From Candidatus Thorarchaeota archaeon (lineage in GTDB: Archaea; Asgardarchaeota; Thorarchaeia; Thorarchaeales; Thorarchaeaceae): a stretch of DNA of 64,000 nt. Of the stretch, positions 1 through 64,000 are shown one piece after another. The stretch covers positions 76,547 through 140,546 of the forward strand of contig JAGSHN010000018.1 of the NCBI GenBank assembly GCA_029855935.1. The letters run 5' to 3'. Position 1 is the stretch's first letter. The number at the start of each line of letters is the position of its first letter. The position numbers and the translations under genes are program-made. Under the pieces are notes generated by a model. The model did not search any database. It was not told the DNA's origin and worked only from the letters and a program-made list of their open reading frames with translations.

Positions 1-1
1 T

Positions 2-349
2 GCCCGGATGTTGTGGGAGAACTTGGTCGATGTGATCATCAAAGAGACCGGTGTTCGATGGGGCTTCGCTGTCCTGTCGATGCTCTTCTTCGTCGGGTTC
101 CCGCTCGTTGGTGGACTGCTCGGCTGGATTGCCACGGCAAGCCTTGTCCACGCCTTTCTACTGGCAGTGGTCTTCCTTGTATTCGCCTCGATTCCTAGCA
201 CCCTGATGCTCAGGACATTCGACATCGTCTACGTCACACTACTCTACGCGTTCATTCGCCAGGAGAAGGGTGAGATCAAGGGCAAGCTGGGCATTCCGGC
301 GGCCGTTCACAAGGACCTTGCGTCTGCCTATCAGAGAGCAGTGAAGTAG
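2..349 (+). CDS. Membrane protein, 5'-truncated by window edge (DUF6159-like)
   Basis: Frame open from position 2; two hydrophobic helices; W-E motif resembles the DUF6159 C-terminus (recalled, not searched). Confidence 0.6.
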   Translation, partial: ARMLWENLVDVIIKETGVRWGFAVLSMLFFVGFPLVGGLLGWIATASLVHAFLLAVVFLVFASIPSTLMLRTFDIVYVTLLYAFIRQEKGEIKGKLGIPAAVHKDLASAYQRAVK

Positions 350-511
350 TCGTGGGGTCGCGGCGGCCGAACAGCTGCCGCTCATCCCCATCCCGTTTAT
401 CAATCGAGATATCACCAGCGAGATGCCAGCGGACCACTCCCTAGCGACAGGGTGGCATACACCCCAACAGACTAAAGCGACTAGGCAGCGATTCTCTCCC
501 GGTGAAGAGAG

Positions 512-1522
512 ATGGACGCTGAGACCGCTGCTGCGAACGCCCTTGAGACTGTCCTCGAGGCGCGGCCGGGCGAGTCTGTTCTAATCGTGTGCGACGATGT
601 CAGAAGAGAGGTAGGTGAGGTCTTCGCACGTGGCGCCATGAGCCTCGGACTCTGGACCCGAATGGTCGTCCTCAAGACCAGTGAGGACGAGTACAGGACC
701 AAGGTCCCACCCGAGCTTCTGGAGATGATCAACTCTCCACATCAGCCGGATATCTTCATCAACATCCTGCGAGGTCCTGCACAGGAGACCCCCTTCAGGA
801 TAAAGATAATCGACCTAGAGACGAGAAAGGGCAGGTCCAGGCTCGGCCACTGTCCGGGCATAACAATGGACATGCTGACGGAGGGTGCTCTCTCTCTTAC
901 ACGCGAGGAAACAAAGGAGATGCAGGAGAGAGCCAAGAACCTGCTCGCGCTCTTACAGGACGTCGAGGCTGTGCACGTCACAGCACCGGGTGGTTCAGAC
1001 TTCACCCTGAGTGTGAAGGGACGCACATGGTTCACCGACACGGCCATTGACTGGAAGACTATGAAGTGGATGAACCTCCCAACGGGAGAGGTACTTGTCG
1101 GGCCTGTCGAGACATCTATGAATGGTGTCCTTGTCTCCGACCTCGCGGCCGGGGGCATCGGTCCGCTGAAGGCACCAATAACAATCAGGGTCGAGAACGG
1201 TATGGTCGTCGATGTCCAGTCTGACGACGAGGAGGCGCTCAAGATCGTACGCGAGACGCAGGCCACTGACAAGATGGCCAAGTTCGTGGGAGAGTTTGCC
1301 TTCGGACTGAATCCTCGGGCGAGGCTGGTCGACGAATTCCTTGAGAGCGAGAAGGTGAGTGCGATACACGTTGCCTTTGGAAACAACAGGGACTATCCAG
1401 GCGTGACGGCCAATAACTCGGCGACGCATCAGGACTTCCTCGTCAGCAGGCCCACCGTCGAGGTCACCTACGCAGACGGGCGCACAAGAGTTGTGATGCG
1501 CAACGGCGAACTCCTACTGTAG
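512..1522 (+). CDS. M29 thermophilic metallo-aminopeptidase (AmpS/aminopeptidase T-like)
   Basis: NLPTGE, GEFAFGLN, ESEK, HVAFG and HQD motifs. Confidence 0.9.
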   Translation: MDAETAAANALETVLEARPGESVLIVCDDVRREVGEVFARGAMSLGLWTRMVVLKTSEDEYRTKVPPELLEMINSPHQPDIFINILRGPAQETPFRIKIIDLETRKGRSRLGHCPGITMDMLTEGALSLTREETKEMQERAKNLLALLQDVEAVHVTAPGGSDFTLSVKGRTWFTDTAIDWKTMKWMNLPTGEVLVGPVETSMNGVLVSDLAAGGIGPLKAPITIRVENGMVVDVQSDDEEALKIVRETQATDKMAKFVGEFAFGLNPRARLVDEFLESEKVSAIHVAFGNNRDYPGVTANNSATHQDFLVSRPTVEVTYADGRTRVVMRNGELLL

Positions 1523-1531
1523 GTCGACCGC

Positions 1532-2770
1532 TCACCTGAGCCAGTCGAAGGCCTCGTTCCACGTGGCACTAGAACCGGAGAACGGATTGAGGTAGAGAGT
1601 TCTGAAGAATTCTGCAGTGCGGTTGGTCTCAACCGCTCGCTCCCACGTCGGCAGAACGTACTCTGTTCGCCCGAAGTAGTACGTGTACACGTAGGGAGCC
1701 CAGAAATTGACCCTCCCATCCTCGGTCTCTGGAGAGATGAAACGTAGTATGGCGTTGGCTCGCCTCTCATCGACCAGCCCGGCCTCCATCACATATCGAC
1801 GGGCCTCGCTGGTCGTCCAACCCTCGACGTTCAGCATATAGGCGGCATTGATGCGCACGGCCTGTCGTAGCTCGCGAAGAGCATTGACAATGACAGAGCG
1901 CCAGCCCGTCTCCTTTACTCCGAGAAAGTCCCTCACAGTGTCGGCAACACCCTCGGAGATCACGCAGCGCCCCGTGTGAAGCGGGACAATGCTCAGTTCC
2001 GTGTAGCCGTGCTCGCGATAGGCGCGCTCGCGCCAGACGTTCGAGACGTGATGACCATATTCGTGGTACACGACGTTTGTCAATGAGTCCCGATTGAAGG
2101 AGCGGTCGATGTTGAACTGGTTGATTGAGCGATAGTCCCCTTGATAGTAGTTGTAGCCGCCCCACGCTCGGTCCTGAACGGCCTCGTACTTCACACCGTT
2201 GTCAGTGACAGACGCGCCTAGACAATTGAACACACGTTCCGCAAAGAGGCGACCAATCTCCTTGGCCCGGGGCTGAAGAGTCTCCTCAATGACACGCTTA
2301 AGTTCAGCACCCTCTACTCGCCCCGAGTCCTCGAACGAGACAACCGACTCGAATAGCTGAGAGTCGTCAGTCACGTCAAGCGCCTCTGCAACCCTCTCCC
2401 GGAGGCCCTCGACAACGGTATCGGGAAAGCGCCGTGCCTCGACTCCAAAGAAACCCATGACCAGCGTCTCATATGAGACCGACCTGCCATCAAGCCACTC
2501 CACTACCTTTGCCAGAGACTCGGCCTCAGACGCTACATACTCGCCTCTCAGGGGCGGCTCCGTCAGCTCCTCGCGGGCTGTGTCAGCCACAGCCATCAGA
2601 TATGCGTGGAGTTCTTCGCCCTCACGGTCCTTCCTCTGGCGATCTGGATGTAGCTCATCCGGCCCGAAGTACGCATCGACAACGCTCACTCCTGTGAGCC
2701 TCTCACTGAGATGACCCACCTCGCCGCAGAGCCTGACGAACATCTCACCAGGGTCGAACAATCCGTTCAT
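1532..2770 (-). CDS. Gluzincin-like zinc metallopeptidase (DUF885-like)
   Basis: YHEYGHH (HExxH) followed by ISEG third-ligand motif; YTYYFG near C-terminus. Confidence 0.65.
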   Translation of the reverse strand: MNGLFDPGEMFVRLCGEVGHLSERLTGVSVVDAYFGPDELHPDRQRKDREGEELHAYLMAVADTAREELTEPPLRGEYVASEAESLAKVVEWLDGRSVSYETLVMGFFGVEARRFPDTVVEGLRERVAEALDVTDDSQLFESVVSFEDSGRVEGAELKRVIEETLQPRAKEIGRLFAERVFNCLGASVTDNGVKYEAVQDRAWGGYNYYQGDYRSINQFNIDRSFNRDSLTNVVYHEYGHHVSNVWRERAYREHGYTELSIVPLHTGRCVISEGVADTVRDFLGVKETGWRSVIVNALRELRQAVRINAAYMLNVEGWTTSEARRYVMEAGLVDERRANAILRFISPETEDGRVNFWAPYVYTYYFGRTEYVLPTWERAVETNRTAEFFRTLYLNPFSGSSATWNEAFDWLR

Positions 2771-2876
2771 CCCACGCTCAACTGGGTTGTCGTCCTAATA
2801 AGAACCATCCGGACGCCAAGGCAGAGCACCGGAGGGTTTCCCAGTTAATTGATACGGTCAAAGGAGGATACCATCA

Positions 2877-5045
2877 TCACCGGAATCCACCAGACACGCA
2901 GGCACTATGACATGCACTGTGACAGGCACTATGACAGACACACGCGGAGTGGCACGCACTATGACATGCACTGTGACAGGCATCGTGTGACACGCAGGCG
3001 CTATGACAGGCGTCATGGGAGACGCAGCGACTTGTCGTCTGGAGTATCTGCTGGAATGGTGCCGTTATGGTCTGCGCCACTCCGTTCAGGATAGAGCCGA
3101 TGGTGTTCGTCACGTCCGAGATGACCTGCCCCACGGTGCCGGCCACTTCACCGACAACCTGTGTGGTACCTGATGCTCCTGACCTCACAGCCTCGGAGAC
3201 ACCCCTGAACCAGTCTGGGACTGCCGTCGTGCTGACCGGCGTCTTGTCAGATCCGAGCACGTCAGTGATGCGCGAGTCGTGACGAGGATCCATGTAGAGC
3301 CAGTACCACGCCCACGTGTCGTGTGTCGAGCCATCAAAATAGTAGGATACCTTCTGCTCGGGCGCAGGCTGCGACTCGAGCTCCTGCCAGGCTGACTCGA
3401 TCATCTCCTCATTGTGATTCTTGGTGGCCTCAAAGTCGGCGTTCCAGACCTTTTCCTGCACCTTGTCTGCGATGTCCTCGATTAGCTCATCGACCTTTGC
3501 AGGATCGAGCTCACCGTCGACTATCGCCTCAAGGAACTTCTCCTCGTAGTACGTCAGGTCCTCGAAGCGCAGGCCAGTGACGGCCAGCTTCAGCGGGTCT
3601 GTGGAGATGATACGGACAGCCCCCTTTCGAACACACGACATCAGTATCATAGTGACGAGTCGGTCTCGTGTCAGATTCTGGAACACTGCAGCCTCAACAG
3701 GGTCGAGCTCTGCCACCACGCCGGGTTGGCCAAAGGTCTGAATCTCTATCGTTGGCGACTCATACGCAAAGGTGGTTTCGTCCGCCGACCACACTGCGCC
3801 ATAACCACGATGAGCGGAGAGAGCATAGAGGACAGCTCCCAACAGGAGGACCCCAAGAAAGACCCAGACACCCCACGGCACTGAGGCCAATGATGATCCC
3901 ACACCAGGTGGAACCCACCCGGTCTGCGGCGGTGAGACGAAGATCTCCACACTGAATGACAGCTGCTGATTATCCGAACCGGTCACCAGGAACGTGATCG
4001 TCCTCGTGGTCTCAGCCTCATTGGCGATGAGCGTGTAGTCCAGCTGAAAGCCCTCTCCACCGTCCAGAGTACCAAGGTATCTGGTCGGTGCCCCCGAGAC
4101 AAGGGTCACGTTCTCTGGTAGCGACATCGTGGCCACTACGTCATAGATGGGTGCGTCACCGACGTTATAGACAAGGACATGGAGATCAAAGGACGATGAG
4201 GCGACGACATTGAGGTAGGATGGTGCATCATACGCAAGGAGGCCGGGAGCCAAATACGCCTCGTAGAAGCTCCAGTTCGTGTAGTGGAATACCACAAGAT
4301 GCTCGTAGGCATAGACCGGCGAGGCCTCCAGACTCACACTGAAGTTGCGTGGCTGTCCCGGTGGCCCGGTGGTCGGATACGCAAGTAAGTTCACCTCATC
4401 ATAGGAACGATAGTTGCCCGAGTTGTCCTCTATTCTCTGACGCGAGTCCACGACATACCCTGCATACTCCGCACCCTCCGGGGTGATGCCACCTTCTCCC
4501 GTGATGTAGGAGGAGTTTATCAGGATTGGATAGACGACACGAATCGTCTCTGTGCCGACATCCTGCTCCCACTGAACGGGCGCCCAATGGAACACTCCAT
4601 ACTTGACACCCTCTTCGGTTTCCGTGAGCTCTACGACCCTGTTCAACGAATAGTATCCGAACACGACGAGGACCGTCTGCCCGGCCTGAGCCCGCGGGGT
4701 CCAATCCAGCCCATATCCATCTGAGAGAGTCGTAATCACCAAGTCGTATCTCTCACCAGCGATCTCGACGTAGGCACGACTACGGTCGGGCTGAGAGGTC
4801 TCCTGAATGCCTCTGAGGTCAAAGCCCCCAAGCGACCCAGAGACCACGTCAAAGGTCATCCAGTAGGTGACGTTCAGTCGCCCATTCGGTTGTACTATGA
4901 CCTCCACGTCAATCCTGTCAATGTCCACCACGGGGCTCTGCGATGGCGTGGACGCAGCCGCAGCTGGTGCGATCAGAAGACCGACGAGGGGTGAACCCAA
5001 GACGAGGAACAGCAGGCATCTTGCAGCGATAGTGGCACGACGCAA
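2877..5045 (-). CDS. Single-pass membrane protein (DUF2207-like/CARDB-like ectodomain) with C-terminal Cys/His CHSA-repeat tail
   Basis: Signal peptide, beta-rich ectodomain, TM VPWGVWVFLGVLLLGAVLYALSA, cytoplasmic domain, tail CVSHDACHSA...CVSGGFR. Confidence 0.8.
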   Translation of the reverse strand: MRRATIAARCLLFLVLGSPLVGLLIAPAAAASTPSQSPVVDIDRIDVEVIVQPNGRLNVTYWMTFDVVSGSLGGFDLRGIQETSQPDRSRAYVEIAGERYDLVITTLSDGYGLDWTPRAQAGQTVLVVFGYYSLNRVVELTETEEGVKYGVFHWAPVQWEQDVGTETIRVVYPILINSSYITGEGGITPEGAEYAGYVVDSRQRIEDNSGNYRSYDEVNLLAYPTTGPPGQPRNFSVSLEASPVYAYEHLVVFHYTNWSFYEAYLAPGLLAYDAPSYLNVVASSSFDLHVLVYNVGDAPIYDVVATMSLPENVTLVSGAPTRYLGTLDGGEGFQLDYTLIANEAETTRTITFLVTGSDNQQLSFSVEIFVSPPQTGWVPPGVGSSLASVPWGVWVFLGVLLLGAVLYALSAHRGYGAVWSADETTFAYESPTIEIQTFGQPGVVAELDPVEAAVFQNLTRDRLVTMILMSCVRKGAVRIISTDPLKLAVTGLRFEDLTYYEEKFLEAIVDGELDPAKVDELIEDIADKVQEKVWNADFEATKNHNEEMIESAWQELESQPAPEQKVSYYFDGSTHDTWAWYWLYMDPRHDSRITDVLGSDKTPVSTTAVPDWFRGVSEAVRSGASGTTQVVGEVAGTVGQVISDVTNTIGSILNGVAQTITAPFQQILQTTSRCVSHDACHSACVSHDACHSACHSACHSACVCHSACHSACHSACVSGGFR
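2880..3026 (-). repeat. Coding tandem repeat CHSA/CVSHDA (12- and 18-nt units)
   Basis: 49-aa tail with 11 Cys and 9 His; DNA units such as gcactatgaca/gcactgtgaca differ at synonymous sites. Confidence 0.95.
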
Positions 5046-5048
5046 GTC

Positions 5049-5375
5049 TCACTTTCCCTCCGAACTCAACTTCTTGGCCGTCGACCGCAGCAACGACTCT
5101 GCAGCCTCCATATGGCCGAGTGCGGACTCGATGGAGTCATGGGTCTCGTACCAGTCGATAGAGCCAATCGTGGTGCGAACAGCCTGAAGACTGTCAGCGC
5201 CGTTCATCAGCATCGTAGACAGGGGTACGTGCAGCTGCCCAACAACATCGTGGCGCTTGAGGTATTCGACAAGGACGGACTCAACGAAGTCGTCAACTGT
5301 CGTGTGGTTCTCACTTCGACTCACGAGCCTCTCCAAGAGCTCGTAGACCACCTCTGAGATCTCCACCGAGACCAT
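5049..5375 (-). CDS. Small protein with ribbon-helix-helix-like N-terminus
   Basis: MVSVEISEVVYELLERL...TVDDFVESVL pattern; 3 nt from the next gene. Confidence 0.55.
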   Translation of the reverse strand: MVSVEISEVVYELLERLVSRSENHTTVDDFVESVLVEYLKRHDVVGQLHVPLSTMLMNGADSLQAVRTTIGSIDWYETHDSIESALGHMEAAESLLRSTAKKLSSEGK

Positions 5376-5391
5376 TTCGGGTCAGGCTCTC

Positions 5392-5787
5392 CTATTCACC
5401 TCTCCGGGCCCTGAGGACCTCAGCCTGTGCCAGCGTCAGGTTCGAGAGGTCAGCCTTGGCCTCCGCCCACTCGTTCAGCGACGGAAACTCCTGAATCATA
5501 CCGCTCCAGACAAGGTGATAGACACGCTTGAGGATCTTGGTGGGGTCGCCATCCGTACCGACGTACTCGAAGAACGCCTTGATCACTGCTGGCGACTGCT
5601 CCGAGATGTTCTGTGGTACCTCGGTACCGAATCCCGCAAATGCCACCTCCATCTCCCTGAGAACATCCATCCGCTCCCTTATCCCTGCTGCAATGACGGG
5701 GAGGTCGATGTCAAAGGCACTGAAGCGCATCACCAGTTTCTTGTCGGTTATTGTGCCGTATGGTAGAACAATCTCACGCGAACTCAT
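5392..5787 (-). CDS. Hypothetical protein (131 aa, start MSSREIV)
   Basis: ATG at 5787 avoids overlap with the divergent radical SAM gene; protein-like composition. Confidence 0.65.
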   Translation of the reverse strand: MSSREIVLPYGTITDKKLVMRFSAFDIDLPVIAAGIRERMDVLREMEVAFAGFGTEVPQNISEQSPAVIKAFFEYVGTDGDPTKILKRVYHLVWSGMIQEFPSLNEWAEAKADLSNLTLAQAEVLRARRGE

Positions 5788-5921
5788 CGCACTTCTCTCC
5801 AGAGGTCTTGTGCGAATGAGAGCCCATGAGCAGATAAGCATTTCATCTGTCAGTGTGGTGGCGATGCCAATCAGTTTATCCGCCCTGTGGCGATTGAGTA
5901 CAGGGACACGGAGACGAGGCA

Positions 5922-7340
5922 ATGAGGCTGCCCGCGTACAACTATGCGATTGAGGACCTCGAATGGGTACCACATTTCATCTCTGAGGTGAGGGACTACT
6001 TCTTCGTACGACCACACGACAACCTGCTGATACTCCGACCCAACAAGGTCATGCATCTCAATCAGACAGCAGTGGAGATGCTGAAAAGGCTGCTTGAGGG
6101 GCAGAGCCCTGAGCAGGTCGTAGAGGCATTTGTGAAGAGAGGGGTCCACAGGCAGACAGTGATGAACGACCTCGCAGCGTTCGTCGAAGACCTGCGAGAG
6201 ATGGTCTCGGGAAACCAGAACATCTACTCCTACCGCACGGCACGGATCGTCCCCTTCGGAAAGAGCGAGATCAAGTATCCCGTTCTGAGCGAGATAGCTC
6301 TGACGTACAGATGCAACAACAGATGCAAGTTCTGCTATGCTTATTCCCCCTATCGCGAGTCGGGCGAGATGACGACGGATGAGGTCAAGCGGGTGATTGA
6401 CATCATCGCCGATGATGCTCACGTCCCCAGCCTGTCCTTCACTGGTGGCGAGCCGACTCTCAGAGACGACCTGTTCGAGCTGATCCGTTACGGACGCCAG
6501 AAGGGTCTGAGGATGAACCTCATCACCAATGGTCGACGGTGTGCTGACCCCGACTTTGTCCAGCGGCTCGTGGAGGCAGGACTGAACAGTGCACAGGTCT
6601 CGGTCGAGGGGCCTGATGCAGAAACCCACGATGGTATAGTCGGTGTGAGAGGCGCCTTCGAGCAGACCGTAAAGGGGGTGAAGAACCTCAGGGCGACTGA
6701 CATCTACACGCACTGCAACACCACAATCTGCAGGCCCAATGTCGACCGACTGGAGGACCTTGTCGACTTCTACAAGGACGAGCTGGGTCTCTCATACTTC
6801 AGTATGAATATGGTCATCTACACGGGGACCGCCGCAAAGCTGCGCGATGAACTGCAGATAAGATACTCGGAGATAGGTGACATCGTGCGAAGAGTACGCA
6901 GGCGTGCCAAGAGGAGGGGCATCGAGTTTGTGTGGTACGCCCCGACACCCGTGTGCCTCTTCAATCCCATTGCCAACGGTCTGGGAGCCAAGATGTGCGC
7001 GGCCTGCGATGGTCTGCTGTCCGTCGACGCAGAGGGGGGCCTCCTGCCGTGCTCCAGCTTCAGCGAGCCAGTTGGCAACCTGCTCAGAGAGGGCTTCGAG
7101 AAGGTCTGGTACAGTCGTGCGGCGAAGTTCTGGAGGAACAAGGAATACGCGCCAGAGGGCTGCAGGAGATGTGATATGTTCGACTACTGCATGGGTGCCT
7201 GCCCGCTATACTGGGATGTACAGGGCTATGACGAGATCAAGGACCAGTGGCCAAGGCGCAGCGCAGCAGCCTCAAAGATCGATGAGTGGAGGCTGACCCT
7301 GCGGAGGAGGATAAAGGGGCATCAGCACGGCATTACGTAG
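5922..7340 (+). CDS. PqqD/RRE-domain radical SAM/SPASM peptide maturase
   Basis: N-terminal LNQTA..ML..L...EQVV...DL..FVEDL (RRE-like); CNNRCKFC; TGGEP; SPASM CAAC...PC...CRRC...C...CP. Confidence 0.9.
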   Translation: MRLPAYNYAIEDLEWVPHFISEVRDYFFVRPHDNLLILRPNKVMHLNQTAVEMLKRLLEGQSPEQVVEAFVKRGVHRQTVMNDLAAFVEDLREMVSGNQNIYSYRTARIVPFGKSEIKYPVLSEIALTYRCNNRCKFCYAYSPYRESGEMTTDEVKRVIDIIADDAHVPSLSFTGGEPTLRDDLFELIRYGRQKGLRMNLITNGRRCADPDFVQRLVEAGLNSAQVSVEGPDAETHDGIVGVRGAFEQTVKGVKNLRATDIYTHCNTTICRPNVDRLEDLVDFYKDELGLSYFSMNMVIYTGTAAKLRDELQIRYSEIGDIVRRVRRRAKRRGIEFVWYAPTPVCLFNPIANGLGAKMCAACDGLLSVDAEGGLLPCSSFSEPVGNLLREGFEKVWYSRAAKFWRNKEYAPEGCRRCDMFDYCMGACPLYWDVQGYDEIKDQWPRRSAAASKIDEWRLTLRRRIKGHQHGIT

Positions 7341-7381
7341 AGAGTGCAGACTAATAGGGGGCCTCGTTTCACACGCAGGGT

Positions 7382-8515
7382 ATGCATATCGACGACCTTG
7401 TCACTCCGTCTGTCCTTGTGGACCGTCCCAGGCTCCTGCGCAACATCGAGCGGATGGCAAGAAGGACCCGTGAGCTTGGTGTCGCTCTCCGGCCGCACGT
7501 CAAGACCCACAAGTGCATAGAGATAGCGAGGATGCAGGGGAGTGCTGGCATCAGAGGCATCACCGTGTCAACCCTGTTCGAGGCCCGGGTCTTCGCAGAT
7601 GCGGGATTCGATGACATCACCTATGCTTTCCCCATCGCGCCTGACAAGTTCAGTGTTCCAGGTCAGCTCGCTGAACGCGTGAGTCTCAACGTCATCCTCG
7701 ACAATCCTGTCACCGTTGATGCACTATCCGAATACTGTGAGAGCAATGACCTCATAATGAATGTCCTGCTCAAGGTCGATGTGGGCTACCATCGTGCAGG
7801 AGTTCTGTGGGACGATCCTGCCGCGATACATCTTGTTGAGAGAATTGCGCGTGCTGGTGGTCTGGAGTTCAGAGGAATCCTCACTCACGAGGGCCACGTA
7901 TACGACGCCTCTACACCAGATGAGATCAGAGAGATCGAGATGACCTCGCAGAGGAGGATGGTTGACCTTGCGGAACGACTGGCTCGTCACGATGAGCGAC
8001 TGCGCCCTGAGGTGGTGTCTGTCGGCTCCACTCCGGGCTGTTCGTTGATGACCGAGGTTGTTGACGGGATAACCGAGGTCCGCCCGGGGAACTACGTCTT
8101 CTATGACTACGAGCAGGTCGCTCTCGGCTCCTGCACGATAGATGACTGCGCATTGCTGGTGCTTGCATCGGTCGTCGGAACGTATGGGGACAGGCTCATC
8201 ATTGATGCTGGAGCCACCACACTCTCGGTGGACGCGGGACCAGTACATCTCGAACCAGACTGCGGGTTCGGAAAGATTGTGAGCAACGGGGTTCACCGCT
8301 CGATCGATGATGCATTGGTGATTGCGGGTCTGTCACAAGAGCACGGAAAGATCAGAGTGAGAGAGAAGGGGGCCTCAGCAAGATATCGGGTGGGGGACCG
8401 CCTCTGGATTGTTCCCAATCACTCGTGCCTGACCGCCAACCTGTCGGACTGGTACGTCGTCGTCGATGGTGATAGAGTAGTCGACAGGTGGGGAATTCAT
8501 CGCGGCCGGCTGTGA
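7382..8515 (+). CDS. Fold-type III PLP enzyme, D-threonine aldolase/D-serine dehydratase (DSD1) family
   Basis: RPHVKTHK PLP lysine, GSTP, RPGNYVFYD, SQEHG, PNHSC. Confidence 0.9.
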   Translation: MHIDDLVTPSVLVDRPRLLRNIERMARRTRELGVALRPHVKTHKCIEIARMQGSAGIRGITVSTLFEARVFADAGFDDITYAFPIAPDKFSVPGQLAERVSLNVILDNPVTVDALSEYCESNDLIMNVLLKVDVGYHRAGVLWDDPAAIHLVERIARAGGLEFRGILTHEGHVYDASTPDEIREIEMTSQRRMVDLAERLARHDERLRPEVVSVGSTPGCSLMTEVVDGITEVRPGNYVFYDYEQVALGSCTIDDCALLVLASVVGTYGDRLIIDAGATTLSVDAGPVHLEPDCGFGKIVSNGVHRSIDDALVIAGLSQEHGKIRVREKGASARYRVGDRLWIVPNHSCLTANLSDWYVVVDGDRVVDRWGIHRGRL

Positions 8516-8532
8516 GCAGAGGACTCGACAAC

Positions 8533-9246
8533 TCAGTCGACACGATTGACTATCAGATGTCCGCAGTAGGGACACTCCTCCTCTTCGCCAGGGAGGACAG
8601 GGGCCTCGAGACGTCCTCCGCACTGAGGACACTTCGTGATGGCACGAGGCAGCTCGGCAACAGCCTCTGCGGTGTACACGACCCTCGAGTTCCGGTCAAT
8701 CGTCCCACGGAACTTTCCAGCACGAGAGAGTTCCTCCAGTGCCTCCACGATCTGCTCGTCCGTCGCATTGGTCACACGGGATATCTGATCGAACGTCATC
8801 CTCCGCTGAGCATAGAGAAGATGAAGCAGACTCTCCTGCAGGCTCACTGCACCGGGACTGACAATCTCACCATGTGCTGCGTCGAGATACACGAGCGGGA
8901 ACTTCCGGCGTGCCAGAGCCTCAGCCACATCTGCAACGTCCGAGACGCTGACGCCCAACTCCCGAGCGGCGGCCTCCAACCCTATGCGTCCCTCTCTCTG
9001 CACGAGCGCGATGACTCTGCTGGACACATCACCAATTCTTGCCGCGCGCGTTCCCTTGATCAGTAGCCACAGTCCCACAGCGAGCTCGGGCAGGCCAAGG
9101 ATGGCCCATGATATCACCACCGCGGAGATAAACGTCGTGGACGATCCGGCTGCCACCTTCAGGGCAGACTGGTAGACGAGCACTGACATGAATGCTGAGA
9201 CAGCAATCAGCACGATTCCAAGGAACTGGAGTAGGCGTGCATTCAT
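8533..9246 (-). CDS. Two-TM membrane protein with winged-helix/PCI-like repeats and C-terminal zinc ribbon
   Basis: Two N-terminal TMs; two HTH-wing segments; CPQCG...CPYCG. Confidence 0.7.
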   Translation of the reverse strand: MNARLLQFLGIVLIAVSAFMSVLVYQSALKVAAGSSTTFISAVVISWAILGLPELAVGLWLLIKGTRAARIGDVSSRVIALVQREGRIGLEAAARELGVSVSDVADVAEALARRKFPLVYLDAAHGEIVSPGAVSLQESLLHLLYAQRRMTFDQISRVTNATDEQIVEALEELSRAGKFRGTIDRNSRVVYTAEAVAELPRAITKCPQCGGRLEAPVLPGEEEECPYCGHLIVNRVD

Positions 9247-9792
9247 CGAGATTCACTCTTGTTTCGCAATGGCAATTGGGGAATTATATATTTCCAGATC
9301 GGGAGTGAGCATAGATTGACAACACATACAAGATTGAAGCGCGCCCACATCAGCATAGAAGCGTGTCTGAGAGCAATCCTCTTGCCTATCGAATCGTCGC
9401 GCAATCAAGAGAGAGAACCTACTACGTATCGGAGAAACAGAGCAGGGACTGGAGGTATGTGCGATTGTGGAGCGGGCGTTGATATCGTTTTTCCTCACAA
9501 GAACGAACGGAATGATAGGAAGGGACATTCCGAGTCGGCAAAGCTGCCACTGACTCGGGGAATTCAATCAGACACAAGATGATGCCAGCGGAACTTGGTC
9601 ACTTCGTAAATCGCCTCGTACCAAGCCCATTGAGAATCCTGCTACCATTCCCTATTGGGATTTCGTTCTTGTGGGCGCGAGGCTTCTCATTTCTTGGCTC
9701 AAGACAAGACCAGTTGGAATGAACCGTTGCCCATATCGCGAAACATTCATTTCAAAGAATGAGGGAGAAGAACAGGGACGGGAAAGACCACA

Positions 9793-11286
9793 ATGCAAGA
9801 AGAAGGAACTGATCTCTCCACGGACTTCGTGCGATTCCATATCACGAATCTTGGACCATTGAGGAAAGCTACGATTGTCCTGCGCCCATTGTCGGTTTTC
9901 ATTGGTCCAAACAATGCTGGAAAGTCGTATGTGGCCACAATCATCCACGCGCTTGGCACTTCGTTTCTCTCGGCGGAATTCCCTTGGAGGGCAGTCTTTT
10001 CTTCCGATGACTACGTAGTAGATAAGAAGAAACGTCTTGATGCGAAGTTGCTGGAGAAAATTGTTCAAGCAGTGGGCTCCAATCTCGGAGATCTGGGCGT
10101 TGTCGGAGGACTCGTAGAGGATCGCACGGCGAAGATTGTCCGCTGGACACTTGCGGGACTAGAGCGCTCAATATCCGGTGAGATAGTGCGTTCATTCTCC
10201 TGTAGGCTCAGCGACATCGTTAGATTCGGCGCCAACAAGATGAGGATAGTAGTGGAGAACAGGTATTCGGACTACGAAGTCACTGTATCAAAGACTGGCG
10301 AGGTCAGCCTCAGAGTTCGCGACATTCACTTGCCGATCAAGAGAGCAGACTCTGGCATTCCCTACATACCATCAATCAATCGTGAAGTCATTGCAGGCTG
10401 GATCTCACACCTTTTGACGGCAAGCAAACCTGAGCAAGCGGCTCGAGCCATTGCCGATGTGGCTGTTGTCCTGACAACGCTGGGCATACTCTATCCCCTC
10501 GTCGGAGTAACAAACAGCCTGTACCTTCCAGCAGCAAGAGGCGGTTCTGTCCAGACCTATCGCTCACTTGCAGCTGAGTATGTTCTTCAGCTTCCATTTG
10601 CCCTCTCCGAGCCCCAGTCAAGGCCACCCACCCTGAGCAAGACGATGGCTTTGCTCTTCGCAAAGATGATTAACATGCCCGATGAGAGAGGCCCATTGGC
10701 CGAGATTGCTGAGGAGTATGAGGCTAGAACGACAGGAGGACACATTGAAATAGTACAAGACTCAAAGCATAAACTTCCACGTCTAGAGTTCAGATATGCC
10801 GGGCATTCAATGGGACTTCAGAGGGTCTCATCCTCGATATCAGAACTGGCTCCGCTGTATTTGTATCTAAAGTATTATGTCACACCGAAGTCAATGTTGA
10901 CAATCGAGGAGCCAGAGGCCCATCTTCATCCGGAGAACCAGCTGATAGTTGCAAAACTGATTGCCCGCCTAGTCAACGAGGGAGTTGTCCTGCTAGTCAC
11001 GACACATAGCGACTATCTGCTAAATCAGCTGAGCAACTGTATTGGTGCATCAAGACTCACATCCGAACAAAAACAAGCACTTGGCATTCTAGACAGCGAA
11101 ACTTTGCCATCTGACAAGGTGGCCATATATCTATTCGAAACAGTTGGTGATGGAGAATTCACAACACGACAACTATGCATAGACTGGGAAGGTATCCCGG
11201 ATGATGAGTTCTCAAAGGTATATGAGCAACTATATGAACAGTCGGTATTGATAGATACTGCACTCTCTCGCCCTGGTGACAGGTGA
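9793..11286 (+). CDS. ABC-type ATPase (AAA_15/AAA_21 class), putative defence sensor
   Basis: GPNNAGKS Walker A, VSSSISE signature, IEEPEAHLHP Walker B/D-loop, TTHS H-loop; lower GC. Confidence 0.9.
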   Translation: MQEEGTDLSTDFVRFHITNLGPLRKATIVLRPLSVFIGPNNAGKSYVATIIHALGTSFLSAEFPWRAVFSSDDYVVDKKKRLDAKLLEKIVQAVGSNLGDLGVVGGLVEDRTAKIVRWTLAGLERSISGEIVRSFSCRLSDIVRFGANKMRIVVENRYSDYEVTVSKTGEVSLRVRDIHLPIKRADSGIPYIPSINREVIAGWISHLLTASKPEQAARAIADVAVVLTTLGILYPLVGVTNSLYLPAARGGSVQTYRSLAAEYVLQLPFALSEPQSRPPTLSKTMALLFAKMINMPDERGPLAEIAEEYEARTTGGHIEIVQDSKHKLPRLEFRYAGHSMGLQRVSSSISELAPLYLYLKYYVTPKSMLTIEEPEAHLHPENQLIVAKLIARLVNEGVVLLVTTHSDYLLNQLSNCIGASRLTSEQKQALGILDSETLPSDKVAIYLFETVGDGEFTTRQLCIDWEGIPDDEFSKVYEQLYEQSVLIDTALSRPGDR

Positions 11287-11780
11287 GCCATATGAGCGTG
11301 GTTACCTGCATCAGGAAAGAGTATGCCAACTATGTATATCGATGCAGGGAGAGAGGAAGCAGGGTCGATACTACTGGTATTGAATGTGTTGTACTCTGGG
11401 GCGATGCGATTGAGAGAGATTTCATTGGGAATGCCATGCTTCGTAAGAGCTGTGATTGCATCATCATATCCGAATGGAAGGAGGATGTTATAGTCCTTTT
11501 TGTTGAACTAAAGAGGGGAACTGTCAAGGCGGACGATTGCATCGTCAAGATGCAGACCTGCTACGAACACGCCACGAATATTCTTCAGCACTGCTCAATT
11601 CGGCCGACTGGCTGGAATCCAATCTTTCTCGTTGTTCATAGACGTATGAAGACACACGAGATGGCTCAGCTGAGATCGAAACGAATGAGATGCGGCGGAA
11701 AGAGATATCCAATATGGTCGCGGCCGAGCCCATTGAAATTACGGGAGCTTGTGGAGAGATGGCATCAATTCGTCCAATGA
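11283..11780 (+). CDS. Putative PD-(D/E)XK nuclease-fold partner of the ATPase
   Basis: 4-nt GTGA overlap; CDCII...FVELKRG motif. Confidence 0.55.
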   Translation: MSHMSVVTCIRKEYANYVYRCRERGSRVDTTGIECVVLWGDAIERDFIGNAMLRKSCDCIIISEWKEDVIVLFVELKRGTVKADDCIVKMQTCYEHATNILQHCSIRPTGWNPIFLVVHRRMKTHEMAQLRSKRMRCGGKRYPIWSRPSPLKLRELVERWHQFVQ

Positions 11781-11995
11781 GAGTCAGAATCCGATTCAAC
11801 TCAATATGAGTTGCTCATTGAGTCGGTACTTACTGAGTGCGTGAGAATCAGCAAGCACATGCTGGCAACGTGACGGATGCCAGATACCTATTGGGGTGTT
11901 CCCCAGATAATCGGCGGAGTATCTGCCCGAATGATTTAATTAGAGAGAAAGACACTGTGAGAAACACGTTACACACCCTGAAGGACGTATTTGCA

Positions 11996-12418
11996 ATGGT
12001 GATTGACAGAGAGGGAGCCACATCGGCAGTCATATTGCACTTCAAATCGGGAGAGCCTGCAAGTCTTCCGGCGGAGTTTGTTGCAGACATCGGTGAAAGC
12101 ACCGCGCTCACGGTCCTTCACCACAAGGACAGGATCATGAAGATCTACCCTGTGGAGTCTGACAACATCTATCTGCTTCGCATCGAGATCAGCGACCTGT
12201 CCAGGGATTTCCTAAAGCAGCTAAACTTCTCCTTCAACGATGCAAAGCTGTCGGACATCATCTTCACCACTGGCGTCTGCCTGCGGGGGGAGAAGTGCTA
12301 CTACGAGTGCTACTTTGTGCCGGACCAGCTCGTTGTGTCGCTGGATGAGCTCCAGAACAGCCTCGAGAAGATCCCAGGCGTCTCACGTGTTGTCCTTCGA
12401 AGGGTTGAGTCTTCATAG
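11996..12418 (+). CDS. Hypothetical protein with ACT-like C-terminal domain
   Basis: Likely start ATG 11996 (MVIDREG); ferredoxin-like pattern ending LEKIPGVSRV. Confidence 0.55.
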   Translation: MVIDREGATSAVILHFKSGEPASLPAEFVADIGESTALTVLHHKDRIMKIYPVESDNIYLLRIEISDLSRDFLKQLNFSFNDAKLSDIIFTTGVCLRGEKCYYECYFVPDQLVVSLDELQNSLEKIPGVSRVVLRRVESS

Positions 12419-12517
12419 GGGACCCAACGCGGCCTGCATTTGCATGGGCCGGCTCTGATTCAACGAGAATGGGACCGTTCAGGGGGCTCGGTCTGCGGGG
12501 AGCACAACAAATATAGC

Positions 12518-13306
12518 TTAGTCGAGGACATCTTCGACGTAGTCCCTCAGATTCCGCGGCACATATGAGGCGAGAAAGCCTCTGAGTACAGTCTCCTCAT
12601 CACGGATTATGTCATAGCTCTCGAAGTGGTTGAGCACATTATTCAGGTCGCGCCTGAGTAGCCTCACTGCGACCTCAAGGTTGCACCACGGGTCCACATG
12701 ATAGGCCTGTGGCATGTCGATAAACCATGCTCGGTTGCGCCACCAGAGAATGTTGTACGGGCTGAGGTCTCCGTGGACGTAATGGGCACGACTGTACATT
12801 GCAAGATAGTCTGCCAGAATCTGGTCGAGCACAGCCCCGGGATCCTCTGGGTGAACCTCCCTCAGTCGGGGTGCTGGTGTCGTACCATCACCAATGAACC
12901 GCATCGTGACATAGTTGGCAACGCGACCCACAGGAGTGGGCACGGGGACGCCCGCTCGAAAGGAGACCAGTAGCACGTCGTACTCTTTGGCTGCAAGTAC
13001 CTCCATTCGACCAGGAGCAAAGAAGCCCCGCTTCTTGCCAGCACGTGATGTACGCCACAGCCGGTAGGCCTTCAGCACAAGTGGGAATCCATTGAGGACA
13101 CCAAGATAGACATCGGCCTCCTTTCCCGACCTCAGCTGTAGAATGACCTCTGACACAAGGCCGAACTCCATTGCATCCTGTCGGACCTCTGCAAGGGTCA
13201 GTTCGTGGATGGCAACCGACTGGCCCGAACGACCCCCTCGTTGTCGACTGCGTTTGAACCGTGTCACACTTGATTTGGATGGATTGAATCTCTCAACAGG
13301 ACACAC
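12518..13306 (-). CDS. RIO1-family atypical Ser/Thr kinase
   Basis: SGKEADVY, LKAY, HGDLSPYNIL, IDMPQ. Confidence 0.92.
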   Translation of the reverse strand: MCPVERFNPSKSSVTRFKRSRQRGGRSGQSVAIHELTLAEVRQDAMEFGLVSEVILQLRSGKEADVYLGVLNGFPLVLKAYRLWRTSRAGKKRGFFAPGRMEVLAAKEYDVLLVSFRAGVPVPTPVGRVANYVTMRFIGDGTTPAPRLREVHPEDPGAVLDQILADYLAMYSRAHYVHGDLSPYNILWWRNRAWFIDMPQAYHVDPWCNLEVAVRLLRRDLNNVLNHFESYDIIRDEETVLRGFLASYVPRNLRDYVEDVLD

Positions 13307-13645
13307 TGCTCAGTGCATCTCCTCTGTTCTCAGCACCTGTGGACTGCCCCGTGTACGCATGGAGTGACTGTCACACGGGAACAGTGGAGCACGTGTCAGA
13401 TGTTCGTCGTCACTGGGTGGCTAGGAGATCGCGTGCCACCGCCTAGGTCATCAGAACGAGCAACAGTCCGCACGGTCAACCCGATCTGTCCGGCTACACC
13501 GACACGTGCGAAGTGAGTCGAGCCTCCAGAACCAGAGTCACTGGAGAACGGTCTGACCGGTGCAGATTGTTGCTACAACAAGTCCGTCTTCAACTGTCAC
13601 AACATTCACCAACGCCATACCAATCTGCACCTCCTGTTCTCCTTT
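13307..13645 (-). promoter_or_regulatory. Structured 5' leader / attenuator-like region of RIO kinase
   Basis: Inverted repeats 13559-13569/13621-13631 (11 bp perfect), 13543-13551/13634-13642, gcacgtgtc/gacacgtgc, ccgtgt/acacgg. Confidence 0.55.
13538..13618 (-). CDS. Putative 26-aa leader peptide MALVNVVTVEDGLVVATICTGQTVLQ upstream of RIO kinase
   Basis: GGAGGTG Shine-Dalgarno upstream of ATG 13618; TGA at 13538-13540. Confidence 0.5.
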   Translation of the reverse strand: MALVNVVTVEDGLVVATICTGQTVLQ

Positions 13646-13811
13646 GTCGGCTCCTCTACAACGTGGACAGTGAAATACTTTTGCCCGCTTGGTCTTGAGC
13701 GATAGTGACCGCGGCCGTTCGCCGGTGAATCGCTGGCAGAGGACTTAATATCTCTCAGACGCTCCGGTTGCGCCACCGCACAGCCCCATCCAACACGGAG
13801 TCCCATCAAGA

Positions 13812-14864
13812 ATGAAGACCACTCACCGAGTCATCTGTGGCGACGCGCGAGATATGGCAGAGCTGGAGTCGTCATCGGTCGACCTGATTGTCACATCGCC
13901 ACCATACCCTATGATTCAGATGTGGGACGAGACATTCTCGATGATGAACACAGAGATTGAGGAGGCCCTCAATGCTGCAGACGGGCCACAGGCCTTTGAA
14001 CTGATGCATCAGGAACTCGATTGTGCGTGGAGGGAGTGCCACCGTGTTCTCAAAGAGGGCGGGATCATCTGCATCAATGTCGGCGATGCCACCCGGACCG
14101 TGGGCGAGGAATTCAGGCTCTATCCCAACCACTCGAGAGTACTGACCACGCTGACAGCGCTCGGTCTCAGGGTGCTGCCGTGGATCATCTGGAGAAAGCC
14201 GACCAATGCGCCCAACAAGTTCATGGGCTCCGGGATGCTCCCACCCGGGGCGTACGTCACTCTTGAGCACGAGTTCATTCTCATCGCCCGGAAGGGAAAC
14301 AGGCGGTTGTTCGCATCTGGTGAGGAAAGGAGCCGGAGAAGGCAGAGCGCATACTTCTGGGAGGAACGGAACCAGTGGTTCTCCGACGTCTGGACCGATC
14401 TCACCGGGACCTCTCAGCCGCTTCAGTCAGAGACCACGCGGTCGCGCAGCGCGGCCTTTCCCGTTGAGCTGCCGTATCGGCTGATTCAGATGTTCTCCAT
14501 CCGTGGTGACACTGTCCTCGACCCATTCGCAGGAGTCGGCACAACACTTGTGGCCGCGGTAATCACGGCCCGTCATAGCATCGGCATAGAGATTGAGGCT
14601 GGCCTGATACCGCTGATCCTACGACGACTGGTCGACGGCGTAGAACTGGGACAACAGACCGTGCAGCAGAGGTATAGGGCGCACGTGCAGTTCCTCAGAC
14701 AGAGGGATAGCACAAAGACTCCACCAAGGTATCACAACAGAAGTCTTGACGTGGATGTGATGACAAGTCAGGAGACCGATATGGTGTGGGTCGTCCCAGT
14801 CTCGGCGCAGACTGCGGAGGACGGCACTGTGATCATTGACTACGAGCCGTTCAAGGTCGAATAG
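13812..14864 (+). CDS. Orphan beta-class amino DNA methyltransferase (m4C; M.MthZI/Zim CTAG-like family)
   Basis: TSPPYPMI..WD motif IV precedes DPFAGVGTT motif I; no adjacent restriction enzyme; CTAG specificity only recalled. Confidence 0.85.
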   Translation: MKTTHRVICGDARDMAELESSSVDLIVTSPPYPMIQMWDETFSMMNTEIEEALNAADGPQAFELMHQELDCAWRECHRVLKEGGIICINVGDATRTVGEEFRLYPNHSRVLTTLTALGLRVLPWIIWRKPTNAPNKFMGSGMLPPGAYVTLEHEFILIARKGNRRLFASGEERSRRRQSAYFWEERNQWFSDVWTDLTGTSQPLQSETTRSRSAAFPVELPYRLIQMFSIRGDTVLDPFAGVGTTLVAAVITARHSIGIEIEAGLIPLILRRLVDGVELGQQTVQQRYRAHVQFLRQRDSTKTPPRYHNRSLDVDVMTSQETDMVWVVPVSAQTAEDGTVIIDYEPFKVE

Positions 14865-14914
14865 AGGGCATTCAGACAGCCCCTCTCATAGACACGACTT
14901 CTCCGCCACGAGTG

Positions 14915-15733
14915 TCACTGTCTCGATAGGACCTCGTCCATTGCGCCAGTCCGATAGCCCTGCGTGTCAAGTGTCACATACCTGAAACCCGCATTCTTGG
15001 CAATCTCAGTCAGACGGTCCAATTTGTCAACATCGAACATCTTCTGACGCTCGTCACGCCCGACCTCTATCCGGACGATATCGCCGTGATAGCGTGCCCG
15101 AACACACTCAACACCGAACAGGTCTCGAACTGCCTGTTCGACCGTGTCCACCATCCTGACCCGTTCCTCAGTTATCTCAGTCCCATACGGGAATCGACTG
15201 GCGAGACAGGCCATGGAGGGACGCTCAGCAACAGACAGACCGCGACTCCGTGCAAAAGCACGAATCTCATCTTTTGTGACGCCAGCCTCCTTGAACGGGG
15301 AGATCACTCCCGCCTCGGCAAGAGCCCTCGCCCCGGGCCGATGCCCCTGAACATCGGTCGCGTTTGTGCCATCGACGATAAGGTCCAGCCCGAGCTCCCG
15401 GGCCGCGCTGAGCCACACCTGAGAGAGCTCTCTCTTGCAGAAGTAGCAGCGGTCGACAGGGTTCTTCGCAAGGCCGGGATTGTTCAACTCGTCAACGTGA
15501 ACCACCCTCAGAGGGAGTCCGAGTTCCTCTGCCGTACGCCTTGCAGCATCAATCTCGCCACGAGCAAGCATGATGCTGTCGACTGTCAAGAGCACCGTCC
15601 GTTGGGCGCTCTCCTTGGCGAGGAGAGCAAGGACTGCACTGTCCACACCACCGCTGAAGGCGACAAGCACTCCGTGCCCGCGTAGGATCTCTCTGACTCT
15701 CTCGAACTTTCTCTCAGTATCTGCCATGCTCAT
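14915..15733 (-). CDS. larE: ATP-dependent sulfur transferase LarE
   Basis: AFSGGVDS PP-loop, RCYFCK, DGTN..D...RPG, ACLASRFPYG, GYRTGAM. Confidence 0.93.
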   Translation of the reverse strand: MSMADTERKFERVREILRGHGVLVAFSGGVDSAVLALLAKESAQRTVLLTVDSIMLARGEIDAARRTAEELGLPLRVVHVDELNNPGLAKNPVDRCYFCKRELSQVWLSAARELGLDLIVDGTNATDVQGHRPGARALAEAGVISPFKEAGVTKDEIRAFARSRGLSVAERPSMACLASRFPYGTEITEERVRMVDTVEQAVRDLFGVECVRARYHGDIVRIEVGRDERQKMFDVDKLDRLTEIAKNAGFRYVTLDTQGYRTGAMDEVLSRQ

Positions 15734-16026
15734 CTGTTGTCATCTCCCACAAGAAGCGGCACGAGGATGTCTGCAACGGACTCGGCGCTCTCTTCCGACA
15801 TGCCTCTCAGCAGGATCCGGCCATCAGGAAACACTGTCACAGCACTGTCCCCTGCGCCCTGTAGTATGAGAATTGAGGGCAGGGCGACGCGAACCTGCAT
15901 ACCGACTGCACGGGCCACTCTCTCTGCCAGTGAGGGGAGATCGATACGTGACCTGCGGTCGAGGCGTATCTCGAATCCTGTCTTCTCCGAACACAGACGC
16001 ATCTCGTATCTCGCTGGCGAGTTCAT
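15730..16026 (-). CDS. Small hypothetical protein (MoeB C-terminal-like)
   Basis: Start MNSPARY; VTVFPDGRILLRG motif; overlaps larE start. Confidence 0.55.
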   Translation of the reverse strand: MNSPARYEMRLCSEKTGFEIRLDRRSRIDLPSLAERVARAVGMQVRVALPSILILQGAGDSAVTVFPDGRILLRGMSEESAESVADILVPLLVGDDNR

Positions 16027-16375
16027 AGTGAGAGCTCCCTCACAGAGCTGGTAGGAGCCGTCCAATGGTGGCCGGATGTCGCAACGACACGCTCGCCCGC
16101 CGATGAACGAGTCCCCGGGCTCGGGGGCGTGCATCAAGGGGACCGGCACTCAGTTGAGCATTGGACTCCCAGTTGATGTTTTGACTCTTCTGTTTGTGGC
16201 CCGTGGAGAACAGCGGAGAGACGTCGGGAAACAGTGTTCGTCGATTGGCCAGCTGCCTCAATATGCCTCCAGGCCCAACCTTCGCAAGAGAATAGAATAG
16301 AATGAAGGTGAGTCGAGCGACGCCGAGGCGGTCTCCCCAGCGGGAGAGTCTCACAACAGGCGTCCGACAACGTGG

Positions 16376-16570
16376 TCAATAGGACTTCCAAATCAGCAGG
16401 AGCCCTACGACGAGGGGGAAGAGCGCAAAGGCGGTCAGTGCAAGCATCTACTCTATGGGAGTGCCACAGGTGGACTCGACGACTGTCTCCTCGGTCGTGG
16501 CAAAGATCAAGAGGGCAAGCAGGGCTGTTGGCGGTGCAATGGTCAGTAGTCTGTTCAAAGTTGTTCTCAT
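16376..16570 (-). other. Small two-TM ORF split by an in-frame TAG (40 aa + TAG + 23 aa)
   Basis: GGAGGTG before ATG 16570; MRTTLNRLLTIAPPTALLALLIFATTEETVVESTCGTPIE*MLALTAFALFPLVVGLLLIWKSY*. Confidence 0.45.
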
Positions 16571-16702
16571 CTGGAACACCTCCCAGGGGAAGACATTCCG
16601 TAAAACGAACTGCGGGAGCCTTCTCCCGGCCGATTTTTGTCGAGAGTCCGCCTTAAGACATTTTCGAATATGAGCTCGGTTTCGGCTAGCGTAAGGCGCG
16701 CA

Positions 16703-17905
16703 TCAGAGTGATTGGCCCTCCTTCAGAACGAGGACCTCCGCCTCATTCACCTCTGCACGAATCCACAGCAGGTCCATCTTCTCCTCAGCTGGCGCAATCT
16801 CCTCAATTGGGGCGTGAATCGTAGGGTACTTCGGAGGAAGAACACAGCAGGAGGCAGCCTCGCTGGCAAACCTATAGGTCCCAATCTCTCGTGCCATCCG
16901 CTCGATCTCGACCTTGTCGTAGCCTATGCAAGGCCTTATGACGGGGGGGTCTGAGATGGCAGACGTCTCCACAAGCAGGTTCCGAGTTGTCTGAGAGGCC
17001 TGCTCGCCGATTATCTCTCCCGTCACAATGGCCTCGGCATTCTCCCTCCTCGCCACCTCGGCCGCGAGACGATACATATTCCTCCGGCAGAACACACAGG
17101 TCATACGTCGCGGCGCGTGGCGGAGTACCTCGGTCAGATCATCACCATGTGGCACGATGTACATCTTCACCTCTACACCGTGTATGAACCGACAGAGATG
17201 CCGTACTTGCTCGATGGCCACATTGACATTCGACCTGTCAGAGTACGGCGAGTTGTCGAAGTGGACAAACACGGGGACGGCCCCACGACGGATGATCTCG
17301 TACGCAGCAACAGGGGAGTCCAGACCACTGGAGATCATTATCACAACACGCCCCTCCATCCCGGTAGGAAGACCGCCAAGACCCTCCTCCGTCGTGTTGG
17401 CAACAAAGACCAAGTCATCACCAACCGGACATAGTGTCACGTTCAGGGCGGAGCCCGTGACAGGCTGGTCAGACGACTCAACCCTCGCAGCAAGCCCATC
17501 ATCTGAGAGGAGCGAACACGCCTGCTGCGCCAGAACAATGGCCGTGGAATCATCTCGTGACAGAGAGAAGACAACGCCGCCAGCGGCGGAGGCTCCCGCC
17601 TTTTGCTGCAGCATCTTTCGCACGGCTCTCGCGATGGCCCTGTCATTATGTGAAACCAGGACGCCGATACGAATCAGAGCAATGCCAAAGACGCGTCGTA
17701 GTGATGAGAGCAGAGGCTCCAAGTCACGCTCTCCAATGAAGACCGTGCCCTCGACCTTTGTGATCTCCCGCGGTCTGAGGCCAGTCTCACGCAGACACTC
17801 TTGAATTGACCTGAGCAAGAGATGGAGAAACCTCTCCCTCCGCGAGTCTCTCACGGCCGCGGTCCTTGTGGGCTCAATCAGGAGGCCCCATCTCTCTTCA
17901 GGCAT
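16703..17905 (-). CDS. thiI: tRNA 4-thiouridine synthase ThiI (archaeal CxxC type)
   Basis: SSGLDSPVA PP-loop, CVFCRRNM, TGE..G.QASQT, DKVEI, GTY. Confidence 0.88.
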   Translation of the reverse strand: MPEERWGLLIEPTRTAAVRDSRRERFLHLLLRSIQECLRETGLRPREITKVEGTVFIGERDLEPLLSSLRRVFGIALIRIGVLVSHNDRAIARAVRKMLQQKAGASAAGGVVFSLSRDDSTAIVLAQQACSLLSDDGLAARVESSDQPVTGSALNVTLCPVGDDLVFVANTTEEGLGGLPTGMEGRVVIMISSGLDSPVAAYEIIRRGAVPVFVHFDNSPYSDRSNVNVAIEQVRHLCRFIHGVEVKMYIVPHGDDLTEVLRHAPRRMTCVFCRRNMYRLAAEVARRENAEAIVTGEIIGEQASQTTRNLLVETSAISDPPVIRPCIGYDKVEIERMAREIGTYRFASEAASCCVLPPKYPTIHAPIEEIAPAEEKMDLLWIRAEVNEAEVLVLKEGQSL

Positions 17906-18039
17906 CTCTCATCACGACCAGGCTGGCTGTACCCTGCAACAGAGGTTGCCCTTTAACCTTACACGCTTAGGCAAGGCTTGCCACAGGACCGCTTGACATC
18001 CCTGATGGACACTCTTGTTCGCCACGCCATCGCCTGCGG

Positions 18040-19440
18040 TCAGCCTGGAGGCATTGCAGCCTGAGGAAGAGTCTCCCTGATGGCGAACCACAGAAGGAGA
18101 GCGGCGCCTATGCCGAGAGCACCCGCTGCCCAGAATGGTATCACAAGACCCTCAATGGCTATCCACGCAACGTAGAATGTCGTCAGTGAGAATACGCCGT
18201 AGAGCCAGCCGCCCAATATCGGGCCGACGGTGGCGCCAGCGTTGAAGAATGCCTGAATAGTCCCGAAGAGCTTGCCACGCAGCCTCCACGGCACTACGTC
18301 GGCCTGGATGGCACGCATCGCGGGCTGCGACGCTGACATAGCCGCGTTCTGAACAACCCAGACGACTCCGGTCTCGGTGAGGTTGCGTGTCAGGGGCAGC
18401 ATAAAGAGCCCTGCTCGTGCAGTGATGGCACCAACCACTGCAATGCCCTTTCGTCCGTGAGAGTCGGAATACCGTCCGGCGGGGATTGTGAAGAGCATGC
18501 CCACTGCACCAGCCCCTGATATGATGAACCCGATTGCACCAATGTCCGTGGTGATCTTGCTCATCAGGAACAGCTGAAAGAGTGGCTGGCCCATTCCCAT
18601 TGCCACTCCGTTGGCAACGGCCATCACATAGAGTACATTGACCATCCTGCGGGTCGTTGGGTCCATATCGTCCGAGATTGGGTCCGATTCTTCGGCAGAA
18701 GCATCCTCTTGGTCCTGCTGGTCAACGACCCGAAGCGGTGATATCTCGTTGGCCTTGGAGAGCGGCGCGGTCTCACTGAGGACAAACCAGGTGGCGATGA
18801 CAGATGGTACGACGAGCAATGCAGCAATGAAGTACGGGACTCTGAACACATCAGGCACGGGCAGAAGCAGCACATCCCTGCAGAAGTTATAGAGAAGGCC
18901 ACCCAGTCCGGGGCCGGCCACAAAGCCCACATTTGACACCATTATGTACAGGCCAAGGCCCTCCGCCCGTCGTGTCGGGCCGACAATGTCCATCAGAGCC
19001 GCCTCGGACGTGGGCCAGACCATCGCCGAAACAACGCCCTGCCCCGCACGTATCGCCAATAACTCCATCCAGTTGTGTGCCAGGCCGAACAGGATGAGCA
19101 GGATGACGTAACCAAGCAGCCCAGCGATGATTATGGGACGCCGCCCGCGACGATCAGACACCCCGCCCCAGTAGCGTGCGAGAAGCGTTCTTGTTCCCAT
19201 AAAGGCTGCCATCATCATTCCGAGAACAAAAGAGAACTGCGCAACAACCTCTGCCGGGACCGTGTAGCCAGCAGCTGGCGGTTGTGTCAGCCCTCCCTCG
19301 AGCGCGATGAGGTACAGAGCCATCGAGGGGGCCACTATGCCGAAGCCAAGCATCACAAGAAGGGCATTGATGGCGAGGACCATCACGCGCGGATTCAGAT
19401 AGAGGCTGTCCCCCGTACTTGAATGCCCCTGAATCCTCAT
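18040..19440 (-). CDS. MFS transporter
   Basis: About 12 TMs; GGVSDRRGRRP and GRYSDSHGRK motif A. Confidence 0.92.
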   Translation of the reverse strand: MRIQGHSSTGDSLYLNPRVMVLAINALLVMLGFGIVAPSMALYLIALEGGLTQPPAAGYTVPAEVVAQFSFVLGMMMAAFMGTRTLLARYWGGVSDRRGRRPIIIAGLLGYVILLILFGLAHNWMELLAIRAGQGVVSAMVWPTSEAALMDIVGPTRRAEGLGLYIMVSNVGFVAGPGLGGLLYNFCRDVLLLPVPDVFRVPYFIAALLVVPSVIATWFVLSETAPLSKANEISPLRVVDQQDQEDASAEESDPISDDMDPTTRRMVNVLYVMAVANGVAMGMGQPLFQLFLMSKITTDIGAIGFIISGAGAVGMLFTIPAGRYSDSHGRKGIAVVGAITARAGLFMLPLTRNLTETGVVWVVQNAAMSASQPAMRAIQADVVPWRLRGKLFGTIQAFFNAGATVGPILGGWLYGVFSLTTFYVAWIAIEGLVIPFWAAGALGIGAALLLWFAIRETLPQAAMPPG

Positions 19441-19603
19441 CGCGTAGTCCTCTATCACTGGGCGGCTATTCAACCCTAATATAGGTAGCAGTACGCGCAG
19501 CGATAGTCGCACAAGGTGGGTACGGCATTATCACACAATCCAGTCAATTTCATTCATTCCAATGCAAGGGGTCGAGCCATCTAGATGAACCAGCCAAGTT
19601 CTG

Positions 19604-20545
19604 TCATAGGAACTGAATTACGATATCAATTATTATGATGATTGTGATAGCAATGAGATAGTACCTGCGGATTCTGTTGAATCTTGTGATCTCCTCGTCG
19701 ATTCCTCGAGAGATCTCGGATATCACTTCTATTGCATCGTGCATTCCCGACTCCGCATTCCTGTACAGATTGATTGCGTCTTCGAGGGTAAGATTTGGAT
19801 CACGAATCTCATCTCCTGGAGATGCAAGCACGATTGCTCTACACTGTTCTGCTTCTCTGTAGAGGTCCTCGGGTCGCATTCGGCTCCACTTCGTGGCTCC
19901 ATAGCGCGAGACTGCACTCATTGTCATTCCAAGGACACCAATGTAGAGAGAGGGAATGATGCATAGAAGTTCGAGGTAGTTGAGTCCCCAGGTGCCCGAC
20001 GCAAACAGAGCATTCGCCAAGTACGAATCAATTGCTGTTTCAGCATCAACGTAGTGCTGGAACAGATACAAGAGCACTGCCAACCCAATGACGAGTGCAT
20101 AGGGAGAGAATGAACCGGGATGCATAATTCGAAACATCGAGAGATTATACTCACGATAGCGAGACTCACTATTCTCGCTTGAGTGAAATACCACCGAGTT
20201 CGCCAGAAGAAAACTGGCATCCAGCCTCTCGGTGTTGAGCGAAATGGCATGCAGTGTGGCATCAGCAGCTTTCAGCACGCCTCTCAACATAAGGATGCTC
20301 GCTAGCAGGATTGCAGCTACACCAACACCAGTTGTCAGAACACCCATGCGGAGGAGAACACCTGTCCCTCCATTCATCGCCAACTCAACTGCTAACAGGA
20401 ATAGAAGTTCGGTGATGACAATAGAGTATGCAGCATCTTGCATCTTGCCTGAAACCCTGCCAAGCTTCTCCGGGTGTTCAATAGACTCAAGTGTGACACG
20501 AAACCGGCCCATTGCAGTATCAAGCTTGTCTTCTTCTCTGGACAT
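19604..20545 (-). CDS. Multi-TM membrane protein, putative immunity partner of toxin-like copy T2
   Basis: About five hydrophobic segments; starts 36 nt after T2 stop; lower GC. Confidence 0.6.
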   Translation of the reverse strand: MSREEDKLDTAMGRFRVTLESIEHPEKLGRVSGKMQDAAYSIVITELLFLLAVELAMNGGTGVLLRMGVLTTGVGVAAILLASILMLRGVLKAADATLHAISLNTERLDASFLLANSVVFHSSENSESRYREYNLSMFRIMHPGSFSPYALVIGLAVLLYLFQHYVDAETAIDSYLANALFASGTWGLNYLELLCIIPSLYIGVLGMTMSAVSRYGATKWSRMRPEDLYREAEQCRAIVLASPGDEIRDPNLTLEDAINLYRNAESGMHDAIEVISEISRGIDEEITRFNRIRRYYLIAITIIIIIDIVIQFL

Positions 20546-20581
20546 TTGCTTCTCACTCGACCATCTCTGGTTCGACCCCTA

Positions 20582-21628
20582 TCACATGAGTTGAACTATC
20601 GCATCGATCATGGCTATTATGCCAATTGCTGCTGCTGAGCAAGCGGCGAGACGGACCCAAATGTCAGGCGTATCCGATAGAGCCAGGGCTGCCGCACTTC
20701 CACCCAGCAGGTACTGGATTGCAGAAATAAAAGAGGGAATCTTGAATGGGGAGGCAGCTGACACAACATAACCGATGACAGAACCTATCACTGCATTGAA
20801 CGTCTTTCCAACCATTGAGTTGATTGCCATTAGTACTGTTCCAACACTAGCACGAAGAAATTCGAGAATCTCCTGAAAGGCATAGCCAATCACAGCTCCA
20901 ACCCCAAATGTGAGGATAGCACCGAGAATACTCAATAGGAGACTTCTAGAATGCCATTTTACGTAATATGCTCCGACAAAGAATAGGCCTGTCAGAACAG
21001 CAATTGCAGGAATTCTGACAGAGGCCCAATCTTGCTGGATTGACAATACGATGGGCGCTGTCTCTCCCAACGCAATGGACTGGTATCTCTCAACGATGGC
21101 ACCAACAAGACCCAGATCGGAGGTGAGAATACTCGCTACTGCGATACCACCTATTCCCGCTTCAATGGTTCCACCAATGGACAATACGTCCCTTCCTGCA
21201 TAGTCGCAAATTGCCTCCGAGTGGCAGGCCAGAACTATGTCTTTGCCAGGCGTTGTCTTTGTCCAGACACTAAACCTCTTCCAACTGACAGTCTCCCTGT
21301 TAACCAGAATCCCGGTCTCTGAGCCGTGAGAGAGCCACACGACTCTTCCACACAGTCCGGGAGATTGTCAAAACGTATTCCAAAGAACCGTACTCCACCA
21401 CTCGCACATCTGGTACGTTCTCAGTGATGGTCCGCACTGCTGTGTTCATCGCATGGTCATAGTCCATCACGACAATATCCGTCATCAAACGAAACAACGT
21501 AGAATCCATGTTTTTCATTCTCACAGCGGGCCTCACAGCAGAATGAAAAACAGTGCTGAAAGCCAAAGAGAGAGTAGGAGAATCAATACCAGAAGACTTG
21601 GGTGCCAGCGTTGCGTACAGCACGGCAT
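20582..21628 (-). pseudogene. T2: caspase/CHAT-like protease + hydrophobic C-terminus, frameshifted
   Basis: Pieces in three frames: leader (21628-~21560), TDIVVM...EYGSL (to ~21350), VVWLSHGSETG...DIVLACHS to stop; one extra base near 21349 versus paralogues. Confidence 0.8.
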
Positions 21629-22252
21629 ACCAAGCTGTCGCTCAAGATCTGCAAGAGCATACTGTGAAGGATCTCTGTTGGCAGAGGTTTCAGCTACTGT
21701 CTCCGCTGAGCTATGCCTGATTCGATTCATAACGTGGGCGAGCCACCAATCGTAGAAGACTATGAGAGCCGAACAACCAATACCTATGAACCCCACAAGA
21801 AGGAAGACTGTAGCAGTCTCAGTATTGCTCTGACTGAGACTGGCCACCAGCGTTGTGACCAGGGTGACAATCAGTGAAGTGATCACTCTTGGAACACCGA
21901 CCCGGGCTCTCTCACCAGGGAGGAGAGCAATTCTCTTGATGCGGTCATCCCAGTCCGGCCCGTTCTTCTCCGTCTGAGCAACGATTGCAATGGCAACTGA
22001 CACCCAGGTAGTCATCCTCGCAGATACTGCCATCCATAGCAAGAGTGCGATGGTCAAGACCATGCCCAGACAGATGGTTGCAGCCCCCAGTAGGGCGGAC
22101 AACAGTCCGGACTCAGTCGAGGGTGGTCCAACAACAACAAGACCGAGAATGAATATGCTGTACAGAATGGTCAGGTGAACACACGTCTCAAGGTAGTAGT
22201 CAATAGATGACGGGAGTTCCAGTTGGATTGGTCCGGTACTGAAACGACTCAT
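21533..22252 (-). CDS. Four-TM membrane protein, putative immunity partner of T1 (C-terminus reads into T2 leader)
   Basis: Starts 28 nt after T1 stop; last 31 aa are the hydrophobic leader homologous to 39300-39380. Confidence 0.6.
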   Translation of the reverse strand: MSRFSTGPIQLELPSSIDYYLETCVHLTILYSIFILGLVVVGPPSTESGLLSALLGAATICLGMVLTIALLLWMAVSARMTTWVSVAIAIVAQTEKNGPDWDDRIKRIALLPGERARVGVPRVITSLIVTLVTTLVASLSQSNTETATVFLLVGFIGIGCSALIVFYDWWLAHVMNRIRHSSAETVAETSANRDPSQYALADLERQLGMPCCTQRWHPSLLVLILLLSLWLSALFFILL

Positions 22253-22280
22253 TGCATCTCACACAGCTTATCATTGCACT

Positions 22281-23258
22281 CTATACGAGAAAAGTGTAGA
22301 TTGTCACAATAATGAAGTCAACTATTGAGACTGTCAGTATTGCTGCCGATGCTGCAAACGCTGCCCTGATCCACGGTTGAGCTATGGAAACAGTACAGCC
22401 AAAGAGAGATGCCACTCGTCCTGCTAGAAGTCCGAACAGGTATGCGGCGCCCGGCAACGCTCCTCCAATCACTCTCTGTATTGCAAGACCAACCAGAACA
22501 TTCACAATTGGTGAGACAACTGCAAGAAATGCTGCAGCTGAGGGGAAAAAGCACTGGAGCAGATAGAATCCTATGCCTCCCAGAAGAGTTAGAATGCCTG
22601 AGATGACCGTAACTAAGAGAGGAGGATATGCATAGCTTGCTACCGCCTCTGGAACTTCCTTTTCTGCAGCTCCAAAATACCACCAAGTGAGTAGGGCCAC
22701 CAAACCCGCCTTGACCGCAATCCACCATGGGGGCACGACACCTAGAAATTCTGGCACAACAGACCCCAGAACAAGACTGGTAGTTCTTTCCCATACAGCA
22801 CGAACAATATATCCAGTGGGACTGAGAAGATAGGCGACAAACAGTCCTCCAAGGGTCGCATCAATAGTACCACCGATACCTATGGCCTGTGAGGAAGAGA
22901 CATACTCATTGACTCTGTCAGACTCACAGGCAAGAACGATATCCCTACCGGGAGTCAGTGTTGTCAGACGACTGAACCTCTTCCACGTCATCATCCCGCT
23001 TCGGAGAAGAATCCCCTCCTCAGAGCCATGGGACACCCACACGACTCTTCCAAACGCTCGATGGATTGTCAATGCATAATCCAGCGAGCCGTACTCCACC
23101 ACCTGGACAGCAGGTGCATTCTCGGTGATAGTCCGGACCGCTGTGTTCACCGCACTGTCGCGATGCATCACCACAACAACATCAGCCATCACTGGTGCCG
23201 AGAGAGGCATGACCCACAGCGGGGACACCATCACGACCATCACAAGAATAATTCTCAA
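22281..23258 (-). CDS. T1: leader + caspase/CHAT-like protease (His77/Cys111) + 153-aa hydrophobic C-terminal domain
   Basis: VVWVSHGS and DIVLACES motifs; paralogous to 41623-42753 and 20582-21628. Confidence 0.8.
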   Translation of the reverse strand: MRIILVMVVMVSPLWVMPLSAPVMADVVVVMHRDSAVNTAVRTITENAPAVQVVEYGSLDYALTIHRAFGRVVWVSHGSEEGILLRSGMMTWKRFSRLTTLTPGRDIVLACESDRVNEYVSSSQAIGIGGTIDATLGGLFVAYLLSPTGYIVRAVWERTTSLVLGSVVPEFLGVVPPWWIAVKAGLVALLTWWYFGAAEKEVPEAVASYAYPPLLVTVISGILTLLGGIGFYLLQCFFPSAAAFLAVVSPIVNVLVGLAIQRVIGGALPGAAYLFGLLAGRVASLFGCTVSIAQPWIRAAFAASAAILTVSIVDFIIVTIYTFLV

Positions 23259-23777
23259 CAGAGTACGGTCACGACGACCGACCGACCTGGATTAGCCCGT
23301 GGGCTCACTCCGCTACCCACCAATCTCTCTCTCCCTCGTACATAGTGACTTGTTGAGTCTTCCAGTTGGGCAGATGGATATATGCTTTGTGGGCGGTCTT
23401 CAAGACCGAAAACATCTCCACGGGGACACTGCAACACGGGCTGAGATGATTGCGACCATCTGGCATAGACTGTCATCTTCAGTCCCTCCGGAGTGAATGT
23501 TGACTACTCCAGACGCCAGACTGGACCCAGTGGAGTGACCCTCGCACGGGGCCGAATACCCCACCAATGGGAATTCGGCGGGGTCCAGAAACTATCAGTA
23601 TCGGGAAATATTCGCAGCAATCCAGACTTGCCTCTCTGGGGGTGAATACTTGTGGAGAATGAGCACAGACAGAAGACTTTATCACAGAAGAGAGTCGCCG
23701 CTCTGTGATTTCCGTGTGAACAGTTGATGGCGGCGTGGTGACAAAAACACACGAGGAGTACTGAGATGCCAAATCCT
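23008..23777. repeat. Long direct repeat, copy A (5' end of T1, promoter region, XPB start)
   Basis: Near-identical to 42515-43193 over 23008-23340 and 23630-23777, more diverged between. Confidence 0.9.
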
Positions 23778-25475
23778 GCGAATCCCCTCATAGTGCAGTC
23801 GGACAAGTCGGTCCTGCTTGAAGTGGACAACCCGCTCTACGAGGAGGCCAGAGACGCCCTCGCGAGATTTGCAGAGCTGGTCAAGAGTCCAGAGTACGTT
23901 CACACCTACAGAATAACACCACTCAGTCTGTGGAACGCCGCTGCCATCGGGATGACGCCAGACGAGGTCATAGAAACGCTCGAGCGGTACGCAAAGTACC
24001 CAATCCCTGGAAACATAGTCCGAGAGATCATCGACTATATGAGCAGGTACGGGCAGATCAGCCTCTACAAGGAGGGCGATATGCTCATCCTCGAGTGTGA
24101 GAGCGAGGACCTCTGCGAGGAGATCTGGGCCCACAAGCAGGTACGGGAACACCTGCTGGAGCGACTCGATGCAACGCGAATCCTTGTCGACCCCGCCAAG
24201 CGTGGCTTCGTCAAACACGCTCTCATCGAGATAGGCCATCCCGTCGAGGATGTCGCAGGATACATCGAGGGCGAGCCCCTTCCGTTCGAGCTACGGGAGA
24301 TCACTCTCTCAGGCAAGCCCTTCAGATTCAGGGAATACCAAAGGGATGCGATAGAGGCGTTCTATGCAGGCGGCGGGGAGCGCGGCGGCTCTGGAGTCAT
24401 CGTCCTTCCCTGTGGCGCCGGCAAGACGATTGTCGGCATCGGGGTGATGCATAAGCTTCAGACATCCACTCTTATTCTGTGTCCGAACGTGGTGGCTGTC
24501 AGACAGTGGATGGCAGAGCTGCTGGACAAGACCACGCTGACGGAGGACCAGATTGGCGAGTACTCAGGCGACACAAAGGACATCCGCCCTGTGACCGCAG
24601 CCACCTATCAGATACTCACCTGGAGAAAGTCGAAGACTGGCGACTTTGAGCACTTCAAGATCTTCGGAGAACGTAATTGGGGACTGATCATATACGACGA
24701 GGTGCACCTACTGCCCGCACCGGTGTTCAGGGTCACGGCTCAGATACAGGCCACCCGCAGACTCGGCCTCACCGCCACACTCGTGCGAGAGGACGGTCGT
24801 GAGGAGGAGGTCTTCAGCCTCATCGGGCCAAAGAGATACGATGTCCCGTGGAAACAGCTTGAGGAGCAGGGCTGGATTGCCACGGCCATCTGCTACGAGA
24901 TAAGAGTGGACCTGCCGGACAGCCTCAGAAGGAAGTACGCCTTGGCAGAGGACAGGAAGAAGTATAGAATTGCCGCTGAGAACCCGGTGAAGCTTGACAT
25001 CCTCAGGAAGATCGTGGAGTACCATCGTGACGACAATATCCTCATCATCGGGATGTATCTCGACCAGTTGAAACAGATAGCAGACATGCTGGGCGCACCT
25101 CTCATCACTGGCAAGACGAGCAATGCGGAGAGAGAGGCACTCTATGGGGCCTTCAAGAGGGGCGAGATCAAGGTCCTCGTCGTATCAAAGGTGGCCAACT
25201 TCGCTCTCGACCTGCCAGATGCCAATGTGGCCATCCAAGTGTCAGGCACCTTCGGGTCGAGACAGGAGGAGGCACAGAGGCTTGGCCGGATTCTCAGGCC
25301 CAAGTCGGATGGCAGCTTCGCAAGGTTCTACTCCATCATCACAAAGGACACACGCGATATGGACTTTGCAGCCAAGAGGCAGCTGTTCCTCACGGAGCAG
25401 GGATATCAGTATGTGATCGCATCGGGTGACGAGGAGATCTGGAAGACGCCACCAGAGACCTTCTTCAGGGCCTAG
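23766..25475 (+). CDS. xpb: XPB/Rad25 SF2 helicase with N-terminal XPB/Ssl2 domain
   Basis: LPCGAGKT, DEVH, GLTATLVRED, QEEAQRLGRILR. Confidence 0.95.
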   Translation: MPNPANPLIVQSDKSVLLEVDNPLYEEARDALARFAELVKSPEYVHTYRITPLSLWNAAAIGMTPDEVIETLERYAKYPIPGNIVREIIDYMSRYGQISLYKEGDMLILECESEDLCEEIWAHKQVREHLLERLDATRILVDPAKRGFVKHALIEIGHPVEDVAGYIEGEPLPFELREITLSGKPFRFREYQRDAIEAFYAGGGERGGSGVIVLPCGAGKTIVGIGVMHKLQTSTLILCPNVVAVRQWMAELLDKTTLTEDQIGEYSGDTKDIRPVTAATYQILTWRKSKTGDFEHFKIFGERNWGLIIYDEVHLLPAPVFRVTAQIQATRRLGLTATLVREDGREEEVFSLIGPKRYDVPWKQLEEQGWIATAICYEIRVDLPDSLRRKYALAEDRKKYRIAAENPVKLDILRKIVEYHRDDNILIIGMYLDQLKQIADMLGAPLITGKTSNAEREALYGAFKRGEIKVLVVSKVANFALDLPDANVAIQVSGTFGSRQEEAQRLGRILRPKSDGSFARFYSIITKDTRDMDFAAKRQLFLTEQGYQYVIASGDEEIWKTPPETFFRA

Positions 25476-26302
25476 TCAGGCTCAGAGCCAGAGGTCTCGA
25501 ACCGCGAGAGGCTCTTTGCGGTCTCTCGAAGGTCGTCGATGGACAGGGCGTAGATGCCCTCTGACCGCACGTCAAAGGTCACCCAGACGGGGATGTGACG
25601 CGCGCCCTTCATCTTGGTTATGCGGAACTGCTTGACAAGAGCGCCAGCCTTTGCAAAGGCCGGCTCGTGACGCGTGTCAATCAGGACATCACTCGTATAG
25701 CTGATGACGTCGTCGTAGGCGGCAAACTGCTGAAGGCCTGTGTGATAGACTGCCCAGAAGGGGATGTTGAGGTCCTTGCAGAAGGTGGCACGCCAGGCCT
25801 TTGCTGCATTGACTGCCTTGAAGGGATGGCTCTGAACAAAGAACTCGGTCAGACTGTCAAGGTAGATACCAGCTATCGAGTCGGCCCCCATTCTGTCTAT
25901 CAGAGAGTTGATTGTGTCAGTAATGGTGTCAGTGTTGCTGGGATCACGTACGACGTGGGTGTGCTCAAGGGCAGGTGTCCTGCGCAGGATGAGGCTGGAG
26001 AAGCAGTCCACCAGCTCAATCAGGTCATTCTCAAGCGCCTTCTCGTGCTGCCATCCAAGGGAAACTAGATTCTGAAGTATAGAGATCGGAGAGTCCTCAA
26101 AGCATACGTAGATGACCTTGTGACCAGCCTCTGTGGCACGCCGCACCATCTCATTCATTATCACGGACTTCCCACCGCCGCCCGGACCACGAATCACTCC
26201 GAAGGCGTTTCGCGGAAAACCGTCCGGGGCCTGGTCGTCCAGCACTGGCACACCAGTGTGATAGAGGATCTTCCCCTTTGCCAGCTTATCGCTCAGGCTC
26301 AT
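25472..26302 (-). CDS. KaiC/RAD55-family RecA-fold ATPase
   Basis: TGVPVLD, GPGGGGKS, YLDSL, ITKMKG. Confidence 0.85.
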   Translation of the reverse strand: MSLSDKLAKGKILYHTGVPVLDDQAPDGFPRNAFGVIRGPGGGGKSVIMNEMVRRATEAGHKVIYVCFEDSPISILQNLVSLGWQHEKALENDLIELVDCFSSLILRRTPALEHTHVVRDPSNTDTITDTINSLIDRMGADSIAGIYLDSLTEFFVQSHPFKAVNAAKAWRATFCKDLNIPFWAVYHTGLQQFAAYDDVISYTSDVLIDTRHEPAFAKAGALVKQFRITKMKGARHIPVWVTFDVRSEGIYALSIDDLRETAKSLSRFETSGSEPD

Positions 26303-26374
26303 CAGGCCATTCCCGCGCAATGTCTGGCAGAGCTGATATTTACAATTTCCCAGTGGTCCCGGAGCGCGGTAGGT

Positions 26375-27340
26375 CTATGAGCCGGCATCCAGCTCCAGAG
26401 CAAGAAGACCCATCTTCTGGCGGACGTACGCCCCAATCCGCTGTCTCACGTCACCCGTTGCCAGATGCTCCGTCACGCGGCCACGGTCTATGTCAACTAT
26501 TCTCTGCACGCTCCACGTGATGCAGGACAACAGTGCAAGAACGGTATGACCAGACTCGGGACGCAACTCGGGACTGTCAAAGAGATGCCGGATCATCTCC
26601 GTAGGCCCCTCATGCTCATGCTGCACCGAGAGATAGGCAATGTCAAGCCTCGGGTCAGCGAAACATAGTGCCTCGGGGTCTAGGAGCCATACCCTCCCCT
26701 CTGTGAAGACTATGTTAGACTCGGAGAGGTCTCCGTGGATGAGGGCCTGTGACCAGTGCATGCTCAGACAGACGTCGCGTATCCGGTCTATGGTGTCTGA
26801 ATAGGAAACGGCCGGAACCAGCTCTGAGAACAATTCAGGCCCATCGCACTGCTCAAGAGTACCGATGAGATGCACAAGATAGTCGATGGAGGATCGAAAC
26901 ACGGGGGCATCACCCACTCGCGAGTCCCACAGTCGGGCCAACGCATCACGTAGGAACACAAGCCGATCAGGGGGCATCGCGCTGGGGGATGAGTAGACCT
27001 CGCCGTCGACGTACTCGAGCAGGAGGTATGGAATCGTCAGCTCACCGAGGCAACCGACCTCAATGGGCGACGGCATCAGGTCGCGCGAGGCCAAGGCCCG
27101 GTACCGGGCTGCAAGCATCTCGTAATGTGCCACGGTCACGTCACGAACCGCAGGGACCTTGAGGACCAGTCGCTGACCAGCGCCAGTCTCCAGCAGGACG
27201 TTGACGTTCGACCACCCACCCAGCACACCGACAATCGCCGGAACACTGGTCAATGCTGCACTCTCAGGGACAACGGCACCAATGAGGTCACGTAGTGGCC
27301 AGCCGTGGACGACGGTCCCGTGAGGGAGCATAATCAACAC
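26375..27340 (-). CDS. Aminoglycoside phosphotransferase/choline kinase-like protein
   Basis: GGWSNVN, VLK, IHGDLSESNI, LDPE, DPRLDIA. Confidence 0.85.
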   Translation of the reverse strand: MLIMLPHGTVVHGWPLRDLIGAVVPESAALTSVPAIVGVLGGWSNVNVLLETGAGQRLVLKVPAVRDVTVAHYEMLAARYRALASRDLMPSPIEVGCLGELTIPYLLLEYVDGEVYSSPSAMPPDRLVFLRDALARLWDSRVGDAPVFRSSIDYLVHLIGTLEQCDGPELFSELVPAVSYSDTIDRIRDVCLSMHWSQALIHGDLSESNIVFTEGRVWLLDPEALCFADPRLDIAYLSVQHEHEGPTEMIRHLFDSPELRPESGHTVLALLSCITWSVQRIVDIDRGRVTEHLATGDVRQRIGAYVRQKMGLLALELDAGS

Positions 27341-27442
27341 AGTGGTCGACTGACTGATATACGGATTGGTATGGCGCCAAGAGGCGCCTCGGAAGTGCGG
27401 CCTGCATCAAGTACATATAGTTGAGGGCAAGAACCCGTCCCG

Positions 27443-27730
27443 ATGAACGGTCAGCATGTGCTACTAATCCTTGCTCATCTCTTCAGGGCTCGCGGGGCTG
27501 TCGTGACCATCGACGATGCTGTAGAGTATCTATCCTTTCGCTGCCGGTATGGCCCGCCCACCGAGATAAGGAAGATGTTGGCCGTGGCCGAACAGAGAGG
27601 GATGATTGAGAGGGAGGAGGATCAAATACACGCGGGCTTTCTCTTTGATAGACAGTCGCTCTCACCGAACATGACACACCTGCTTAACAATGCCGTCAGA
27701 GTCCGGGACAACGTGGAACCGATGCAATGA
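27443..27730 (+). CDS. DUF2240-like winged-helix protein
   Basis: LF..RG...DAVEYLSF...PTEIRKML..A...GMI pattern typical of archaeal DUF2240 (recalled). Confidence 0.6.
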   Translation: MNGQHVLLILAHLFRARGAVVTIDDAVEYLSFRCRYGPPTEIRKMLAVAEQRGMIEREEDQIHAGFLFDRQSLSPNMTHLLNNAVRVRDNVEPMQ

Positions 27731-27783
27731 GAACTCCTGAGAAGGTCAAGACATCGGTTGCCACGGGCTGATAGGCACTACGG

Positions 27784-28923
27784 TCAGGACGTACTGTCCT
27801 GATCAGTCGCCGCCTCGCTTGTCACGTGCCATATTGACGCCATCACCGCGGTGACGTGTATGAACGGGTTCTTGGCCTGGGTTATTCGAGTGTCTATCTC
27901 CGCTATGCGTCTGATGATCTTGTCCCTGACCTCGGGGTCGAGTGGCCGGTACATGATGTCCCTCAGAATGCCCTGCATCACGGCGTGAGGCTCGTACCTT
28001 TCAATGGCCAGCAGCTTGCGGACCCGGTCCCGAGACTCCTTGAACGAACCCTCGATGACAAGCGACACTGCCTCGTGTATTGCTCTCTGAAGCGGATGCT
28101 CGGAGACCTCGTAGACGTGGTCCTCTGTGATGGCGCCGCTCGAGGCGGCGACGTGGGCCATCTGAAGTATGTCGATTGCCCGACGGAGGTCACCTGCACT
28201 CTCCCGGGCAATCACCTCAAGGACACTATCATCCACCGACACGTTCTCGCGTTCCGCGATGACGCGAAGGCATTTCACAATGTCCTCCTGTGACGCACTT
28301 GGAAAGTGAATGATCAAGCAGCGGGACAGTATGGCCGGAATCCAGTTGCTGAGGGACGGCGTTATGAGGATGAATCTGCAGTCCTCACCGTAGATCTCCA
28401 TCGTCCTCCTGAGTGCCTGCTGCATGTTGTTGTCCATCGCATCAGCCTCATCGAGCACGAGTATCTTGACTGTCTCCGTCGCCACCGTCAATGTCGAGGC
28501 AAAGAGGCGGATGGCGGTGTGCAGCAGGTCGCTCCGATTGGGGTCGCCAGACTTTCCACGCGTCCGGAGTGTCATCTTGGCCTCTCTGTAGACAAAGGAC
28601 ATATACTCATCAAGAGGCGTGCGCTCCTCCCTGTCCAGTTTGGCAAGATCGGCCACAGAACGCTTGGCCTTTGAGACGGGATAGTAGCGCAGGTCACGGA
28701 CATTCAGCCACAGGTAGTTCGATTCAAAGTCTGGCCCGAGCAGCGACCGCGCAAATACCTCCGCTGCAGCAGTCTTGCCTGTGCCAGAGGGACCCACGAA
28801 CATCAAGTGAGGGCACGTCCCAGACTCGGCCATCTGTCTCAGCTGCTGGATGGCCATGTCTTGACCGACAAAGTCCTCCCATTTGCGTGGCCGGTACTTG
28901 ATGCTCCACAGTGGCGACTCCAT
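27784..28923 (-). CDS. rfcS: Replication factor C small subunit paralogue with insertion
   Basis: WSIKYRP, GPSGTGKT, LDEAD, ALRRTME, SRC, GDLRRAI. Confidence 0.88.
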   Translation of the reverse strand: MESPLWSIKYRPRKWEDFVGQDMAIQQLRQMAESGTCPHLMFVGPSGTGKTAAAEVFARSLLGPDFESNYLWLNVRDLRYYPVSKAKRSVADLAKLDREERTPLDEYMSFVYREAKMTLRTRGKSGDPNRSDLLHTAIRLFASTLTVATETVKILVLDEADAMDNNMQQALRRTMEIYGEDCRFILITPSLSNWIPAILSRCLIIHFPSASQEDIVKCLRVIAERENVSVDDSVLEVIARESAGDLRRAIDILQMAHVAASSGAITEDHVYEVSEHPLQRAIHEAVSLVIEGSFKESRDRVRKLLAIERYEPHAVMQGILRDIMYRPLDPEVRDKIIRRIAEIDTRITQAKNPFIHVTAVMASIWHVTSEAATDQDSTS

Positions 28924-29176
28924 AGGGCAATCCCTGCACTCCTGTCGCTGTACAGCGCTTATTGCTTTTTGCCAAGACCTGTCAGTAGGCCGAGGGCCTA
29001 CCTCAGCCCAGACTCACATCTCAACAGCGCGCCCGGTCTCGCTTCCTACGGTACTATGACAGCATATATACACCGCTTGACACGGTGTGACCGAAGGCAG
29101 ATGAGCGTCCTGCTGCCAATCCGCCTCTGTGATTGCGCAGGGACCGAATAGCCAGCCGGGTCGAGAACCAGCCAAC

Positions 29177-29779
29177 GTGGTGGAGGACAATCCGTTGAGT
29201 CTCACGGAGGAGCAGGTGACACAGATAGAGAAGTTCGCGTTGAACAAGTACGACGAACTCGACACGACACACGGACGCAGACATGCCGAGAGGACTGTCC
29301 GCCTAGCAGAGCATATCGCGGCCCACGAGGGTGCAAACGTGATGGTGTGCCGCCTCGGAGCGCTGCTCCATCAGTATCATCCCGAAGGCGCTCCCGCTGT
29401 CGATCGGTTTCTTCGGAGCATAGATGTGCCAGACGAGTTGCGAACCGCTATCACCCACTGTGTGGAATGCGTGGAGTTCGAGACGATAGGACGTGCCACT
29501 ACTCTTGAGGCGCGGGTAGTCTTTGATGCGGACAAACTTCAGACGATAGGTCCCTTTGGTGTAGTGCGGGAAGTTGCATATCGAGTCTGTGCCGTGGGAA
29601 GAGATCTTCAGACAGCGATAGATCAGGCACGTGAGCTTGACAGGAGAAGTCGTGATCACCTACAGACACGTACAGCACATGAACTGGCCGAGAGAACTCG
29701 CGCTGATACAGAACGAATGTTCGAGCAGATTGTTCAGTGGTGTGACCTGAGCCTGCTGAACGATGTTGATGTGTTATGA
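29177..29779 (+). CDS. HD-domain phosphohydrolase-like protein (HQ variant)
   Basis: THGRRHAERT, ALLHQ, VFDADKLQTIG; start approximate. Confidence 0.75.
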   Translation: MVEDNPLSLTEEQVTQIEKFALNKYDELDTTHGRRHAERTVRLAEHIAAHEGANVMVCRLGALLHQYHPEGAPAVDRFLRSIDVPDELRTAITHCVECVEFETIGRATTLEARVVFDADKLQTIGPFGVVREVAYRVCAVGRDLQTAIDQARELDRRSRDHLQTRTAHELAERTRADTERMFEQIVQWCDLSLLNDVDVL

Positions 29780-29845
29780 CCGTAACGGTCTTAAAGCGAA
29801 TATCTGAAGCGGCGTGTTCAAATCGATGCCAGGGGCCACGATGTC

Positions 29846-31576
29846 ATGCCACGGGAACCTCTCGAGTCCGAACTGAAACATATGTTCAGAGAAGACCTCA
29901 TTGTTGCCTGTCAATACTGGGGGGTCGACCTGAGCACCAGCAAGTCCGGTGACGAACTGACGCAGCTACTTGCAGAGAAGATGAGGGACAGAGAGGCTCG
30001 TGAGAGAATCTTCGCCACGTTCTCCGACAGGGAGTACGACCTGCTCGGAATGCTGTGCCTCAACGGAGGCGCGATGAGCTACGACGGGCTGAAGCCCTAC
30101 AGAAAGAAGTACTCCTACGGACAGCTGAACCAGACCGAGAGGGAACTCAGAAAGAAGGGCATCATAGTCAGACGGATTGTGCAGCGGGTGACGGACCTTG
30201 GTCGCGAGGTCGCCGAGTTCAAGATAATTGACTTCTTCCTACCGCATCTCATTCAGTATTTCAGTCGTAAACCCGAACACGTCTCGCAGCCTCCGAAGAG
30301 AATAAGGAACTTTGTCAATGAACGGGACTCGCTGCTTGTCGATATCCTGGTGCTCGTCTCGCATCTCGCGACCAACCCCGTAAAGATGACGACAACGTGG
30401 GAGTTCCCCCGCAGAGAGATTGAACGGATCAAGACCGCTCTCTCAAAGCAGACAGACGAACGCTTCGAAACCGTCCAGAGAGTTGCGCGCAAGTGCGGCG
30501 CATACGTCATCGTTGAGGATGACAAGGCGGTACCGGGCCGCATCGACAGGCTCTTTGATGGCGACCAGGCCGAGGTGTCAAAGCGCATACTCCTCGCAGC
30601 GCTGGGCCGCACCAGGGCAATCTGGGCAACTCCCGACCAGCCGACCGAGTTCACATTGAACCTTGCCATATGCAGGCTGCGAGAGAGCAGCGAGGGCGAT
30701 TGGATAACGATAGAGGAGATGAAGCAGTGGATTCGGAGCGAGCTCTTTATCGAGAAGGAGCCACTGAAGTGGATCCAGGTCGATGAGAATAGAGTGGCAA
30801 TTGCGCTTGAGATTCCAATCCTGCTCGGCCTTCTTGAGGCCGCGTACAAGGGCCGGAAGCTTGTCGCTGTTGCACTGACACAGGTCGGTGCGGCTGTTGT
30901 GATGAATCGCCGTCTTCCAGAGAACGAGAGCAGAGAGACCTTCTTCGTGCAGCCGAACTTCGAGATAACGTGTTTCACTCCAGAGATGAACTACGCGGAC
31001 CTGTATAGGCTGATGCTGTTCACGGAGCCCGTCAAGATTGACGTTGTGTCGACGTTTCGAATCACCGACCGGTCGGTATTCAAGGCCGTGGAGCTCGGTA
31101 TGAGAGAGAAGGACATAGTGGAGTTCCTTGAGTCGAAGAGCAGCAAGCCAGTGCCGAAGAATGTGGCGAGGTCAATCCGTGACTGGATTGGACGGATGAC
31201 CTTCGTCAAGATATCGACTGTGACGCTGCTGGAGACAGAGACGGAGAGGGACCTTGAGGGATTGCTGCTCATCAGAGGTCTTGAGGATCATGTTGTGAGA
31301 CGAGTGGGACCGACCGCTGTCATTGTGAGTGGCGATGTCGAGGAGCTGGTCGACCTGCTCAGGGACAACAAGTGCCACGTAACACGTCCCGGGGAAACCA
31401 CGTCTCCTCTGGAGGCCTCACACGGGACTGCCATTGCTGAGCAGGTGTTGCTGTACGAGCAGGCCGCGGCTGACGATGTCCCCGAGGACTGCATGGGATG
31501 TCCAGCTATCCAATCGTGCACGCGTGTGCTGAGACGTAAAGTGGAGAAGAAGAGGCGACGCAGGGTTGGTGCGTAG
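29846..31576 (+). CDS. Helicase-associated (Helicase_C_3, Tfb2/p52-like) domain protein
   Basis: VQPNFEI...FRITDRSVFKAVELGM...PVPKNV..SIRDW; C-terminal CMGCPAIQSC. Confidence 0.8.
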   Translation: MPREPLESELKHMFREDLIVACQYWGVDLSTSKSGDELTQLLAEKMRDREARERIFATFSDREYDLLGMLCLNGGAMSYDGLKPYRKKYSYGQLNQTERELRKKGIIVRRIVQRVTDLGREVAEFKIIDFFLPHLIQYFSRKPEHVSQPPKRIRNFVNERDSLLVDILVLVSHLATNPVKMTTTWEFPRREIERIKTALSKQTDERFETVQRVARKCGAYVIVEDDKAVPGRIDRLFDGDQAEVSKRILLAALGRTRAIWATPDQPTEFTLNLAICRLRESSEGDWITIEEMKQWIRSELFIEKEPLKWIQVDENRVAIALEIPILLGLLEAAYKGRKLVAVALTQVGAAVVMNRRLPENESRETFFVQPNFEITCFTPEMNYADLYRLMLFTEPVKIDVVSTFRITDRSVFKAVELGMREKDIVEFLESKSSKPVPKNVARSIRDWIGRMTFVKISTVTLLETETERDLEGLLLIRGLEDHVVRRVGPTAVIVSGDVEELVDLLRDNKCHVTRPGETTSPLEASHGTAIAEQVLLYEQAAADDVPEDCMGCPAIQSCTRVLRRKVEKKRRRRVGA

Positions 31577-32612
31577 ACTGTTGCCCGAGGAACTCGTGGG
31601 CTCTTTCTTCGGTGTCGGGAGCCTCAGTGTGAACGATCCCGAGAAGCCGCTCGAGTACGTTTCGACAATGAGACTGCCTTACTGGTACCAACTTCCAGCC
31701 CTTCCCGAGGAGGACATGGTGCGACAGTTTGCGTACGTCATAGACGGATTCGAGGATGAGGAGTTGTTCACACTCGACATTGACGTTCACACGTTTCAGG
31801 AGGTCCTCACCGATGACACTCCCATCGAGATTGATGCGGACCACGCCCACGGCCTCTATCTGATGAGAGACCTCGGAAGACGCTTCGAGTTCTTCAAGAC
31901 ACAGCAGACCGCGCCTGCGACAATGTGCTTCACGATTCGCGACCCGGACGGACACCAGCTCATCTCAAAGAGTATGGTCCGGTTCTTTGCATCGCTGATG
32001 CGCAGGATCGCAGTCTGGCAGTACCAGTTCCTGAAGAACTTCTGCGACACGATCATTCTGTGTCAGGACGACCCGGCACTGGGCTTTGTCATCCAGATGA
32101 TTCGACGTGGTGAGGTCAGTGCAATGGACCCCAGATGGATAGTCCGAGAGACCGACTCGGTCTACCCAAGTGAGATCATCCCCTCGTACCACTACTGCGA
32201 GGACTGGCGAACGCTCTACGAGGGCGAAAAGCATCTCCTGTGGGATGGTAGTCCCAAGATTGTTCACATTGACCTTGTCGCATATCCGCCTGACCCAGAC
32301 GAAAAGGGAGCGGAGGCTGGTGAGAAGATCAACAGGTTCATTGAGCGCGGCGGCGCAATCGCCCTTGGTGTCCTTCCGAATGTGGACGATGGCTACAAGT
32401 CCTCGGTGCTGGAGACACTAAGGGAACGCCTCACGGCAACGCTGTCACGCTTCGTAGAGTGCGGTGTCGACAAGGATCTCCTTGCCGAGAACGCACTGAT
32501 ATCAACACAGTGCGGACTGTCACGGGCCTCTCCCCGGCTCGCCGAGGAGATTCACAGGACTAGCCAGAGGTTTCCCGAGGTGTTGAGAGACTGCGTCAGA
32601 CAAACTACTTAA
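31566..32612 (+). CDS. UROD/MetE superfamily (cobalamin-independent methionine synthase-like) protein
   Basis: GVGSL, QLP...EDM, QDDP, HYC, ISTQCGL. Confidence 0.75.
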   Translation: MVRRLLPEELVGSFFGVGSLSVNDPEKPLEYVSTMRLPYWYQLPALPEEDMVRQFAYVIDGFEDEELFTLDIDVHTFQEVLTDDTPIEIDADHAHGLYLMRDLGRRFEFFKTQQTAPATMCFTIRDPDGHQLISKSMVRFFASLMRRIAVWQYQFLKNFCDTIILCQDDPALGFVIQMIRRGEVSAMDPRWIVRETDSVYPSEIIPSYHYCEDWRTLYEGEKHLLWDGSPKIVHIDLVAYPPDPDEKGAEAGEKINRFIERGGAIALGVLPNVDDGYKSSVLETLRERLTATLSRFVECGVDKDLLAENALISTQCGLSRASPRLAEEIHRTSQRFPEVLRDCVRQTT

Positions 32613-32658
32613 GCACGAGGCCACCGCTTGCCGCTTCGAAACTACGACAAGAACGAAG

Positions 32659-33510
32659 GTGTGTATGTCAATGGTGGAGTCGAAAGAGCCCGGCCCGATA
32701 ATGAAGTTCATCCAAGACTACAGGATGAAGATGCTTATACCTGAACTCCTCGTCGTCTTCGGTGTCTGGTATATGGCGCCAGAGTCGATTCAGTGGGGGC
32801 CGCAGGGTAACGTCTACTCATTCCTCGGACCACTGATGTACATCTGTCAACCAATATACTTCGTTCCAAGCGGGATTCTACTTCTGGTCACTGCCATATT
32901 GCTGCACGGAATCTATCCACTGGACAACTATCACGAGGGCAAGATCCCAGAGGTGCCTCGCGGTGCAGTCCTGATGATCATAATCTCATTCGCACTGCTT
33001 CCTGTTCTTGTCGCATTCCAGATGGCAGGCTATTTCATGACGGAGGCTACGGAGTACATCCGGCGCGATCCCTTCTGGGAGAGAATTGAGAGCGTCGGAG
33101 ACCTGCTCTTTTATGCAGGGCCTATGTTCTTTGTCGGAATGCAGTGGTGGCTTCTGATACCCGTCTTCTTCCTCTCCGAGGGCGTCGACGGCATCCACAA
33201 GATTGCTCATCACGAGACCTCGAACGCGAAGATCACGGCACTCTTCTACTTCCTCTGGCCGATATCAATACCGTTCTTCTTCAACCCTGTTGAGATTCTT
33301 GCGATGGCTGCACTGTCCATCCCGGCCTTCGCGTTCTACACGTACATCCGACCATACTACACCTACGTCACGGCAGTGCATACGCTGACCTTCGCACTGC
33401 TGGTCCTCGTCTGCATACCCCTCGCACCGTACCTCCCACTGCTCAACGTCTGGTTCCCCGGCAGCATACCCTATCACACGCCACCCAAGATGTGGAGCCT
33501 GTTTGGATAG
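32659..33510 (+). CDS. Multi-pass membrane protein
   Basis: About seven hydrophobic segments. Confidence 0.75.
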   Translation: MCMSMVESKEPGPIMKFIQDYRMKMLIPELLVVFGVWYMAPESIQWGPQGNVYSFLGPLMYICQPIYFVPSGILLLVTAILLHGIYPLDNYHEGKIPEVPRGAVLMIIISFALLPVLVAFQMAGYFMTEATEYIRRDPFWERIESVGDLLFYAGPMFFVGMQWWLLIPVFFLSEGVDGIHKIAHHETSNAKITALFYFLWPISIPFFFNPVEILAMAALSIPAFAFYTYIRPYYTYVTAVHTLTFALLVLVCIPLAPYLPLLNVWFPGSIPYHTPPKMWSLFG

Positions 33511-33587
33511 AATGAATCGCTGACGGCGAGGACGAGCCACCGTGCGGTCCTCACCCCCGCTCGATCCCGTGCCAGTGGCAGGAGGGA

Positions 33588-33902
33588 CTATCCTGAAGCG
33601 CCGGCGTACGTGGGCTTTCGTGTTGCGACTGTCTCGTCCTCTTCCCTGAGCTTGTGCTGAAACGGACGGCCCTGTCCGTAGATGGCAGGGTCGGCATCAT
33701 GGGTCTTCATCATGATGATGACGAAACCAATGGCCTGAACGATGACCGATGCGAGGGATATCACAAAGACCTCCGGAAAATAGGGATGATTGAATACCTG
33801 ATACAGCCACACAGTGGGATACACAATAGCCTGTATCACGATGCCCGCCAGCAACATCAAGACCCACTTGTTAGTCCAGTTAGACCAAGCCATCTCCATC
33901 AT
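33588..33902 (-). CDS. Small two-TM membrane protein
   Basis: Two hydrophobic helices, charged tail. Confidence 0.65.
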   Translation of the reverse strand: MMEMAWSNWTNKWVLMLLAGIVIQAIVYPTVWLYQVFNHPYFPEVFVISLASVIVQAIGFVIIMMKTHDADPAIYGQGRPFQHKLREEDETVATRKPTYAGASG

Positions 33903-34016
33903 CCTGTTGTCTTCTTACTGATCTGTGACGCAATGGAGCATCCAATTAAAGATGCCTGTGACATAGTCCAGTCCGCTCTCCAGAAAGCGCTAATCCCTCG
34001 ACGGTACTGCGGTTGG

Positions 34017-34964
34017 CTAGCGCAGGGAGAGCAACACGCGGGCCAGTGCTCTGCCCAGCTTTCTAAAGTCAGAGTCGGAGATGTGAGGCACAGACCTCGT
34101 ATGTGATGGAATGTCAAAACGGGCGACCACGATTGTCACATTGCCATCCATTGAGTACTCGAAGAGTGCTGGATACCTCGCTCGAATCCTCGCATGCACC
34201 TTGTGCTCCTCGACTACGGGGCCCTTGTAGTAGCTCGCGACGAGATACGGATAGACGATTGATGATACCGACACCTGCACCTTGATCTGCAGTTCATCTG
34301 GCATGCCCTTCACACCAATCGCGGGCTCGGCATCGGCGATTGCAAGCGCACCATCCCGCTCTGCAAGCTTGACCTTGTACTTCACATCCAAATCAGGAAC
34401 GTCTGCCAGTGCCTCCACGTACCCGAGAACGTAGCCTGTTGGGGGCTCCGTGATGTAGGGGTGAGGATCCACCTTCGCCCACTTGTAGCCGATGGAGTAG
34501 CCAAGTATCGCCACCACTAGGTTGAGAATGATAGTCACAGCTGTGATGACCTGAGGACCGTACGTAGTCAACAGCTCCTCTCCAAGCATGAATATGAGGA
34601 ACATCACGAGAAGCTGACTGACAAGGGCAAGGCATAGGGCGGTGACGCAGGCACAGCTGACATCGGATGAGATGAGATGACCGTAGGCGTCCATATGCTT
34701 CTTGACCATCTCCCGGTATTCCTGGGGTGTGACTCTCACAGTCCGGACGTGCCACTCTCCAGGGAGGTAGTCAATGGCCCGTTTCGATGCCCAGCCAAGG
34801 ATGAGTGCCAGTAGGAGAAGCAGTAATGTCGCTATGTCCAAGACGTAGAAGGGTAGGAACGTAGAGAACCCGAGAGTGATGCTTAGGAACACGAGAACTG
34901 CGGCGGAAACAAGAGTGACCCTGCGCGATCTCGAGTAGTCCACAATGCCTGCATCCTTGCTCAT
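34017..34964 (-). CDS. Four-TM membrane protein, paralogue 3 of the 43372-45332 family
   Basis: Y.P.EW..R...T..EY..M...Y.HL motif shared with both paralogues; start MSKDAG. Confidence 0.8.
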   Translation of the reverse strand: MSKDAGIVDYSRSRRVTLVSAAVLVFLSITLGFSTFLPFYVLDIATLLLLLLALILGWASKRAIDYLPGEWHVRTVRVTPQEYREMVKKHMDAYGHLISSDVSCACVTALCLALVSQLLVMFLIFMLGEELLTTYGPQVITAVTIILNLVVAILGYSIGYKWAKVDPHPYITEPPTGYVLGYVEALADVPDLDVKYKVKLAERDGALAIADAEPAIGVKGMPDELQIKVQVSVSSIVYPYLVASYYKGPVVEEHKVHARIRARYPALFEYSMDGNVTIVVARFDIPSHTRSVPHISDSDFRKLGRALARVLLSLR

Positions 34965-35069
34965 CCTCTCACTCGCCCAAGATACTGTGAGCGTCTCAGC
35001 CAGATGTTTACATATCAAGTTTGCGAGATACAGCGCTAGGTGCATAGACGCTCCGGGCCAGACAACAGC
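34953..35069. repeat. Direct repeat, copy C (start/upstream of gene 34017-34964)
   Basis: Matches 43189-43316, which has an 11-nt insertion and ATG changed to ATA. Confidence 0.92.
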
Positions 35070-35227
35070 GTTTGGTTATTCAAGCAGTCGTATCGCCGAC
35101 ACTCGGTTCTCTTGTAGTTGGGGTTCTATGCTGGGTCATTCAGAGTGGGAGTCGGCGTGAGCGCAGGCTAGTGGTTGCGCTTGTGGTACACCAAGTCTTG
35201 GCCATTGTTCCCACCGACATCCCAACG

Positions 35228-35371
35228 CTATAGACGCGTAGTATGTAATACTGTACTGATAGGGTATACTCTCGATACCGTGATGATTGCAGCCGATGCC
35301 ACAGGAACAGCCGCAATCCAGGGTTCTACCGTAGAAACATAGTCAGCATTCCCTTGCTCCACTGTCGTCAT
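35228..35371 (-). pseudogene. T5: remnant of a toxin-like C-terminus
   Basis: VSTVEPWIAAVPVASAAIITVS aligns by eye with T1 VSIAQPWIRAAFAASAAILTVS. Confidence 0.65.
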
Positions 35372-35423
35372 CTCGATGGACCCAACCTATCAAGTACAGC
35401 GCCAATGTTCTCTTCGTGATCTC

Positions 35424-36152
35424 TCATAGTCTTCTCAATCGCTGGTCCACCAACTCGAGAACGAATGCTCTCTCTTTGACCAAGCGATAGAATCGGATCT
35501 TCTTTCTCGCCTCTCTCTCAGTCCAATAGCGTAGTGCCAACCATCCCGCAGCACTGACTAGCATATAGCCCGCGGCGGGCAATACCACAAACATGTTCAG
35601 CAAGGGACCCCACGCATATGAGGGAGGAAACAGGTAGGAGAGCGCTGTGTAGAGTGGTTGTGTGGTCATCCCCAACATTGGCGCAAGAATAGATGCGGCC
35701 TGCCTGGGACTGAGAACACATCTTCCTCTCACCGATAGCTCGGAGAGAAAGGAACGATAGGAATTCGTGAGCACCAGGCCCAGTATCCCGCCAAGAACCA
35801 CTAGGAGAAAGAGAACAGGTTTTACCAGATCTCTCCCTATGAGAGCGACCAACGTCTCATCCATCTCGTTCGGAACTATTAGCACGTAGCGGGACAGCAG
35901 GAAGGGAAGTGAGATGATAAACACAACCAGAGCCCCAAACAGAAAGAACCAATCTATTGAGAGCCAGACGCTCAGATCCACCCAGTCCTTCCTTCTCCTG
36001 ATAAGACCTGATAAGGTGATTAACGGAGCCATTCCAAATCTCACCCTATTGAGTATCTCAGTCTCATCGTACGTAGCGGCCGTCGCCTCCCACAGGTATG
36101 ACAAGACCCACTGCGCCATCGCCGCATACATAGAGGCAGAACATCTCTCCAA
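35424..36152 (-). CDS. Multi-TM membrane protein, possible orphan immunity gene
   Basis: Four to five hydrophobic segments; accessory tract; start uncertain. Confidence 0.55.
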   Translation of the reverse strand: MERCSASMYAAMAQWVLSYLWEATAATYDETEILNRVRFGMAPLITLSGLIRRRKDWVDLSVWLSIDWFFLFGALVVFIISLPFLLSRYVLIVPNEMDETLVALIGRDLVKPVLFLLVVLGGILGLVLTNSYRSFLSELSVRGRCVLSPRQAASILAPMLGMTTQPLYTALSYLFPPSYAWGPLLNMFVVLPAAGYMLVSAAGWLALRYWTEREARKKIRFYRLVKERAFVLELVDQRLRRL

Positions 36153-36455
36153 TCTTCACATACGTTTCAGAGGATGAAATATCTTTGTAGAAGACCCAAC
36201 CACCACACTTCTGCTCTTTTGGGTGGTGATTGGAATGCGTTCTTTAGAGAATGGGAGAAGACGGTCAACAACTGGGAACTACTCGGGGATGAGGTCGCAC
36301 CTGTCACCCGGGTGGTCAGCAGCACAAGGCCACCAAATGTGGACCTACCAGCTTGACACTGTGGTACTTCGATATGGATAAATTCGACAACGAGGAACTA
36401 TGAGATGAAGAATCACTCTTCATTCTCTCTTGTCTGGCGGGAAGGTGATGGCGAC

Positions 36456-37829
36456 TTGAAGAGGTGGTCTCTTGCCCTGCTTGTCTGTGTACTGGTGCTG
36501 ACCGTGCAGATGCAGCTATCCTACGGGCCAGATAGTGTTGCCTCGCCAGACACCATCAACGTGACCAACGGGGGAGATGTCGCATCCAACGAGATTCATC
36601 GCACCACGCGTCGCCAGGCAATCATCGATTTTGTCATGGCTCTCTACGATGATAATCTGGATGTCTACGATGGTGACTATGCCGTGTTCTATGGGTTTCT
36701 CACGCAGGCTCCGTGGGACCCAAGAATTCATCACAACCCCAGCCCCGACAATGTGTTTGACGGATATTTCGTTCTGAAGAGGTTGAATGCGACTGACCTC
36801 ATTGACTGGAGCAAGTGCAAGAATTTCCTCAAGAGCCTGATCAATCTAGACCCCGAGAGCGACTACTATCATCTTCCCAATTCATCAATCGATACTGCGC
36901 CTGATGTCTGGACTTGCGACACAGTGACCGAATACTACCCTGAACTGGGACTGGAGAGCTGCATATATCCAGACGAGATTACCCAGTTCGTGAGTGGTCT
37001 GCAGAAGACAGATGGTGGATTTGGGACAGCTCCCTTTTCTGATGAGATTGTGGAGAGTGCCACGATGACTGGCACAGCCTTTGCCCTCAGAACGCTCAGA
37101 CGTCTGGGACGTCTCGATATGATTGACAAGGAGGCGGCTCTTGACTTTGTTCTCTCCTGCTACAAGGACGATGGCGGATTCTCCGACATGCCGACAGGTG
37201 AGTCGCTCGTGGGTGCTGTCCCACTCGCGATAATGGCGCTGGAGGCACTGGGACGGACTGACCTGATCAGGACTGAGGAGACAACGAACTTCACGCTTCA
37301 GTTCCTCGACAACAACACAGGGGACGTACCGGACCATACGATAGTCACCCTGTATCGAATACTCTGGTCGCTGGACCATATGGGGACACTGGACAGGGTG
37401 AATCTCGATGCTGTGTTGACGTGGGTACTTGACTGTCAGTCCGCACAGAACGGAGGATTCGACCCCGCTCCGGACCATATGGATGAGTGGAAGGAGAATC
37501 TCTATCTCACAAGGGTGGCGACAGATATTCTTGAACTCCTCGGGCGAATGGACCTTCTCGACGAGAATATGACAGTCTTCCATTATCCCAAGCACACGAT
37601 TCCGGATTGGTACATAGAGTTGACGAACAGGGAGTTTGGGAACTCAACCAGTACCACCACTGCGCTGGGAGGAGGATCGTGGGGTCTTCCATCAATTGAC
37701 ATCCTGAGTGTCATTGCACCATTCGTGCCGGGACCTCTACTTCTGACTCTGATCGCCTCACTTGGAGTCTACATCTACTACTCAGAGAGACAGAGGAGGA
37801 AACTGAGTCGGCTTAGAGAGAAGAGGTAG
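36456..37829 (+). CDS. Secreted, membrane-anchored prenyltransferase/squalene oxidase repeat (PFTB) protein
   Basis: GGTGAT SD + TTG start, signal peptide; LQKTDGGFG, CYKDDGGFS, CQSAQNGGFD repeats; Thr-rich linker, TM, basic tail. Confidence 0.85.
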   Translation: MKRWSLALLVCVLVLTVQMQLSYGPDSVASPDTINVTNGGDVASNEIHRTTRRQAIIDFVMALYDDNLDVYDGDYAVFYGFLTQAPWDPRIHHNPSPDNVFDGYFVLKRLNATDLIDWSKCKNFLKSLINLDPESDYYHLPNSSIDTAPDVWTCDTVTEYYPELGLESCIYPDEITQFVSGLQKTDGGFGTAPFSDEIVESATMTGTAFALRTLRRLGRLDMIDKEAALDFVLSCYKDDGGFSDMPTGESLVGAVPLAIMALEALGRTDLIRTEETTNFTLQFLDNNTGDVPDHTIVTLYRILWSLDHMGTLDRVNLDAVLTWVLDCQSAQNGGFDPAPDHMDEWKENLYLTRVATDILELLGRMDLLDENMTVFHYPKHTIPDWYIELTNREFGNSTSTTTALGGGSWGLPSIDILSVIAPFVPGPLLLTLIASLGVYIYYSERQRRKLSRLREKR

Positions 37830-38145
37830 GTAGGACAGAGACCGCAGCTGACCCAATAGACCACTCACCACCTTGAAGGGCACCGCGAGTTGAGTGAGGA
37901 TTGGACCTCACGGCCATTCTCTCCCGTTCGCTCCAGATTGCCCGACGGCCACCTTCTTTGTACACGCGCCGACACAGGCGTGCCATCTACCACGACCATT
38001 TGATAGAGGTTCACCGTCCTCAAACATAGTATCTTGCCAGCAAGGCTGAGTCAATAGCACTATGTCGGATTCACCATAGAACAAGAGCGCAGCAAAGACG
38101 GAAGAATCCACATGTTTTTCCACTAGATGGGACTGTGTGGGAAAA

Positions 38146-38365
38146 ATGATAGCGAAGTGTGATGACTGAGGGAGAACATACTTACCAAAGAGAGAGGCCT
38201 GGCAAAGAATTCAATCTCGTTGATACTACAACGGGAATCTATCTTGTACCCATTCCAGCCGACCCGGTAAAGGATCTGGAAGAAGAGTCGGCAAAGGACC
38301 TCCCGAGAAGTCAATAGAGAACTTCAAAAGAAACACTCAAGAGCAGGCAATGGGGGTACTTGAGT
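38146..38365 (+). pseudogene. vapB: AbrB/MazE-type antitoxin (vapB) pseudogene
   Basis: MIAKCDD*GRTYLPK / GKEFNLVDTTTGIYLVPIPADPVKDLEE / KSIENFK in shifted frames. Confidence 0.7.
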
Positions 38366-38717
38366 ACTCTATGTGGGTACTGACTTCTTTCTTGCACTGC
38401 TCGAGGCAACAGACTAGCCAAAGAAGAAAGCACGGTCAATTCTGAGGAGACACAAGGGCAATGGTACGACTTCAGAAGCAACTCCTATTGAGATGATGCT
38501 TTTGGCAAGAAAATACAGTCTGGACTGTGTCAGAATTGCTACGGACATTATGAGAATCTGCGGAATAGAGGATTCAACATACTGAACGGCGCTGTGCATC
38601 TCTGAGAGTGTCGGGGTCTTTGATGCCTTTTATGCAGGTCATCGCAAGGGCAAGACAATCAGCTCAGACTCTGTCTATGGTGGACTCGGACTGAAAATAG
38701 TCAGGCTTGAACGTTGA
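38364..38717 (+). pseudogene. vapC: PIN-domain toxin (vapC) pseudogene
   Basis: LYVGTDFFLALL..TD*...TSEATPIEM...Y*...VGVFDAFYA / TISSDSVY; two stops and a frameshift. Confidence 0.8.
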
Positions 38718-39152
38718 CAGTTGTAGTATTTTCGCATCAAGAAGTTAGTGAAAAAATCAGCCCATACAAGACCTGTAGTGAACAGACTACCAGAAACTAC
38801 TCCCAACAGGAAACATACCAGTGTTAGAATCCTCCTTCTCTTCAAGTATGGAAGAAACCTGCCAATTCCGCAGACATTGGATGTCCAAGATGGACCAACG
38901 CGAATATTGGCGATTCTGAACCCTGATTGTGTGTCCCCGTCTAGTCTCATAGCAACATATCGACCAATCCTACTAGACTTCCACGCCAACACAGTGTCTC
39001 TGCCTGGGTCATCTCAGTTCTACTACTAGACATTCTCCAGCTAGGAAGCTGTCTGTCTGCAAGAACCCTCTCACCTGAGCCTTGATACAGACAACTCTAC
39101 TAAGGGCTCGATGGATGGTCAGAGGATACTCCGGAGATTCAGGATCCACTAC

Positions 39153-39450
39153 CTAGACATCGGGTACGTTCCCGATGATGGTCCCCACTGCTATGTTCAC
39201 CGCACCATCACAATGCATCAGGACAACATCGGTCACACTTCTCGGACGAAATAGCAACAGGCAGTCTAGGTCCCTCACCTCCGTAGCAGGCCTCGCACCA
39301 TTGAGAACAGTGCTGAAGACCAGAGAGAGTGGGGAATCAATACCAGAAGACTTGGGTGCCAGCGTTGCGCACAGCACGGAGTACCGAGCTGCCGCATAAG
39401 ATCTACAAGAACGTGTTGTGATGAATCTCTGCGGACCGAGGTTTCAACTC
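39153..39450 (-). pseudogene. T4: 5' remnant of a toxin-like gene, homologous to 21400-21700
   Basis: Shared gaatcaataccagaagacttgggtgccagcgttgcg; TDVVLMHCDGAVNIAVGTIIGNVPDV*. Confidence 0.85.
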
Positions 39451-39539
39451 ATAAGTCTACAAAGGCACCCCCATGGTCGGTGCCTATCAGAGAAACTGAA
39501 CTGTGGCACCAATCATTGTGATGATTGCGCTCCATTCAT

Positions 39540-40288
39540 CTATGAGTTCACATAGGCCGCCAGAAAGAGTACGACCTCCTTGGGAACTGTCTTGTCAAGA
39601 TGTCGTATCAGCAGCCGTCGTCTAGGCCCGAACGTACGAGTCCCAAGACCTTGCCACAGGATCTCCCTGAGGGAACGCCCACCAATTCTTAGAACAACCC
39701 GCTCTTTCGGTCCACCAGTTCAAGTGTATGAATACCAACTCTGCTATCAGGGGCAAACCATCTTGCGCCCTCTTCGTCGTATACTACGTACGTAGCGGGC
39801 TCGCCGATTGGGCTTGCCACAGGAGACCTTGACCAGATGAATCCATAGGTATACGTATCAACATAGTAGGTCTCACCAGCGCCTGTCGGAATCTCAACAA
39901 CGTTCTTCGCTGGTGAGCCATCGTCCCCTTTGACAAACCTGATTGTTGTCCGAAGACGGACTCCATCAGCATCCAATACGGAGAACTCTTGATTGAAATC
40001 GAGCATTTGATGCGCCGTTTCAGCATCCCAGACCGAGGAGTTCCTAAGGATTAGAAGGCAGGATTCGCTCTTGTGTTTCTCTCGTTCAATCGTCCACGCT
40101 TTCGCACTGATACGAGCATCAGACAGACGACTCCAGTGAATGTACTCTGTTCGTTGGAGAACAATTCGGGTATTATCGAGGTCTAGTGTTTCCAGCCTCT
40201 CCGTTGGGGCATATCGCCTGAGCATCCTCTCACGCCATCTCTCAGTACTCCTTCTGACAGCCTCCCTAGGCCTCTCACTCAGAGGCAA
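39540..40288 (-). pseudogene. Frameshifted paralogue of 40828-41619
   Basis: One base missing near 39705; other frame continues ERVVLRIG...VPKEVVLFLAAYVNS* matching IPKELALFMAAST. Confidence 0.8.
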
Positions 40289-40827
40289 GGTACGCCACTC
40301 CTCATAGTCTCGTGCTCAGTTCTTCCATCTACATTGCTCAGAACCAATAGGTGTTGCGCCACCTGCGACTATATGCAAGAGTCCATCGAGGACACTCTAT
40401 GTAACTATTGTTTCTATTGTGACGGGTGACTGGTCATTGGAATGAGTGGTTGTCTCTGCTATGTGAACGCCAAAGGACGCCTCCTATTGCTGTCAATGTG
40501 AGAAGAAGAACACCCCGTATATCTCAGGTGACAGCCAGTTCAGCAGGGCAGTCTCCTCCTTGATGATACATCTGAAGACATGGAGAAGAGCATACACAAG
40601 TGTCAACATAAGGAGGACAGTCAGACTCCCTCGTCTGTATTGATGTTCATCGAGTGCAAGACCCTCCCAGTGTGCACAGAATGACCAGGGACCATACCCA
40701 GAGTCTTCTGTCAGTAGATATCATCTATGACCCCCAGTAGTCCCTCCAACTACCGTAGCCACTCTGGGAGACATCCTTGCTCCTTTCACTTGTGTCTCTT
40801 GCGTGTGTCACACATTGCAGAAGGGCC

Positions 40828-41619
40828 TCACATAATCGTAGAAGCCGCCATGAATAGGGCAAGCTCCTTGGGAATCTCTGGAGCAATCGACTCGAATCTT
40901 ACTTGTAGTCTTCCCGGCCCGCGGAGTCCAATGATTGCGGCCGCAAACCTCTGCCACATCCTGATACGCCCCAGATTCAGAACACATTGTCCTCGGGCAT
41001 CAACCATCTGCAAACTTTGGACACCCCATTCAACAGCGTACCACCTGGGTCCGCTCTGATCTCGAACCACAACTGTGGGCCTCATCCGTAGCGACTCAAC
41101 AAATGGAGCGTATTCAATTGCTCTCCGTGGTTTCCCGCCCTCTATACTGCAGATTCCCCGGTATGAATCGACAAAATAGATGTGGCCATCTGAATCCTCT
41201 ATCTGCGTGGCATATTTGCCAAAGCTACAGGTCAACATTGGCAAGAATATCGATGTCTTGAGGCACACCCCGTTCCTGTCTATGATGGCAAACTCGTTTC
41301 TCCAGATGATCATATTCTCAAGGGTTTCTGCATCCCAGACCACAGGATGTTTCACTATCAGACAGTAGGTCTCTTCAGGGTGGGCCGGTCTGGACACCTG
41401 ATACCCACTCATTCTTCCAAGTCCCTTGAGTCCTATCCTGATGGCAGGCATCTCATATTCTCGAAGAGTAACTGTGCAGCCACTCAGATTCAGACTCTCA
41501 AGTTCCCCAATCGGGCGGTACTTCTCTAGGAGGTCCTGTCTCCATCTGTCAACTCGCTCTGCGACCCTTTGCTTCATCTCTGTCTGCACAGCCACTGGTC
41601 CATCCCTACTGTCCGTCAA
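40828..41619 (-). CDS. Soluble beta-rich protein (possible tubby/scramblase-like fold), putative immunity partner of T3
   Basis: Directly follows T3; beta-strand pattern with terminal hydrophobic helix; fold is a guess. Confidence 0.6.
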   Translation of the reverse strand: MTDSRDGPVAVQTEMKQRVAERVDRWRQDLLEKYRPIGELESLNLSGCTVTLREYEMPAIRIGLKGLGRMSGYQVSRPAHPEETYCLIVKHPVVWDAETLENMIIWRNEFAIIDRNGVCLKTSIFLPMLTCSFGKYATQIEDSDGHIYFVDSYRGICSIEGGKPRRAIEYAPFVESLRMRPTVVVRDQSGPRWYAVEWGVQSLQMVDARGQCVLNLGRIRMWQRFAAAIIGLRGPGRLQVRFESIAPEIPKELALFMAASTIM

Positions 41620-41622
41620 ATA

Positions 41623-42753
41623 TCATACAACAAGTTCAAAGGTGCAGCAAGGAGCATATGCATAGGAGAAGGTATCAATCACATATTCCAAGACCCCAAT
41701 TACGATGGATACCCATTCACTGACACCGATTTTTGATAGAGCCATGTCGGCAGTCATGGTCAACTTTCCCAGTCTTAGGGCAAGTGCACGTGATAGTGGT
41801 CCACTGACATACGTGCTTATCAAGGGGATCAAGACAGCATTAACCAATGGCATAATATTGCCCAAGCCAATTAGACTCAAGATGTGAGGCAACAAGAGGC
41901 CTATGGCATACGTGATAAGTGAACTAAGAAATGTGAGCACATACATATCAAGTGATGAAATGACCGCAGTTACCAATGTTCCTATGAGTGAAACCGCAAG
42001 GCCCCCTAGTATGGCTGTGCAGAACACTTGCAAGGCTGGTTTGATGAGAACTGGCCAGATCCAATTGAGTAGTCCATTTCCGAAACCAATGTCAATACAA
42101 TCCAAGAGAATGCCTATCGCATCCCAAGTAGTCCCAAACACACCAATCCCGAGCGCTAGGCAAGCGTGTAGCATAAACGAGAGTGTGTTTCCCCTAATAG
42201 TCGCACTCGGCCATGGATAGTAGGATATCTGAATCGTGAATGGAGCAAGAAGATGTAGTCTTGTTTCGCCTTTCAGAAGCCTAGATATCTGGGTAAACAC
42301 CATACCGCTCAACGTTGCCTCCGTCGGTCTGAGCAAGAAGGTGGCTATGAGCGCACCAAGTGTAGCATCTACTAGTCCGTCAAAACCCACGGCAATAGTC
42401 GGGGATACATACTTGTTTATGTTTCCAGATTCACAGGCCAGCACTATGTCCTTTCCCGGGGTCATCGCGGTTCTACTACTGAATGCTTTCCATGAGAGCA
42501 TACGTGACTGTGTGAGAATCCCCTCCTCTGAGCCGTGGGACACCCACACGACTCTTCCAAACGCTCGATGGATTGTCAATGCATAATCCAGCGAGCCGTA
42601 CTCCACCACCCAGACATCAGGTACGTTCTCAGTGATAGTCCGGACCGCTGTGTTCACCGCACTGTCGCGATGCATCACCACAACAACATCAGCCATCACT
42701 GGTGTTGAGAGAGGCATGACCCACAGCGGGGACATCATCATCACAATCATCAC
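41623..42753 (-). CDS. T3: leader + caspase/CHAT-like protease (His73/Cys107) + 207-aa hydrophobic C-terminal domain
   Basis: VVWVSHGS, DIVLACES; N-terminus nearly identical to T1, C-terminus not alignable by eye. Confidence 0.8.
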   Translation of the reverse strand: MMIVMMMSPLWVMPLSTPVMADVVVVMHRDSAVNTAVRTITENVPDVWVVEYGSLDYALTIHRAFGRVVWVSHGSEEGILTQSRMLSWKAFSSRTAMTPGKDIVLACESGNINKYVSPTIAVGFDGLVDATLGALIATFLLRPTEATLSGMVFTQISRLLKGETRLHLLAPFTIQISYYPWPSATIRGNTLSFMLHACLALGIGVFGTTWDAIGILLDCIDIGFGNGLLNWIWPVLIKPALQVFCTAILGGLAVSLIGTLVTAVISSLDMYVLTFLSSLITYAIGLLLPHILSLIGLGNIMPLVNAVLIPLISTYVSGPLSRALALRLGKLTMTADMALSKIGVSEWVSIVIGVLEYVIDTFSYAYAPCCTFELVV

Positions 42754-43316
42754 AAGAACAATTCTCAGCGAGATGCGGTCATGACGACCGACCGACCTAG
42801 ATTAGCCCGTGGGCTCGCTGCACCACCCATCAATCTCTCTCCCTCATATGCGATTCCTTGTCGAATCCGACACCTGAGCAGATGAATTTATGTCTTGCGG
42901 GCGGTCTTCAAGACTGGGACTTCTCCACGGCGACACTGTGACACGGGATGGAATGATTGCGAGCCTCTGCATCGATGGCCATCCGAGGTGGCCTCGCCGA
43001 GAAACCACCGATACGGAGTGTATTCATAGCTACCTAGACCCAACTCTCTTGGGGATGAACACTTGTTGCGGAAAATGAGCATAGACAGAAGACTCTATCA
43101 CAGAGGAGAGTCGCCGCTCTGTGATTTCCGTGCGAACAGTTGATGGCGGCGTGGTGACAGAGACACACGAGGAGTACTGAGATGCCAAATCCTTGCTTAT
43201 CCTCTCACTCGCCCAAGATGCTGTGAGCGTCTCAGCCAGATGTTTACATATCAAGTTTGCGAGATACAGCGCAGTAACCACCATAGGTACATAGACGCTC
43301 CGGGCCGAACAACAGC
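42515..43316. repeat. Chimeric repeat A'+C' joined at ATCCT (43189-43193)
   Basis: 42515-43193 matches 23008-23777; 43189-43316 matches 34953-35069. Confidence 0.9.
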
Positions 43317-43371
43317 ACCTGCTTCGCCGACCAAAATCACCAATGCAATCTATCATCTAGACAGATGACTC

Positions 43372-44325
43372 TCAATCAGAGACCCTGATTCCAAGGTCGT
43401 CAAGAAGATCCTCCAGAGCGGTCGTGTCATCCAGCCAGGATACGTACGTTGAAACAGCCCGGACGAGGGCCTCATTGAGTGCGCGAGCTGGGTCACTCTC
43501 GTCAGTCATCTCGACCGGCTCGTCCACTCCCTGAAGCACGACACGAGCGCCAACCGGACGATTGACGCGCATCACAATCTCGACCCATCCTGCTCCCTCC
43601 AGACACTCGATTCGGCCCACAGGAGTGACATCACGCATCACAAAGTAGCCCTCGGAGTGACCGATTCGGACACGTACACCCCACCACGAAACTGCCGGAT
43701 TCTCTGAGAGAAGACGCAACGCTGCCCGTAGCTGCCTGGGGCCAACCGTAGCGAACTCACTCCCGGCCGCGGTCGGGATGGCCCTATAGGCGAATCTCGA
43801 CAGTGCAAGACCATAGATGAGCAGTGACAGTCCGAAGATGAGAGGCGCGGCCTGCAGAGAATAGATTGAGAGGCTGGCTATGACGACTGGACCCGCGAGG
43901 CCGACAACGAGAGAGATGATTGACAGGGATAGTGCAGGCCAGTCAAGAGATGTTGCCAGATGCAGATATGAGGAGGTGTACTCTCTGACCATGGACTCGT
44001 ACTCGCTAGGCGACATCTCGCGTTCTCTGAACTCCCACGACGGTTCCCGATAGGTCAGACGCTGTCGCATAGCCCACGACAACAGGACAGCAAGAGCCGT
44101 CAGGACAAAGAAGAACAGTCCTGCGTGGTACAACCATGGGAGAACTGTCACATTGATCTCAAGAAGCTGATAGCGAGCGGTGTCGACTCCAACAATCGTC
44201 AGAACCATCAGAGAAACAAACAGGACAATGCGGAGAGGAGACAGTCCTTCCAGCTTTACTGGTGAGGTTGGCCTCTCGTCATCATCCAACATCATCATCT
44301 CGCAAACGTATGTAGGTCTCGTCAC
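43372..44325 (-). CDS. Four-TM membrane protein, paralogue 2
   Basis: YREPSWEFREREMSPSEY motif; overlaps upstream paralogue. Confidence 0.8.
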   Translation of the reverse strand: MTRPTYVCEMMMLDDDERPTSPVKLEGLSPLRIVLFVSLMVLTIVGVDTARYQLLEINVTVLPWLYHAGLFFFVLTALAVLLSWAMRQRLTYREPSWEFREREMSPSEYESMVREYTSSYLHLATSLDWPALSLSIISLVVGLAGPVVIASLSIYSLQAAPLIFGLSLLIYGLALSRFAYRAIPTAAGSEFATVGPRQLRAALRLLSENPAVSWWGVRVRIGHSEGYFVMRDVTPVGRIECLEGAGWVEIVMRVNRPVGARVVLQGVDEPVEMTDESDPARALNEALVRAVSTYVSWLDDTTALEDLLDDLGIRVSD

Positions 44326-45332
44326 TCATTCTCAGGGTATGCCACGCCAAGCTCTCTCAGAGTGTCCCTGATCTCCGGCCGGTCCTCTGTCTGAAGAGCC
44401 TCGAGCAGCAGGAGCGCAATACCGTTCGTAGTGACGAGATCTATGTCCTTGACGCTCAGCTCCCTGCCTCTGACCCCGACAGGCGGTGTGACGTACTCCC
44501 CCATCGAGGCGAAGCCCACGGTCTTCCAGAACTCCCGGTCCGTTCTGGTCCACATCCACACGATGTCGTCCTTTGGCTCCCCCCTGCTGAGGCGCACTGT
44601 CAGACGGGAGAGGGCACCAATCTCATCGCTCCACGCCTCTATTCGGCCATCGGGAACTCCCCGGACCCTCAGCACCACACGAATCCCGGCGTACGAACGA
44701 TAGGGCCCGAAGGTCGCCTCCTGGACCGCAATGGACACAGACTCCACCCCAGGCAACTTGGCCTGTCGCCGCGCGAGCCAGATCGCCTCACGAAAGAGCG
44801 GCATCTTGAAGTCCTCCGCTGCGGCGTTCGATGTCGCCCGGAAGGCGCCATATGCGGCAATGGCAGTGGCCACTGCGACGAGAATCGATGAGAACAGTGG
44901 AAGAAGAGTGGTCAGTAGTGGTGCTGTATCCAGGACATAGACTGGGAGAGCAGCTACAACTATCAGAAGGAGCGGGGGTGTCATGAAGTACCAGAACCTG
45001 CTGTTGGGGACCAGCCGGATGTACTGGGCGGGCAGCGTCTTGGCCAGTTGCTCCGCCTCCTCGATGCTGAGCTCTCTTGAGGACAGCTCCCAGTCCGGCT
45101 TGCCGTAGTCGACGACCCGCCTCTTGAATGACCAGCCCACGAGGTAGCCCACAGTGACTGCAAGGGTGGGCGCTGCGACGAACGTCAGGAGATACGACAA
45201 CAGTGAAGACCAGTCGACCGCGCCAGTCATCGTTGTGAGAGAGAAGACCCCGACGGTGGAGATGACGTCAAGGATCACCGAGGCGACAATGAATGGCCAG
45301 AGAGGCCTCTCGACTATGGGTCCAGCGTTCAT
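44322..45332 (-). CDS. Four-TM membrane protein, paralogue 1
   Basis: YGKPDWELSSRELSIEEA motif; start MNAGP. Confidence 0.8.
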   Translation of the reverse strand: MNAGPIVERPLWPFIVASVILDVISTVGVFSLTTMTGAVDWSSLLSYLLTFVAAPTLAVTVGYLVGWSFKRRVVDYGKPDWELSSRELSIEEAEQLAKTLPAQYIRLVPNSRFWYFMTPPLLLIVVAALPVYVLDTAPLLTTLLPLFSSILVAVATAIAAYGAFRATSNAAAEDFKMPLFREAIWLARRQAKLPGVESVSIAVQEATFGPYRSYAGIRVVLRVRGVPDGRIEAWSDEIGALSRLTVRLSRGEPKDDIVWMWTRTDREFWKTVGFASMGEYVTPPVGVRGRELSVKDIDLVTTNGIALLLLEALQTEDRPEIRDTLRELGVAYPENE

Positions 45333-45395
45333 ACGTCCAGCCCTTCCTGCGGGCACCTTCAGCGTGGCTATAAGCATTGTCCAACTGGTAGGACA

Positions 45396-46124
45396 TCATA
45401 TCCTACGAGGGCGGCCCACTGTGCTCATATAGATGACGCTCTCAGAGATGCCATCAAGACCGAAGATCCCGTTGACCTCGTCATCAAAGAAGGCCCCTAT
45501 CTGGCAGGACCCCAGGCCCTCACCGACTGCTGCAAGGGCGAGATTCTGTGCGATGTGTGCGGCATCGAGGAAGACATACCTGTAGGCCCGGTCGTGATAT
45601 CTCGATGCTGAACGGGCAAAGATCGCGCTCCACACGAAGACCGTTGCAGCCCTCTCGACAGAGTGCTGGTTGAGCGCAGCACGACGCAATCTCACAGAGA
45701 AGGTGCCCGTCTCCAGCTGTTCCAGAATGTGTTCTCGAACGTTGTAGTGGTACAGGCCTGGCTCTAGGCCCTCGACCCGATGTGCTGAGAGATAGGTCTC
45801 TATGGGATAGCGTGCGCCTGCAGAGGGTGCGGCCCTCAGACCAAACCCGTGCTCGTGTGATGTTATCCCCTGAGTCGCCCACAACATCTGCGACAGCTGG
45901 CGCATTGTGATCGGGCCGTCTGTGTACTCTCTCACACTGCGCCTGCGCCGGATCACGTCCCATAGCGGCTCGCCGCCCTCTGTGGTCGGCGGGTCAAGAG
46001 ATATTGTCGGCACGTCAGGATAGGACTTGAACATTGTAGGCGCTGGTGGAGCGGGACCACCACCGCCAAGCTGACCGCGTGAGTATTTCGTTTCTGCCAA
46101 GAATCTTGCTCCGGAGGACTCCAT
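45396..46124 (-). CDS. SagB/ThcOx-type nitroreductase-family dehydrogenase
   Basis: RRRSVREY, RAAPSAGARYP, LDAAHIAQN, IGAFFD. Confidence 0.92.
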   Translation of the reverse strand: MESSGARFLAETKYSRGQLGGGGPAPPAPTMFKSYPDVPTISLDPPTTEGGEPLWDVIRRRRSVREYTDGPITMRQLSQMLWATQGITSHEHGFGLRAAPSAGARYPIETYLSAHRVEGLEPGLYHYNVREHILEQLETGTFSVRLRRAALNQHSVERAATVFVWSAIFARSASRYHDRAYRYVFLDAAHIAQNLALAAVGEGLGSCQIGAFFDDEVNGIFGLDGISESVIYMSTVGRPRRI

Positions 46125-46257
46125 CAGCCATCCCTTGCCCGTCTACTGTTCAGATTGGTGGCAGGCATAGATTTTAATCATCTGACTATCCCGCCCAAGG
46201 ACGCAAGACAGAGAGGGACTACTCTGTCCGATAGCGTTCAGAGAGGCGACTGTTAGG

Positions 46258-47619
46258 ATGCCTGAAGAGAAGAAACTTACTGTCGAGGAGTTGAAGAAGA
46301 AGGCCGAGAAACCAGGCAAGGATGCTCTGATTCTGCACCCATTCTACAGGGGAAAGATCCAGTCCATCGGCAAGGCCCCGGTACGGAGCTTTGATGACTT
46401 TGCCATCTGGTACACGCCAGGTGTTGCAAAGGCGTGCCTTGCTATCAAGGACAATGAGGACGCGGCCTACGAGATGACCAACAAGGGGAATATGGTGGCG
46501 GTCATCAGCGATGGCACACGCGTCCTTGGACTTGGTGACATAGGTCCACTTGCCGCAGGTCCTGTGATGGAGGGCAAGGCCATCCTCTTCAAGTACCTCG
46601 GCGGTGTTGACGCCTGGCCCGTGTGTCTCGACACGAAGGACCCGGACAAGATAATCGAGACCGTCAAGATACTGCAGCCCAGCTTTGGAGGCGTCAACCT
46701 CGAGGACATATCAAAGCCGAAGTGCTACAAGATCCTAGAGGAACTGCGAAACGACCCCGAGGTCAAGATACCGGTGTGGCACGACGATGCCCAGGGTACT
46801 GCCACTGTTGTGCTGGCTGGCGTGCTCGGCGGCCTAAGAGTTGTGAAGAAGGACATTGAGAGTGTGAAGGTGGCAATGCTCGGGGTGGGCGCCGCAAACA
46901 CCAGGACCGCCTATCTGCTCATCGCGGCTGGTGTCGACCCGAAGAACATCATCATGGTCGACAGAAAGGGCGCAATCTATGCTGACCGTGAGGACATAGT
47001 CGAGAACAAGGACTATGACCCGTTCAAGTACGATCTCGCTCAGAAGACGAATCCGGACAGACACACCGGGAACCTCGGTGAGGTAATCGACGGCGCCGAC
47101 GTGCTGATCTCAGCGTCCACTCCAGTACCAGGCACCATCAAGAAGGAGTGGGTCTCAAAGATGGCTGATGATGCCATCGTGTTCGCCTGCGCGAATCCAA
47201 TCCCCGAGATATGGCCTTGGGACGCCGTAGACGCCGGGGCGAGAATCGTCGGTACTGGCCGGAGCGACTTCCCGAACCAGATCAACAACTCGCTCGGCTT
47301 CCCGGGTATTTTCAGGGGCACCCTTGATGTCCAAGCAACAACAATCACCGACGAGATGTGTATCGCTGCGGCACAGGCCCTCGCAGACCTCGGTGCAAAG
47401 GAGGCCAGTGAGAAGAAGGTCATCCCGACGATGGATCAGTGGGAGCTCTATCCTGCCGAGGCCACCGCTGTGGGAATGAAGGCGATAGAGCAGGGCATTG
47501 CCCGCAGGGAGTGGGAAGAGAAGGAGCTCTACGAACACGCAGAGCAGGTCATACGGACTGCACGTGCGGCCTCAGACATGCTGTACAAGCAAGGCTTCAT
47601 CCCGAAGGCTCCAATCTGA
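46258..47619 (+). CDS. mae: NAD(P)-dependent malic enzyme
   Basis: WYTPGVA, DGTRVLGLGDIG, MEGKA, NLEDI, HDD.QGTA, ANPIPE, GRSDFPNQINN. Confidence 0.96.
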   Translation: MPEEKKLTVEELKKKAEKPGKDALILHPFYRGKIQSIGKAPVRSFDDFAIWYTPGVAKACLAIKDNEDAAYEMTNKGNMVAVISDGTRVLGLGDIGPLAAGPVMEGKAILFKYLGGVDAWPVCLDTKDPDKIIETVKILQPSFGGVNLEDISKPKCYKILEELRNDPEVKIPVWHDDAQGTATVVLAGVLGGLRVVKKDIESVKVAMLGVGAANTRTAYLLIAAGVDPKNIIMVDRKGAIYADREDIVENKDYDPFKYDLAQKTNPDRHTGNLGEVIDGADVLISASTPVPGTIKKEWVSKMADDAIVFACANPIPEIWPWDAVDAGARIVGTGRSDFPNQINNSLGFPGIFRGTLDVQATTITDEMCIAAAQALADLGAKEASEKKVIPTMDQWELYPAEATAVGMKAIEQGIARREWEEKELYEHAEQVIRTARAASDMLYKQGFIPKAPI

Positions 47620-47634
47620 TTGCTGAGAAAATAC

Positions 47635-47687
47635 AGGCTCTGTGCGGGGCAGCCAAGCTGTTCCACACAGGCCTCATCGCTTTTTCT
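47635..47687 (+). terminator. Hairpin + T-tract after malic enzyme
   Basis: aggctctgtg.ggggcagc-caa-gctgttcc.cacaggcct followed by tttttct. Confidence 0.55.
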
Positions 47688-47733
47688 CATCTAGTTCTTG
47701 TGACACGTGACAGCAGATGGTAAGTCTGAGCCC

Positions 47734-49710
47734 TTATCGTATTCTCCGCCAGAGTATGACCGACCCAACCGAGATTGGTACAAGGCTGATAAGGAGCAGA
47801 ATGAGTATCTCGCTGACCTTCGGGTTGGGGTCGACACCATCAGGCACAAAGTCGCCGTCACAGTCGGGATTGAGAGGGTTCAGTCCGTTCTCCAGCTCAA
47901 GGAAGTCGTTGAGGCCATCATCGTCGGTGTCGTCGCTGAGAGGGTCGAGGCCCATCTGCACCTCCATCAGGTCTGGGACGAGATCGTGATCACCGTCACT
48001 GGACAACGGGTCCGCACCATGGGTGAACTCCTCGATGTTTGTCAGGCCGTCGCCATCGGGATCCATCTGCGCGTCATCTACCAGCGGATTGATTCCATAG
48101 GAGATCTCCCACGGATCGGGCATTCCATCAGCATCCGTGTCGTTGGACACGGGAGAGGTGCCAATCTCAATCTCACGGTAGTTGGGAATGCCGTCCCTGT
48201 CAATATCCCCCTGGGCGTCATCCCGCAACGGGTCCATCCCGTTGACCACCTCTACATAGTCAGATATTCCATCTCCGTCGGTATCGGGAAGGAAGATGTC
48301 AGTGTGATAGACACGTTCCTCGTCGTCGCTCAGGCCATCACCATCCCAGTCCAGTGGGGGATCTGGCGGTGGCCAAGAGTACTGCTCACTGTCGGGGACC
48401 GAGTCGCCATCTGTGTCCTGTTCGTAGGTGAGGTACACGGTGAACGAACTGTTGGTGTCGCCAGTATTGCGTATGAGGACGTTCAGCGGCCCTATCGCCG
48501 CATCCTGATCGGTGGTTGTAGTGAAGTTCGAGTCCACCACCGATGACAGGATTGTGTCACCAGATGAGTCCGTCATGGTGATCGACAGGGTCGAGTTAGG
48601 GGCAACGATGCCAGACAGTGTGGGACTCTGTTCCATTGTCATCACTGATCGCAGGACAGTCGACTCGCCCGGAGTGAGAAACGCTTCGATCTTCTGAGTC
48701 GTTGCCTGACCGTTGCCTTGCATCCCGAGAAAGACAGCAACACATGCTGCTGCGCGTGCCACCCACAGCGCCTGCGTCCTGTTGTAGTCTGGACTCCTGG
48801 GTGTGTCCTGTGGTGGCATCTCGGGATCAATCTGGTGACCGCTCTTGACATTCACGGCGGGAAAGCCCTGGTCCCAGAAGGGTGTGTGGTCGGTGTCCGT
48901 CATGACTGACTCACGAACCGTCATGATGTTCTCACCAGAACGGCGCATAAACGTGTTCAGCAGATCTGCAAGATACTTCGTGCGGTGGTAGCCCTGGCTG
49001 GACACAAGATAGTGCTCGGCCACAAGCCGGTGGTCATCAGGCTGTCTGTGCGAACGATAGAGGATCTCGTCAAAATTGTACATCGCAATGACATCGACGT
49101 TGTCAGACTTCAGAATCGCCGAGACCTCACGTGACCCATACAGAGCCCTCACCGTCTTCTGTTCGTCCAGAAACTCCATGTTGCCGGAGAAGAACGCGTA
49201 GTATATGTCGATTGGCAGACGGTAGTGAGAGAGGATGGATGCAATCGTGATGACCACTGCGCAGCCACCCGCATTCTGGTCGATTCCAACACCGACCTCA
49301 GGACCGTCCAGATGGGCACCGAAGACGATGGCACGGCTGTCATTGCCGTAGCCTCGCTGATACCCCACAACAGAGAGATGAGGGCCCCAGTAGGAGGTGT
49401 TGAGTCCAAGCCCGGTGAGGTAGTCTATGACGTACTCTGCAGCCTGCTGATAGCCGGCAGTACCATCGAACCTGTTGCCGAAGTCGTTGAATGTCTCCAA
49501 CGGAAGCATGATGTCTCCAATGTCACCTAGCTCAAACGGTATGTCCCACCAGTCCAGAGAGTTGAAGGGGTGTCTCATGGCAGTGAGGGGAGCTGGCTCC
49601 TCGGTCTCTTGATCCGGTGGGGTTGGGAAGAGACTGTGATAGCACAGCACGGCGGCAGAGGAGATCACTACCACAAACACCAGAATGGAGATGGCCTTCC
49701 GTCGGTGCAT
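47734..49710 (-). CDS. M28 zinc peptidase with DxDGDG (TSP3-like) Ca-binding repeats, N- and C-terminal membrane anchors
   Basis: GAHLD, DQNAGG, TDHTPF; repeated DTDGDG(L/I)xD.xE...G.DP; start MHRRKA. Confidence 0.85.
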   Translation of the reverse strand: MHRRKAISILVFVVVISSAAVLCYHSLFPTPPDQETEEPAPLTAMRHPFNSLDWWDIPFELGDIGDIMLPLETFNDFGNRFDGTAGYQQAAEYVIDYLTGLGLNTSYWGPHLSVVGYQRGYGNDSRAIVFGAHLDGPEVGVGIDQNAGGCAVVITIASILSHYRLPIDIYYAFFSGNMEFLDEQKTVRALYGSREVSAILKSDNVDVIAMYNFDEILYRSHRQPDDHRLVAEHYLVSSQGYHRTKYLADLLNTFMRRSGENIMTVRESVMTDTDHTPFWDQGFPAVNVKSGHQIDPEMPPQDTPRSPDYNRTQALWVARAAACVAVFLGMQGNGQATTQKIEAFLTPGESTVLRSVMTMEQSPTLSGIVAPNSTLSITMTDSSGDTILSSVVDSNFTTTTDQDAAIGPLNVLIRNTGDTNSSFTVYLTYEQDTDGDSVPDSEQYSWPPPDPPLDWDGDGLSDDEERVYHTDIFLPDTDGDGISDYVEVVNGMDPLRDDAQGDIDRDGIPNYREIEIGTSPVSNDTDADGMPDPWEISYGINPLVDDAQMDPDGDGLTNIEEFTHGADPLSSDGDHDLVPDLMEVQMGLDPLSDDTDDDGLNDFLELENGLNPLNPDCDGDFVPDGVDPNPKVSEILILLLISLVPISVGSVILWRRIR

Positions 49711-49891
49711 TTCGCTCGTTCCTGGTACCTCGCCTGAGGCCCGCGGATTCCAGCGGCACTCTGCATAAATATGCGCCGAAAAGAGCAGTGTGGGTCTTCG
49801 CTCAGAGCACGAGTGCAGGGGCATAACGATAGGTCTATTTGACGTGTTGCGGTGAAGCTATGAGCAGCAACAGACCCTGCGAGGTCATCTG

Positions 49892-51004
49892 ATGTCATAC
49901 GACAGGTGCGTGAGATGCGGCTCCTGCATGAGGTTCTGCCCTCTCTTCGAGGCAAGAGAGGAGGAGCAGTGGACACCAAGAGCCAAGACCTACCTTCTGC
50001 AAGTGATGGACATGATAGAGGCCGACGAGGAGCTCGGCAAGGAGTTCAGACGGCTTCTATTCCAATGTGCGATGTGCGGGCGTTGCGAGGAGGTATGCTC
50101 CTCCGATGTCGATCTGCTTGAGATATGGCACGAACAACGTGCGAAGGCCCGAAAGGAGGCGCCACGTGAGTTCCAGTATCTGGATGCCCTGAGAAGGGCG
50201 ATTGCAAATGTGAAAAACATCTACGGCCTAGACCCGGAGGACCGGGCAGTCTTCTGGATGGACGAGATAGAGGATGATGTGCCAGACATCGAGGAGCGAG
50301 TCTACGCGCCCGGCAAGCGTGCAGAGGTGATGGTGTTCCTTGGGTGCCTGATGTCATTCAGAGCAAGCCAGCTTGATGTGGTCAGAGCGCTCTTCAAGTC
50401 GCTTGAGAGAACGGGTACAGACTATCTTGTGATGGGGGCCGAGGAGTTCTGCTGCGGCCATCCTCTTCATCTGATGGGTGATGACGAGGGGGCCGAAGAG
50501 CTGAGGACTCACAACAAGAGTGTGATTGAGGACGCGGGCGCAAAGTATGTTATCACCTGCTGTCCCGGCTGCCTGATACAACTCAGACAGTATCACAACA
50601 TACAGAATGCCGAGGTACTGCATCATACGCAGTTCTTTGACAGGGTACTGGACAATCCGCCCAAGTATCGCAGCGAAACAGAATATCCGTATCACGACCC
50701 GTGCGAATTGCACCGAATAAGCGGGGTCAAGAAGGAGCCACGCTCCCTGATGACAAAGCTGGGCGTGAACTTTCGTGAGATGGACCTCTCGTGCTGTGGC
50801 GGCGGCGGACTGCTTAGGATGACCGACCCTGACCTGAGCGAGAAGATAATGGAGGTCAGAAAGAGAAAGGAGCGTCTTGAGAGCGAGACGGTTCTGACGT
50901 GCTGTCCGTCGTGCAGAGAGCAGTTCCTTGCTGCGGGAATAGATACTAAGGACATCGTCGAGATACTGGACGAGGCCTTTGAGCAGGAGGAGCTGAAGGA
51001 ATGA
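49892..51004 (+). CDS. Fe-S/CCG-domain oxidoreductase subunit (GlcF/HdrD-like)
   Basis: Two CxxCxxCxxxC motifs; CCG domains. Confidence 0.9.
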   Translation: MSYDRCVRCGSCMRFCPLFEAREEEQWTPRAKTYLLQVMDMIEADEELGKEFRRLLFQCAMCGRCEEVCSSDVDLLEIWHEQRAKARKEAPREFQYLDALRRAIANVKNIYGLDPEDRAVFWMDEIEDDVPDIEERVYAPGKRAEVMVFLGCLMSFRASQLDVVRALFKSLERTGTDYLVMGAEEFCCGHPLHLMGDDEGAEELRTHNKSVIEDAGAKYVITCCPGCLIQLRQYHNIQNAEVLHHTQFFDRVLDNPPKYRSETEYPYHDPCELHRISGVKKEPRSLMTKLGVNFREMDLSCCGGGGLLRMTDPDLSEKIMEVRKRKERLESETVLTCCPSCREQFLAAGIDTKDIVEILDEAFEQEELKE

Positions 51005-52338
51005 GGCTCAGAGATGTTGTGATTGGTGCGAATGCCTCAATATTCTACAGGCTTGACTTCTCAAAGATCAAGGATGTCTTTTATCCGCACACAGAGGAGG
51101 AAGCAGAACAGGCCATCCGTTTTGCCAGAGAGCGGAGTCTACGGATCACCGTGAAGGGCGGCGGTTCTGGTCTCAGCGGCGCCTGCACTGGCGGCAATGA
51201 TGAGCGGATAGTGATCAGCACTCTGTGGTTGAACAAGATACTCCGTATCGACCCACAGGGAGGATACATCGATGTCCAGCCCGGGCTCACGCCCGACCTG
51301 ATAAACGAGGCACTGAAGCCCTATGGAATGAAGTTCTATGTTGCACCCAGCAGCCGCGATGTCGCCACCGTGGGTGGAATTCTGAGCACAGACGGTGGTG
51401 GCAACGACACCTGGGTCAATGGCACAATGCGTGACAACACCCTCCGAGTGAGAATGATACTCTACGATGGGCGCAAGATCACGGTGACTCGTGAGGGCGT
51501 GGAGAGCGAGGATGAAGAGCTCGCGGAGGAGTTGAACAGGCTCCGTGTCACTCTTGACGACGTGGCCAGCTCACACGGGACACTGGGGTTCGTCACAGAG
51601 TTGCGTCTGCAGATCAGGCCACTGTCTGAGGAGAGTGTCGTCGGTGGTGTGGCCCACTTCGACGATGCCACTCAGCTCGGACAGGCAATCCATCGGATGA
51701 TTGAGGCGCGCAGTCCAATCAAGTACGGAGAGGCAATTGTGGCGGCACATCCCGACGTGAGAGAGGACCTCAGACCGCCACTGATAACGCTTCAGTTCCC
51801 AGGCGACTACGCGGACGACCTGAGGGAGATCCTCGACATCGAGCTCCTGCCGGACGAGCAGGTGGATCGTATGAAGGACATCAGAATCAAGCTTCCCAAA
51901 CGCAATCCGAAGCAGGGTATCCAGCTCGCCCTGTTTGAGGGCTATGGTCTGCACGGGAGGAGCCTGTTGAATATGCAGGCAACGGTGGACGCCATCAACG
52001 AGCTCCTTGAGAGCCACAGGTACACGCCATTCGCCAAGTATGGTCACGCTCCAAGCAAGTGGTATCTCGGTGACAACACCGCGGCCTATGGGATGGTGAT
52101 GCACTCCCGAGAGATCCGGCCAGAGCACACCACACGTGAGGAGGTCCTCAACACAATACTCGACATCGTCGACCTCTGTGAGAAACTGGGCGTGACACCG
52201 AAACCGGAGCACAAGTGGCCGTTCAGTGATACAGTCAAGCTGAATAGGCTGAGGGAGATACGCAGGGTCGTTGGAGGAGGCTTCAACGACTTTCTTCTGC
52301 GAGACGACTACAGAGAGGTTCTCCGGTCGATGGTCTGA
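51001..52338 (+). CDS. FAD-binding oxidoreductase (GlcD/D-lactate dehydrogenase-like)
   Basis: GGGSGLSG, PSS...TVGG, HGTLGFVTE, EH near C-terminus. Confidence 0.85.
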   Translation: MRLRDVVIGANASIFYRLDFSKIKDVFYPHTEEEAEQAIRFARERSLRITVKGGGSGLSGACTGGNDERIVISTLWLNKILRIDPQGGYIDVQPGLTPDLINEALKPYGMKFYVAPSSRDVATVGGILSTDGGGNDTWVNGTMRDNTLRVRMILYDGRKITVTREGVESEDEELAEELNRLRVTLDDVASSHGTLGFVTELRLQIRPLSEESVVGGVAHFDDATQLGQAIHRMIEARSPIKYGEAIVAAHPDVREDLRPPLITLQFPGDYADDLREILDIELLPDEQVDRMKDIRIKLPKRNPKQGIQLALFEGYGLHGRSLLNMQATVDAINELLESHRYTPFAKYGHAPSKWYLGDNTAAYGMVMHSREIRPEHTTREEVLNTILDIVDLCEKLGVTPKPEHKWPFSDTVKLNRLREIRRVVGGGFNDFLLRDDYREVLRSMV

Positions 52339-52420
52339 GCTGTCACACATCGGATTACTTTCGGCGCTCTCCCTCAGGGGGCGCTTAAATAGGCTGGTCC
52401 AGACTGCCGTATGATGTGAT

Positions 52421-53557
52421 ATGCACCGGACGCACAGCCCCAGAGGCCTCTTCGATCCCTACTACGTCCCGGAGCAGATCCTGTTCAGGGACCGGGAGAT
52501 GGACACGATACAGAGGCTCTACAGAGACTCCTACGAGGATGAATATGGTGTCAACTGCCTTGTCCATGGAATCGCTGGCGTTGGGAGAACTGTCTTCTCC
52601 AGGTACTTCCTGACAAAGATTGTCCCAAGAGAGTTCGACGCACACACCGTCTACGTGGATGCGAAGTACAAGGATGTCCTTGAGATAGTGAGCGAGCTGG
52701 CCGATAAGATAAGGAGTGTGACCAACCAGCCCATAACGGTCGCCTTCGACCTCGACGTCCTCTGGATGCAGTTCAAGAGAGCAGCGACTCATGCGCCGAA
52801 GAGGACCGTCTTTGTCATCGACAACATTGATGAGGCCAACGAGGACATCTATCTCAAGCTGGCGCGACTGTCCAAGGAGATCAATGCCAGCACCATCGGC
52901 GTGCTGAACAGTCACGACTACAGGCTGCTCACTAGGGCGCCGCAGATGCAGATGAGCTGTGACTTCGAGGTGCCCCTCGACACGTATACCCAGTCGCAGC
53001 TGTACGCCATCGTCCGCCAGAGAGTCGAGGACACATTTCCACTCGGACTACCCGAGGATGTCGTGAGGTACATAACGGACCTCGTGTGCGAGTTCGATGC
53101 ATCCAGGCCCAAGACATCCATTGAGGCGTTGAAGGCACTCTGGCCGATGGCTAGTAGCGGACAGGAGATCGACTCCGACACCGTCCGCGCTGCCACCTCA
53201 AGGATAACGAGCGCATTCCTTGACCAAGACTATTTCGAGACTGTTCAGACAGTGGGACTCAACAACTTCACGACACTTCTTGTGTTGGAGGCCCTGACCG
53301 AGCACCTGATACACTACAAGAACGAGACCTACGTCGACCGACGACTACTGGAGGATCTCGTCGAGGTGAAGTGTGAGGAACTCGGCGTCAGGAGTATGAC
53401 ACGTGAGGAGATTGAGAACAGCATCCAGTCACTGATCTTTCAGAGCATAGTGTTCGAGTCAGGTTATTCCAAGGACCTCCTCTACGTCATAGCTCCTCCA
53501 GAGGTCCTATGCGATGCCGCACGTAGCATGAGGAGAGAACTTGCAAGAAGAAAATAG
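52421..53557 (+). CDS. Cdc6/Orc1-like AAA+ paralogue with variant Walker motifs
   Basis: FDPYYVPEQILFRDRE, GIAGVGRT, VIDNID, YTQSQL..IVRQR. Confidence 0.8.
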   Translation: MHRTHSPRGLFDPYYVPEQILFRDREMDTIQRLYRDSYEDEYGVNCLVHGIAGVGRTVFSRYFLTKIVPREFDAHTVYVDAKYKDVLEIVSELADKIRSVTNQPITVAFDLDVLWMQFKRAATHAPKRTVFVIDNIDEANEDIYLKLARLSKEINASTIGVLNSHDYRLLTRAPQMQMSCDFEVPLDTYTQSQLYAIVRQRVEDTFPLGLPEDVVRYITDLVCEFDASRPKTSIEALKALWPMASSGQEIDSDTVRAATSRITSAFLDQDYFETVQTVGLNNFTTLLVLEALTEHLIHYKNETYVDRRLLEDLVEVKCEELGVRSMTREEIENSIQSLIFQSIVFESGYSKDLLYVIAPPEVLCDAARSMRRELARRK

Positions 53558-53560
53558 GAA

Positions 53561-53588
53561 GTGTCGGCCGCGTGGTGCTGGCCGGCAC
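53561..53588. terminator. Hairpin between convergent genes
   Basis: gtgtcggcc...ggccggcac. Confidence 0.4.
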
Positions 53589-53616
53589 GTGGTGATATGT
53601 TGACGCCAGTGGGGAC

Positions 53617-54042
53617 TCAGCTCGCCTTCTTCTCGGCGTACTGGGCCTTCACCCACTCCTCAAGACCCTCTTTACCCTGAAGCTTCGAGAGCTCCTCGTC
53701 AAGGTTGGTGCCCTCGATGACGGCAATCCAGCCTTTGCCGTACGGATCCTCGTTGAGGAGGCCAGGGTTCTTCTTGAGTTCCTCATTGACCTCAACAATC
53801 TTGCCGGTGACAGGCGACCTGACTGCGCCAGCCCACTTGCCAGACTCAAGCGTCCCAATGCTCTTGCCAGTCTTGATGTCACGTCCTGCAGGCTTCAGCC
53901 GAACAAACTTGATCTTCCCCGCGAGGTCCATCCCAAAAGTGGTGAACCCTAGGCGGACCTTTCCATCCTCTCGCTTGACCCACAGCTGATCGTCCGTGTA
54001 GTACAGATCATCGGGAAACTCATAGCCTTCATATGTGACCAT
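53617..54042 (-). CDS. gcvH: Glycine cleavage system H protein (lipoyl carrier)
   Basis: FPDDLYY, LESGKW, SPVTG, EVN, DPYGKGW. Confidence 0.93.
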   Translation of the reverse strand: MVTYEGYEFPDDLYYTDDQLWVKREDGKVRLGFTTFGMDLAGKIKFVRLKPAGRDIKTGKSIGTLESGKWAGAVRSPVTGKIVEVNEELKKNPGLLNEDPYGKGWIAVIEGTNLDEELSKLQGKEGLEEWVKAQYAEKKAS

Positions 54043-54143
54043 AATGGTATCACCTAGCGAAGACTGGTCGAAGTCGTGACTTAAGACATTTGCCATTCAC
54101 AGACGTGTGTACGTCTGAGGGACGTTCTGTCGCGGCCGGACGC

Positions 54144-54332
54144 TCACTCGCCACGCATTGCTGCCTGCAGCCGACTCAGCTCGTCAGAGTCGACCTCGAC
54201 ATAGATAGAACCGACATAGTTGCAGTCCTTGCAGTGATATGTTGCAGGTGTCAACCAACCACTGACGGACGTGTGAATCTCGTGAATGTTTGTGCTGCCG
54301 CACTGCGGGCAGACCCGGACCTTGTGAGCCAT
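54144..54332 (-). CDS. Small zinc-ribbon protein
   Basis: CPQCGS...CKDCNY. Confidence 0.8.
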   Translation of the reverse strand: MAHKVRVCPQCGSTNIHEIHTSVSGWLTPATYHCKDCNYVGSIYVEVDSDELSRLQAAMRGE

Positions 54333-54471
54333 CAGAATACCTCCCGGCACAGACCGTTGGTGCAACAGTAGACTGTCTCCTCATCGCCCCTTTTGAAACT
54401 AGTGGTCAGCAGGAGGCGCTCTCACTGCAGATATGGGCTTTAATACTCCCACGCCGAGTCATACTTGGTAG

Positions 54472-55251
54472 ATGATGGACGTGTCTCGCATCACCCGACG
54501 ACCGACGCCTGCAGCAGCACCACCAGAGTTCAGAACAGCCGATGAGCTGCTGCATGAGTCCGTCAGTACAGGTGTCCGCGAGATTGACGACCTTCTCGGA
54601 GGGGGGCTGGAGTTCGGGCAGATGTACCTGTTCTATGGTCATAGGTCTATGCATGACGACGTTCAGAGGATGGCAGTGCATATGCAGCTTGCTCCCAAGA
54701 GGGGAGGCTGCGGTAGGCCCACGATCATCATAGACAGTGCCAACATCATCTCGACCGAACACATAGCCGACTGCGCCTTGCAGCTGGGTCTCGAGCCCGA
54801 GAGCGTGATGGAACGGATATACATCACACGCGCCTTCAACTCGTCCCAGACCTACGAACTCGTGATGGGACAGCTGAAGGAGATATTTCAGAGCGTCCCG
54901 GACACAGTGCTGCTCATAGTGGCGGGATTACCAGACCTGTTCATCACAGAGGGGATGACCACAGATGCGACGCGAGATATCGCGCGTATGGCAGCACGAC
55001 TCAAGACGTTCACGCTTGCAATGGGAATCATCACCATTGTCTCGGCACCATCATCACAACGGAACCCACGCTATCCAGCCGGAGGACGCGCTCTGGCCTC
55101 CAGCGCACAGATACACATCTACGTGAGAGCCGGTAGAGGCCACCTGAGGTACACGCTGGCCAAACATCCGTCACGACCAGTGAGAGAGGTGGTCCGTCCC
55201 ATCGAGGCACCTAGGAGCAACACCCTGCCCCTATCCTATTTCCTAAGATAG
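54472..55251 (+). CDS. RadA/Rad51 paralogue lacking Walker A
   Basis: F.TADEL, STGVREIDDLLGGGL, ERIYITRAFNS..; P-loop replaced by YGHRSMHD. Confidence 0.85.
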   Translation: MMDVSRITRRPTPAAAPPEFRTADELLHESVSTGVREIDDLLGGGLEFGQMYLFYGHRSMHDDVQRMAVHMQLAPKRGGCGRPTIIIDSANIISTEHIADCALQLGLEPESVMERIYITRAFNSSQTYELVMGQLKEIFQSVPDTVLLIVAGLPDLFITEGMTTDATRDIARMAARLKTFTLAMGIITIVSAPSSQRNPRYPAGGRALASSAQIHIYVRAGRGHLRYTLAKHPSRPVREVVRPIEAPRSNTLPLSYFLR

Positions 55252-55306
55252 GCTGGCCCCTGTGGGCTGGGACAGGTGTGAGGTCGGCCTATGAGCCGAC
55301 ACGCCG

Positions 55307-58300
55307 CTATGACGAGTCGTTGTCAATCAGGCTACGTATCAGCTCGTCGACCAGCTCTCTTGGGAGGTTCTTGGCCTGGTCAATGATTGTGTCAATCTCG
55401 TGCGGCGGTACGCCACGAGCCTCCAGCTTCCGTTTCAGCTCCTCGAGTTCGAAGGGACTGAGCCTGTCGGTCACAGGCGGCCTTGCCTCCTCTGCCTCTA
55501 TCGATGGGGCCGCGATCTCCGTGGGCTCAGGTCTCGTCCCAAGCGCCTCTACCTCCGGCACCGGCCGTTCCTCCTTCATCTCTCTGCCGAGGATGAGCGC
55601 CTCGCCCACCGCCTCCTCCGGTCGTCCGTAGGCAGCTGGAGCGCCCCTGCCCAGACGCGCCTTGGCAATCTTCTCAATCTCTTGGAGCACCTCCTCCATC
55701 GTCTTGCCCTCACGTCTTGCTGCGCGCATGGCCTCCTGGTTGATGACCTCCTTGACAAAGGCAGCCTGCTCGCTGAGCTTCATCTTGGAGATGTCGGACT
55801 TGAACTCGTCGAGCTCCTCAGGCGAGAGGTTGGTCAGGATTGACAGCTGCATCAGCAGCTCTCCCATCTCTGGAATGTCGACCTTCACGCTCTCCGGCGG
55901 GAGTTGCTCCGGCTCGCGTGTGATGCCAAGTTCTGAGTAGGTGTCGTTGAACAGTGATGCAAGAAGCTCCTGTCTGGACTTGGCATCCGAGACCGGCTTT
56001 GGTACCTTACCCCTCCTCAGCGCACGGATCTGGCCATTGATCTGGCGGACACGCTTTGGCACGCTCCAGACCTTGACGTAGAGAATGACAAGGACGAGCA
56101 GGAACAGACTCAGTGGCAGGCCGTAAGTTGTCGCTCGCTGGACCAACACGTCGGTGTCATTAGGCACAACCTCTATGGCATAGGTGAGGCTGACGTTCGC
56201 ATAGTACTGTCGTCCGAGATTGATTCTCACAATTGCCGTTCCCACGCCGACCCCGTTCAGCGTGACCGTATAGTGACCTGTGCCGTCACCCGGTGCGACA
56301 GCCACCTGCAGCACAGCCTCGTTGTTTGAGACCGCCTCGATGAAGTCGGCAGTGACTCCGCGACCGTGCCAAGTGTCGTTATAGAACAGGTCGATTGTGA
56401 CAGCGTCCCCGTGGACAAGGCTCACAGAGGGCGACGTGAGAGATGCCACAAAGGAGGTCGGGATGTCGACAATCCGTATCCGTATGACGATCTCCTGCTC
56501 AGTGCGATTGTCGAGATGCAGACCGATGATTGCACGGTAGGTCTGACCAGTCACAGGGACGCCCTCGCTGTACTCGTAGAGCGTGAGATCATTGGTGTCG
56601 AAGATGAACGAGTAGTAGCCACCACCAAGCTCAATTATCTCAATGGGATGACCACCGCTGAAGGTGTCACCACGCAGCTCGCTCTCAGGAGTGAGGGTGG
56701 CCCCCTCGATGCCACCGATGTACATCTCAACGTCGCCATAATAGATTGTCACGTTGACATAGTCGCCCATCGGAACAATCAGGTTGCGAGAACTGTCCTC
56801 AACTATGTTCTGCTCTGGGGCGTACACCTGGACTTCGGTCTCTATCAGCTCGAGCGTGAGCTGTACTGCTCCGTTCGACTCTATGTAGTTGGCCTTCGAG
56901 AATGAGATTGTTATGCTCCATTTGATCTCTGGGAGCAGCACGGTGGTGTCAACAGGCACCAAGTAGGTGCCGTTGCCGAGGTCGATTGCCTCGACGCCCG
57001 TGTACGGACCCCAGCTGTACCGTGCATTCGCGCCGACAATCGGCCGGTCGAACACCTCATCCCAGTATGTGAAGCTGAGGTTGCCAGTCCAGCCCCACGG
57101 GCGGGTGAGCGGATTCGGGCCATAGACCACTGTCGGGATGCGCTTCACTGTGAGCGTCAGTGCAGTGACGGCATTGGAGAACTGTGGGTCGGCAGGCCTA
57201 GCCCTGATCGTGATTGCCCAGATGCCGTAGCCAATGGTCGAAGTGTTGAGGTCGTAGTAGTAGTATCCCGGTCGTAGCGGGTCCTCGACCATGGTGCCGT
57301 TGACCTCTATGTCGGTGATGTACCACGTGACAGTGGCACTGGTGAGTAGTGCGCTCTCATTGAACAGCTCAGTAAAGACCACGGTCAGCCGCACAGTCTC
57401 GGAATAGAACAGAGTCATCTCCTGGGTCGTGCCCGATTCCTCATCGAGTATGAGCTGGGTTCGGGTCTGCTGAAGCTCAATCGTGAACTGGTAGCTTGCC
57501 GGGTTGAAATTCCGCATCTTCGCTGTGATCCGGAAGTAGTAGAAGCCGGTGTTCACGTCACTCGTATCCGATCCAGGCATATAGGCCTTATAGAAGCCAG
57601 GTGTGCCGTTGTAGACGAAGGTGTAGGTGATACCGTTGCCCTCGAAAGTACCGGTTATCTCCTGCACGTAGATGTTGCCCACAGGAGCGTTTGAGTAGGT
57701 ATTGTTGAGGTAGATTGTGATGTTGGCGCCCTCGCCTCGGTACGTACTAAGCACAAGCCCAGCGGGCTCTATCGGGACGATACTCGACGGCAGAGTCAGC
57801 ACAACGAGACTGACAGTTGTGACCGCGCTCGCGTACTGAGTCTTGGATGCGGTGACTGTCACCACACGCGTGCCAGCATCCTCTAGGCTGGTGTCGAGAT
57901 CCGCGTAGTACCTACCGAGGACCGCAGACTCGGTGAAGTAGACTGTCTGACCACCCCAGGTGCACCAGACGGTTGCGCCCGTGGTCAGGTTTCCGTGGAG
58001 GAGATCCTCGTAGTCCACATAGACCCGAACCGTGTCGGTCCAGTTGGCCTGGATGGAGGTGGTAGGCGCACTGAGGGCTGTGTCAATGACCTTGACCGTG
58101 AAGGTGGGTTGTACACTCGACGCTGTGTACGGCCACTTCTCGGCGGTGATGTTCAGCGTCCAACTGCCAGTGGTGGTGATGTCAATCGTGCTGAAGCTGA
58201 CATTGTAGACGCCAGTACCAGCGGGTGTTATCTGGAGGTTGGTCGGCACCTTTCCGGTCGAGAGATAGGTGACCGTGAGGCTCGCACCATCGACACCAAT

Positions 58301-61300
58301 GGATCCGTGATCGAGGTCAGTGTAATAGACCAGGACGTAGACGTCCTGGCTGATCTGCACAGAGGATGGAGTCGGCAGGTCGGAGGTCAGGACTGCCCAG
58401 ATGAGGTCGACAGACCCGATCAAGGTCATCGTGGTCTTGTTGGCGTAGAACGGCGATGCAGAGGGGTTCCAATGCACTGTCAGCAGGAAGTGGAAGTCAC
58501 CCGTCGTGAGCAGAGCAGCCGTCGAGACCTTGACCGTGTACTGACCAACATCGGCGCCAGTGCCAGGATACACCCAGTAGGAGGAGCCCTCCTGCAGCGG
58601 CTGCTCAACGCAGTCAAAGAGGATTATCGCATTGCCAACTGGAGTTCCGTGACCCTCATCGAGAACACTGAACACGATTGTCATATTGTCACCCAGCGGG
58701 GTCGTCTCGATGGGGCCGACCTCGACGGTCATAGTTCTGCCTTTGGTGCTGAGACGCAATGTTGTGACATCATCAGCATAGTAGGGCGGGGTCCCGGCAT
58801 TCCAGTCGACCTTGATGGTGAGGTTGTAGTCCGTGACCAGATGAGAGCTCAGGACTGTGGAGTTGATGCTCACCTCGAAGATGCTTCCTACCTTCCGCAT
58901 TGCGAAGTCGGCGGAGCTAAGCTGCGTGCCATTGCCATAGAGAATGACGTTTGACGCCTGAATGTCTATCGGCGAGCGGCGAATGGTGTCCGTGTACGAG
59001 AATGTGAAAGTGACGTTGTCGAGAAACTGCGTTGCCGACGGAGGCGATACTATCTCAACATTGGTTGTTCTCTCGACGACCGAAAAGGTCACATTGCGAG
59101 CAGCATCGTCGTGATAGGGGGCTCCCCCCGGCCAGTTGGCCCGGACTGTGACCAGATAGCTACCAAGTCCGCCGAGAGCACTCGTGTTGAGGTAGACCAC
59201 ATAGACACCAGTGCTGACCTCCTGATAGTAGTAGTAGGTCGAACTGATGCTTGAACCACTGGTCACTAGGGAGAACGTTGCACCACTGATGCCCGAGCCA
59301 CCATCCACGTCACGGTAGTATACCTTGATTGGTGAGTACTCGAGATATGATGTTGGCAGTGGAGCCTCCATCACGTCGAGCACGGATGTGCGGTTCCGGA
59401 TGGAGTACTCTATGAACGTGTCATCCCAGTAATAGTACGGCTCGATGTTCGCGTAGCTCATGTTCACGTGCAGGGTGTACGTCTGACCCACAGACAATGG
59501 CTGCCCCTGAGTCTCGACGACTAGCAGGTAGTTCTGGTACGTCGGCCGCCAAGTGATGTTGTAGACCCACGGCACGCCCGTGTCCGTCAGGATTGTGAGC
59601 GTAGTTGACGTGCCAATGTTGTCAAGGGTCAGCATGTCCTGGAAGTATAGTACGATCTCAAGAGGCGTTCCGTAGCCCACACTGCCAACAGGCTCAGCCG
59701 ACAGGAGAGTCGTACGATAGCGCAGCTGCAGGTCGCGGACAGCATAGGCATCCGCGCGATAGTACGTGCCTGCATAGACAAAGCTGGCGTTCAGGGAATA
59801 GACGCCTGGCGATGTCAGGAACGTCGTGTTGAGAGTGATTGTCAGCGTTCCCTGACCATCGTGCACGTAGTCGTAGTAGCCCGTCAGAGGTGAACCACCG
59901 TAGTAGAGCTCGAATGTGAAATCGGGGATTCCAACAGGCGAGGATCCCGCCACATCCAAGTACGAGACCGTGAATGTGACATTGTCGCCAAAGGGCACTG
60001 GTGGTGGAGCTGGGAAGTCAACCTGAGTCTGCCTATTCACCACGGTCAGAGTGATCTGCACCTGAGTCTGATTCGCATAGTACGGTGTTCCGGCCCAAGT
60101 CACGTTCAGATAGAAGGAGACCTCGCCCACACCGCCAAACTGCGACGTGTTGAAGTAGATGCTGAAGCTCTTTGACACGGAGTCGTATACAATCCGTGGG
60201 GTGAGCGACAATGAGGTGACTACATCGAGTTGAGACGAGTCCTCAATCGGGACGCTCGTTGTGCCAGTTGTGTCAAGATAGGTGAATGTCAGTGTTGCGT
60301 TCTCACCATAGGCCGTGTTGGCGGGTCGGTTCAGTGAGAGGAACGTGTCACGACGGATGATTGACACGCGCACGGATGTGGAATCGTCCGCATAGTACGG
60401 AACGACCTCCGGATAGTTCACGAGAACTGTGATGTTGCGGTTCGACACGAGTGTCGCACTTATGACGGTCGAGTCTATGCTGATCTCGAAATCGTTCGTG
60501 GTGCCCTGCCTCGACATCGAGAAGTCTGCGGTGGTCAGCGGGGTACCCTCGTTGTAGACGGTCACCATATTCTTAGTTATATCCACGGAGGAGTCAGAAC
60601 GCAGGTCGACAAGAGAGATGATGAATGTCACATTCTCCTGATATCTCGTCTGACCTGGAGGCGACACAACCTCAAGACTTGTCGGCCTGTGTGTCACCGT
60701 GATGTCGAGCGTGATTGACGCGTTACCATAGTATGGCACACCACCTGTCCAGTTGGCCCATACTGTCACCTGAGTAGCGCCAAGCCCGTTGAGAGCGCTG
60801 GCATTGATTGACACTTGGTAGAGACCACTGCCGAGCGGTGACACCAAGTACTCAGTTCCCTGTGACAACGGAGTGCCACCCTTGTAGACCGTCAGAATAC
60901 CCCCGTCAATCGTGCCCGAGAAGTCGGTGTCACGATATTGAAGCGTGAAGTTGGCAAACTCGTTGTATGGCGTGGGCACAGGTGAGATTGACAGTTCGAG
61001 GGACGAGTAGCGAGGACGGACCTCATACTGCACGTACACATCATCCCATCCATAGAATGGCGCCTTGTAGGCGTACGAGAAGTTCAGATGCAGCGTGTAC
61101 ACAGTATTGATAGTGAGACCGAGATTGTAGGTTTCGACGTGCAGCACGTAGCGGCTGAGACCACTGTCCCACGTTATCGTGTAGATGGCGTTCGACGGGC
61201 TGATCACATCGAGAGTCACATCACCAGTCGAGTTGCCAATGTGTGCCAGCGTATAGAGATCCTGGAAGTTCAGTATCACCTCAAGCGTGCCGTTGTACGG

Positions 61301-64000
61301 CACCCTAGCTGGGGGCTCAGCGGAGAGGATTGTGAGGCGGTATCGCACCTCGAAGTTGCGTGTGGCCTCCTCGCTGAGGTAGTAGAACTGCGTCGCAGTC
61401 ACATTGACCGTGACCTGATAGACACCCGGGGCCGAGTAATAGGTCGTTGTGAGCTCGACCACGTACTCGCCACCTGCATTCTCTGTCACACTGTAATAGC
61501 TGCTCGGGATGGGCGTCGCGCCGTCGTAGAGCGTCACGGTGGCACCGGAGATGCCTGAACTGGACGCCTCAGTCACATCAGTCCACGTCACTGTGAAGGT
61601 GACATTGTCATTGTACTGTGTAGGCGCAGGCGACTGGTAGTCAAGCAACGTCTGCCTCGCCGTTACAGTGACGACGACAAGCCGCCCGGTCTGATTGCTA
61701 TAGAAGGGAGTGCCGGCCCAGGTCACATCCAGCTGAATGACCCTCTGACCGAGCGGCGCTCCAAACTGACTCGTGTCAAAGGACACCGTGAAGACCTTTG
61801 TCCCGCTGTCGTAGGTGAGGGCGTAGTCGGTCAGGTTGAGTGTGATTGTCATCTTTGCAGGGTCATAGCCTATGGGGACACTCGTGTTGCCAGTCACATC
61901 CTCGTAGGTGAACGTGAAGGTCGCATTGATACCATATGATGTCGGCGAGGGAGGAACAACAGAAACAAGTGTATCGCGTGAGATAACACGGACAGTGACT
62001 GTATCTGTTCGATTGGTGTAGTACGGCTGGACACCCTTGTCCCACTCGATGTGAATCTCCATATAGAACACGCCGACAGAGTTGAAGATCGTCGTGTTGA
62101 AGGACACCGAGTACTCGCCGGGAGAACCAATCGGGTCGATTTCCGAGATGGTGACCTGCGACGTGTCAACACTGATGCCTTGGAAGACGACGTATATGTG
62201 GACATGGCCACCGCCATAGCTGGAGTTTGTGATTCCATCGCCGCTGTACCTCTCAGCGTAGAGGAACGTGTAGGACATCACGCCGAGATAGGGTGTTGGC
62301 TCGGCGGCTGTCAGGAGCGTGTAGGTGGACTCCTCGCCCACGATATGGGCACTGACAAGAATCGACTTGTTCTGATACGAGTAGACCGGGCCAGTCCAGT
62401 TGAAGAACACCGTCAGGTTCTGCACAGACGGCGCGGTGAACTGTGATGCTGGCACGTATATCAAATAGTAGCCATCACCCAGTGCCGTATCGTTGTAGGC
62501 ATAGAAAGTGACGACACCAGTGAGGTTCTCGACACGAATGCTGACATACTCCGATGCGATGCCGACCTGATCATCGATATCACCATAGAACAGACTGATG
62601 GTGATATTGGACTTGTAGCTTGTCGGTTCGACGGCTGTCACAAGACGCAGGTCGGTGTGATGCGTCCTGATTGTCACCGTGATCTGGAATATTCCGAACT
62701 GGTAGTTCTCACCCTTTGAGAAGTTGAATTGCACCACGATGTTCTGCTGCAGCGGATCGTTCAGCTCGGTGATGAATGTCAGCTGATAGCGGCCCTCAGC
62801 TGAGATGTAGGTCCAACTCACACCATGGGTCCAGTTGGTCTGGATGGTGAATGGCGTCTCCGGTGTGATGGGCACGTCGTGGTCGATGTCCCTGTATTCG
62901 ACATAGAAGACCGGATCATTACCGACCGGGATGTCGAGGGCGCCGACCGTCGGAATTGCAGAGGTGTAGACGATGCGGACAACGACCTTGAACGACAGGG
63001 TCTGCGCAGCATAGCCAGCCTTGTCGGCAGTGATGTTGTACAGGTGCTCGCCTTTCGTGAGATAGGTCGCATTGATTGTCACCGTGTACTGACCATTACC
63101 GTGGTCCACAACACTACTGATATTGACACCCTGCGCTGTTATTGTCGCTCCCGCAATTCCCTGGCCGCGGTCGACATCCGTGAAGTTGAGAGTGATGGAG
63201 TAGTCAGTCTGGTACGGGGTGGTCACAGCCCTATCGGGGGAGGACAGCTCGCTGCGAGCCGGACGATACTGGAATGTCACGTCGAGCACGGAGCTCTGAA
63301 GAGTCTGATTGACGGGGTTGAACTCGATGGTGATCGTATACGTCCCCTCGGGGAAGTACGAGGCGTCGATAGTCAGATTGTACCTCCCGCTGGCAATCTC
63401 CACCAGAGTGAATGGATAGGTGTAGGTCGAGTTATGGACCGTGAAGTTTGCCTGGACCAGTCCTGCGATCATCTCACCGTAGTACGGCCCGGCCTCGCTG
63501 ATGTTCACGCGTATTATGAGCTTGAATGCGTCACCGTTCGGGAATATCAGATCATTTGGCTCATGGTAGAGGTAGGTGGACAGACCATAGATCTCGATAT
63601 TGAAGTCGTAATCGGACGGGGCATAGTAGTCAGACGTCATAGTGACACTGAGAGTCACGAGCTCCGTGCCCACGGACCAGACCGACGTGTCCAGAGTGAA
63701 CTCCAGCGACGAGAAGGGAGCGTTGTACTGAGTTGAGGCATAGTCGGCAGGGGCGAATGTGACAGTACTCACGGTCGAGGCCGCAAGGACACTGTCGGTG
63801 TCAAGGTCCGTCACAACCACGGTCACAGTCGTCGTGTTGCCAAACGGGGTAGTCAATTTCCCGGTGACTGTTGCAGAGGTGTAGTGCTTCCTGATCTCGA
63901 TGGAGAACGAGTAGTCTGACGGATTGTCATAGTTACCCGACATGACGACCTGCAGTGTGACTGACTCCACACCCACAGACCAGCCATCAGTGTCGAGGTC
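55307..64000 (-). CDS. Giant Ig-like-repeat cell-surface protein with C-terminal TM and cytoplasmic tail (5'-truncated)
   Basis: Frame open to window end; about 110-aa beta repeats; many N-x-S/T sequons; TM YGLPLSLFLLVLVILYVKVW; charged tail. Confidence 0.92.
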   Translation of the reverse strand, partial: DLDTDGWSVGVESVTLQVVMSGNYDNPSDYSFSIEIRKHYTSATVTGKLTTPFGNTTTVTVVVTDLDTDSVLAASTVSTVTFAPADYASTQYNAPFSSLEFTLDTSVWSVGTELVTLSVTMTSDYYAPSDYDFNIEIYGLSTYLYHEPNDLIFPNGDAFKLIIRVNISEAGPYYGEMIAGLVQANFTVHNSTYTYPFTLVEIASGRYNLTIDASYFPEGTYTITIEFNPVNQTLQSSVLDVTFQYRPARSELSSPDRAVTTPYQTDYSITLNFTDVDRGQGIAGATITAQGVNISSVVDHGNGQYTVTINATYLTKGEHLYNITADKAGYAAQTLSFKVVVRIVYTSAIPTVGALDIPVGNDPVFYVEYRDIDHDVPITPETPFTIQTNWTHGVSWTYISAEGRYQLTFITELNDPLQQNIVVQFNFSKGENYQFGIFQITVTIRTHHTDLRLVTAVEPTSYKSNITISLFYGDIDDQVGIASEYVSIRVENLTGVVTFYAYNDTALGDGYYLIYVPASQFTAPSVQNLTVFFNWTGPVYSYQNKSILVSAHIVGEESTYTLLTAAEPTPYLGVMSYTFLYAERYSGDGITNSSYGGGHVHIYVVFQGISVDTSQVTISEIDPIGSPGEYSVSFNTTIFNSVGVFYMEIHIEWDKGVQPYYTNRTDTVTVRVISRDTLVSVVPPSPTSYGINATFTFTYEDVTGNTSVPIGYDPAKMTITLNLTDYALTYDSGTKVFTVSFDTSQFGAPLGQRVIQLDVTWAGTPFYSNQTGRLVVVTVTARQTLLDYQSPAPTQYNDNVTFTVTWTDVTEASSSGISGATVTLYDGATPIPSSYYSVTENAGGEYVVELTTTYYSAPGVYQVTVNVTATQFYYLSEEATRNFEVRYRLTILSAEPPARVPYNGTLEVILNFQDLYTLAHIGNSTGDVTLDVISPSNAIYTITWDSGLSRYVLHVETYNLGLTINTVYTLHLNFSYAYKAPFYGWDDVYVQYEVRPRYSSLELSISPVPTPYNEFANFTLQYRDTDFSGTIDGGILTVYKGGTPLSQGTEYLVSPLGSGLYQVSINASALNGLGATQVTVWANWTGGVPYYGNASITLDITVTHRPTSLEVVSPPGQTRYQENVTFIISLVDLRSDSSVDITKNMVTVYNEGTPLTTADFSMSRQGTTNDFEISIDSTVISATLVSNRNITVLVNYPEVVPYYADDSTSVRVSIIRRDTFLSLNRPANTAYGENATLTFTYLDTTGTTSVPIEDSSQLDVVTSLSLTPRIVYDSVSKSFSIYFNTSQFGGVGEVSFYLNVTWAGTPYYANQTQVQITLTVVNRQTQVDFPAPPPVPFGDNVTFTVSYLDVAGSSPVGIPDFTFELYYGGSPLTGYYDYVHDGQGTLTITLNTTFLTSPGVYSLNASFVYAGTYYRADAYAVRDLQLRYRTTLLSAEPVGSVGYGTPLEIVLYFQDMLTLDNIGTSTTLTILTDTGVPWVYNITWRPTYQNYLLVVETQGQPLSVGQTYTLHVNMSYANIEPYYYWDDTFIEYSIRNRTSVLDVMEAPLPTSYLEYSPIKVYYRDVDGGSGISGATFSLVTSGSSISSTYYYYQEVSTGVYVVYLNTSALGGLGSYLVTVRANWPGGAPYHDDAARNVTFSVVERTTNVEIVSPPSATQFLDNVTFTFSYTDTIRRSPIDIQASNVILYGNGTQLSSADFAMRKVGSIFEVSINSTVLSSHLVTDYNLTIKVDWNAGTPPYYADDVTTLRLSTKGRTMTVEVGPIETTPLGDNMTIVFSVLDEGHGTPVGNAIILFDCVEQPLQEGSSYWVYPGTGADVGQYTVKVSTAALLTTGDFHFLLTVHWNPSASPFYANKTTMTLIGSVDLIWAVLTSDLPTPSSVQISQDVYVLVYYTDLDHGSIGVDGASLTVTYLSTGKVPTNLQITPAGTGVYNVSFSTIDITTTGSWTLNITAEKWPYTASSVQPTFTVKVIDTALSAPTTSIQANWTDTVRVYVDYEDLLHGNLTTGATVWCTWGGQTVYFTESAVLGRYYADLDTSLEDAGTRVVTVTASKTQYASAVTTVSLVVLTLPSSIVPIEPAGLVLSTYRGEGANITIYLNNTYSNAPVGNIYVQEITGTFEGNGITYTFVYNGTPGFYKAYMPGSDTSDVNTGFYYFRITAKMRNFNPASYQFTIELQQTRTQLILDEESGTTQEMTLFYSETVRLTVVFTELFNESALLTSATVTWYITDIEVNGTMVEDPLRPGYYYYDLNTSTIGYGIWAITIRARPADPQFSNAVTALTLTVKRIPTVVYGPNPLTRPWGWTGNLSFTYWDEVFDRPIVGANARYSWGPYTGVEAIDLGNGTYLVPVDTTVLLPEIKWSITISFSKANYIESNGAVQLTLELIETEVQVYAPEQNIVEDSSRNLIVPMGDYVNVTIYYGDVEMYIGGIEGATLTPESELRGDTFSGGHPIEIIELGGGYYSFIFDTNDLTLYEYSEGVPVTGQTYRAIIGLHLDNRTEQEIVIRIRIVDIPTSFVASLTSPSVSLVHGDAVTIDLFYNDTWHGRGVTADFIEAVSNNEAVLQVAVAPGDGTGHYTVTLNGVGVGTAIVRINLGRQYYANVSLTYAIEVVPNDTDVLVQRATTYGLPLSLFLLVLVILYVKVWSVPKRVRQINGQIRALRRGKVPKPVSDAKSRQELLASLFNDTYSELGITREPEQLPPESVKVDIPEMGELLMQLSILTNLSPEELDEFKSDISKMKLSEQAAFVKEVINQEAMRAARREGKTMEEVLQEIEKIAKARLGRGAPAAYGRPEEAVGEALILGREMKEERPVPEVEALGTRPEPTEIAAPSIEAEEARPPVTDRLSPFELEELKRKLEARGVPPHEIDTIIDQAKNLPRELVDELIRSLIDNDSS

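Follow-up and report, generated by a model that had tools for sequence, protein, structure and literature searches.

A window of 64,000 nucleotides from a Candidatus Thorarchaeota archaeon, the whole stretch of DNA analysed here, holds four genes, c1 to c4 (Table 1), for which the best explanation is a four-gene module with an enzyme-substrate pair as its core. The enzyme, c2, belongs by sequence to the RRE radical SAM/SPASM proteins, and c1 is a membrane protein that ends in a Cys-His repeat. We consider it rather likely that the enzyme modifies the cytoplasmic tail of c1, probably by cross-linking it. To our knowledge, almost all known RRE radical SAM/SPASM enzymes make small secreted peptides, whereas the likely target here is a tail that belongs to a large membrane protein. 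The enzyme-tail system is named by no family model and by no paper among the literature that could be searched, and the recurrence of the pair in Chloroflexi points to a modification, made by an enzyme on the tail of a complete membrane protein, that would so far be undescribed.

Table 1. Positions of the module genes, their parts and an accessory gene in the 64,000-nucleotide window
Feature	Positions	Strand	Basis or remark
c1, proposed substrate, 722 aa	2877..5045	-	ORF; single-pass membrane protein
c1 tail, residues 674-722	2880..3026	-	11 Cys and 9 His counted; GGFR end
c1 pre-tail amphipathic helix, residues about 638-671	3033..3134	-	Model m378bf26ae64e, helix H223-256, pLDDT 63-83
c1 cytoplasmic globular domain, residues about 446-655	3081..3710	-	Model pLDDT 80-94
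c1 single membrane-spanning segment, residues 383-412	3810..3899	-	Hydropathy scan
c14, accessory gene, 108 aa, directly upstream of c1	5049..5375	-	Identifiable at 5 of 14 family loci only
c3, core partner, 131-aa soluble protein	5392..5787	-	True start M63 of a 193-aa ORF
c2, proposed tail-modifying enzyme, 472 aa, PqqD/RRE + radical SAM + SPASM	5922..7340	+	Pfam matches
c2 RRE (PqqD-like) domain, residues 37-93	6030..6200	+	PF05402, 30.8 bits against a cut-off of 23.4
c2 CX3CX2C (C131, C135, C138), motif for the SAM-binding 4Fe-4S cluster	6312..6335	+	Sequence
c2 SPASM region	6954..7202	+	PF13186, 28.1 bits against a cut-off of 21.5
c4, fourth module member, 237 aa	8533..9246	-	Two membrane helices, winged-helix segments, C-terminal CxxC...CxxC zinc ribbon

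The membrane protein c1 and its repeat tail

The preliminary description of this DNA had reported a tail of 49 residues, 11 of them Cys and 9 His, with a GGFR end, and had seen no free small Cys-rich precursor. Both statements are borne out, the first by translation of the ORF and residue counts, the second because each Cys-rich frame in positions 1-10000 runs across a genuine gene that is read in a different frame. The units of the tail are ACHS and CV(S)HDA, with Cys and His in a regular i/i+4 register, and the DNA encoding them is an imperfect 12/24-nt repeat. Across the whole genome, the tail criterion picks out one of 22,499 stop-to-stop ORFs. A phmmer search of a representative library with c1 residues 590-722 returned only 25 matches; the short ones were considered as free precursors, a reading that was rejected since they look like fragments of long proteins. 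The ACHS units have no obvious thioether acceptor residue; a likeness to the published Cys-X3-Asp type is confined to the CVSHD units.

Four parts make up the protein: an outer domain of DUF2207-like type, a single membrane helix, a GPP34/DUF2207_C-like domain on the cytoplasmic side, and the Cys-His repeat tail. Besides its single membrane segment, c1 has a hydrophobic stretch at the N terminus (aa 3-32); the tail should accordingly face the cytoplasm, and by predicted topology the tail and the enzyme should share this compartment. The best solved-structure matches of the cytoplasmic domain, GOLPH3 and Vps74 of the GPP34/GOLPH3 fold, have Z values of 5.6 and 5.5 over 159-168 aligned residues, and the third-best drops to 3.3. 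Comparison of the shape of this domain with the Atlas gave TM values of 0.62-0.65 for DUF2207-type clusters, 0.41-0.65 for DUF2207 and DUF2207_C clusters taken together, and 0.41/0.52 for the GPP34 cluster. The succession of an outer domain and a membrane helix, then a helical domain in the cytoplasm and a C-terminal tail of low complexity, is the layout of DUF2207 proteins (PF09972, PF20990); unlike these, c1 falls below the gathering score of PF09972, the DUF2207 N-terminal model (21.6 against 24.4 bits). The relative P0152 scores 25.0 bits with the same model. Pfam PF27846 appears as a precomputed assignment on some relatives.

The amphipathic helix just ahead of the tail is a candidate recognition ("leader-like") segment, and a similar segment also precedes the tail in the Chloroflexi proteins and in those of a Cys-Ala type described below. 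Model confidence in the tail itself is very low (pLDDT 29-43), and therefore a structural argument on the tail cannot be made.

Homologues of c1 were found in 19 of 24 sister genomes of the family, at 47-60% identity, and the Chloroflexi homologue is 35% identical over the cytoplasmic half. The tail hardly varies from genus to genus or from one domain to another: between domains the body of c1 is 24-32% identical, yet the tail columns are invariant. In 3822 pairwise comparisons the tail codons had 2284 synonymous and 77 nonsynonymous differences, as against 1503 and 1589, respectively, in the 49 codons ahead of the tail. These codon counts show extreme constraint on the tail at the protein level. 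Since it is near letter-for-letter the same in bacteria and Asgard archaea, whatever is built there must serve a precise function. The i/i+4 spacing of Cys and His, together with this constraint, also fits a metal-binding helix.

The enzyme c2 and its relation to known systems

The gene divergent from c1 had been taken for a PqqD/RRE radical SAM/SPASM enzyme, an assignment that stands: PqqD, Radical_SAM and SPASM all score above their Pfam cut-offs, with 97.7 bits for PF04055 (Radical_SAM). The Cys residues of the SAM-cluster motif are invariant in the enzyme alignment A3, as are seven Cys columns of the SPASM region (C345, C359, C377, C414, C417, C423 and C427), the last four of which form a CX2CX5CX3C motif; two auxiliary clusters are expected in this region. 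Identity across the family is 72-82%. With its radical SAM core, seven SPASM Cys and RRE, c2 has the sequence characters of the RRE-dependent radical SAM/SPASM maturase class. A further character of the class, a Cys-bearing substrate encoded with the enzyme, is seen here as co-inheritance and adjacency with c1, the tail of which would be that substrate. A prediction of the complex of c2, c1 residues 636-722, three 4Fe-4S clusters and SAM, made without controls, returned a score of 0.00 and a mark of 0.32, and counts neither way on binding.

By sequence, the closest solved chains, at low similarity, are PqqE, SkfB and CteB (E 2e-19 to 9e-10), all peptide-modifying enzymes, which have the same domain order of RRE, rSAM core and SPASM/twitch. 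Enzymes of the SkfB/CteB sactisynthase/ranthisynthase class act on Cys-containing substrates, but these are free peptides with cleavable leaders, whereas the c1-c2 system has no conserved exporter or leader protease. None of the NCBIfam equivalogs matched c2 at its cut-off. The archaeal enzyme CrpC of Methanococcus voltae, also of RRE-rSAM-SPASM type, is a precedent: on CrpA, a whole protein, it installs links that were assigned to the ranthionine type from mass spectra; published in 2026, it was the first archaeal case of such an enzyme on a whole soluble protein (PMC13692751). In both systems an archaeal RRE, radical SAM and SPASM enzyme is encoded alongside a whole repeat-bearing, Cys-rich protein. 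They differ in that c2 scores 59.4 bits with TIGR04463, for which the cut-off is 525, and in that CrpA is soluble with a 17-residue repeat, whereas c1 is an integral membrane protein with a 4-residue repeat at its end.

Haft's CXXX-repeat (TIGR04115/TIGR04117) and ACGX-repeat (TIGR04340) systems likewise place a radical SAM/SPASM enzyme beside a target with a period-four Cys repeat. The scores of c2 are far from theirs, however, at 21.7 bits against a cut-off of 350 for the CXXX-repeat maturase TIGR04115 and 87.4 against 400 for TIGR04340, and the TIGR04117 target model (cut-off 50 bits) gave no match to the c1 tail when the whole genome was searched with E values as high as 10 allowed. The NCBIfam names describe the CXXX and ACGX targets as a peptide or as a small "target protein", whereas here the repeat is the tail of a membrane protein of 600-950 aa. 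A modified protein that remains in use is known from QhpC, in which the radical SAM enzyme QhpD makes intra-chain crosslinks and which remains a functional subunit (PMC7876137). QhpC, the gamma subunit of quinohemoprotein amine dehydrogenase, differs from c1 in being small and soluble; it carries three crosslinks as well as a quinone cofactor, and has neither a repeat tail nor a membrane anchor.

Co-inheritance of the pair and its neighbours

In 25 genomes of the family c1, c2, c3 and c4 are present or absent together, with 20 carrying them and five (G010, G014, G016, G017 and G022; completeness 88-98%) in which none of the four was found. At the syntenic site of G017 there are the peptidase gene that otherwise neighbours c1, unrelated DNA, c7 and c5, and exactly c1, c2, c3 and c4 are missing. 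A scan from the enzyme side, with one genome per species and counting loci with at least 3 kb upstream, found a tail ORF beside the enzyme gene at 25 of 25 loci in Thorarchaeota and 31 of 38 in bacteria, to be set against the base rate of one ORF in 22,499 in the genome under study. The tail gene is non-adjacent at the remaining seven bacterial loci, and in all five of these exceptions that were checked a full-length tail protein is encoded elsewhere in the genome. In Chloroflexi the tail gene ends 9-270 bp ahead of the enzyme gene.

Outside Thorarchaeota the pair recurs in bacteria, in further Asgard lineages and in archaea of other phyla, and the order and orientation of the genes vary. The tail is of the CHSA type in G029, and in G025 and G028 there are Cys-Ala tails with a GGGR end; G035 (89% complete) has an enzyme of the Cys-Ala branch, but the query used turned up no tail protein in it. 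In the enzyme tree, the CHSA-type enzymes group together with a support of 100, whether they come from Thorarchaeota, from bacteria or from other archaea, and the enzymes adjoining Cys-Ala tails lie outside this clade. The tree shows the enzyme clade tracking the type of tail, not the organism. The functional link between tail and enzyme that the preliminary description had proposed is thus supported by the shared presence and absence in 25 genomes, by adjacency in Thorarchaeota, other Asgard archaea and Chloroflexi, and by the clades. Independent distribution of the genes across genomes, named there as evidence against the link, was looked for, and the pair proved to be co-distributed.

The enzyme gene had been placed 0.9 kb away from c1. 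The distance is correct (877 bp), but the interval is no empty spacer: the accessory gene c14, which no family model matched, and c3 lie inside it. c3 is highly conserved (68-79% identity across genera). All of its matches with a taxon named in the source are labelled as Asgard lineages, mostly Thorarchaeota or Promethearchaeota, and as judged from these sequences c3 is specific to the Thorarchaeota lineage. Fold searches with its model (pLDDT 76) gave no clear match (Foldseek best E 0.018, VIA best Z 7.3), only common alpha/beta arrangements, and the top score in an Atlas feature search was not above 0.86. A relationship to the 392-aa coiled-coil protein encoded downstream of the enzyme in Chloroflexi was ruled out (hhalign probability 0.5%).

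Strong matches to c4, which is separated from the enzyme gene by c7, are confined to the 20 family genomes that carry c1, c2 and c3. Zinc-ribbon membrane proteins adjoin the enzyme-tail pair in G025 and G029 too, and a 163-aa neighbour in Chloroflexi has a weak profile match to c4 (probability 86.6%, E 4.5e-6). Neither this protein nor the 392-aa one has a BLAST-level homologue in the Thorarchaeota genome under study. Selenocysteine in c4, raised by a "1 TGA" flag on matches in three genomes, was rejected; the TGA is the stop codon at the end of the gene.

Proposed chemistry and alternative explanations

We infer from comparative evidence that the c1 tail is the substrate of the enzyme, as well as which of its residues would react and that the chemistry would be of thioether type. 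The cytoplasmic enzyme would recognise the C-terminal part of c1, probably through the amphipathic helix, and 5'-deoxyadenosyl radical chemistry together with two auxiliary Fe-S clusters would produce modified Cys-His-Ser-Ala units. The most likely product would be a run of short intramolecular thioether rings of the ranthionine or sactionine type. The modified tail would stay on c1 and form, beneath the membrane, a rigid module that may bind metal, and c3 and c4 may act together with the pair. A more complete account can be put forward tentatively, with slightly more doubt than confidence: that an integral, receptor-like membrane protein receives from the radical SAM enzyme, in its cytoplasmic tail, a series of about eleven crosslinks in a row or some other change based on Cys; that the resulting protein-derived module, possibly metal-binding or redox-active, stays attached; that the near-identical tail serves in this way in Asgard archaea, other archaea and Chloroflexi; and that c3 and c4 are Thorarchaeota additions.

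It is unlikely, though worth weighing, that the tail is an unmodified module binding Zn, Cu, Ni or an iron-sulfur cluster, and that the enzyme has a different target in the same pathway, which might be a lipid, a small molecule, c3 or c4, or uses the tail as a docking site, electron conduit or sulfur source. The register of its 11 Cys and 9 His and the zinc ribbon of c4 are in keeping with this, as is c3, which is conserved as strongly as the enzyme and has no assigned function; co-inheritance alone does not distinguish a substrate from a partner. The N-terminal RRE of the enzyme, however, is a peptide-substrate-binding domain, the enzyme clades follow the sequence type of the tail, and the bacterial and other archaeal versions keep the enzyme-tail pair without c3. 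The metal-storage tails found on other proteins generally differ in how long they are and in their sequence; the c1-type tail, in contrast, keeps its register from Chloroflexi to Asgard archaea.

Much less probable is a fused RiPP precursor, from which a protease, for instance the DUF885-like or the M29 peptidase encoded nearby, would free a Cys-rich peptide after modification. Two peptidase genes do adjoin c1 in the window, and the pre-tail region is leader-like. The product of one of them (1532-2770) had been called a gluzincin, for which a HEYGH motif and a DUF885-like Atlas feature neighbour (score 0.96, a lead only) speak; a family assignment did not follow, as no Pfam or NCBIfam model matched the protein. 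This gene is distributed independently of the pair: it is present in G014 and G017, both without the pair, was not found in G005, G019 and G020, all with it, is carried by separate contigs in G007, G013 and G024, and remains in place where the module is missing. Since the peptidase is not co-distributed with the module, the role suggested for it in releasing the tail by proteolysis is unsupported. The Chloroflexi cassette, moreover, has no conserved protease or exporter, and a body of 600-700 aa accompanies the tail everywhere, the short tail-bearing matches being apparent fragments. Mere coincidence, in which functionally unrelated genes share conserved synteny in one archaeal family as c5, c6, c8, c9 and many others do, deserves almost no credence, since the pairing recurs in other orders and orientations in other Asgard lineages, archaeal phyla and bacteria, and c1 to c4 are lost together while the flanking genes are retained.

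Modification of the c1 tail by the enzyme thus remains the preferred reading, and the pair is well defined, small enough for expression and open to a direct mass-spectrometric test. Two highly conserved genes that would otherwise be orphans are placed in a context by the four-gene form in Thorarchaeota. If the reading is true, RiPP-type chemistry would in these organisms build an organ of a membrane protein, and not a secreted peptide.

The locus and its enzyme

The source genome comprises 2.97 Mb in 32 contigs and is of Thorarchaeota-type Asgard affiliation, its proteins having relatives that carry Thorarchaeota or Promethearchaeota labels. The genes around the 722-aa membrane protein with a Cys-His-rich tail (c1) and the radical SAM enzyme (c2) are listed in the table. 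The two are divergent neighbours, as the preliminary description had them, but the 0.9 kb between them is occupied by c14 and c3. The neighbouring peptidase had been called a gluzincin, a label that is only a lead, drawn from a motif and an Atlas neighbour; the protein matches no family model in Pfam or NCBIfam. As had been noted, there is no free small Cys-rich precursor among the small ORFs of window positions 1-10000.

Genes at the locus, with positions in the window
Feature	Position	Strand	Remarks
M29 aminopeptidase	512-1522	plus	
412-aa peptidase-like protein	1532-2770	minus	HEYGH motif; Atlas neighbour named DUF885-like
c1, 722-aa membrane protein	2877-5045	minus	proposed substrate
c14, 108-aa gene	5049-5375	minus	
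c3, 131-aa gene	5392-5787	minus	
c2, radical SAM enzyme	5922-7340	plus	
c7	7382-8515	plus	D-serine-dehydratase-like / alanine-racemase fold
c4, 237-aa membrane protein	8533-9246	minus	wHTH/zinc ribbon

The assignment of c2 as an RRE radical SAM/SPASM enzyme is borne out by scores above the Pfam cut-offs for PqqD, Radical_SAM and SPASM, and the protein contains a CX3CX2C motif and the SPASM signature CX2CX5CX3C. No NCBIfam equivalog claims it; the best models, AhbD, NirJ2 and PqqE, all lie far below cut-off. Among the families most similar in concept, the scores against TIGR04115 (21.7 bits, cut-off 350), TIGR04340 (87.4 bits, cut-off 400) and TIGR04463, the CrpC family (59.4 bits, cut-off 525), are also too low, and no match to TIGR04117 falls on the c1 tail.

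Beyond c4, window positions 9300-11800 are low in G+C (0.45-0.52, compared to about 0.57 in the surroundings) and encode a 497-aa AAA_15/AAA_21 ATPase, whose top match is PD-T4-4_A, a defence model (E 4.9e-35), together with a 165-aa gene that gave no match. Since the flanking gene c5 directly follows c4 in sister genomes, the two genes have the look of a defence-type islet that was inserted here only.

The c1 tail and its possible modification

As originally reported, c1 closes with a 49-residue tail (P0121:674-722) that includes 11 Cys and 9 His and has GGFR at its end. In 13 genomes of the family these 49 codons show 2284 synonymous and 77 nonsynonymous pairwise differences (3822 comparisons), compared to 1503 and 1589 in the 49 codons preceding them. 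Thorarchaeota and Chloroflexi share 24-32% identity in the body of c1, and most tail columns are invariant between them. Judged from these sequences, the selective constraint on the tail is at the level of the protein, not of the DNA.

c1 has a hydrophobic N-terminal segment and a single membrane helix (residues 383-412), and the C-terminal 310 residues should therefore be cytoplasmic. The cytoplasmic domain (window 3081-3710, residues about 446-655) is modelled with confidence over about residues 446-600 (pLDDT 80-94); the tail has a pLDDT of 29-43, too low to read any shape. The two best solved-structure matches of the domain are GOLPH3 and Vps74, which represent the eukaryotic GPP34 fold (Z 5.6 and 5.5, a weak resemblance), followed by a match at Z 3.3; it also resembles DUF2207-type and DUF2207_C Atlas clusters and a bacterial GPP34 Atlas cluster. 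These models hint at a common fold for DUF2207 cytoplasmic domains and GPP34. Since bacterial homologues of c1 also carry the domain, there is no special link here between Asgard archaea and eukaryotes. Some bacterial relatives, in a group including P0152, P0156 and P0135, carry the precomputed Pfam accession PF27846, and this recent entry may already cover part of the c1 family.

The tail is probably the substrate of the enzyme. In the simplest mechanism the RRE would bind the C-terminal region of c1, the radical SAM core would abstract a hydrogen from a residue inside each short unit, and the adjacent Cys thiolate, positioned at an auxiliary cluster, would close a thioether ring, the closure being repeated down the tail. 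That the product is such a thioether ladder is a tentative proposal. Two units, CVSHD in sequence, are similar to the Cys-X3-Asp type described in ranthipeptides; for the ACHS units no acceptor can be predicted. The main rival, rather unlikely in our estimate, is that the Cys- and His-rich tail stays unmodified and binds metal or Fe-S, while the enzyme acts elsewhere in the same pathway.

Co-inheritance in the family

Presence and absence were searched in 40 related genomes, 24 of them other members of the family. Independent distribution of c1 and c2 had been named beforehand as the outcome that would speak against a system; instead, both were found in an identical set of 19 among the 24, within a few kb of each other and, wherever assembly quality permits, always on a single contig. 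Neither was found in the family genomes G010, G014, G016, G017 and G022. The presence of c3 and the strong matches to c4 follow the same pattern. At the syntenic site in G017 the order is c12 (a flanking gene), M29, peptidase, an unrelated 376-aa gene, c7 and c5; what is absent, as a set, is c1, c3, c2 and c4, and c7 is retained although its usual place is between the enzyme and c4. This set-wise absence defines a four-gene module, with the peptidase and c7 outside it. c7 occupies its position in most family loci but is missing there in L032 and L036; this, together with its retention in G017, marks it as a passenger.

The peptidase, previously counted as part of the system, has a different distribution. 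G014 and G017 have it without the pair, it was not found in the pair-bearing G005, G019 and G020, and in G007, G013 and G024 it lies on other contigs than the pair. That this neighbour of c1 releases a peptide is very improbable.

In the sister genome G011 (contig C14:71964-76138) the enzyme match has a TAA within it and goes no further than residue 239, and c1 is matched in two separate parts, one covering residues 19-358 and the other 444-722; the module there may be decaying, or the assembly faulty.

c3 is 68-79% identical across genera, and every taxon named among its 166 database relatives is of Asgard lineage, mainly Thorarchaeota or Promethearchaeota; by its relatives it is a lineage-specific partner. 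Its model, a small alpha/beta sandwich (pLDDT 76), gave no convincing structural match in fold searches.

The pairing beyond the family

In three other Asgard genomes an enzyme homologue adjoins a long membrane protein whose tail carries Cys repeats. The tail is of the Cys-His-Ser-Ala (CHSA) type and ends in GGWG in G029 (enzyme 46% identical); in G025 and G028 (36 and 35%) it is a Cys-Ala repeat ending in GGGR. In G025 a second SPASM-type radical SAM gene, which runs off the contig end, immediately follows the tailed gene (L020:1-1249, contig C15), so two such enzymes flank one tail protein there.

In bacteria, homologues about 50% identical to the enzyme occur in Chloroflexi; the tail protein comes first there, followed by the enzyme, a 390-aa coiled-coil protein and a 163-aa membrane wHTH/zinc-ribbon protein. 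c4, which combines two membrane helices with winged-helix-like segments and a CxxC...CxxC ribbon, aligns weakly with this 163-aa protein of the same layout (probability 86.6%), and membrane zinc-ribbon proteins also adjoin the pair in G025 and G029. A third component of the c4 type thus seems to be recurrent.

A wider scan with the enzyme alignment as query, one genome per species, yielded 80 loci: 31 Thorarchaeota-type, 47 bacterial and 2 from other archaeal phyla. By record title the bacterial loci belong to Chloroflexota classes, except for one Armatimonadota and one Propionibacteriaceae-titled record. At loci where the sequence upstream of the enzyme ran to 3 kb or more, a tail ORF was present at 25/25 Thorarchaeota, 31/38 bacterial and 1/1 other archaeal loci; five of the seven bacterial exceptions were searched genome-wide, and all five had a full-length tail protein elsewhere. 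The tail criterion selects 1 of 22,499 ORFs in the whole source genome. A chance neighbourhood is excluded for practical purposes.

In a maximum likelihood tree of 40 enzymes, a single clade (SH-aLRT 100) unites all those adjoining CHSA-type tails; its members come from Thorarchaeota, G029, bacteria and two other archaeal MAGs, and the enzymes of G025, G028 and G035 lie outside. The Thorarchaeota enzymes are monophyletic (97) and sister to the bacterial group, with the direction of cross-domain transfer unreadable from the tree. The covariation of enzyme and tail type suggested by these sequences is supportive rather than strong, because the tree holds only two Cys-Ala-type pairs and G029 is on a long branch.

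A literature search found no paper on this tail and enzyme system. QhpD is a further radical SAM enzyme that introduces crosslinks into a protein which stays functional (PMC7876137). The closest published case is CrpC/CrpA, in which an archaeal RRE-rSAM-SPASM enzyme installs ranthionine links in a repeat protein (PMC13692751). CrpA is soluble, whereas the putative target in the present system is a membrane protein with a repeat tail.

Follow-up and report, generated by a model that had tools for sequence, protein, structure and literature searches.

Candidate polymorphic toxin-immunity-like modules headed by a predicted CHAT-like peptidase domain in Asgard archaea

Results

Intact and broken T genes

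The window, a 64,000-nucleotide stretch of a Candidatus Thorarchaeota genome, carries two intact members of a gene family, T1 and T3, and a broken one, T2 (Table 1); a fourth intact member of the same genome is located on another contig. As first proposed, T1 and T3 are open frames with a common plan, in which a hydrophobic leader is followed by a domain of ~150 aa with VSHG, LAC(E)S, and G.G.(I/V)DA motifs (the N-domain) and then by a hydrophobic C-terminus of 150 to 200 aa (the tip) with ~4 predicted transmembrane (TM) helices. The tips of T1 and T3 are mutually unrelated. The initial annotation had described T2 as a single open reading frame with a hydrophobic leader (20582-21628), which proved incorrect. 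The frame 20582-21340 (252 aa) begins inside the domain, the preceding part of which (21345-21476) is read in a different frame; the gene is therefore frameshifted near position 21340. The supposed leader (MPCCTQ...FFILL) was rejected because this stretch forms the C-terminal helix encoded by the T1 partner gene; T2 is thus a leaderless, frameshifted orphan cassette, in which the His, the Cys, and a tip class of its own are still present.

Table 1 Features of the window (all coordinates are window positions)
Feature	Position	Strand	Description
T2, orphan cassette	20582-21476	-	leaderless domain start at about 21476; frameshift near 21340
Gene downstream of T2	19604-20545	-	family F10, 313 aa, membrane protein
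T1	22281-23258	-	intact family member, 325 aa, open frame
T1 leader	23187-23258	-	residues 1-24
T1 CHAT-like domain	22743-23186	-	residues 25-172, predicted
T1 His77 codon	23028-23030	-	
T1 Cys111 codon	22926-22928	-	
T1 junction	22743-22766	-	GSVVPEFL
T1 tip			residues 173-325; about 4-5 predicted TM helices; tip class F5
T1 cognate partner	21533-22252	-	family F11, 239 aa, polytopic membrane protein; starts 28 nt past the T1 stop
Possible T1-class tip-end remnant	35228-35371	-	weak; 17/33 identical, E 0.005, single comparison
Orphan partner gene, intact	35424-36152	-	family F1, 242 aa, membrane protein
F3-class tip end, weak remnant	36067-36219	-	37% identity over 51 aa, E 1.5e-5; just upstream of orphan partner
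Prenyltransferase-fold gene	36405-37829	+	embedded in second array
Decayed copy of F11-3' end/T2-5' end junction	38888-39445	-	repeats D1, D4
Second F2 partner copy	39546-40288	-	no T gene of its own; frameshifted near 39750
T3 cognate partner	40828-41619	-	family F2, 263 aa, soluble; predicted Tubby/LOR-like beta-barrel and C-terminal hydrophobic helix
T3	41623-42753	-	intact family member, 376 aa, open frame
T3 His73 codon	42535-42537	-	
T3 Cys107 codon	42433-42435	-	
T3 junction	42247-42270	-	GETRLHLL
T3 tip			201 aa; about 4 predicted TM helices; tip class F4
Duplicated 5' flank of T3	42754-43356	-	homologous to 23259-23777 upstream of T1; repeats D3, D5, D7, D8

Downstream genes and remnants

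Each T gene is followed within 40 nt, as had been noted, by a same-strand gene unrelated to the other two (gaps of 28, 36, and 3 nt for T1, T2, and T3; separate families F11, F10, and F2). In another genome (L062), a homologue of the F10 gene is found two genes downstream of a T gene. The remnant first reported at 39153-39450 is real and consists of a C-terminal fragment of an F11 partner (39305-39445, 73% identity) followed by decayed N-domain pieces in shifting frames (38888-39227). A second reported remnant (35228-35371) stands as a possibility, its similarity to the T1 tip end being weak and seen in one comparison. The intact orphan partner gene belongs to family F1, which pairs with F3 tips at other loci.

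The model of the T3 partner (pLDDT 80.5, pTM 0.84) matched Tubby (1i7e, Z 8.6) and At5g01750 (2q4m, Z 8.1), with the next match at 5.5, and a Tubby/LOR-like fold is predicted. The C-terminal hydrophobic helix of the Tubby C-terminal/LURP-one-related (LOR)/scramblase fold also recurs in the model. The sequence did not match PF01167, PF04525, or PF03803, and no immunity role for this fold was found in the literature searched. The likeness is confined to the F2 family of partners.

Fold and conserved residues of the shared domain

No sequence match to the domain was obtained in Pfam, NCBIfam, or PADLOC, a PDB profile search was likewise empty, and neither Pfam nor the PDB profiles placed it in any clan-CD family at the sequence level. 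An AF2 model of the T1 N-domain (pLDDT 80-90) has the element order b1-a1-b2-a2-b3-His77Gly78-small hairpin-a3-b4-Ala110Cys111-a4-b5-a5, which is that of the clan-CD layout (PMC4357240). Consistent with the caspase/CHAT-like fold suggested by the initial annotation, two methods gave the CHAT domain of 8tl0 as the best structural match (Foldseek E 5.6e-4; VIA Z 10.8 over 141 aligned residues, rmsd 3.8, next match Z 8.3), with legumain, Csx29, C11, MARTX CPD, and caspases among the further matches. By shape, the ESM Atlas yielded CHAT and C13/C14 clusters as top matches, and a feature search also returned clan-CD families. Generic Rossmann-like folds (LacI/PBP, flavodoxin) reach Z 7-8, and the fold call therefore depends on the top match, the topology, and the invariant dyad. 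An hhalign comparison with CHAT was not significant with a shallow profile; with a deep profile and six genuine Thorarchaeia CHAT domains, the best local path was co-linear at a weak P of 0.037, placing VSHG on HG, LACxS on LSaCxt, and G.G.IDA on the W.V.D strand.

His77 and Cys111 are both present in 139/139 family representatives, followed by Ser113 (136), Asp133 (132), and Gly78 (130); the junction Leu172 is kept in 90 of 91. Topology and the co-linear alignment to the CHAT motifs suggest that the His and Cys are adjacent in three dimensions. A clan-CD (CHAT-like) fold is predicted for the domain, in which the invariant His follows strand 3 and the invariant Cys strand 4, and the domain probably represents a compact, previously undescribed family of clan-CD-like cysteine peptidases.

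Range of the family

At E <= 1e-3 the family comprises 265 clusters (representatives at 50% identity), far above chance. Matches were found in 44 of 87 genomes of the class and in 78 of 301 sampled from the Asgard phylum, with up to 12 per genome and with Thorarchaeota and Heimdallarchaeota as source names. The initial annotation did not recognize the family as described, and we likewise found no description in Pfam-type libraries or in the literature searched. The leader has a net positive charge on its N-terminal side in 84/87 cases, which predicts an external location for the domain. The same leader and domain, in which His, Cys, Ser, and Asp are retained, also head PGAP1/DUF676-type alpha/beta hydrolases with TSP3 repeats and TSP3/Ig surface proteins of 1200-1900 aa. 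Searches of Pfam, NCBIfam, and PADLOC linked no tip or partner to a known toxin, immunity, or defence family. The flanking genes are housekeeping genes, and neither delivery machinery nor a conserved accessory gene was found in linkage with the loci.

Co-variation of tips and partners

The proposed architecture of a conserved N-terminus with a variable C-terminus was borne out among homologues, where the N-domain is conserved and the tips fall into distinct classes that co-vary with the downstream gene. Over 31 T-partner pairs, a set that includes different loci inside one genome, tip class and partner class agreed in 9/9, 4/4, 3/3, 2/2, and 2/2 cases, several class-0 pairs being near-duplicates from overlapping assemblies. 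The T1 tip class goes with an F11-type partner in 9/9 pairs (~6 distinct sequences among them), and the T3 tip class goes with F2 in 3/3. The identities of N-domain, tip, and partner all correlate, and some of the co-variation simply reflects orthologous two-gene blocks inherited together. In more distant members of the family, no gene follows downstream on the same strand. Orphan cassettes also exist: one orphan tip, followed by its partner, begins at the junction (residue ~182), and another retains residues 127-207. Partner genes occur without any T gene nearby as well, and genome G003 has five F1 partner genes versus three F3 tips.

Recombination and insertion of the arrays

T1 and T3 share ~520 nt of upstream sequence and are near-identical over codons 1-83 (repeat D2, 93% over 244 nt); past GSEEGIL, their identity falls sharply. 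The end of the T3 5' flank (43189-43272) is a copy of the first codons of gene 34017-35045, with 98% identity at the DNA level. Within G003, N-domains are 73% identical, tips 35%, and partners 26%, a pattern that is reversed across genomes.

A transporter gene directly abuts XPB in the congeneric genome G003 and in G010, and an F13-like gene abuts a 342-aa-like gene in G003, in each case with no array between them; both arrays of the window are therefore insertions. Conversely, a G003 cassette occupies a site that is empty in the source genome. The cassettes form strain-specific islands of small predicted exported proteins. Array GC is 0.49-0.52 versus 0.55-0.59 over most of the window, and one further 2-kb block (10001-12000) is likewise down to 0.49. 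A homologue of the prenyltransferase-fold gene also abuts an array in G003.

Discussion

The layout is that of bacterial polymorphic toxin-immunity systems, which are scarce in archaea (PMC3482391); here this layout is seen in an Asgard (Thorarchaeota) genome. The best reading of the loci, to which we give an even chance, is a Sec-exported, self-processing, polymorphic toxin-immunity-like conflict module, for which we infer proteolysis, toxicity, immunity, delivery, and transfer to another cell. The Sec-type leader of the first gene would place the CHAT-like peptidase domain outside the cytoplasmic membrane, ahead of a conserved junction (P-x-x-Leu) and a swappable tip, usually with 2-5 TM helices. 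Once exported, the peptidase would release the tip from leader and domain by cis cleavage at or close to the junction. The freed tip may then act on membranes as a harmful or discriminating agent, which the product of the second gene, immediately downstream and presumably specific to the tip class, would neutralize in the producer; the partner of T3 would be a lipid-facing, Tubby-like barrel and the others membrane proteins. Recombination in and just past the conserved domain would generate diversity, with orphan tip-partner cassettes as a reservoir, and cassettes would be gained and lost as small islands between housekeeping genes. One difficulty for the idea of a classical secreted toxin is that a tip with 4-5 TM helices, once exported through Sec, should be retained in the membrane of the cell that made it.

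The type of system is already known from bacteria, and the peptidase domain, tip, and partner families are undescribed. In bacterial polymorphic toxins, caspase-like releasing peptidases immediately precede the C-terminal toxin domains (Zhang et al. 2012, PMC3482391). With these toxins and with CDI/Rhs orphan arrays, the Asgard loci have in common a conserved N-terminus, a peptidase before a variable C-terminus, a co-varying gene directly downstream, orphan tip-partner cassettes that keep a short conserved piece, partner-only genes, and strain-specific islands. Unlike them, the Asgard proteins (300-430 aa in total) have a Sec-type leader only and no long filament, repeat, or secretion-system domain; most of their tips are polytopic membrane bundles, not soluble enzymes; and tips, partners, and peptidase domain fall outside described families, toxicity and immunity being putative. 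Pore-forming colicins and the ionophoric CdiA-CT of E. coli EC93 are membrane-depolarizing toxins with hydrophobic helical toxin parts, which are neutralized by small polytopic membrane proteins encoded directly downstream, and they use dedicated import or export delivery routes. The Asgard cassettes resemble them in the hydrophobic helical part and the downstream membrane-protein gene, but we found no similarity in sequence or fold, and such delivery routes are absent here.

CHAT domains (Pfam PF12770; SAVED-CHAT 8tl0 and Csx29/TPR-CHAT 7y9x) are the best structural matches, and the Asgard domain shares their motifs: h-h-h-x-x-H-G after b3, h-V-L-(S)-A-C-x-S/T after b4, and a conserved Asp on the next strand. 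It differs in its size (~150 versus ~270 aa), in having no Pfam match and a marginal profile-profile signal, and in being N-terminal, predicted extracytoplasmic, and joined to membrane tails; SAVED, TPR, and nucleotide-sensing partners are lacking. The cysteine protease domains of MARTX and large clostridial toxins (peptidase C80), also of clan CD, cut in cis after Leu to release effectors. A near-invariant Leu likewise marks the Asgard domain-tip junction, where cleavage is putative, whereas the structural match to C80 is weak (Foldseek E about 1e-2), and C80 activation by inositol hexakisphosphate inside a eukaryotic target is inapplicable to the Asgard family.

Among other explanations, a minor but serious one is that these are membrane-anchored extracellular maturation or housekeeping proteases, whose domain would process surface proteins or its own cargo, with the tail as an anchor, the downstream gene encoding a substrate, regulator, or complex subunit, and paralogue diversity reflecting different substrates. 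Such a role agrees with a domain that is predicted outside the membrane and also heads large TSP3/Ig surface proteins and alpha/beta hydrolases, with tips unlike any known toxin, with distant members lacking a linked partner, and with the precedent of DdvA, a transmembrane signalling protein with an extracytoplasmic CHAT domain (PMC11506125). However, proteases of this kind would not be expected to leave orphan tail-partner cassettes without the enzyme or decaying remnants beside intact partners, to come and go between congeneric genomes, or to show sharp intragenic recombination steps, and only about half of the class genomes have the family.

It is improbable that tips and partners serve self/non-self recognition or membrane compatibility without killing, as polymorphic identity markers in, for example, contact, fusion, or vesicle exchange between Asgard cells. 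Recognition alone leaves the invariant His/Cys dyad and the conserved junction Leu unexplained, and kept partner-only genes are more typical of protection than of identity display, although polymorphism, cassette exchange, strain-specific content, and products predicted at the surface or in the membrane would all suit such markers; hypervariable modules of unknown role reported in other archaea (PMC8416519) offer a parallel.

We consider quite improbable an antiviral module of the abortive-infection type, in which a pore-forming tail would be restrained by the protease until cleavage is set off by a surface cue, for instance viral attack, with the partner as sensor or inhibitor. The modules are island-like, patchily distributed, and fast-evolving, the nearest structures are defence-system CHAT proteases (8tl0 SAVED-CHAT and Csx29), and protease-activated bacterial gasdermins and CHAT-linked CRISPR/CBASS effectors provide an analogy; yet there was no PADLOC match, the loci examined contained no sensor domains or linked known defence genes, the protease is predicted outside the cell, and orphan tail-partner arrays are characteristic of conflict between cells, not of defence systems.

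Lastly, the clan-CD likeness could be a generic Rossmann-like resemblance in an unrelated membrane enzyme using His and Cys for metal binding, redox, or other hydrolase/transferase activity, in keeping with LacI/PBP and flavodoxin folds at Z 7-8 and the lack of a sequence-level tie to any peptidase family, but this is very improbable, as two independent methods put a CHAT protease on top and clear of the rest, the Atlas shape and feature searches give clan-CD families, the co-linear alignment sets three motifs on CHAT motifs, and the His-Gly after b3, the Ala-Cys after b4, and the small hairpin before a3 are hallmarks of the clan.

A shared domain with unrelated membrane tails

T1 and T3, two minus-strand genes of the window, each encode a hydrophobic leader and a domain of ~150 aa that carries the motifs VSHG, LAC(E)S, and G.G.(I/V)DA. 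Behind the domain comes a hydrophobic tail (the "tip") of 150 to 200 aa with ~4 predicted transmembrane (TM) helices. The two tails are mutually unrelated. The initial annotation had described both proteins as a leader, a motif-bearing domain, and a divergent hydrophobic C-terminus, and their open frames were confirmed. A fourth, intact member of the family is encoded on a different contig of the same genome. T2, however, had been taken for a single open reading frame with its own leader. Its frame starts within the domain, the earlier part of which lies in another frame, and the supposed leader is really the C-terminal helix encoded by the T1 partner gene; T2 is thus a leaderless, frameshifted orphan. 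As reported earlier, a gene lies on the same strand close behind each of the three, 28, 36, and 3 nt after T1, T2, and T3, and these partners belong to the mutually unrelated families F11, F10, and F2, respectively. One proposed remnant (35228-35371) does resemble the end of the T1 tip, but only weakly, and further decayed copies were mapped.

Genes, partner genes, and remnants of the family in the window
Feature	Position	Strand	State	Basis
T1	22281-23258	minus	intact open frame, 325 aa	
T1 partner (F11)	21533-22252	minus		
T2 open frame	20582-21340	minus	first codon falls inside the domain	
T2, earlier part of domain	~21345-21476	minus	different frame from 20582-21340	
T2 partner (F10)	19604-20545	minus		
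T3	41623-42753	minus	intact open frame, 376 aa	
T3 partner (F2)	40828-41619	minus	predicted Tubby/LOR/scramblase-like barrel	
Second F2 copy	39546-40288		frameshifted	tblastn mapping
Junction copy (F11 3' end plus T2 5' end)	38888-39445		decayed	tblastn mapping
F3-type tip remnant	36067-36219		weak; adjoins orphan F1 partner	tblastn mapping
Orphan F1-family partner	35424-36152		intact	tblastn mapping
5' end of gene 34017-35045	43189-43272		fragment	tblastn mapping

An exhaustive profile search over 1.84 billion representatives found 265 clusters. His77 and Cys111 (T1 numbering), the residues on which the proposal of a protease had been built, are invariant in the 139 representatives with a full domain, and distant fusion proteins retain them too. 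Ser113 (136 of the 139), Asp133 (132), and Gly78 (130) are near-invariant. Leu172, at the junction of domain and tip, occurs in all but one of the 91 sequences that align at this position (90/91) and is a candidate cleavage site, with Arg158 (60/127) as a weaker alternative. Net positive charge N-terminal to the hydrophobic stretch is found in 84 of 87 leaders, from which a Sec-type leader and a location of the domain outside the membrane are predicted.

Predicted fold of the domain

An AlphaFold (AF2) model of T1, built on 30 homologues, is confident over residues 24 to 170 (pLDDT 80 to 90); fold matches of the tip were left out of account because its confidence is low (pLDDT 40 to 60). The elements of the model follow the order b1-a1-b2-a2-b3-His77Gly78-hairpin-a3-b4-Ala110Cys111-a4-b5-a5. 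Clan-CD peptidases, in which about five helices surround a mostly parallel central beta-sheet, are laid out in this order; their catalytic His and Cys occupy the loops that follow b3 and b4, respectively (PMC4357240). The predicted T1 domain has the same order, strand 71-75 leading into His77-Gly78 and strand 106-109 into Ala110-Cys111.

The caspase/CHAT fold suggested earlier was supported by structural searches with the model. The CHAT protease of 8tl0 was the best match both in Foldseek (E 5.6e-4) and in VIA, a Foldseek-independent comparison over 48,161 chains (Z 10.8 with 141 residues aligned; runner-up 8.3). Other structural matches were legumain, Csx29, C11, the MARTX CPD (C80), and caspases. 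Shape matches in the ESM-Atlas were headed by CHAT and C13/C14 clusters, and its feature rows, although weak, pointed to the same clan. The likeness to C80 was weak, with Foldseek rows for 3gcd and 3eeb at E ~1e-2 and a weak Atlas feature row of 0.77.

Profile searches placed the domain in no known family. No match to it was obtained in Pfam, NCBIfam, or PADLOC (in Pfam, none at E <= 1), a sequence-profile search of the domain alignment against the PDB gave none at E <= 10, and the CHAT Pfam model (PF12770) found nothing in this genome. In hhalign comparisons with six genuine same-class CHAT domains, a shallow profile (alignment A2) was not significant (P 0.18), and the 139-sequence profile was marginal (P 0.037); the path of the latter is co-linear, with the His-Gly, Ala-Cys-x-Ser, and Asp motifs superposed on those of CHAT. 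The domain resembles CHAT in its best structural match and its co-linear motifs and differs from it in having no significant match to the PF12770 profile. On the predicted fold, the structural matches, and the conservation, we name it a putative new, compact clan-CD-like peptidase domain, predicted to be catalytic and outside the CHAT Pfam family. As modeled, it would add a new, compact branch to the caspase/CHAT-like peptidases.

Tip classes are paired with partner classes

Forty-four loci were fetched from related genomes and taken together with the window, tails and downstream proteins being clustered separately. The survey agreed with the earlier expectation of variable C-termini and co-varying downstream genes. 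Among 31 pairs of a T gene and its partner, tip class went with partner class in 9/9, 4/4, 3/3, 2/2, and 2/2 cases, although one tip class occurs with two or three classes of partner and some of the pairs are orthologous or near-duplicates from overlapping assemblies. The gaps between T gene and partner range from -43 to +45 nt in these pairs. The class pairing also holds when separate loci of a single genome are compared (L051 and L054 of G003, a genome of the same genus). Identities of N-domain, tail, and partner all correlate, and the co-variation is partly plain co-inheritance.

Unrelated C-termini switch at a defined junction among paralogues and strains, as seen in alignment A1 and in the tip classes. 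Two paralogues of G003 have N-domains that are 73% identical, tails 35%, and partners 26%; the tail of one of them is 58 to 61% identical to those of other genomes, though its N-domain reaches only 46 to 48%. T1 and T3 have ~520 nt of upstream sequence in common as well as codons 1 to 83, where they are near-identical (repeat D2, common to both, is 93% identical over 244 nt). Past GSEEGIL, at a point between His and Cys, their identity shows a sharp drop.

Orphan cassettes are found as well. In G003, tip class F3 is joined to partner family F1 at two loci and in one orphan pair, and one array reads T(F3)-F1-T(F4)-F2-orphan F3-F1-orphan F4. The orphan F3 tail of this genome begins where residue ~182 would lie, right behind the junction, and an orphan in another genome retains residues 127 to 207; orphan arrays are located at L051 and L064. 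The orphans, the remnants in the window, the T1/T3 identity step, and the discordant identities of N-domain and tip all point to recombination. Partner genes outnumber and outlive tails: G003 has five F1 genes versus three F3 tails, a second related genome (G010) has loci with the partner gene alone, and in the window an intact F1 gene stands beside a tail remnant.

The arrays are insertions in this genome

Both arrays of the window are flanked by housekeeping genes (RFC, KaiC-like, POR, fumarase, and RNase PH). Orthologues of the transporter gene 18040-19512 and of the gene for an XPB-like helicase (23766-25475) are directly adjacent in G003 and G010, and the array at 19.6 to 23.7 kb is therefore an insertion here. 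Since 43372-44325 and 34017-35045 have orthologues that stand side by side in G003, the array at 35.1 to 43.3 kb is a second one. A G003 cassette lies beside the orthologue of 5922-7340, a site that has no cassette in this genome. The GC content is 0.49 to 0.52 in the arrays versus 0.55 to 0.59 across most of the window. A further dip of similar depth (0.486) occurs outside the arrays, at 10001-12000. The window contains no tRNA genes or Rfam families, and thus no tRNA-linked integration signal. The arrays lack flanking inverted repeats, the genes scanned, which included part of the small ORFs, contained neither an integrase nor a transposase, and no secretion-system genes occur among those flanking the loci. 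This stretch was found in one DNA run, a hydrothermal vent metagenome that is probably the source sample.

Range and other architectures

The family is present in 44 of the 87 genomes of the class, representing 16 of 17 genera, and in 78 of 301 sampled genomes of the phylum, with as many as 12 matches in some of them. Thorarchaeota and Heimdallarchaeota are among the source names. The usual protein consists of a leader, the domain, and a tail of 140 to 220 aa with 2 to 5 TM helices, tail class F3 being more polar. Leader and domain are also found N-terminally in alpha/beta hydrolases of the PGAP1/DUF676/DUF7379 type that have TSP3 repeats, and in proteins of 1200 to 1900 aa carrying TSP3 or bacterial Ig domains (loci L038, L042, and L044 in other Thorarchaeia genomes, and L046 to L049). 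These fusion proteins keep the His, Cys, Ser, and Asp. The domain is thus an N-terminal module that can be placed before different exported cargoes. The idea that a GxSxG-type nucleophile elbow underlies the weak matches in alpha/beta hydrolases was rejected, since the match precedes the hydrolase domain.

The T3 partner is predicted to be a Tubby-like barrel

The AlphaFold model of the T3 partner (pLDDT 80.5, pTM 0.84) is a predicted closed beta-barrel around a C-terminal hydrophobic helix, similar to Tubby, LOR, and scramblase proteins. VIA matched it to the Tubby C-terminal domain 1i7e (Z 8.6, 149 aligned) and to the LOR protein At5g01750 (2q4m; Z 8.1, 140 of 162), with the third-best match at 5.5. 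Foldseek also puts Tubby first, weakly (E 0.018), and the Atlas feature rows are at 0.86 to 0.87. This fold faces membranes and lipids and is better known from eukaryotes. As a lead only, the model would be compatible with a partner that acts on the membrane-embedded tail from the cytoplasmic side, and it would tie a Tubby-like fold to an Asgard conflict-type locus.

A toxin-immunity-like module and its alternatives

Pfam, NCBIfam, and PADLOC searches with the three T proteins and with ten products of partner or flanking genes gave nothing meaningful, only chance-level rows far below the respective cut-offs (e.g., MscL at E 0.5 and archaeosortase B at E 0.008). Consistently with the earlier remark that the family was not recognized as described, the domain libraries and the literature searched hold no description of it.

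[quoted passage not shown] The loci share with those systems a conserved part for predicted export and processing, a putative peptidase next to an exchangeable C-terminal domain that follows it, and a cognate gene downstream. Cassettes without the conserved part, partner genes on their own, signs of recombination, and the turnover of islands are further points in common. As this anatomy fits polymorphic-toxin logic, we favor a Sec-exported, self-processing polymorphic toxin-immunity-like module, to which we give about an even chance. The peptidase would process its own protein, with a candidate cut at the near-invariant junction Leu. The polytopic tail should remain in the membrane of the producer, so that delivery to another cell would need vesicles, contact, or membrane exchange. 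The toxin reading predicts self-cleavage at the conserved Leu and a tip toxicity that is rescued by the cognate partner alone. Small-xxx-small motifs are mildly enriched in the tips versus shuffles (5.0 vs 3.6), too mildly to be used as evidence of pore formation.

A more specific proposal is a widespread, archaeocin-like system of polymorphic membrane toxins and immunity proteins peculiar to Asgard archaea, in which a new, minimal clan-CD peptidase frees exchangeable membrane-inserting tips after Sec export and a Tubby-like barrel is among the immunity proteins. We hold this version tentatively. If true, it would represent a lineage-specific invention of the polymorphic-toxin scheme by those archaea that stand closest to eukaryotes, and delivery might use membrane contact or vesicles instead of a secretion machine.

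The tails and partners matched no known toxin or immunity family in Pfam, NCBIfam, or PADLOC, and the strongest alternative to the toxin-immunity-like module, itself unlikely, is a non-toxin family of membrane proteases with cognate partners. Class-specific pairing might also belong to a recognition system without killing, which we consider improbable, and a protease-gated abortive-infection module seems less probable again. Generic Rossmann-like folds reach Z of 7 to 8 against the T1 model, below the Z of the CHAT match, and it is very improbable that the domain is a non-peptidase enzyme of merely generic fold resemblance.

For the favored toxin-immunity-like module, the system-level logic is already known from bacteria; new are the branch of peptidases, the tails and their partners, the minimal architecture, and an Asgard archaeon as host. 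Little is known of competition and self/non-self discrimination in Asgard archaea, and the cassettes described here are multi-copy, turn over fast, and occur in about a quarter of the sampled Asgard genomes, all as unannotated "dark matter" families. Should the toxin reading fail, the lineage nearest to eukaryotes would still have a polymorphic membrane system in need of an explanation.

Neighboring genes

A prenyltransferase alpha-alpha toroid gene (36405-37829, plus strand) sits within the second array, and its homologue in the congeneric G003 adjoins the T array there on a different contig, as if travelling with the array. Three minus-strand genes (43372-44325, 44322-45377, and 34017-35045) encode similarly built membrane proteins with N-terminal TM helices, a short common motif around "...W(E/H)...S/TP(S/Q)EYE...", and a soluble C-terminal part; the first and the third of these genes flank the second array. 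The first two form one BLAST family, and the likeness of the third was judged by eye only. The XPB-like helicase (plus strand) is 81 to 92% identical in relatives and lies near a Helicase_C_3 (PF13625) protein (29846-31576, plus strand). The two are separated by RFC-like, KaiC-like, and APH-kinase-like genes, all within a block of conserved synteny. The window ends in a very long minus-strand open frame of 2889 aa (55307-63976).
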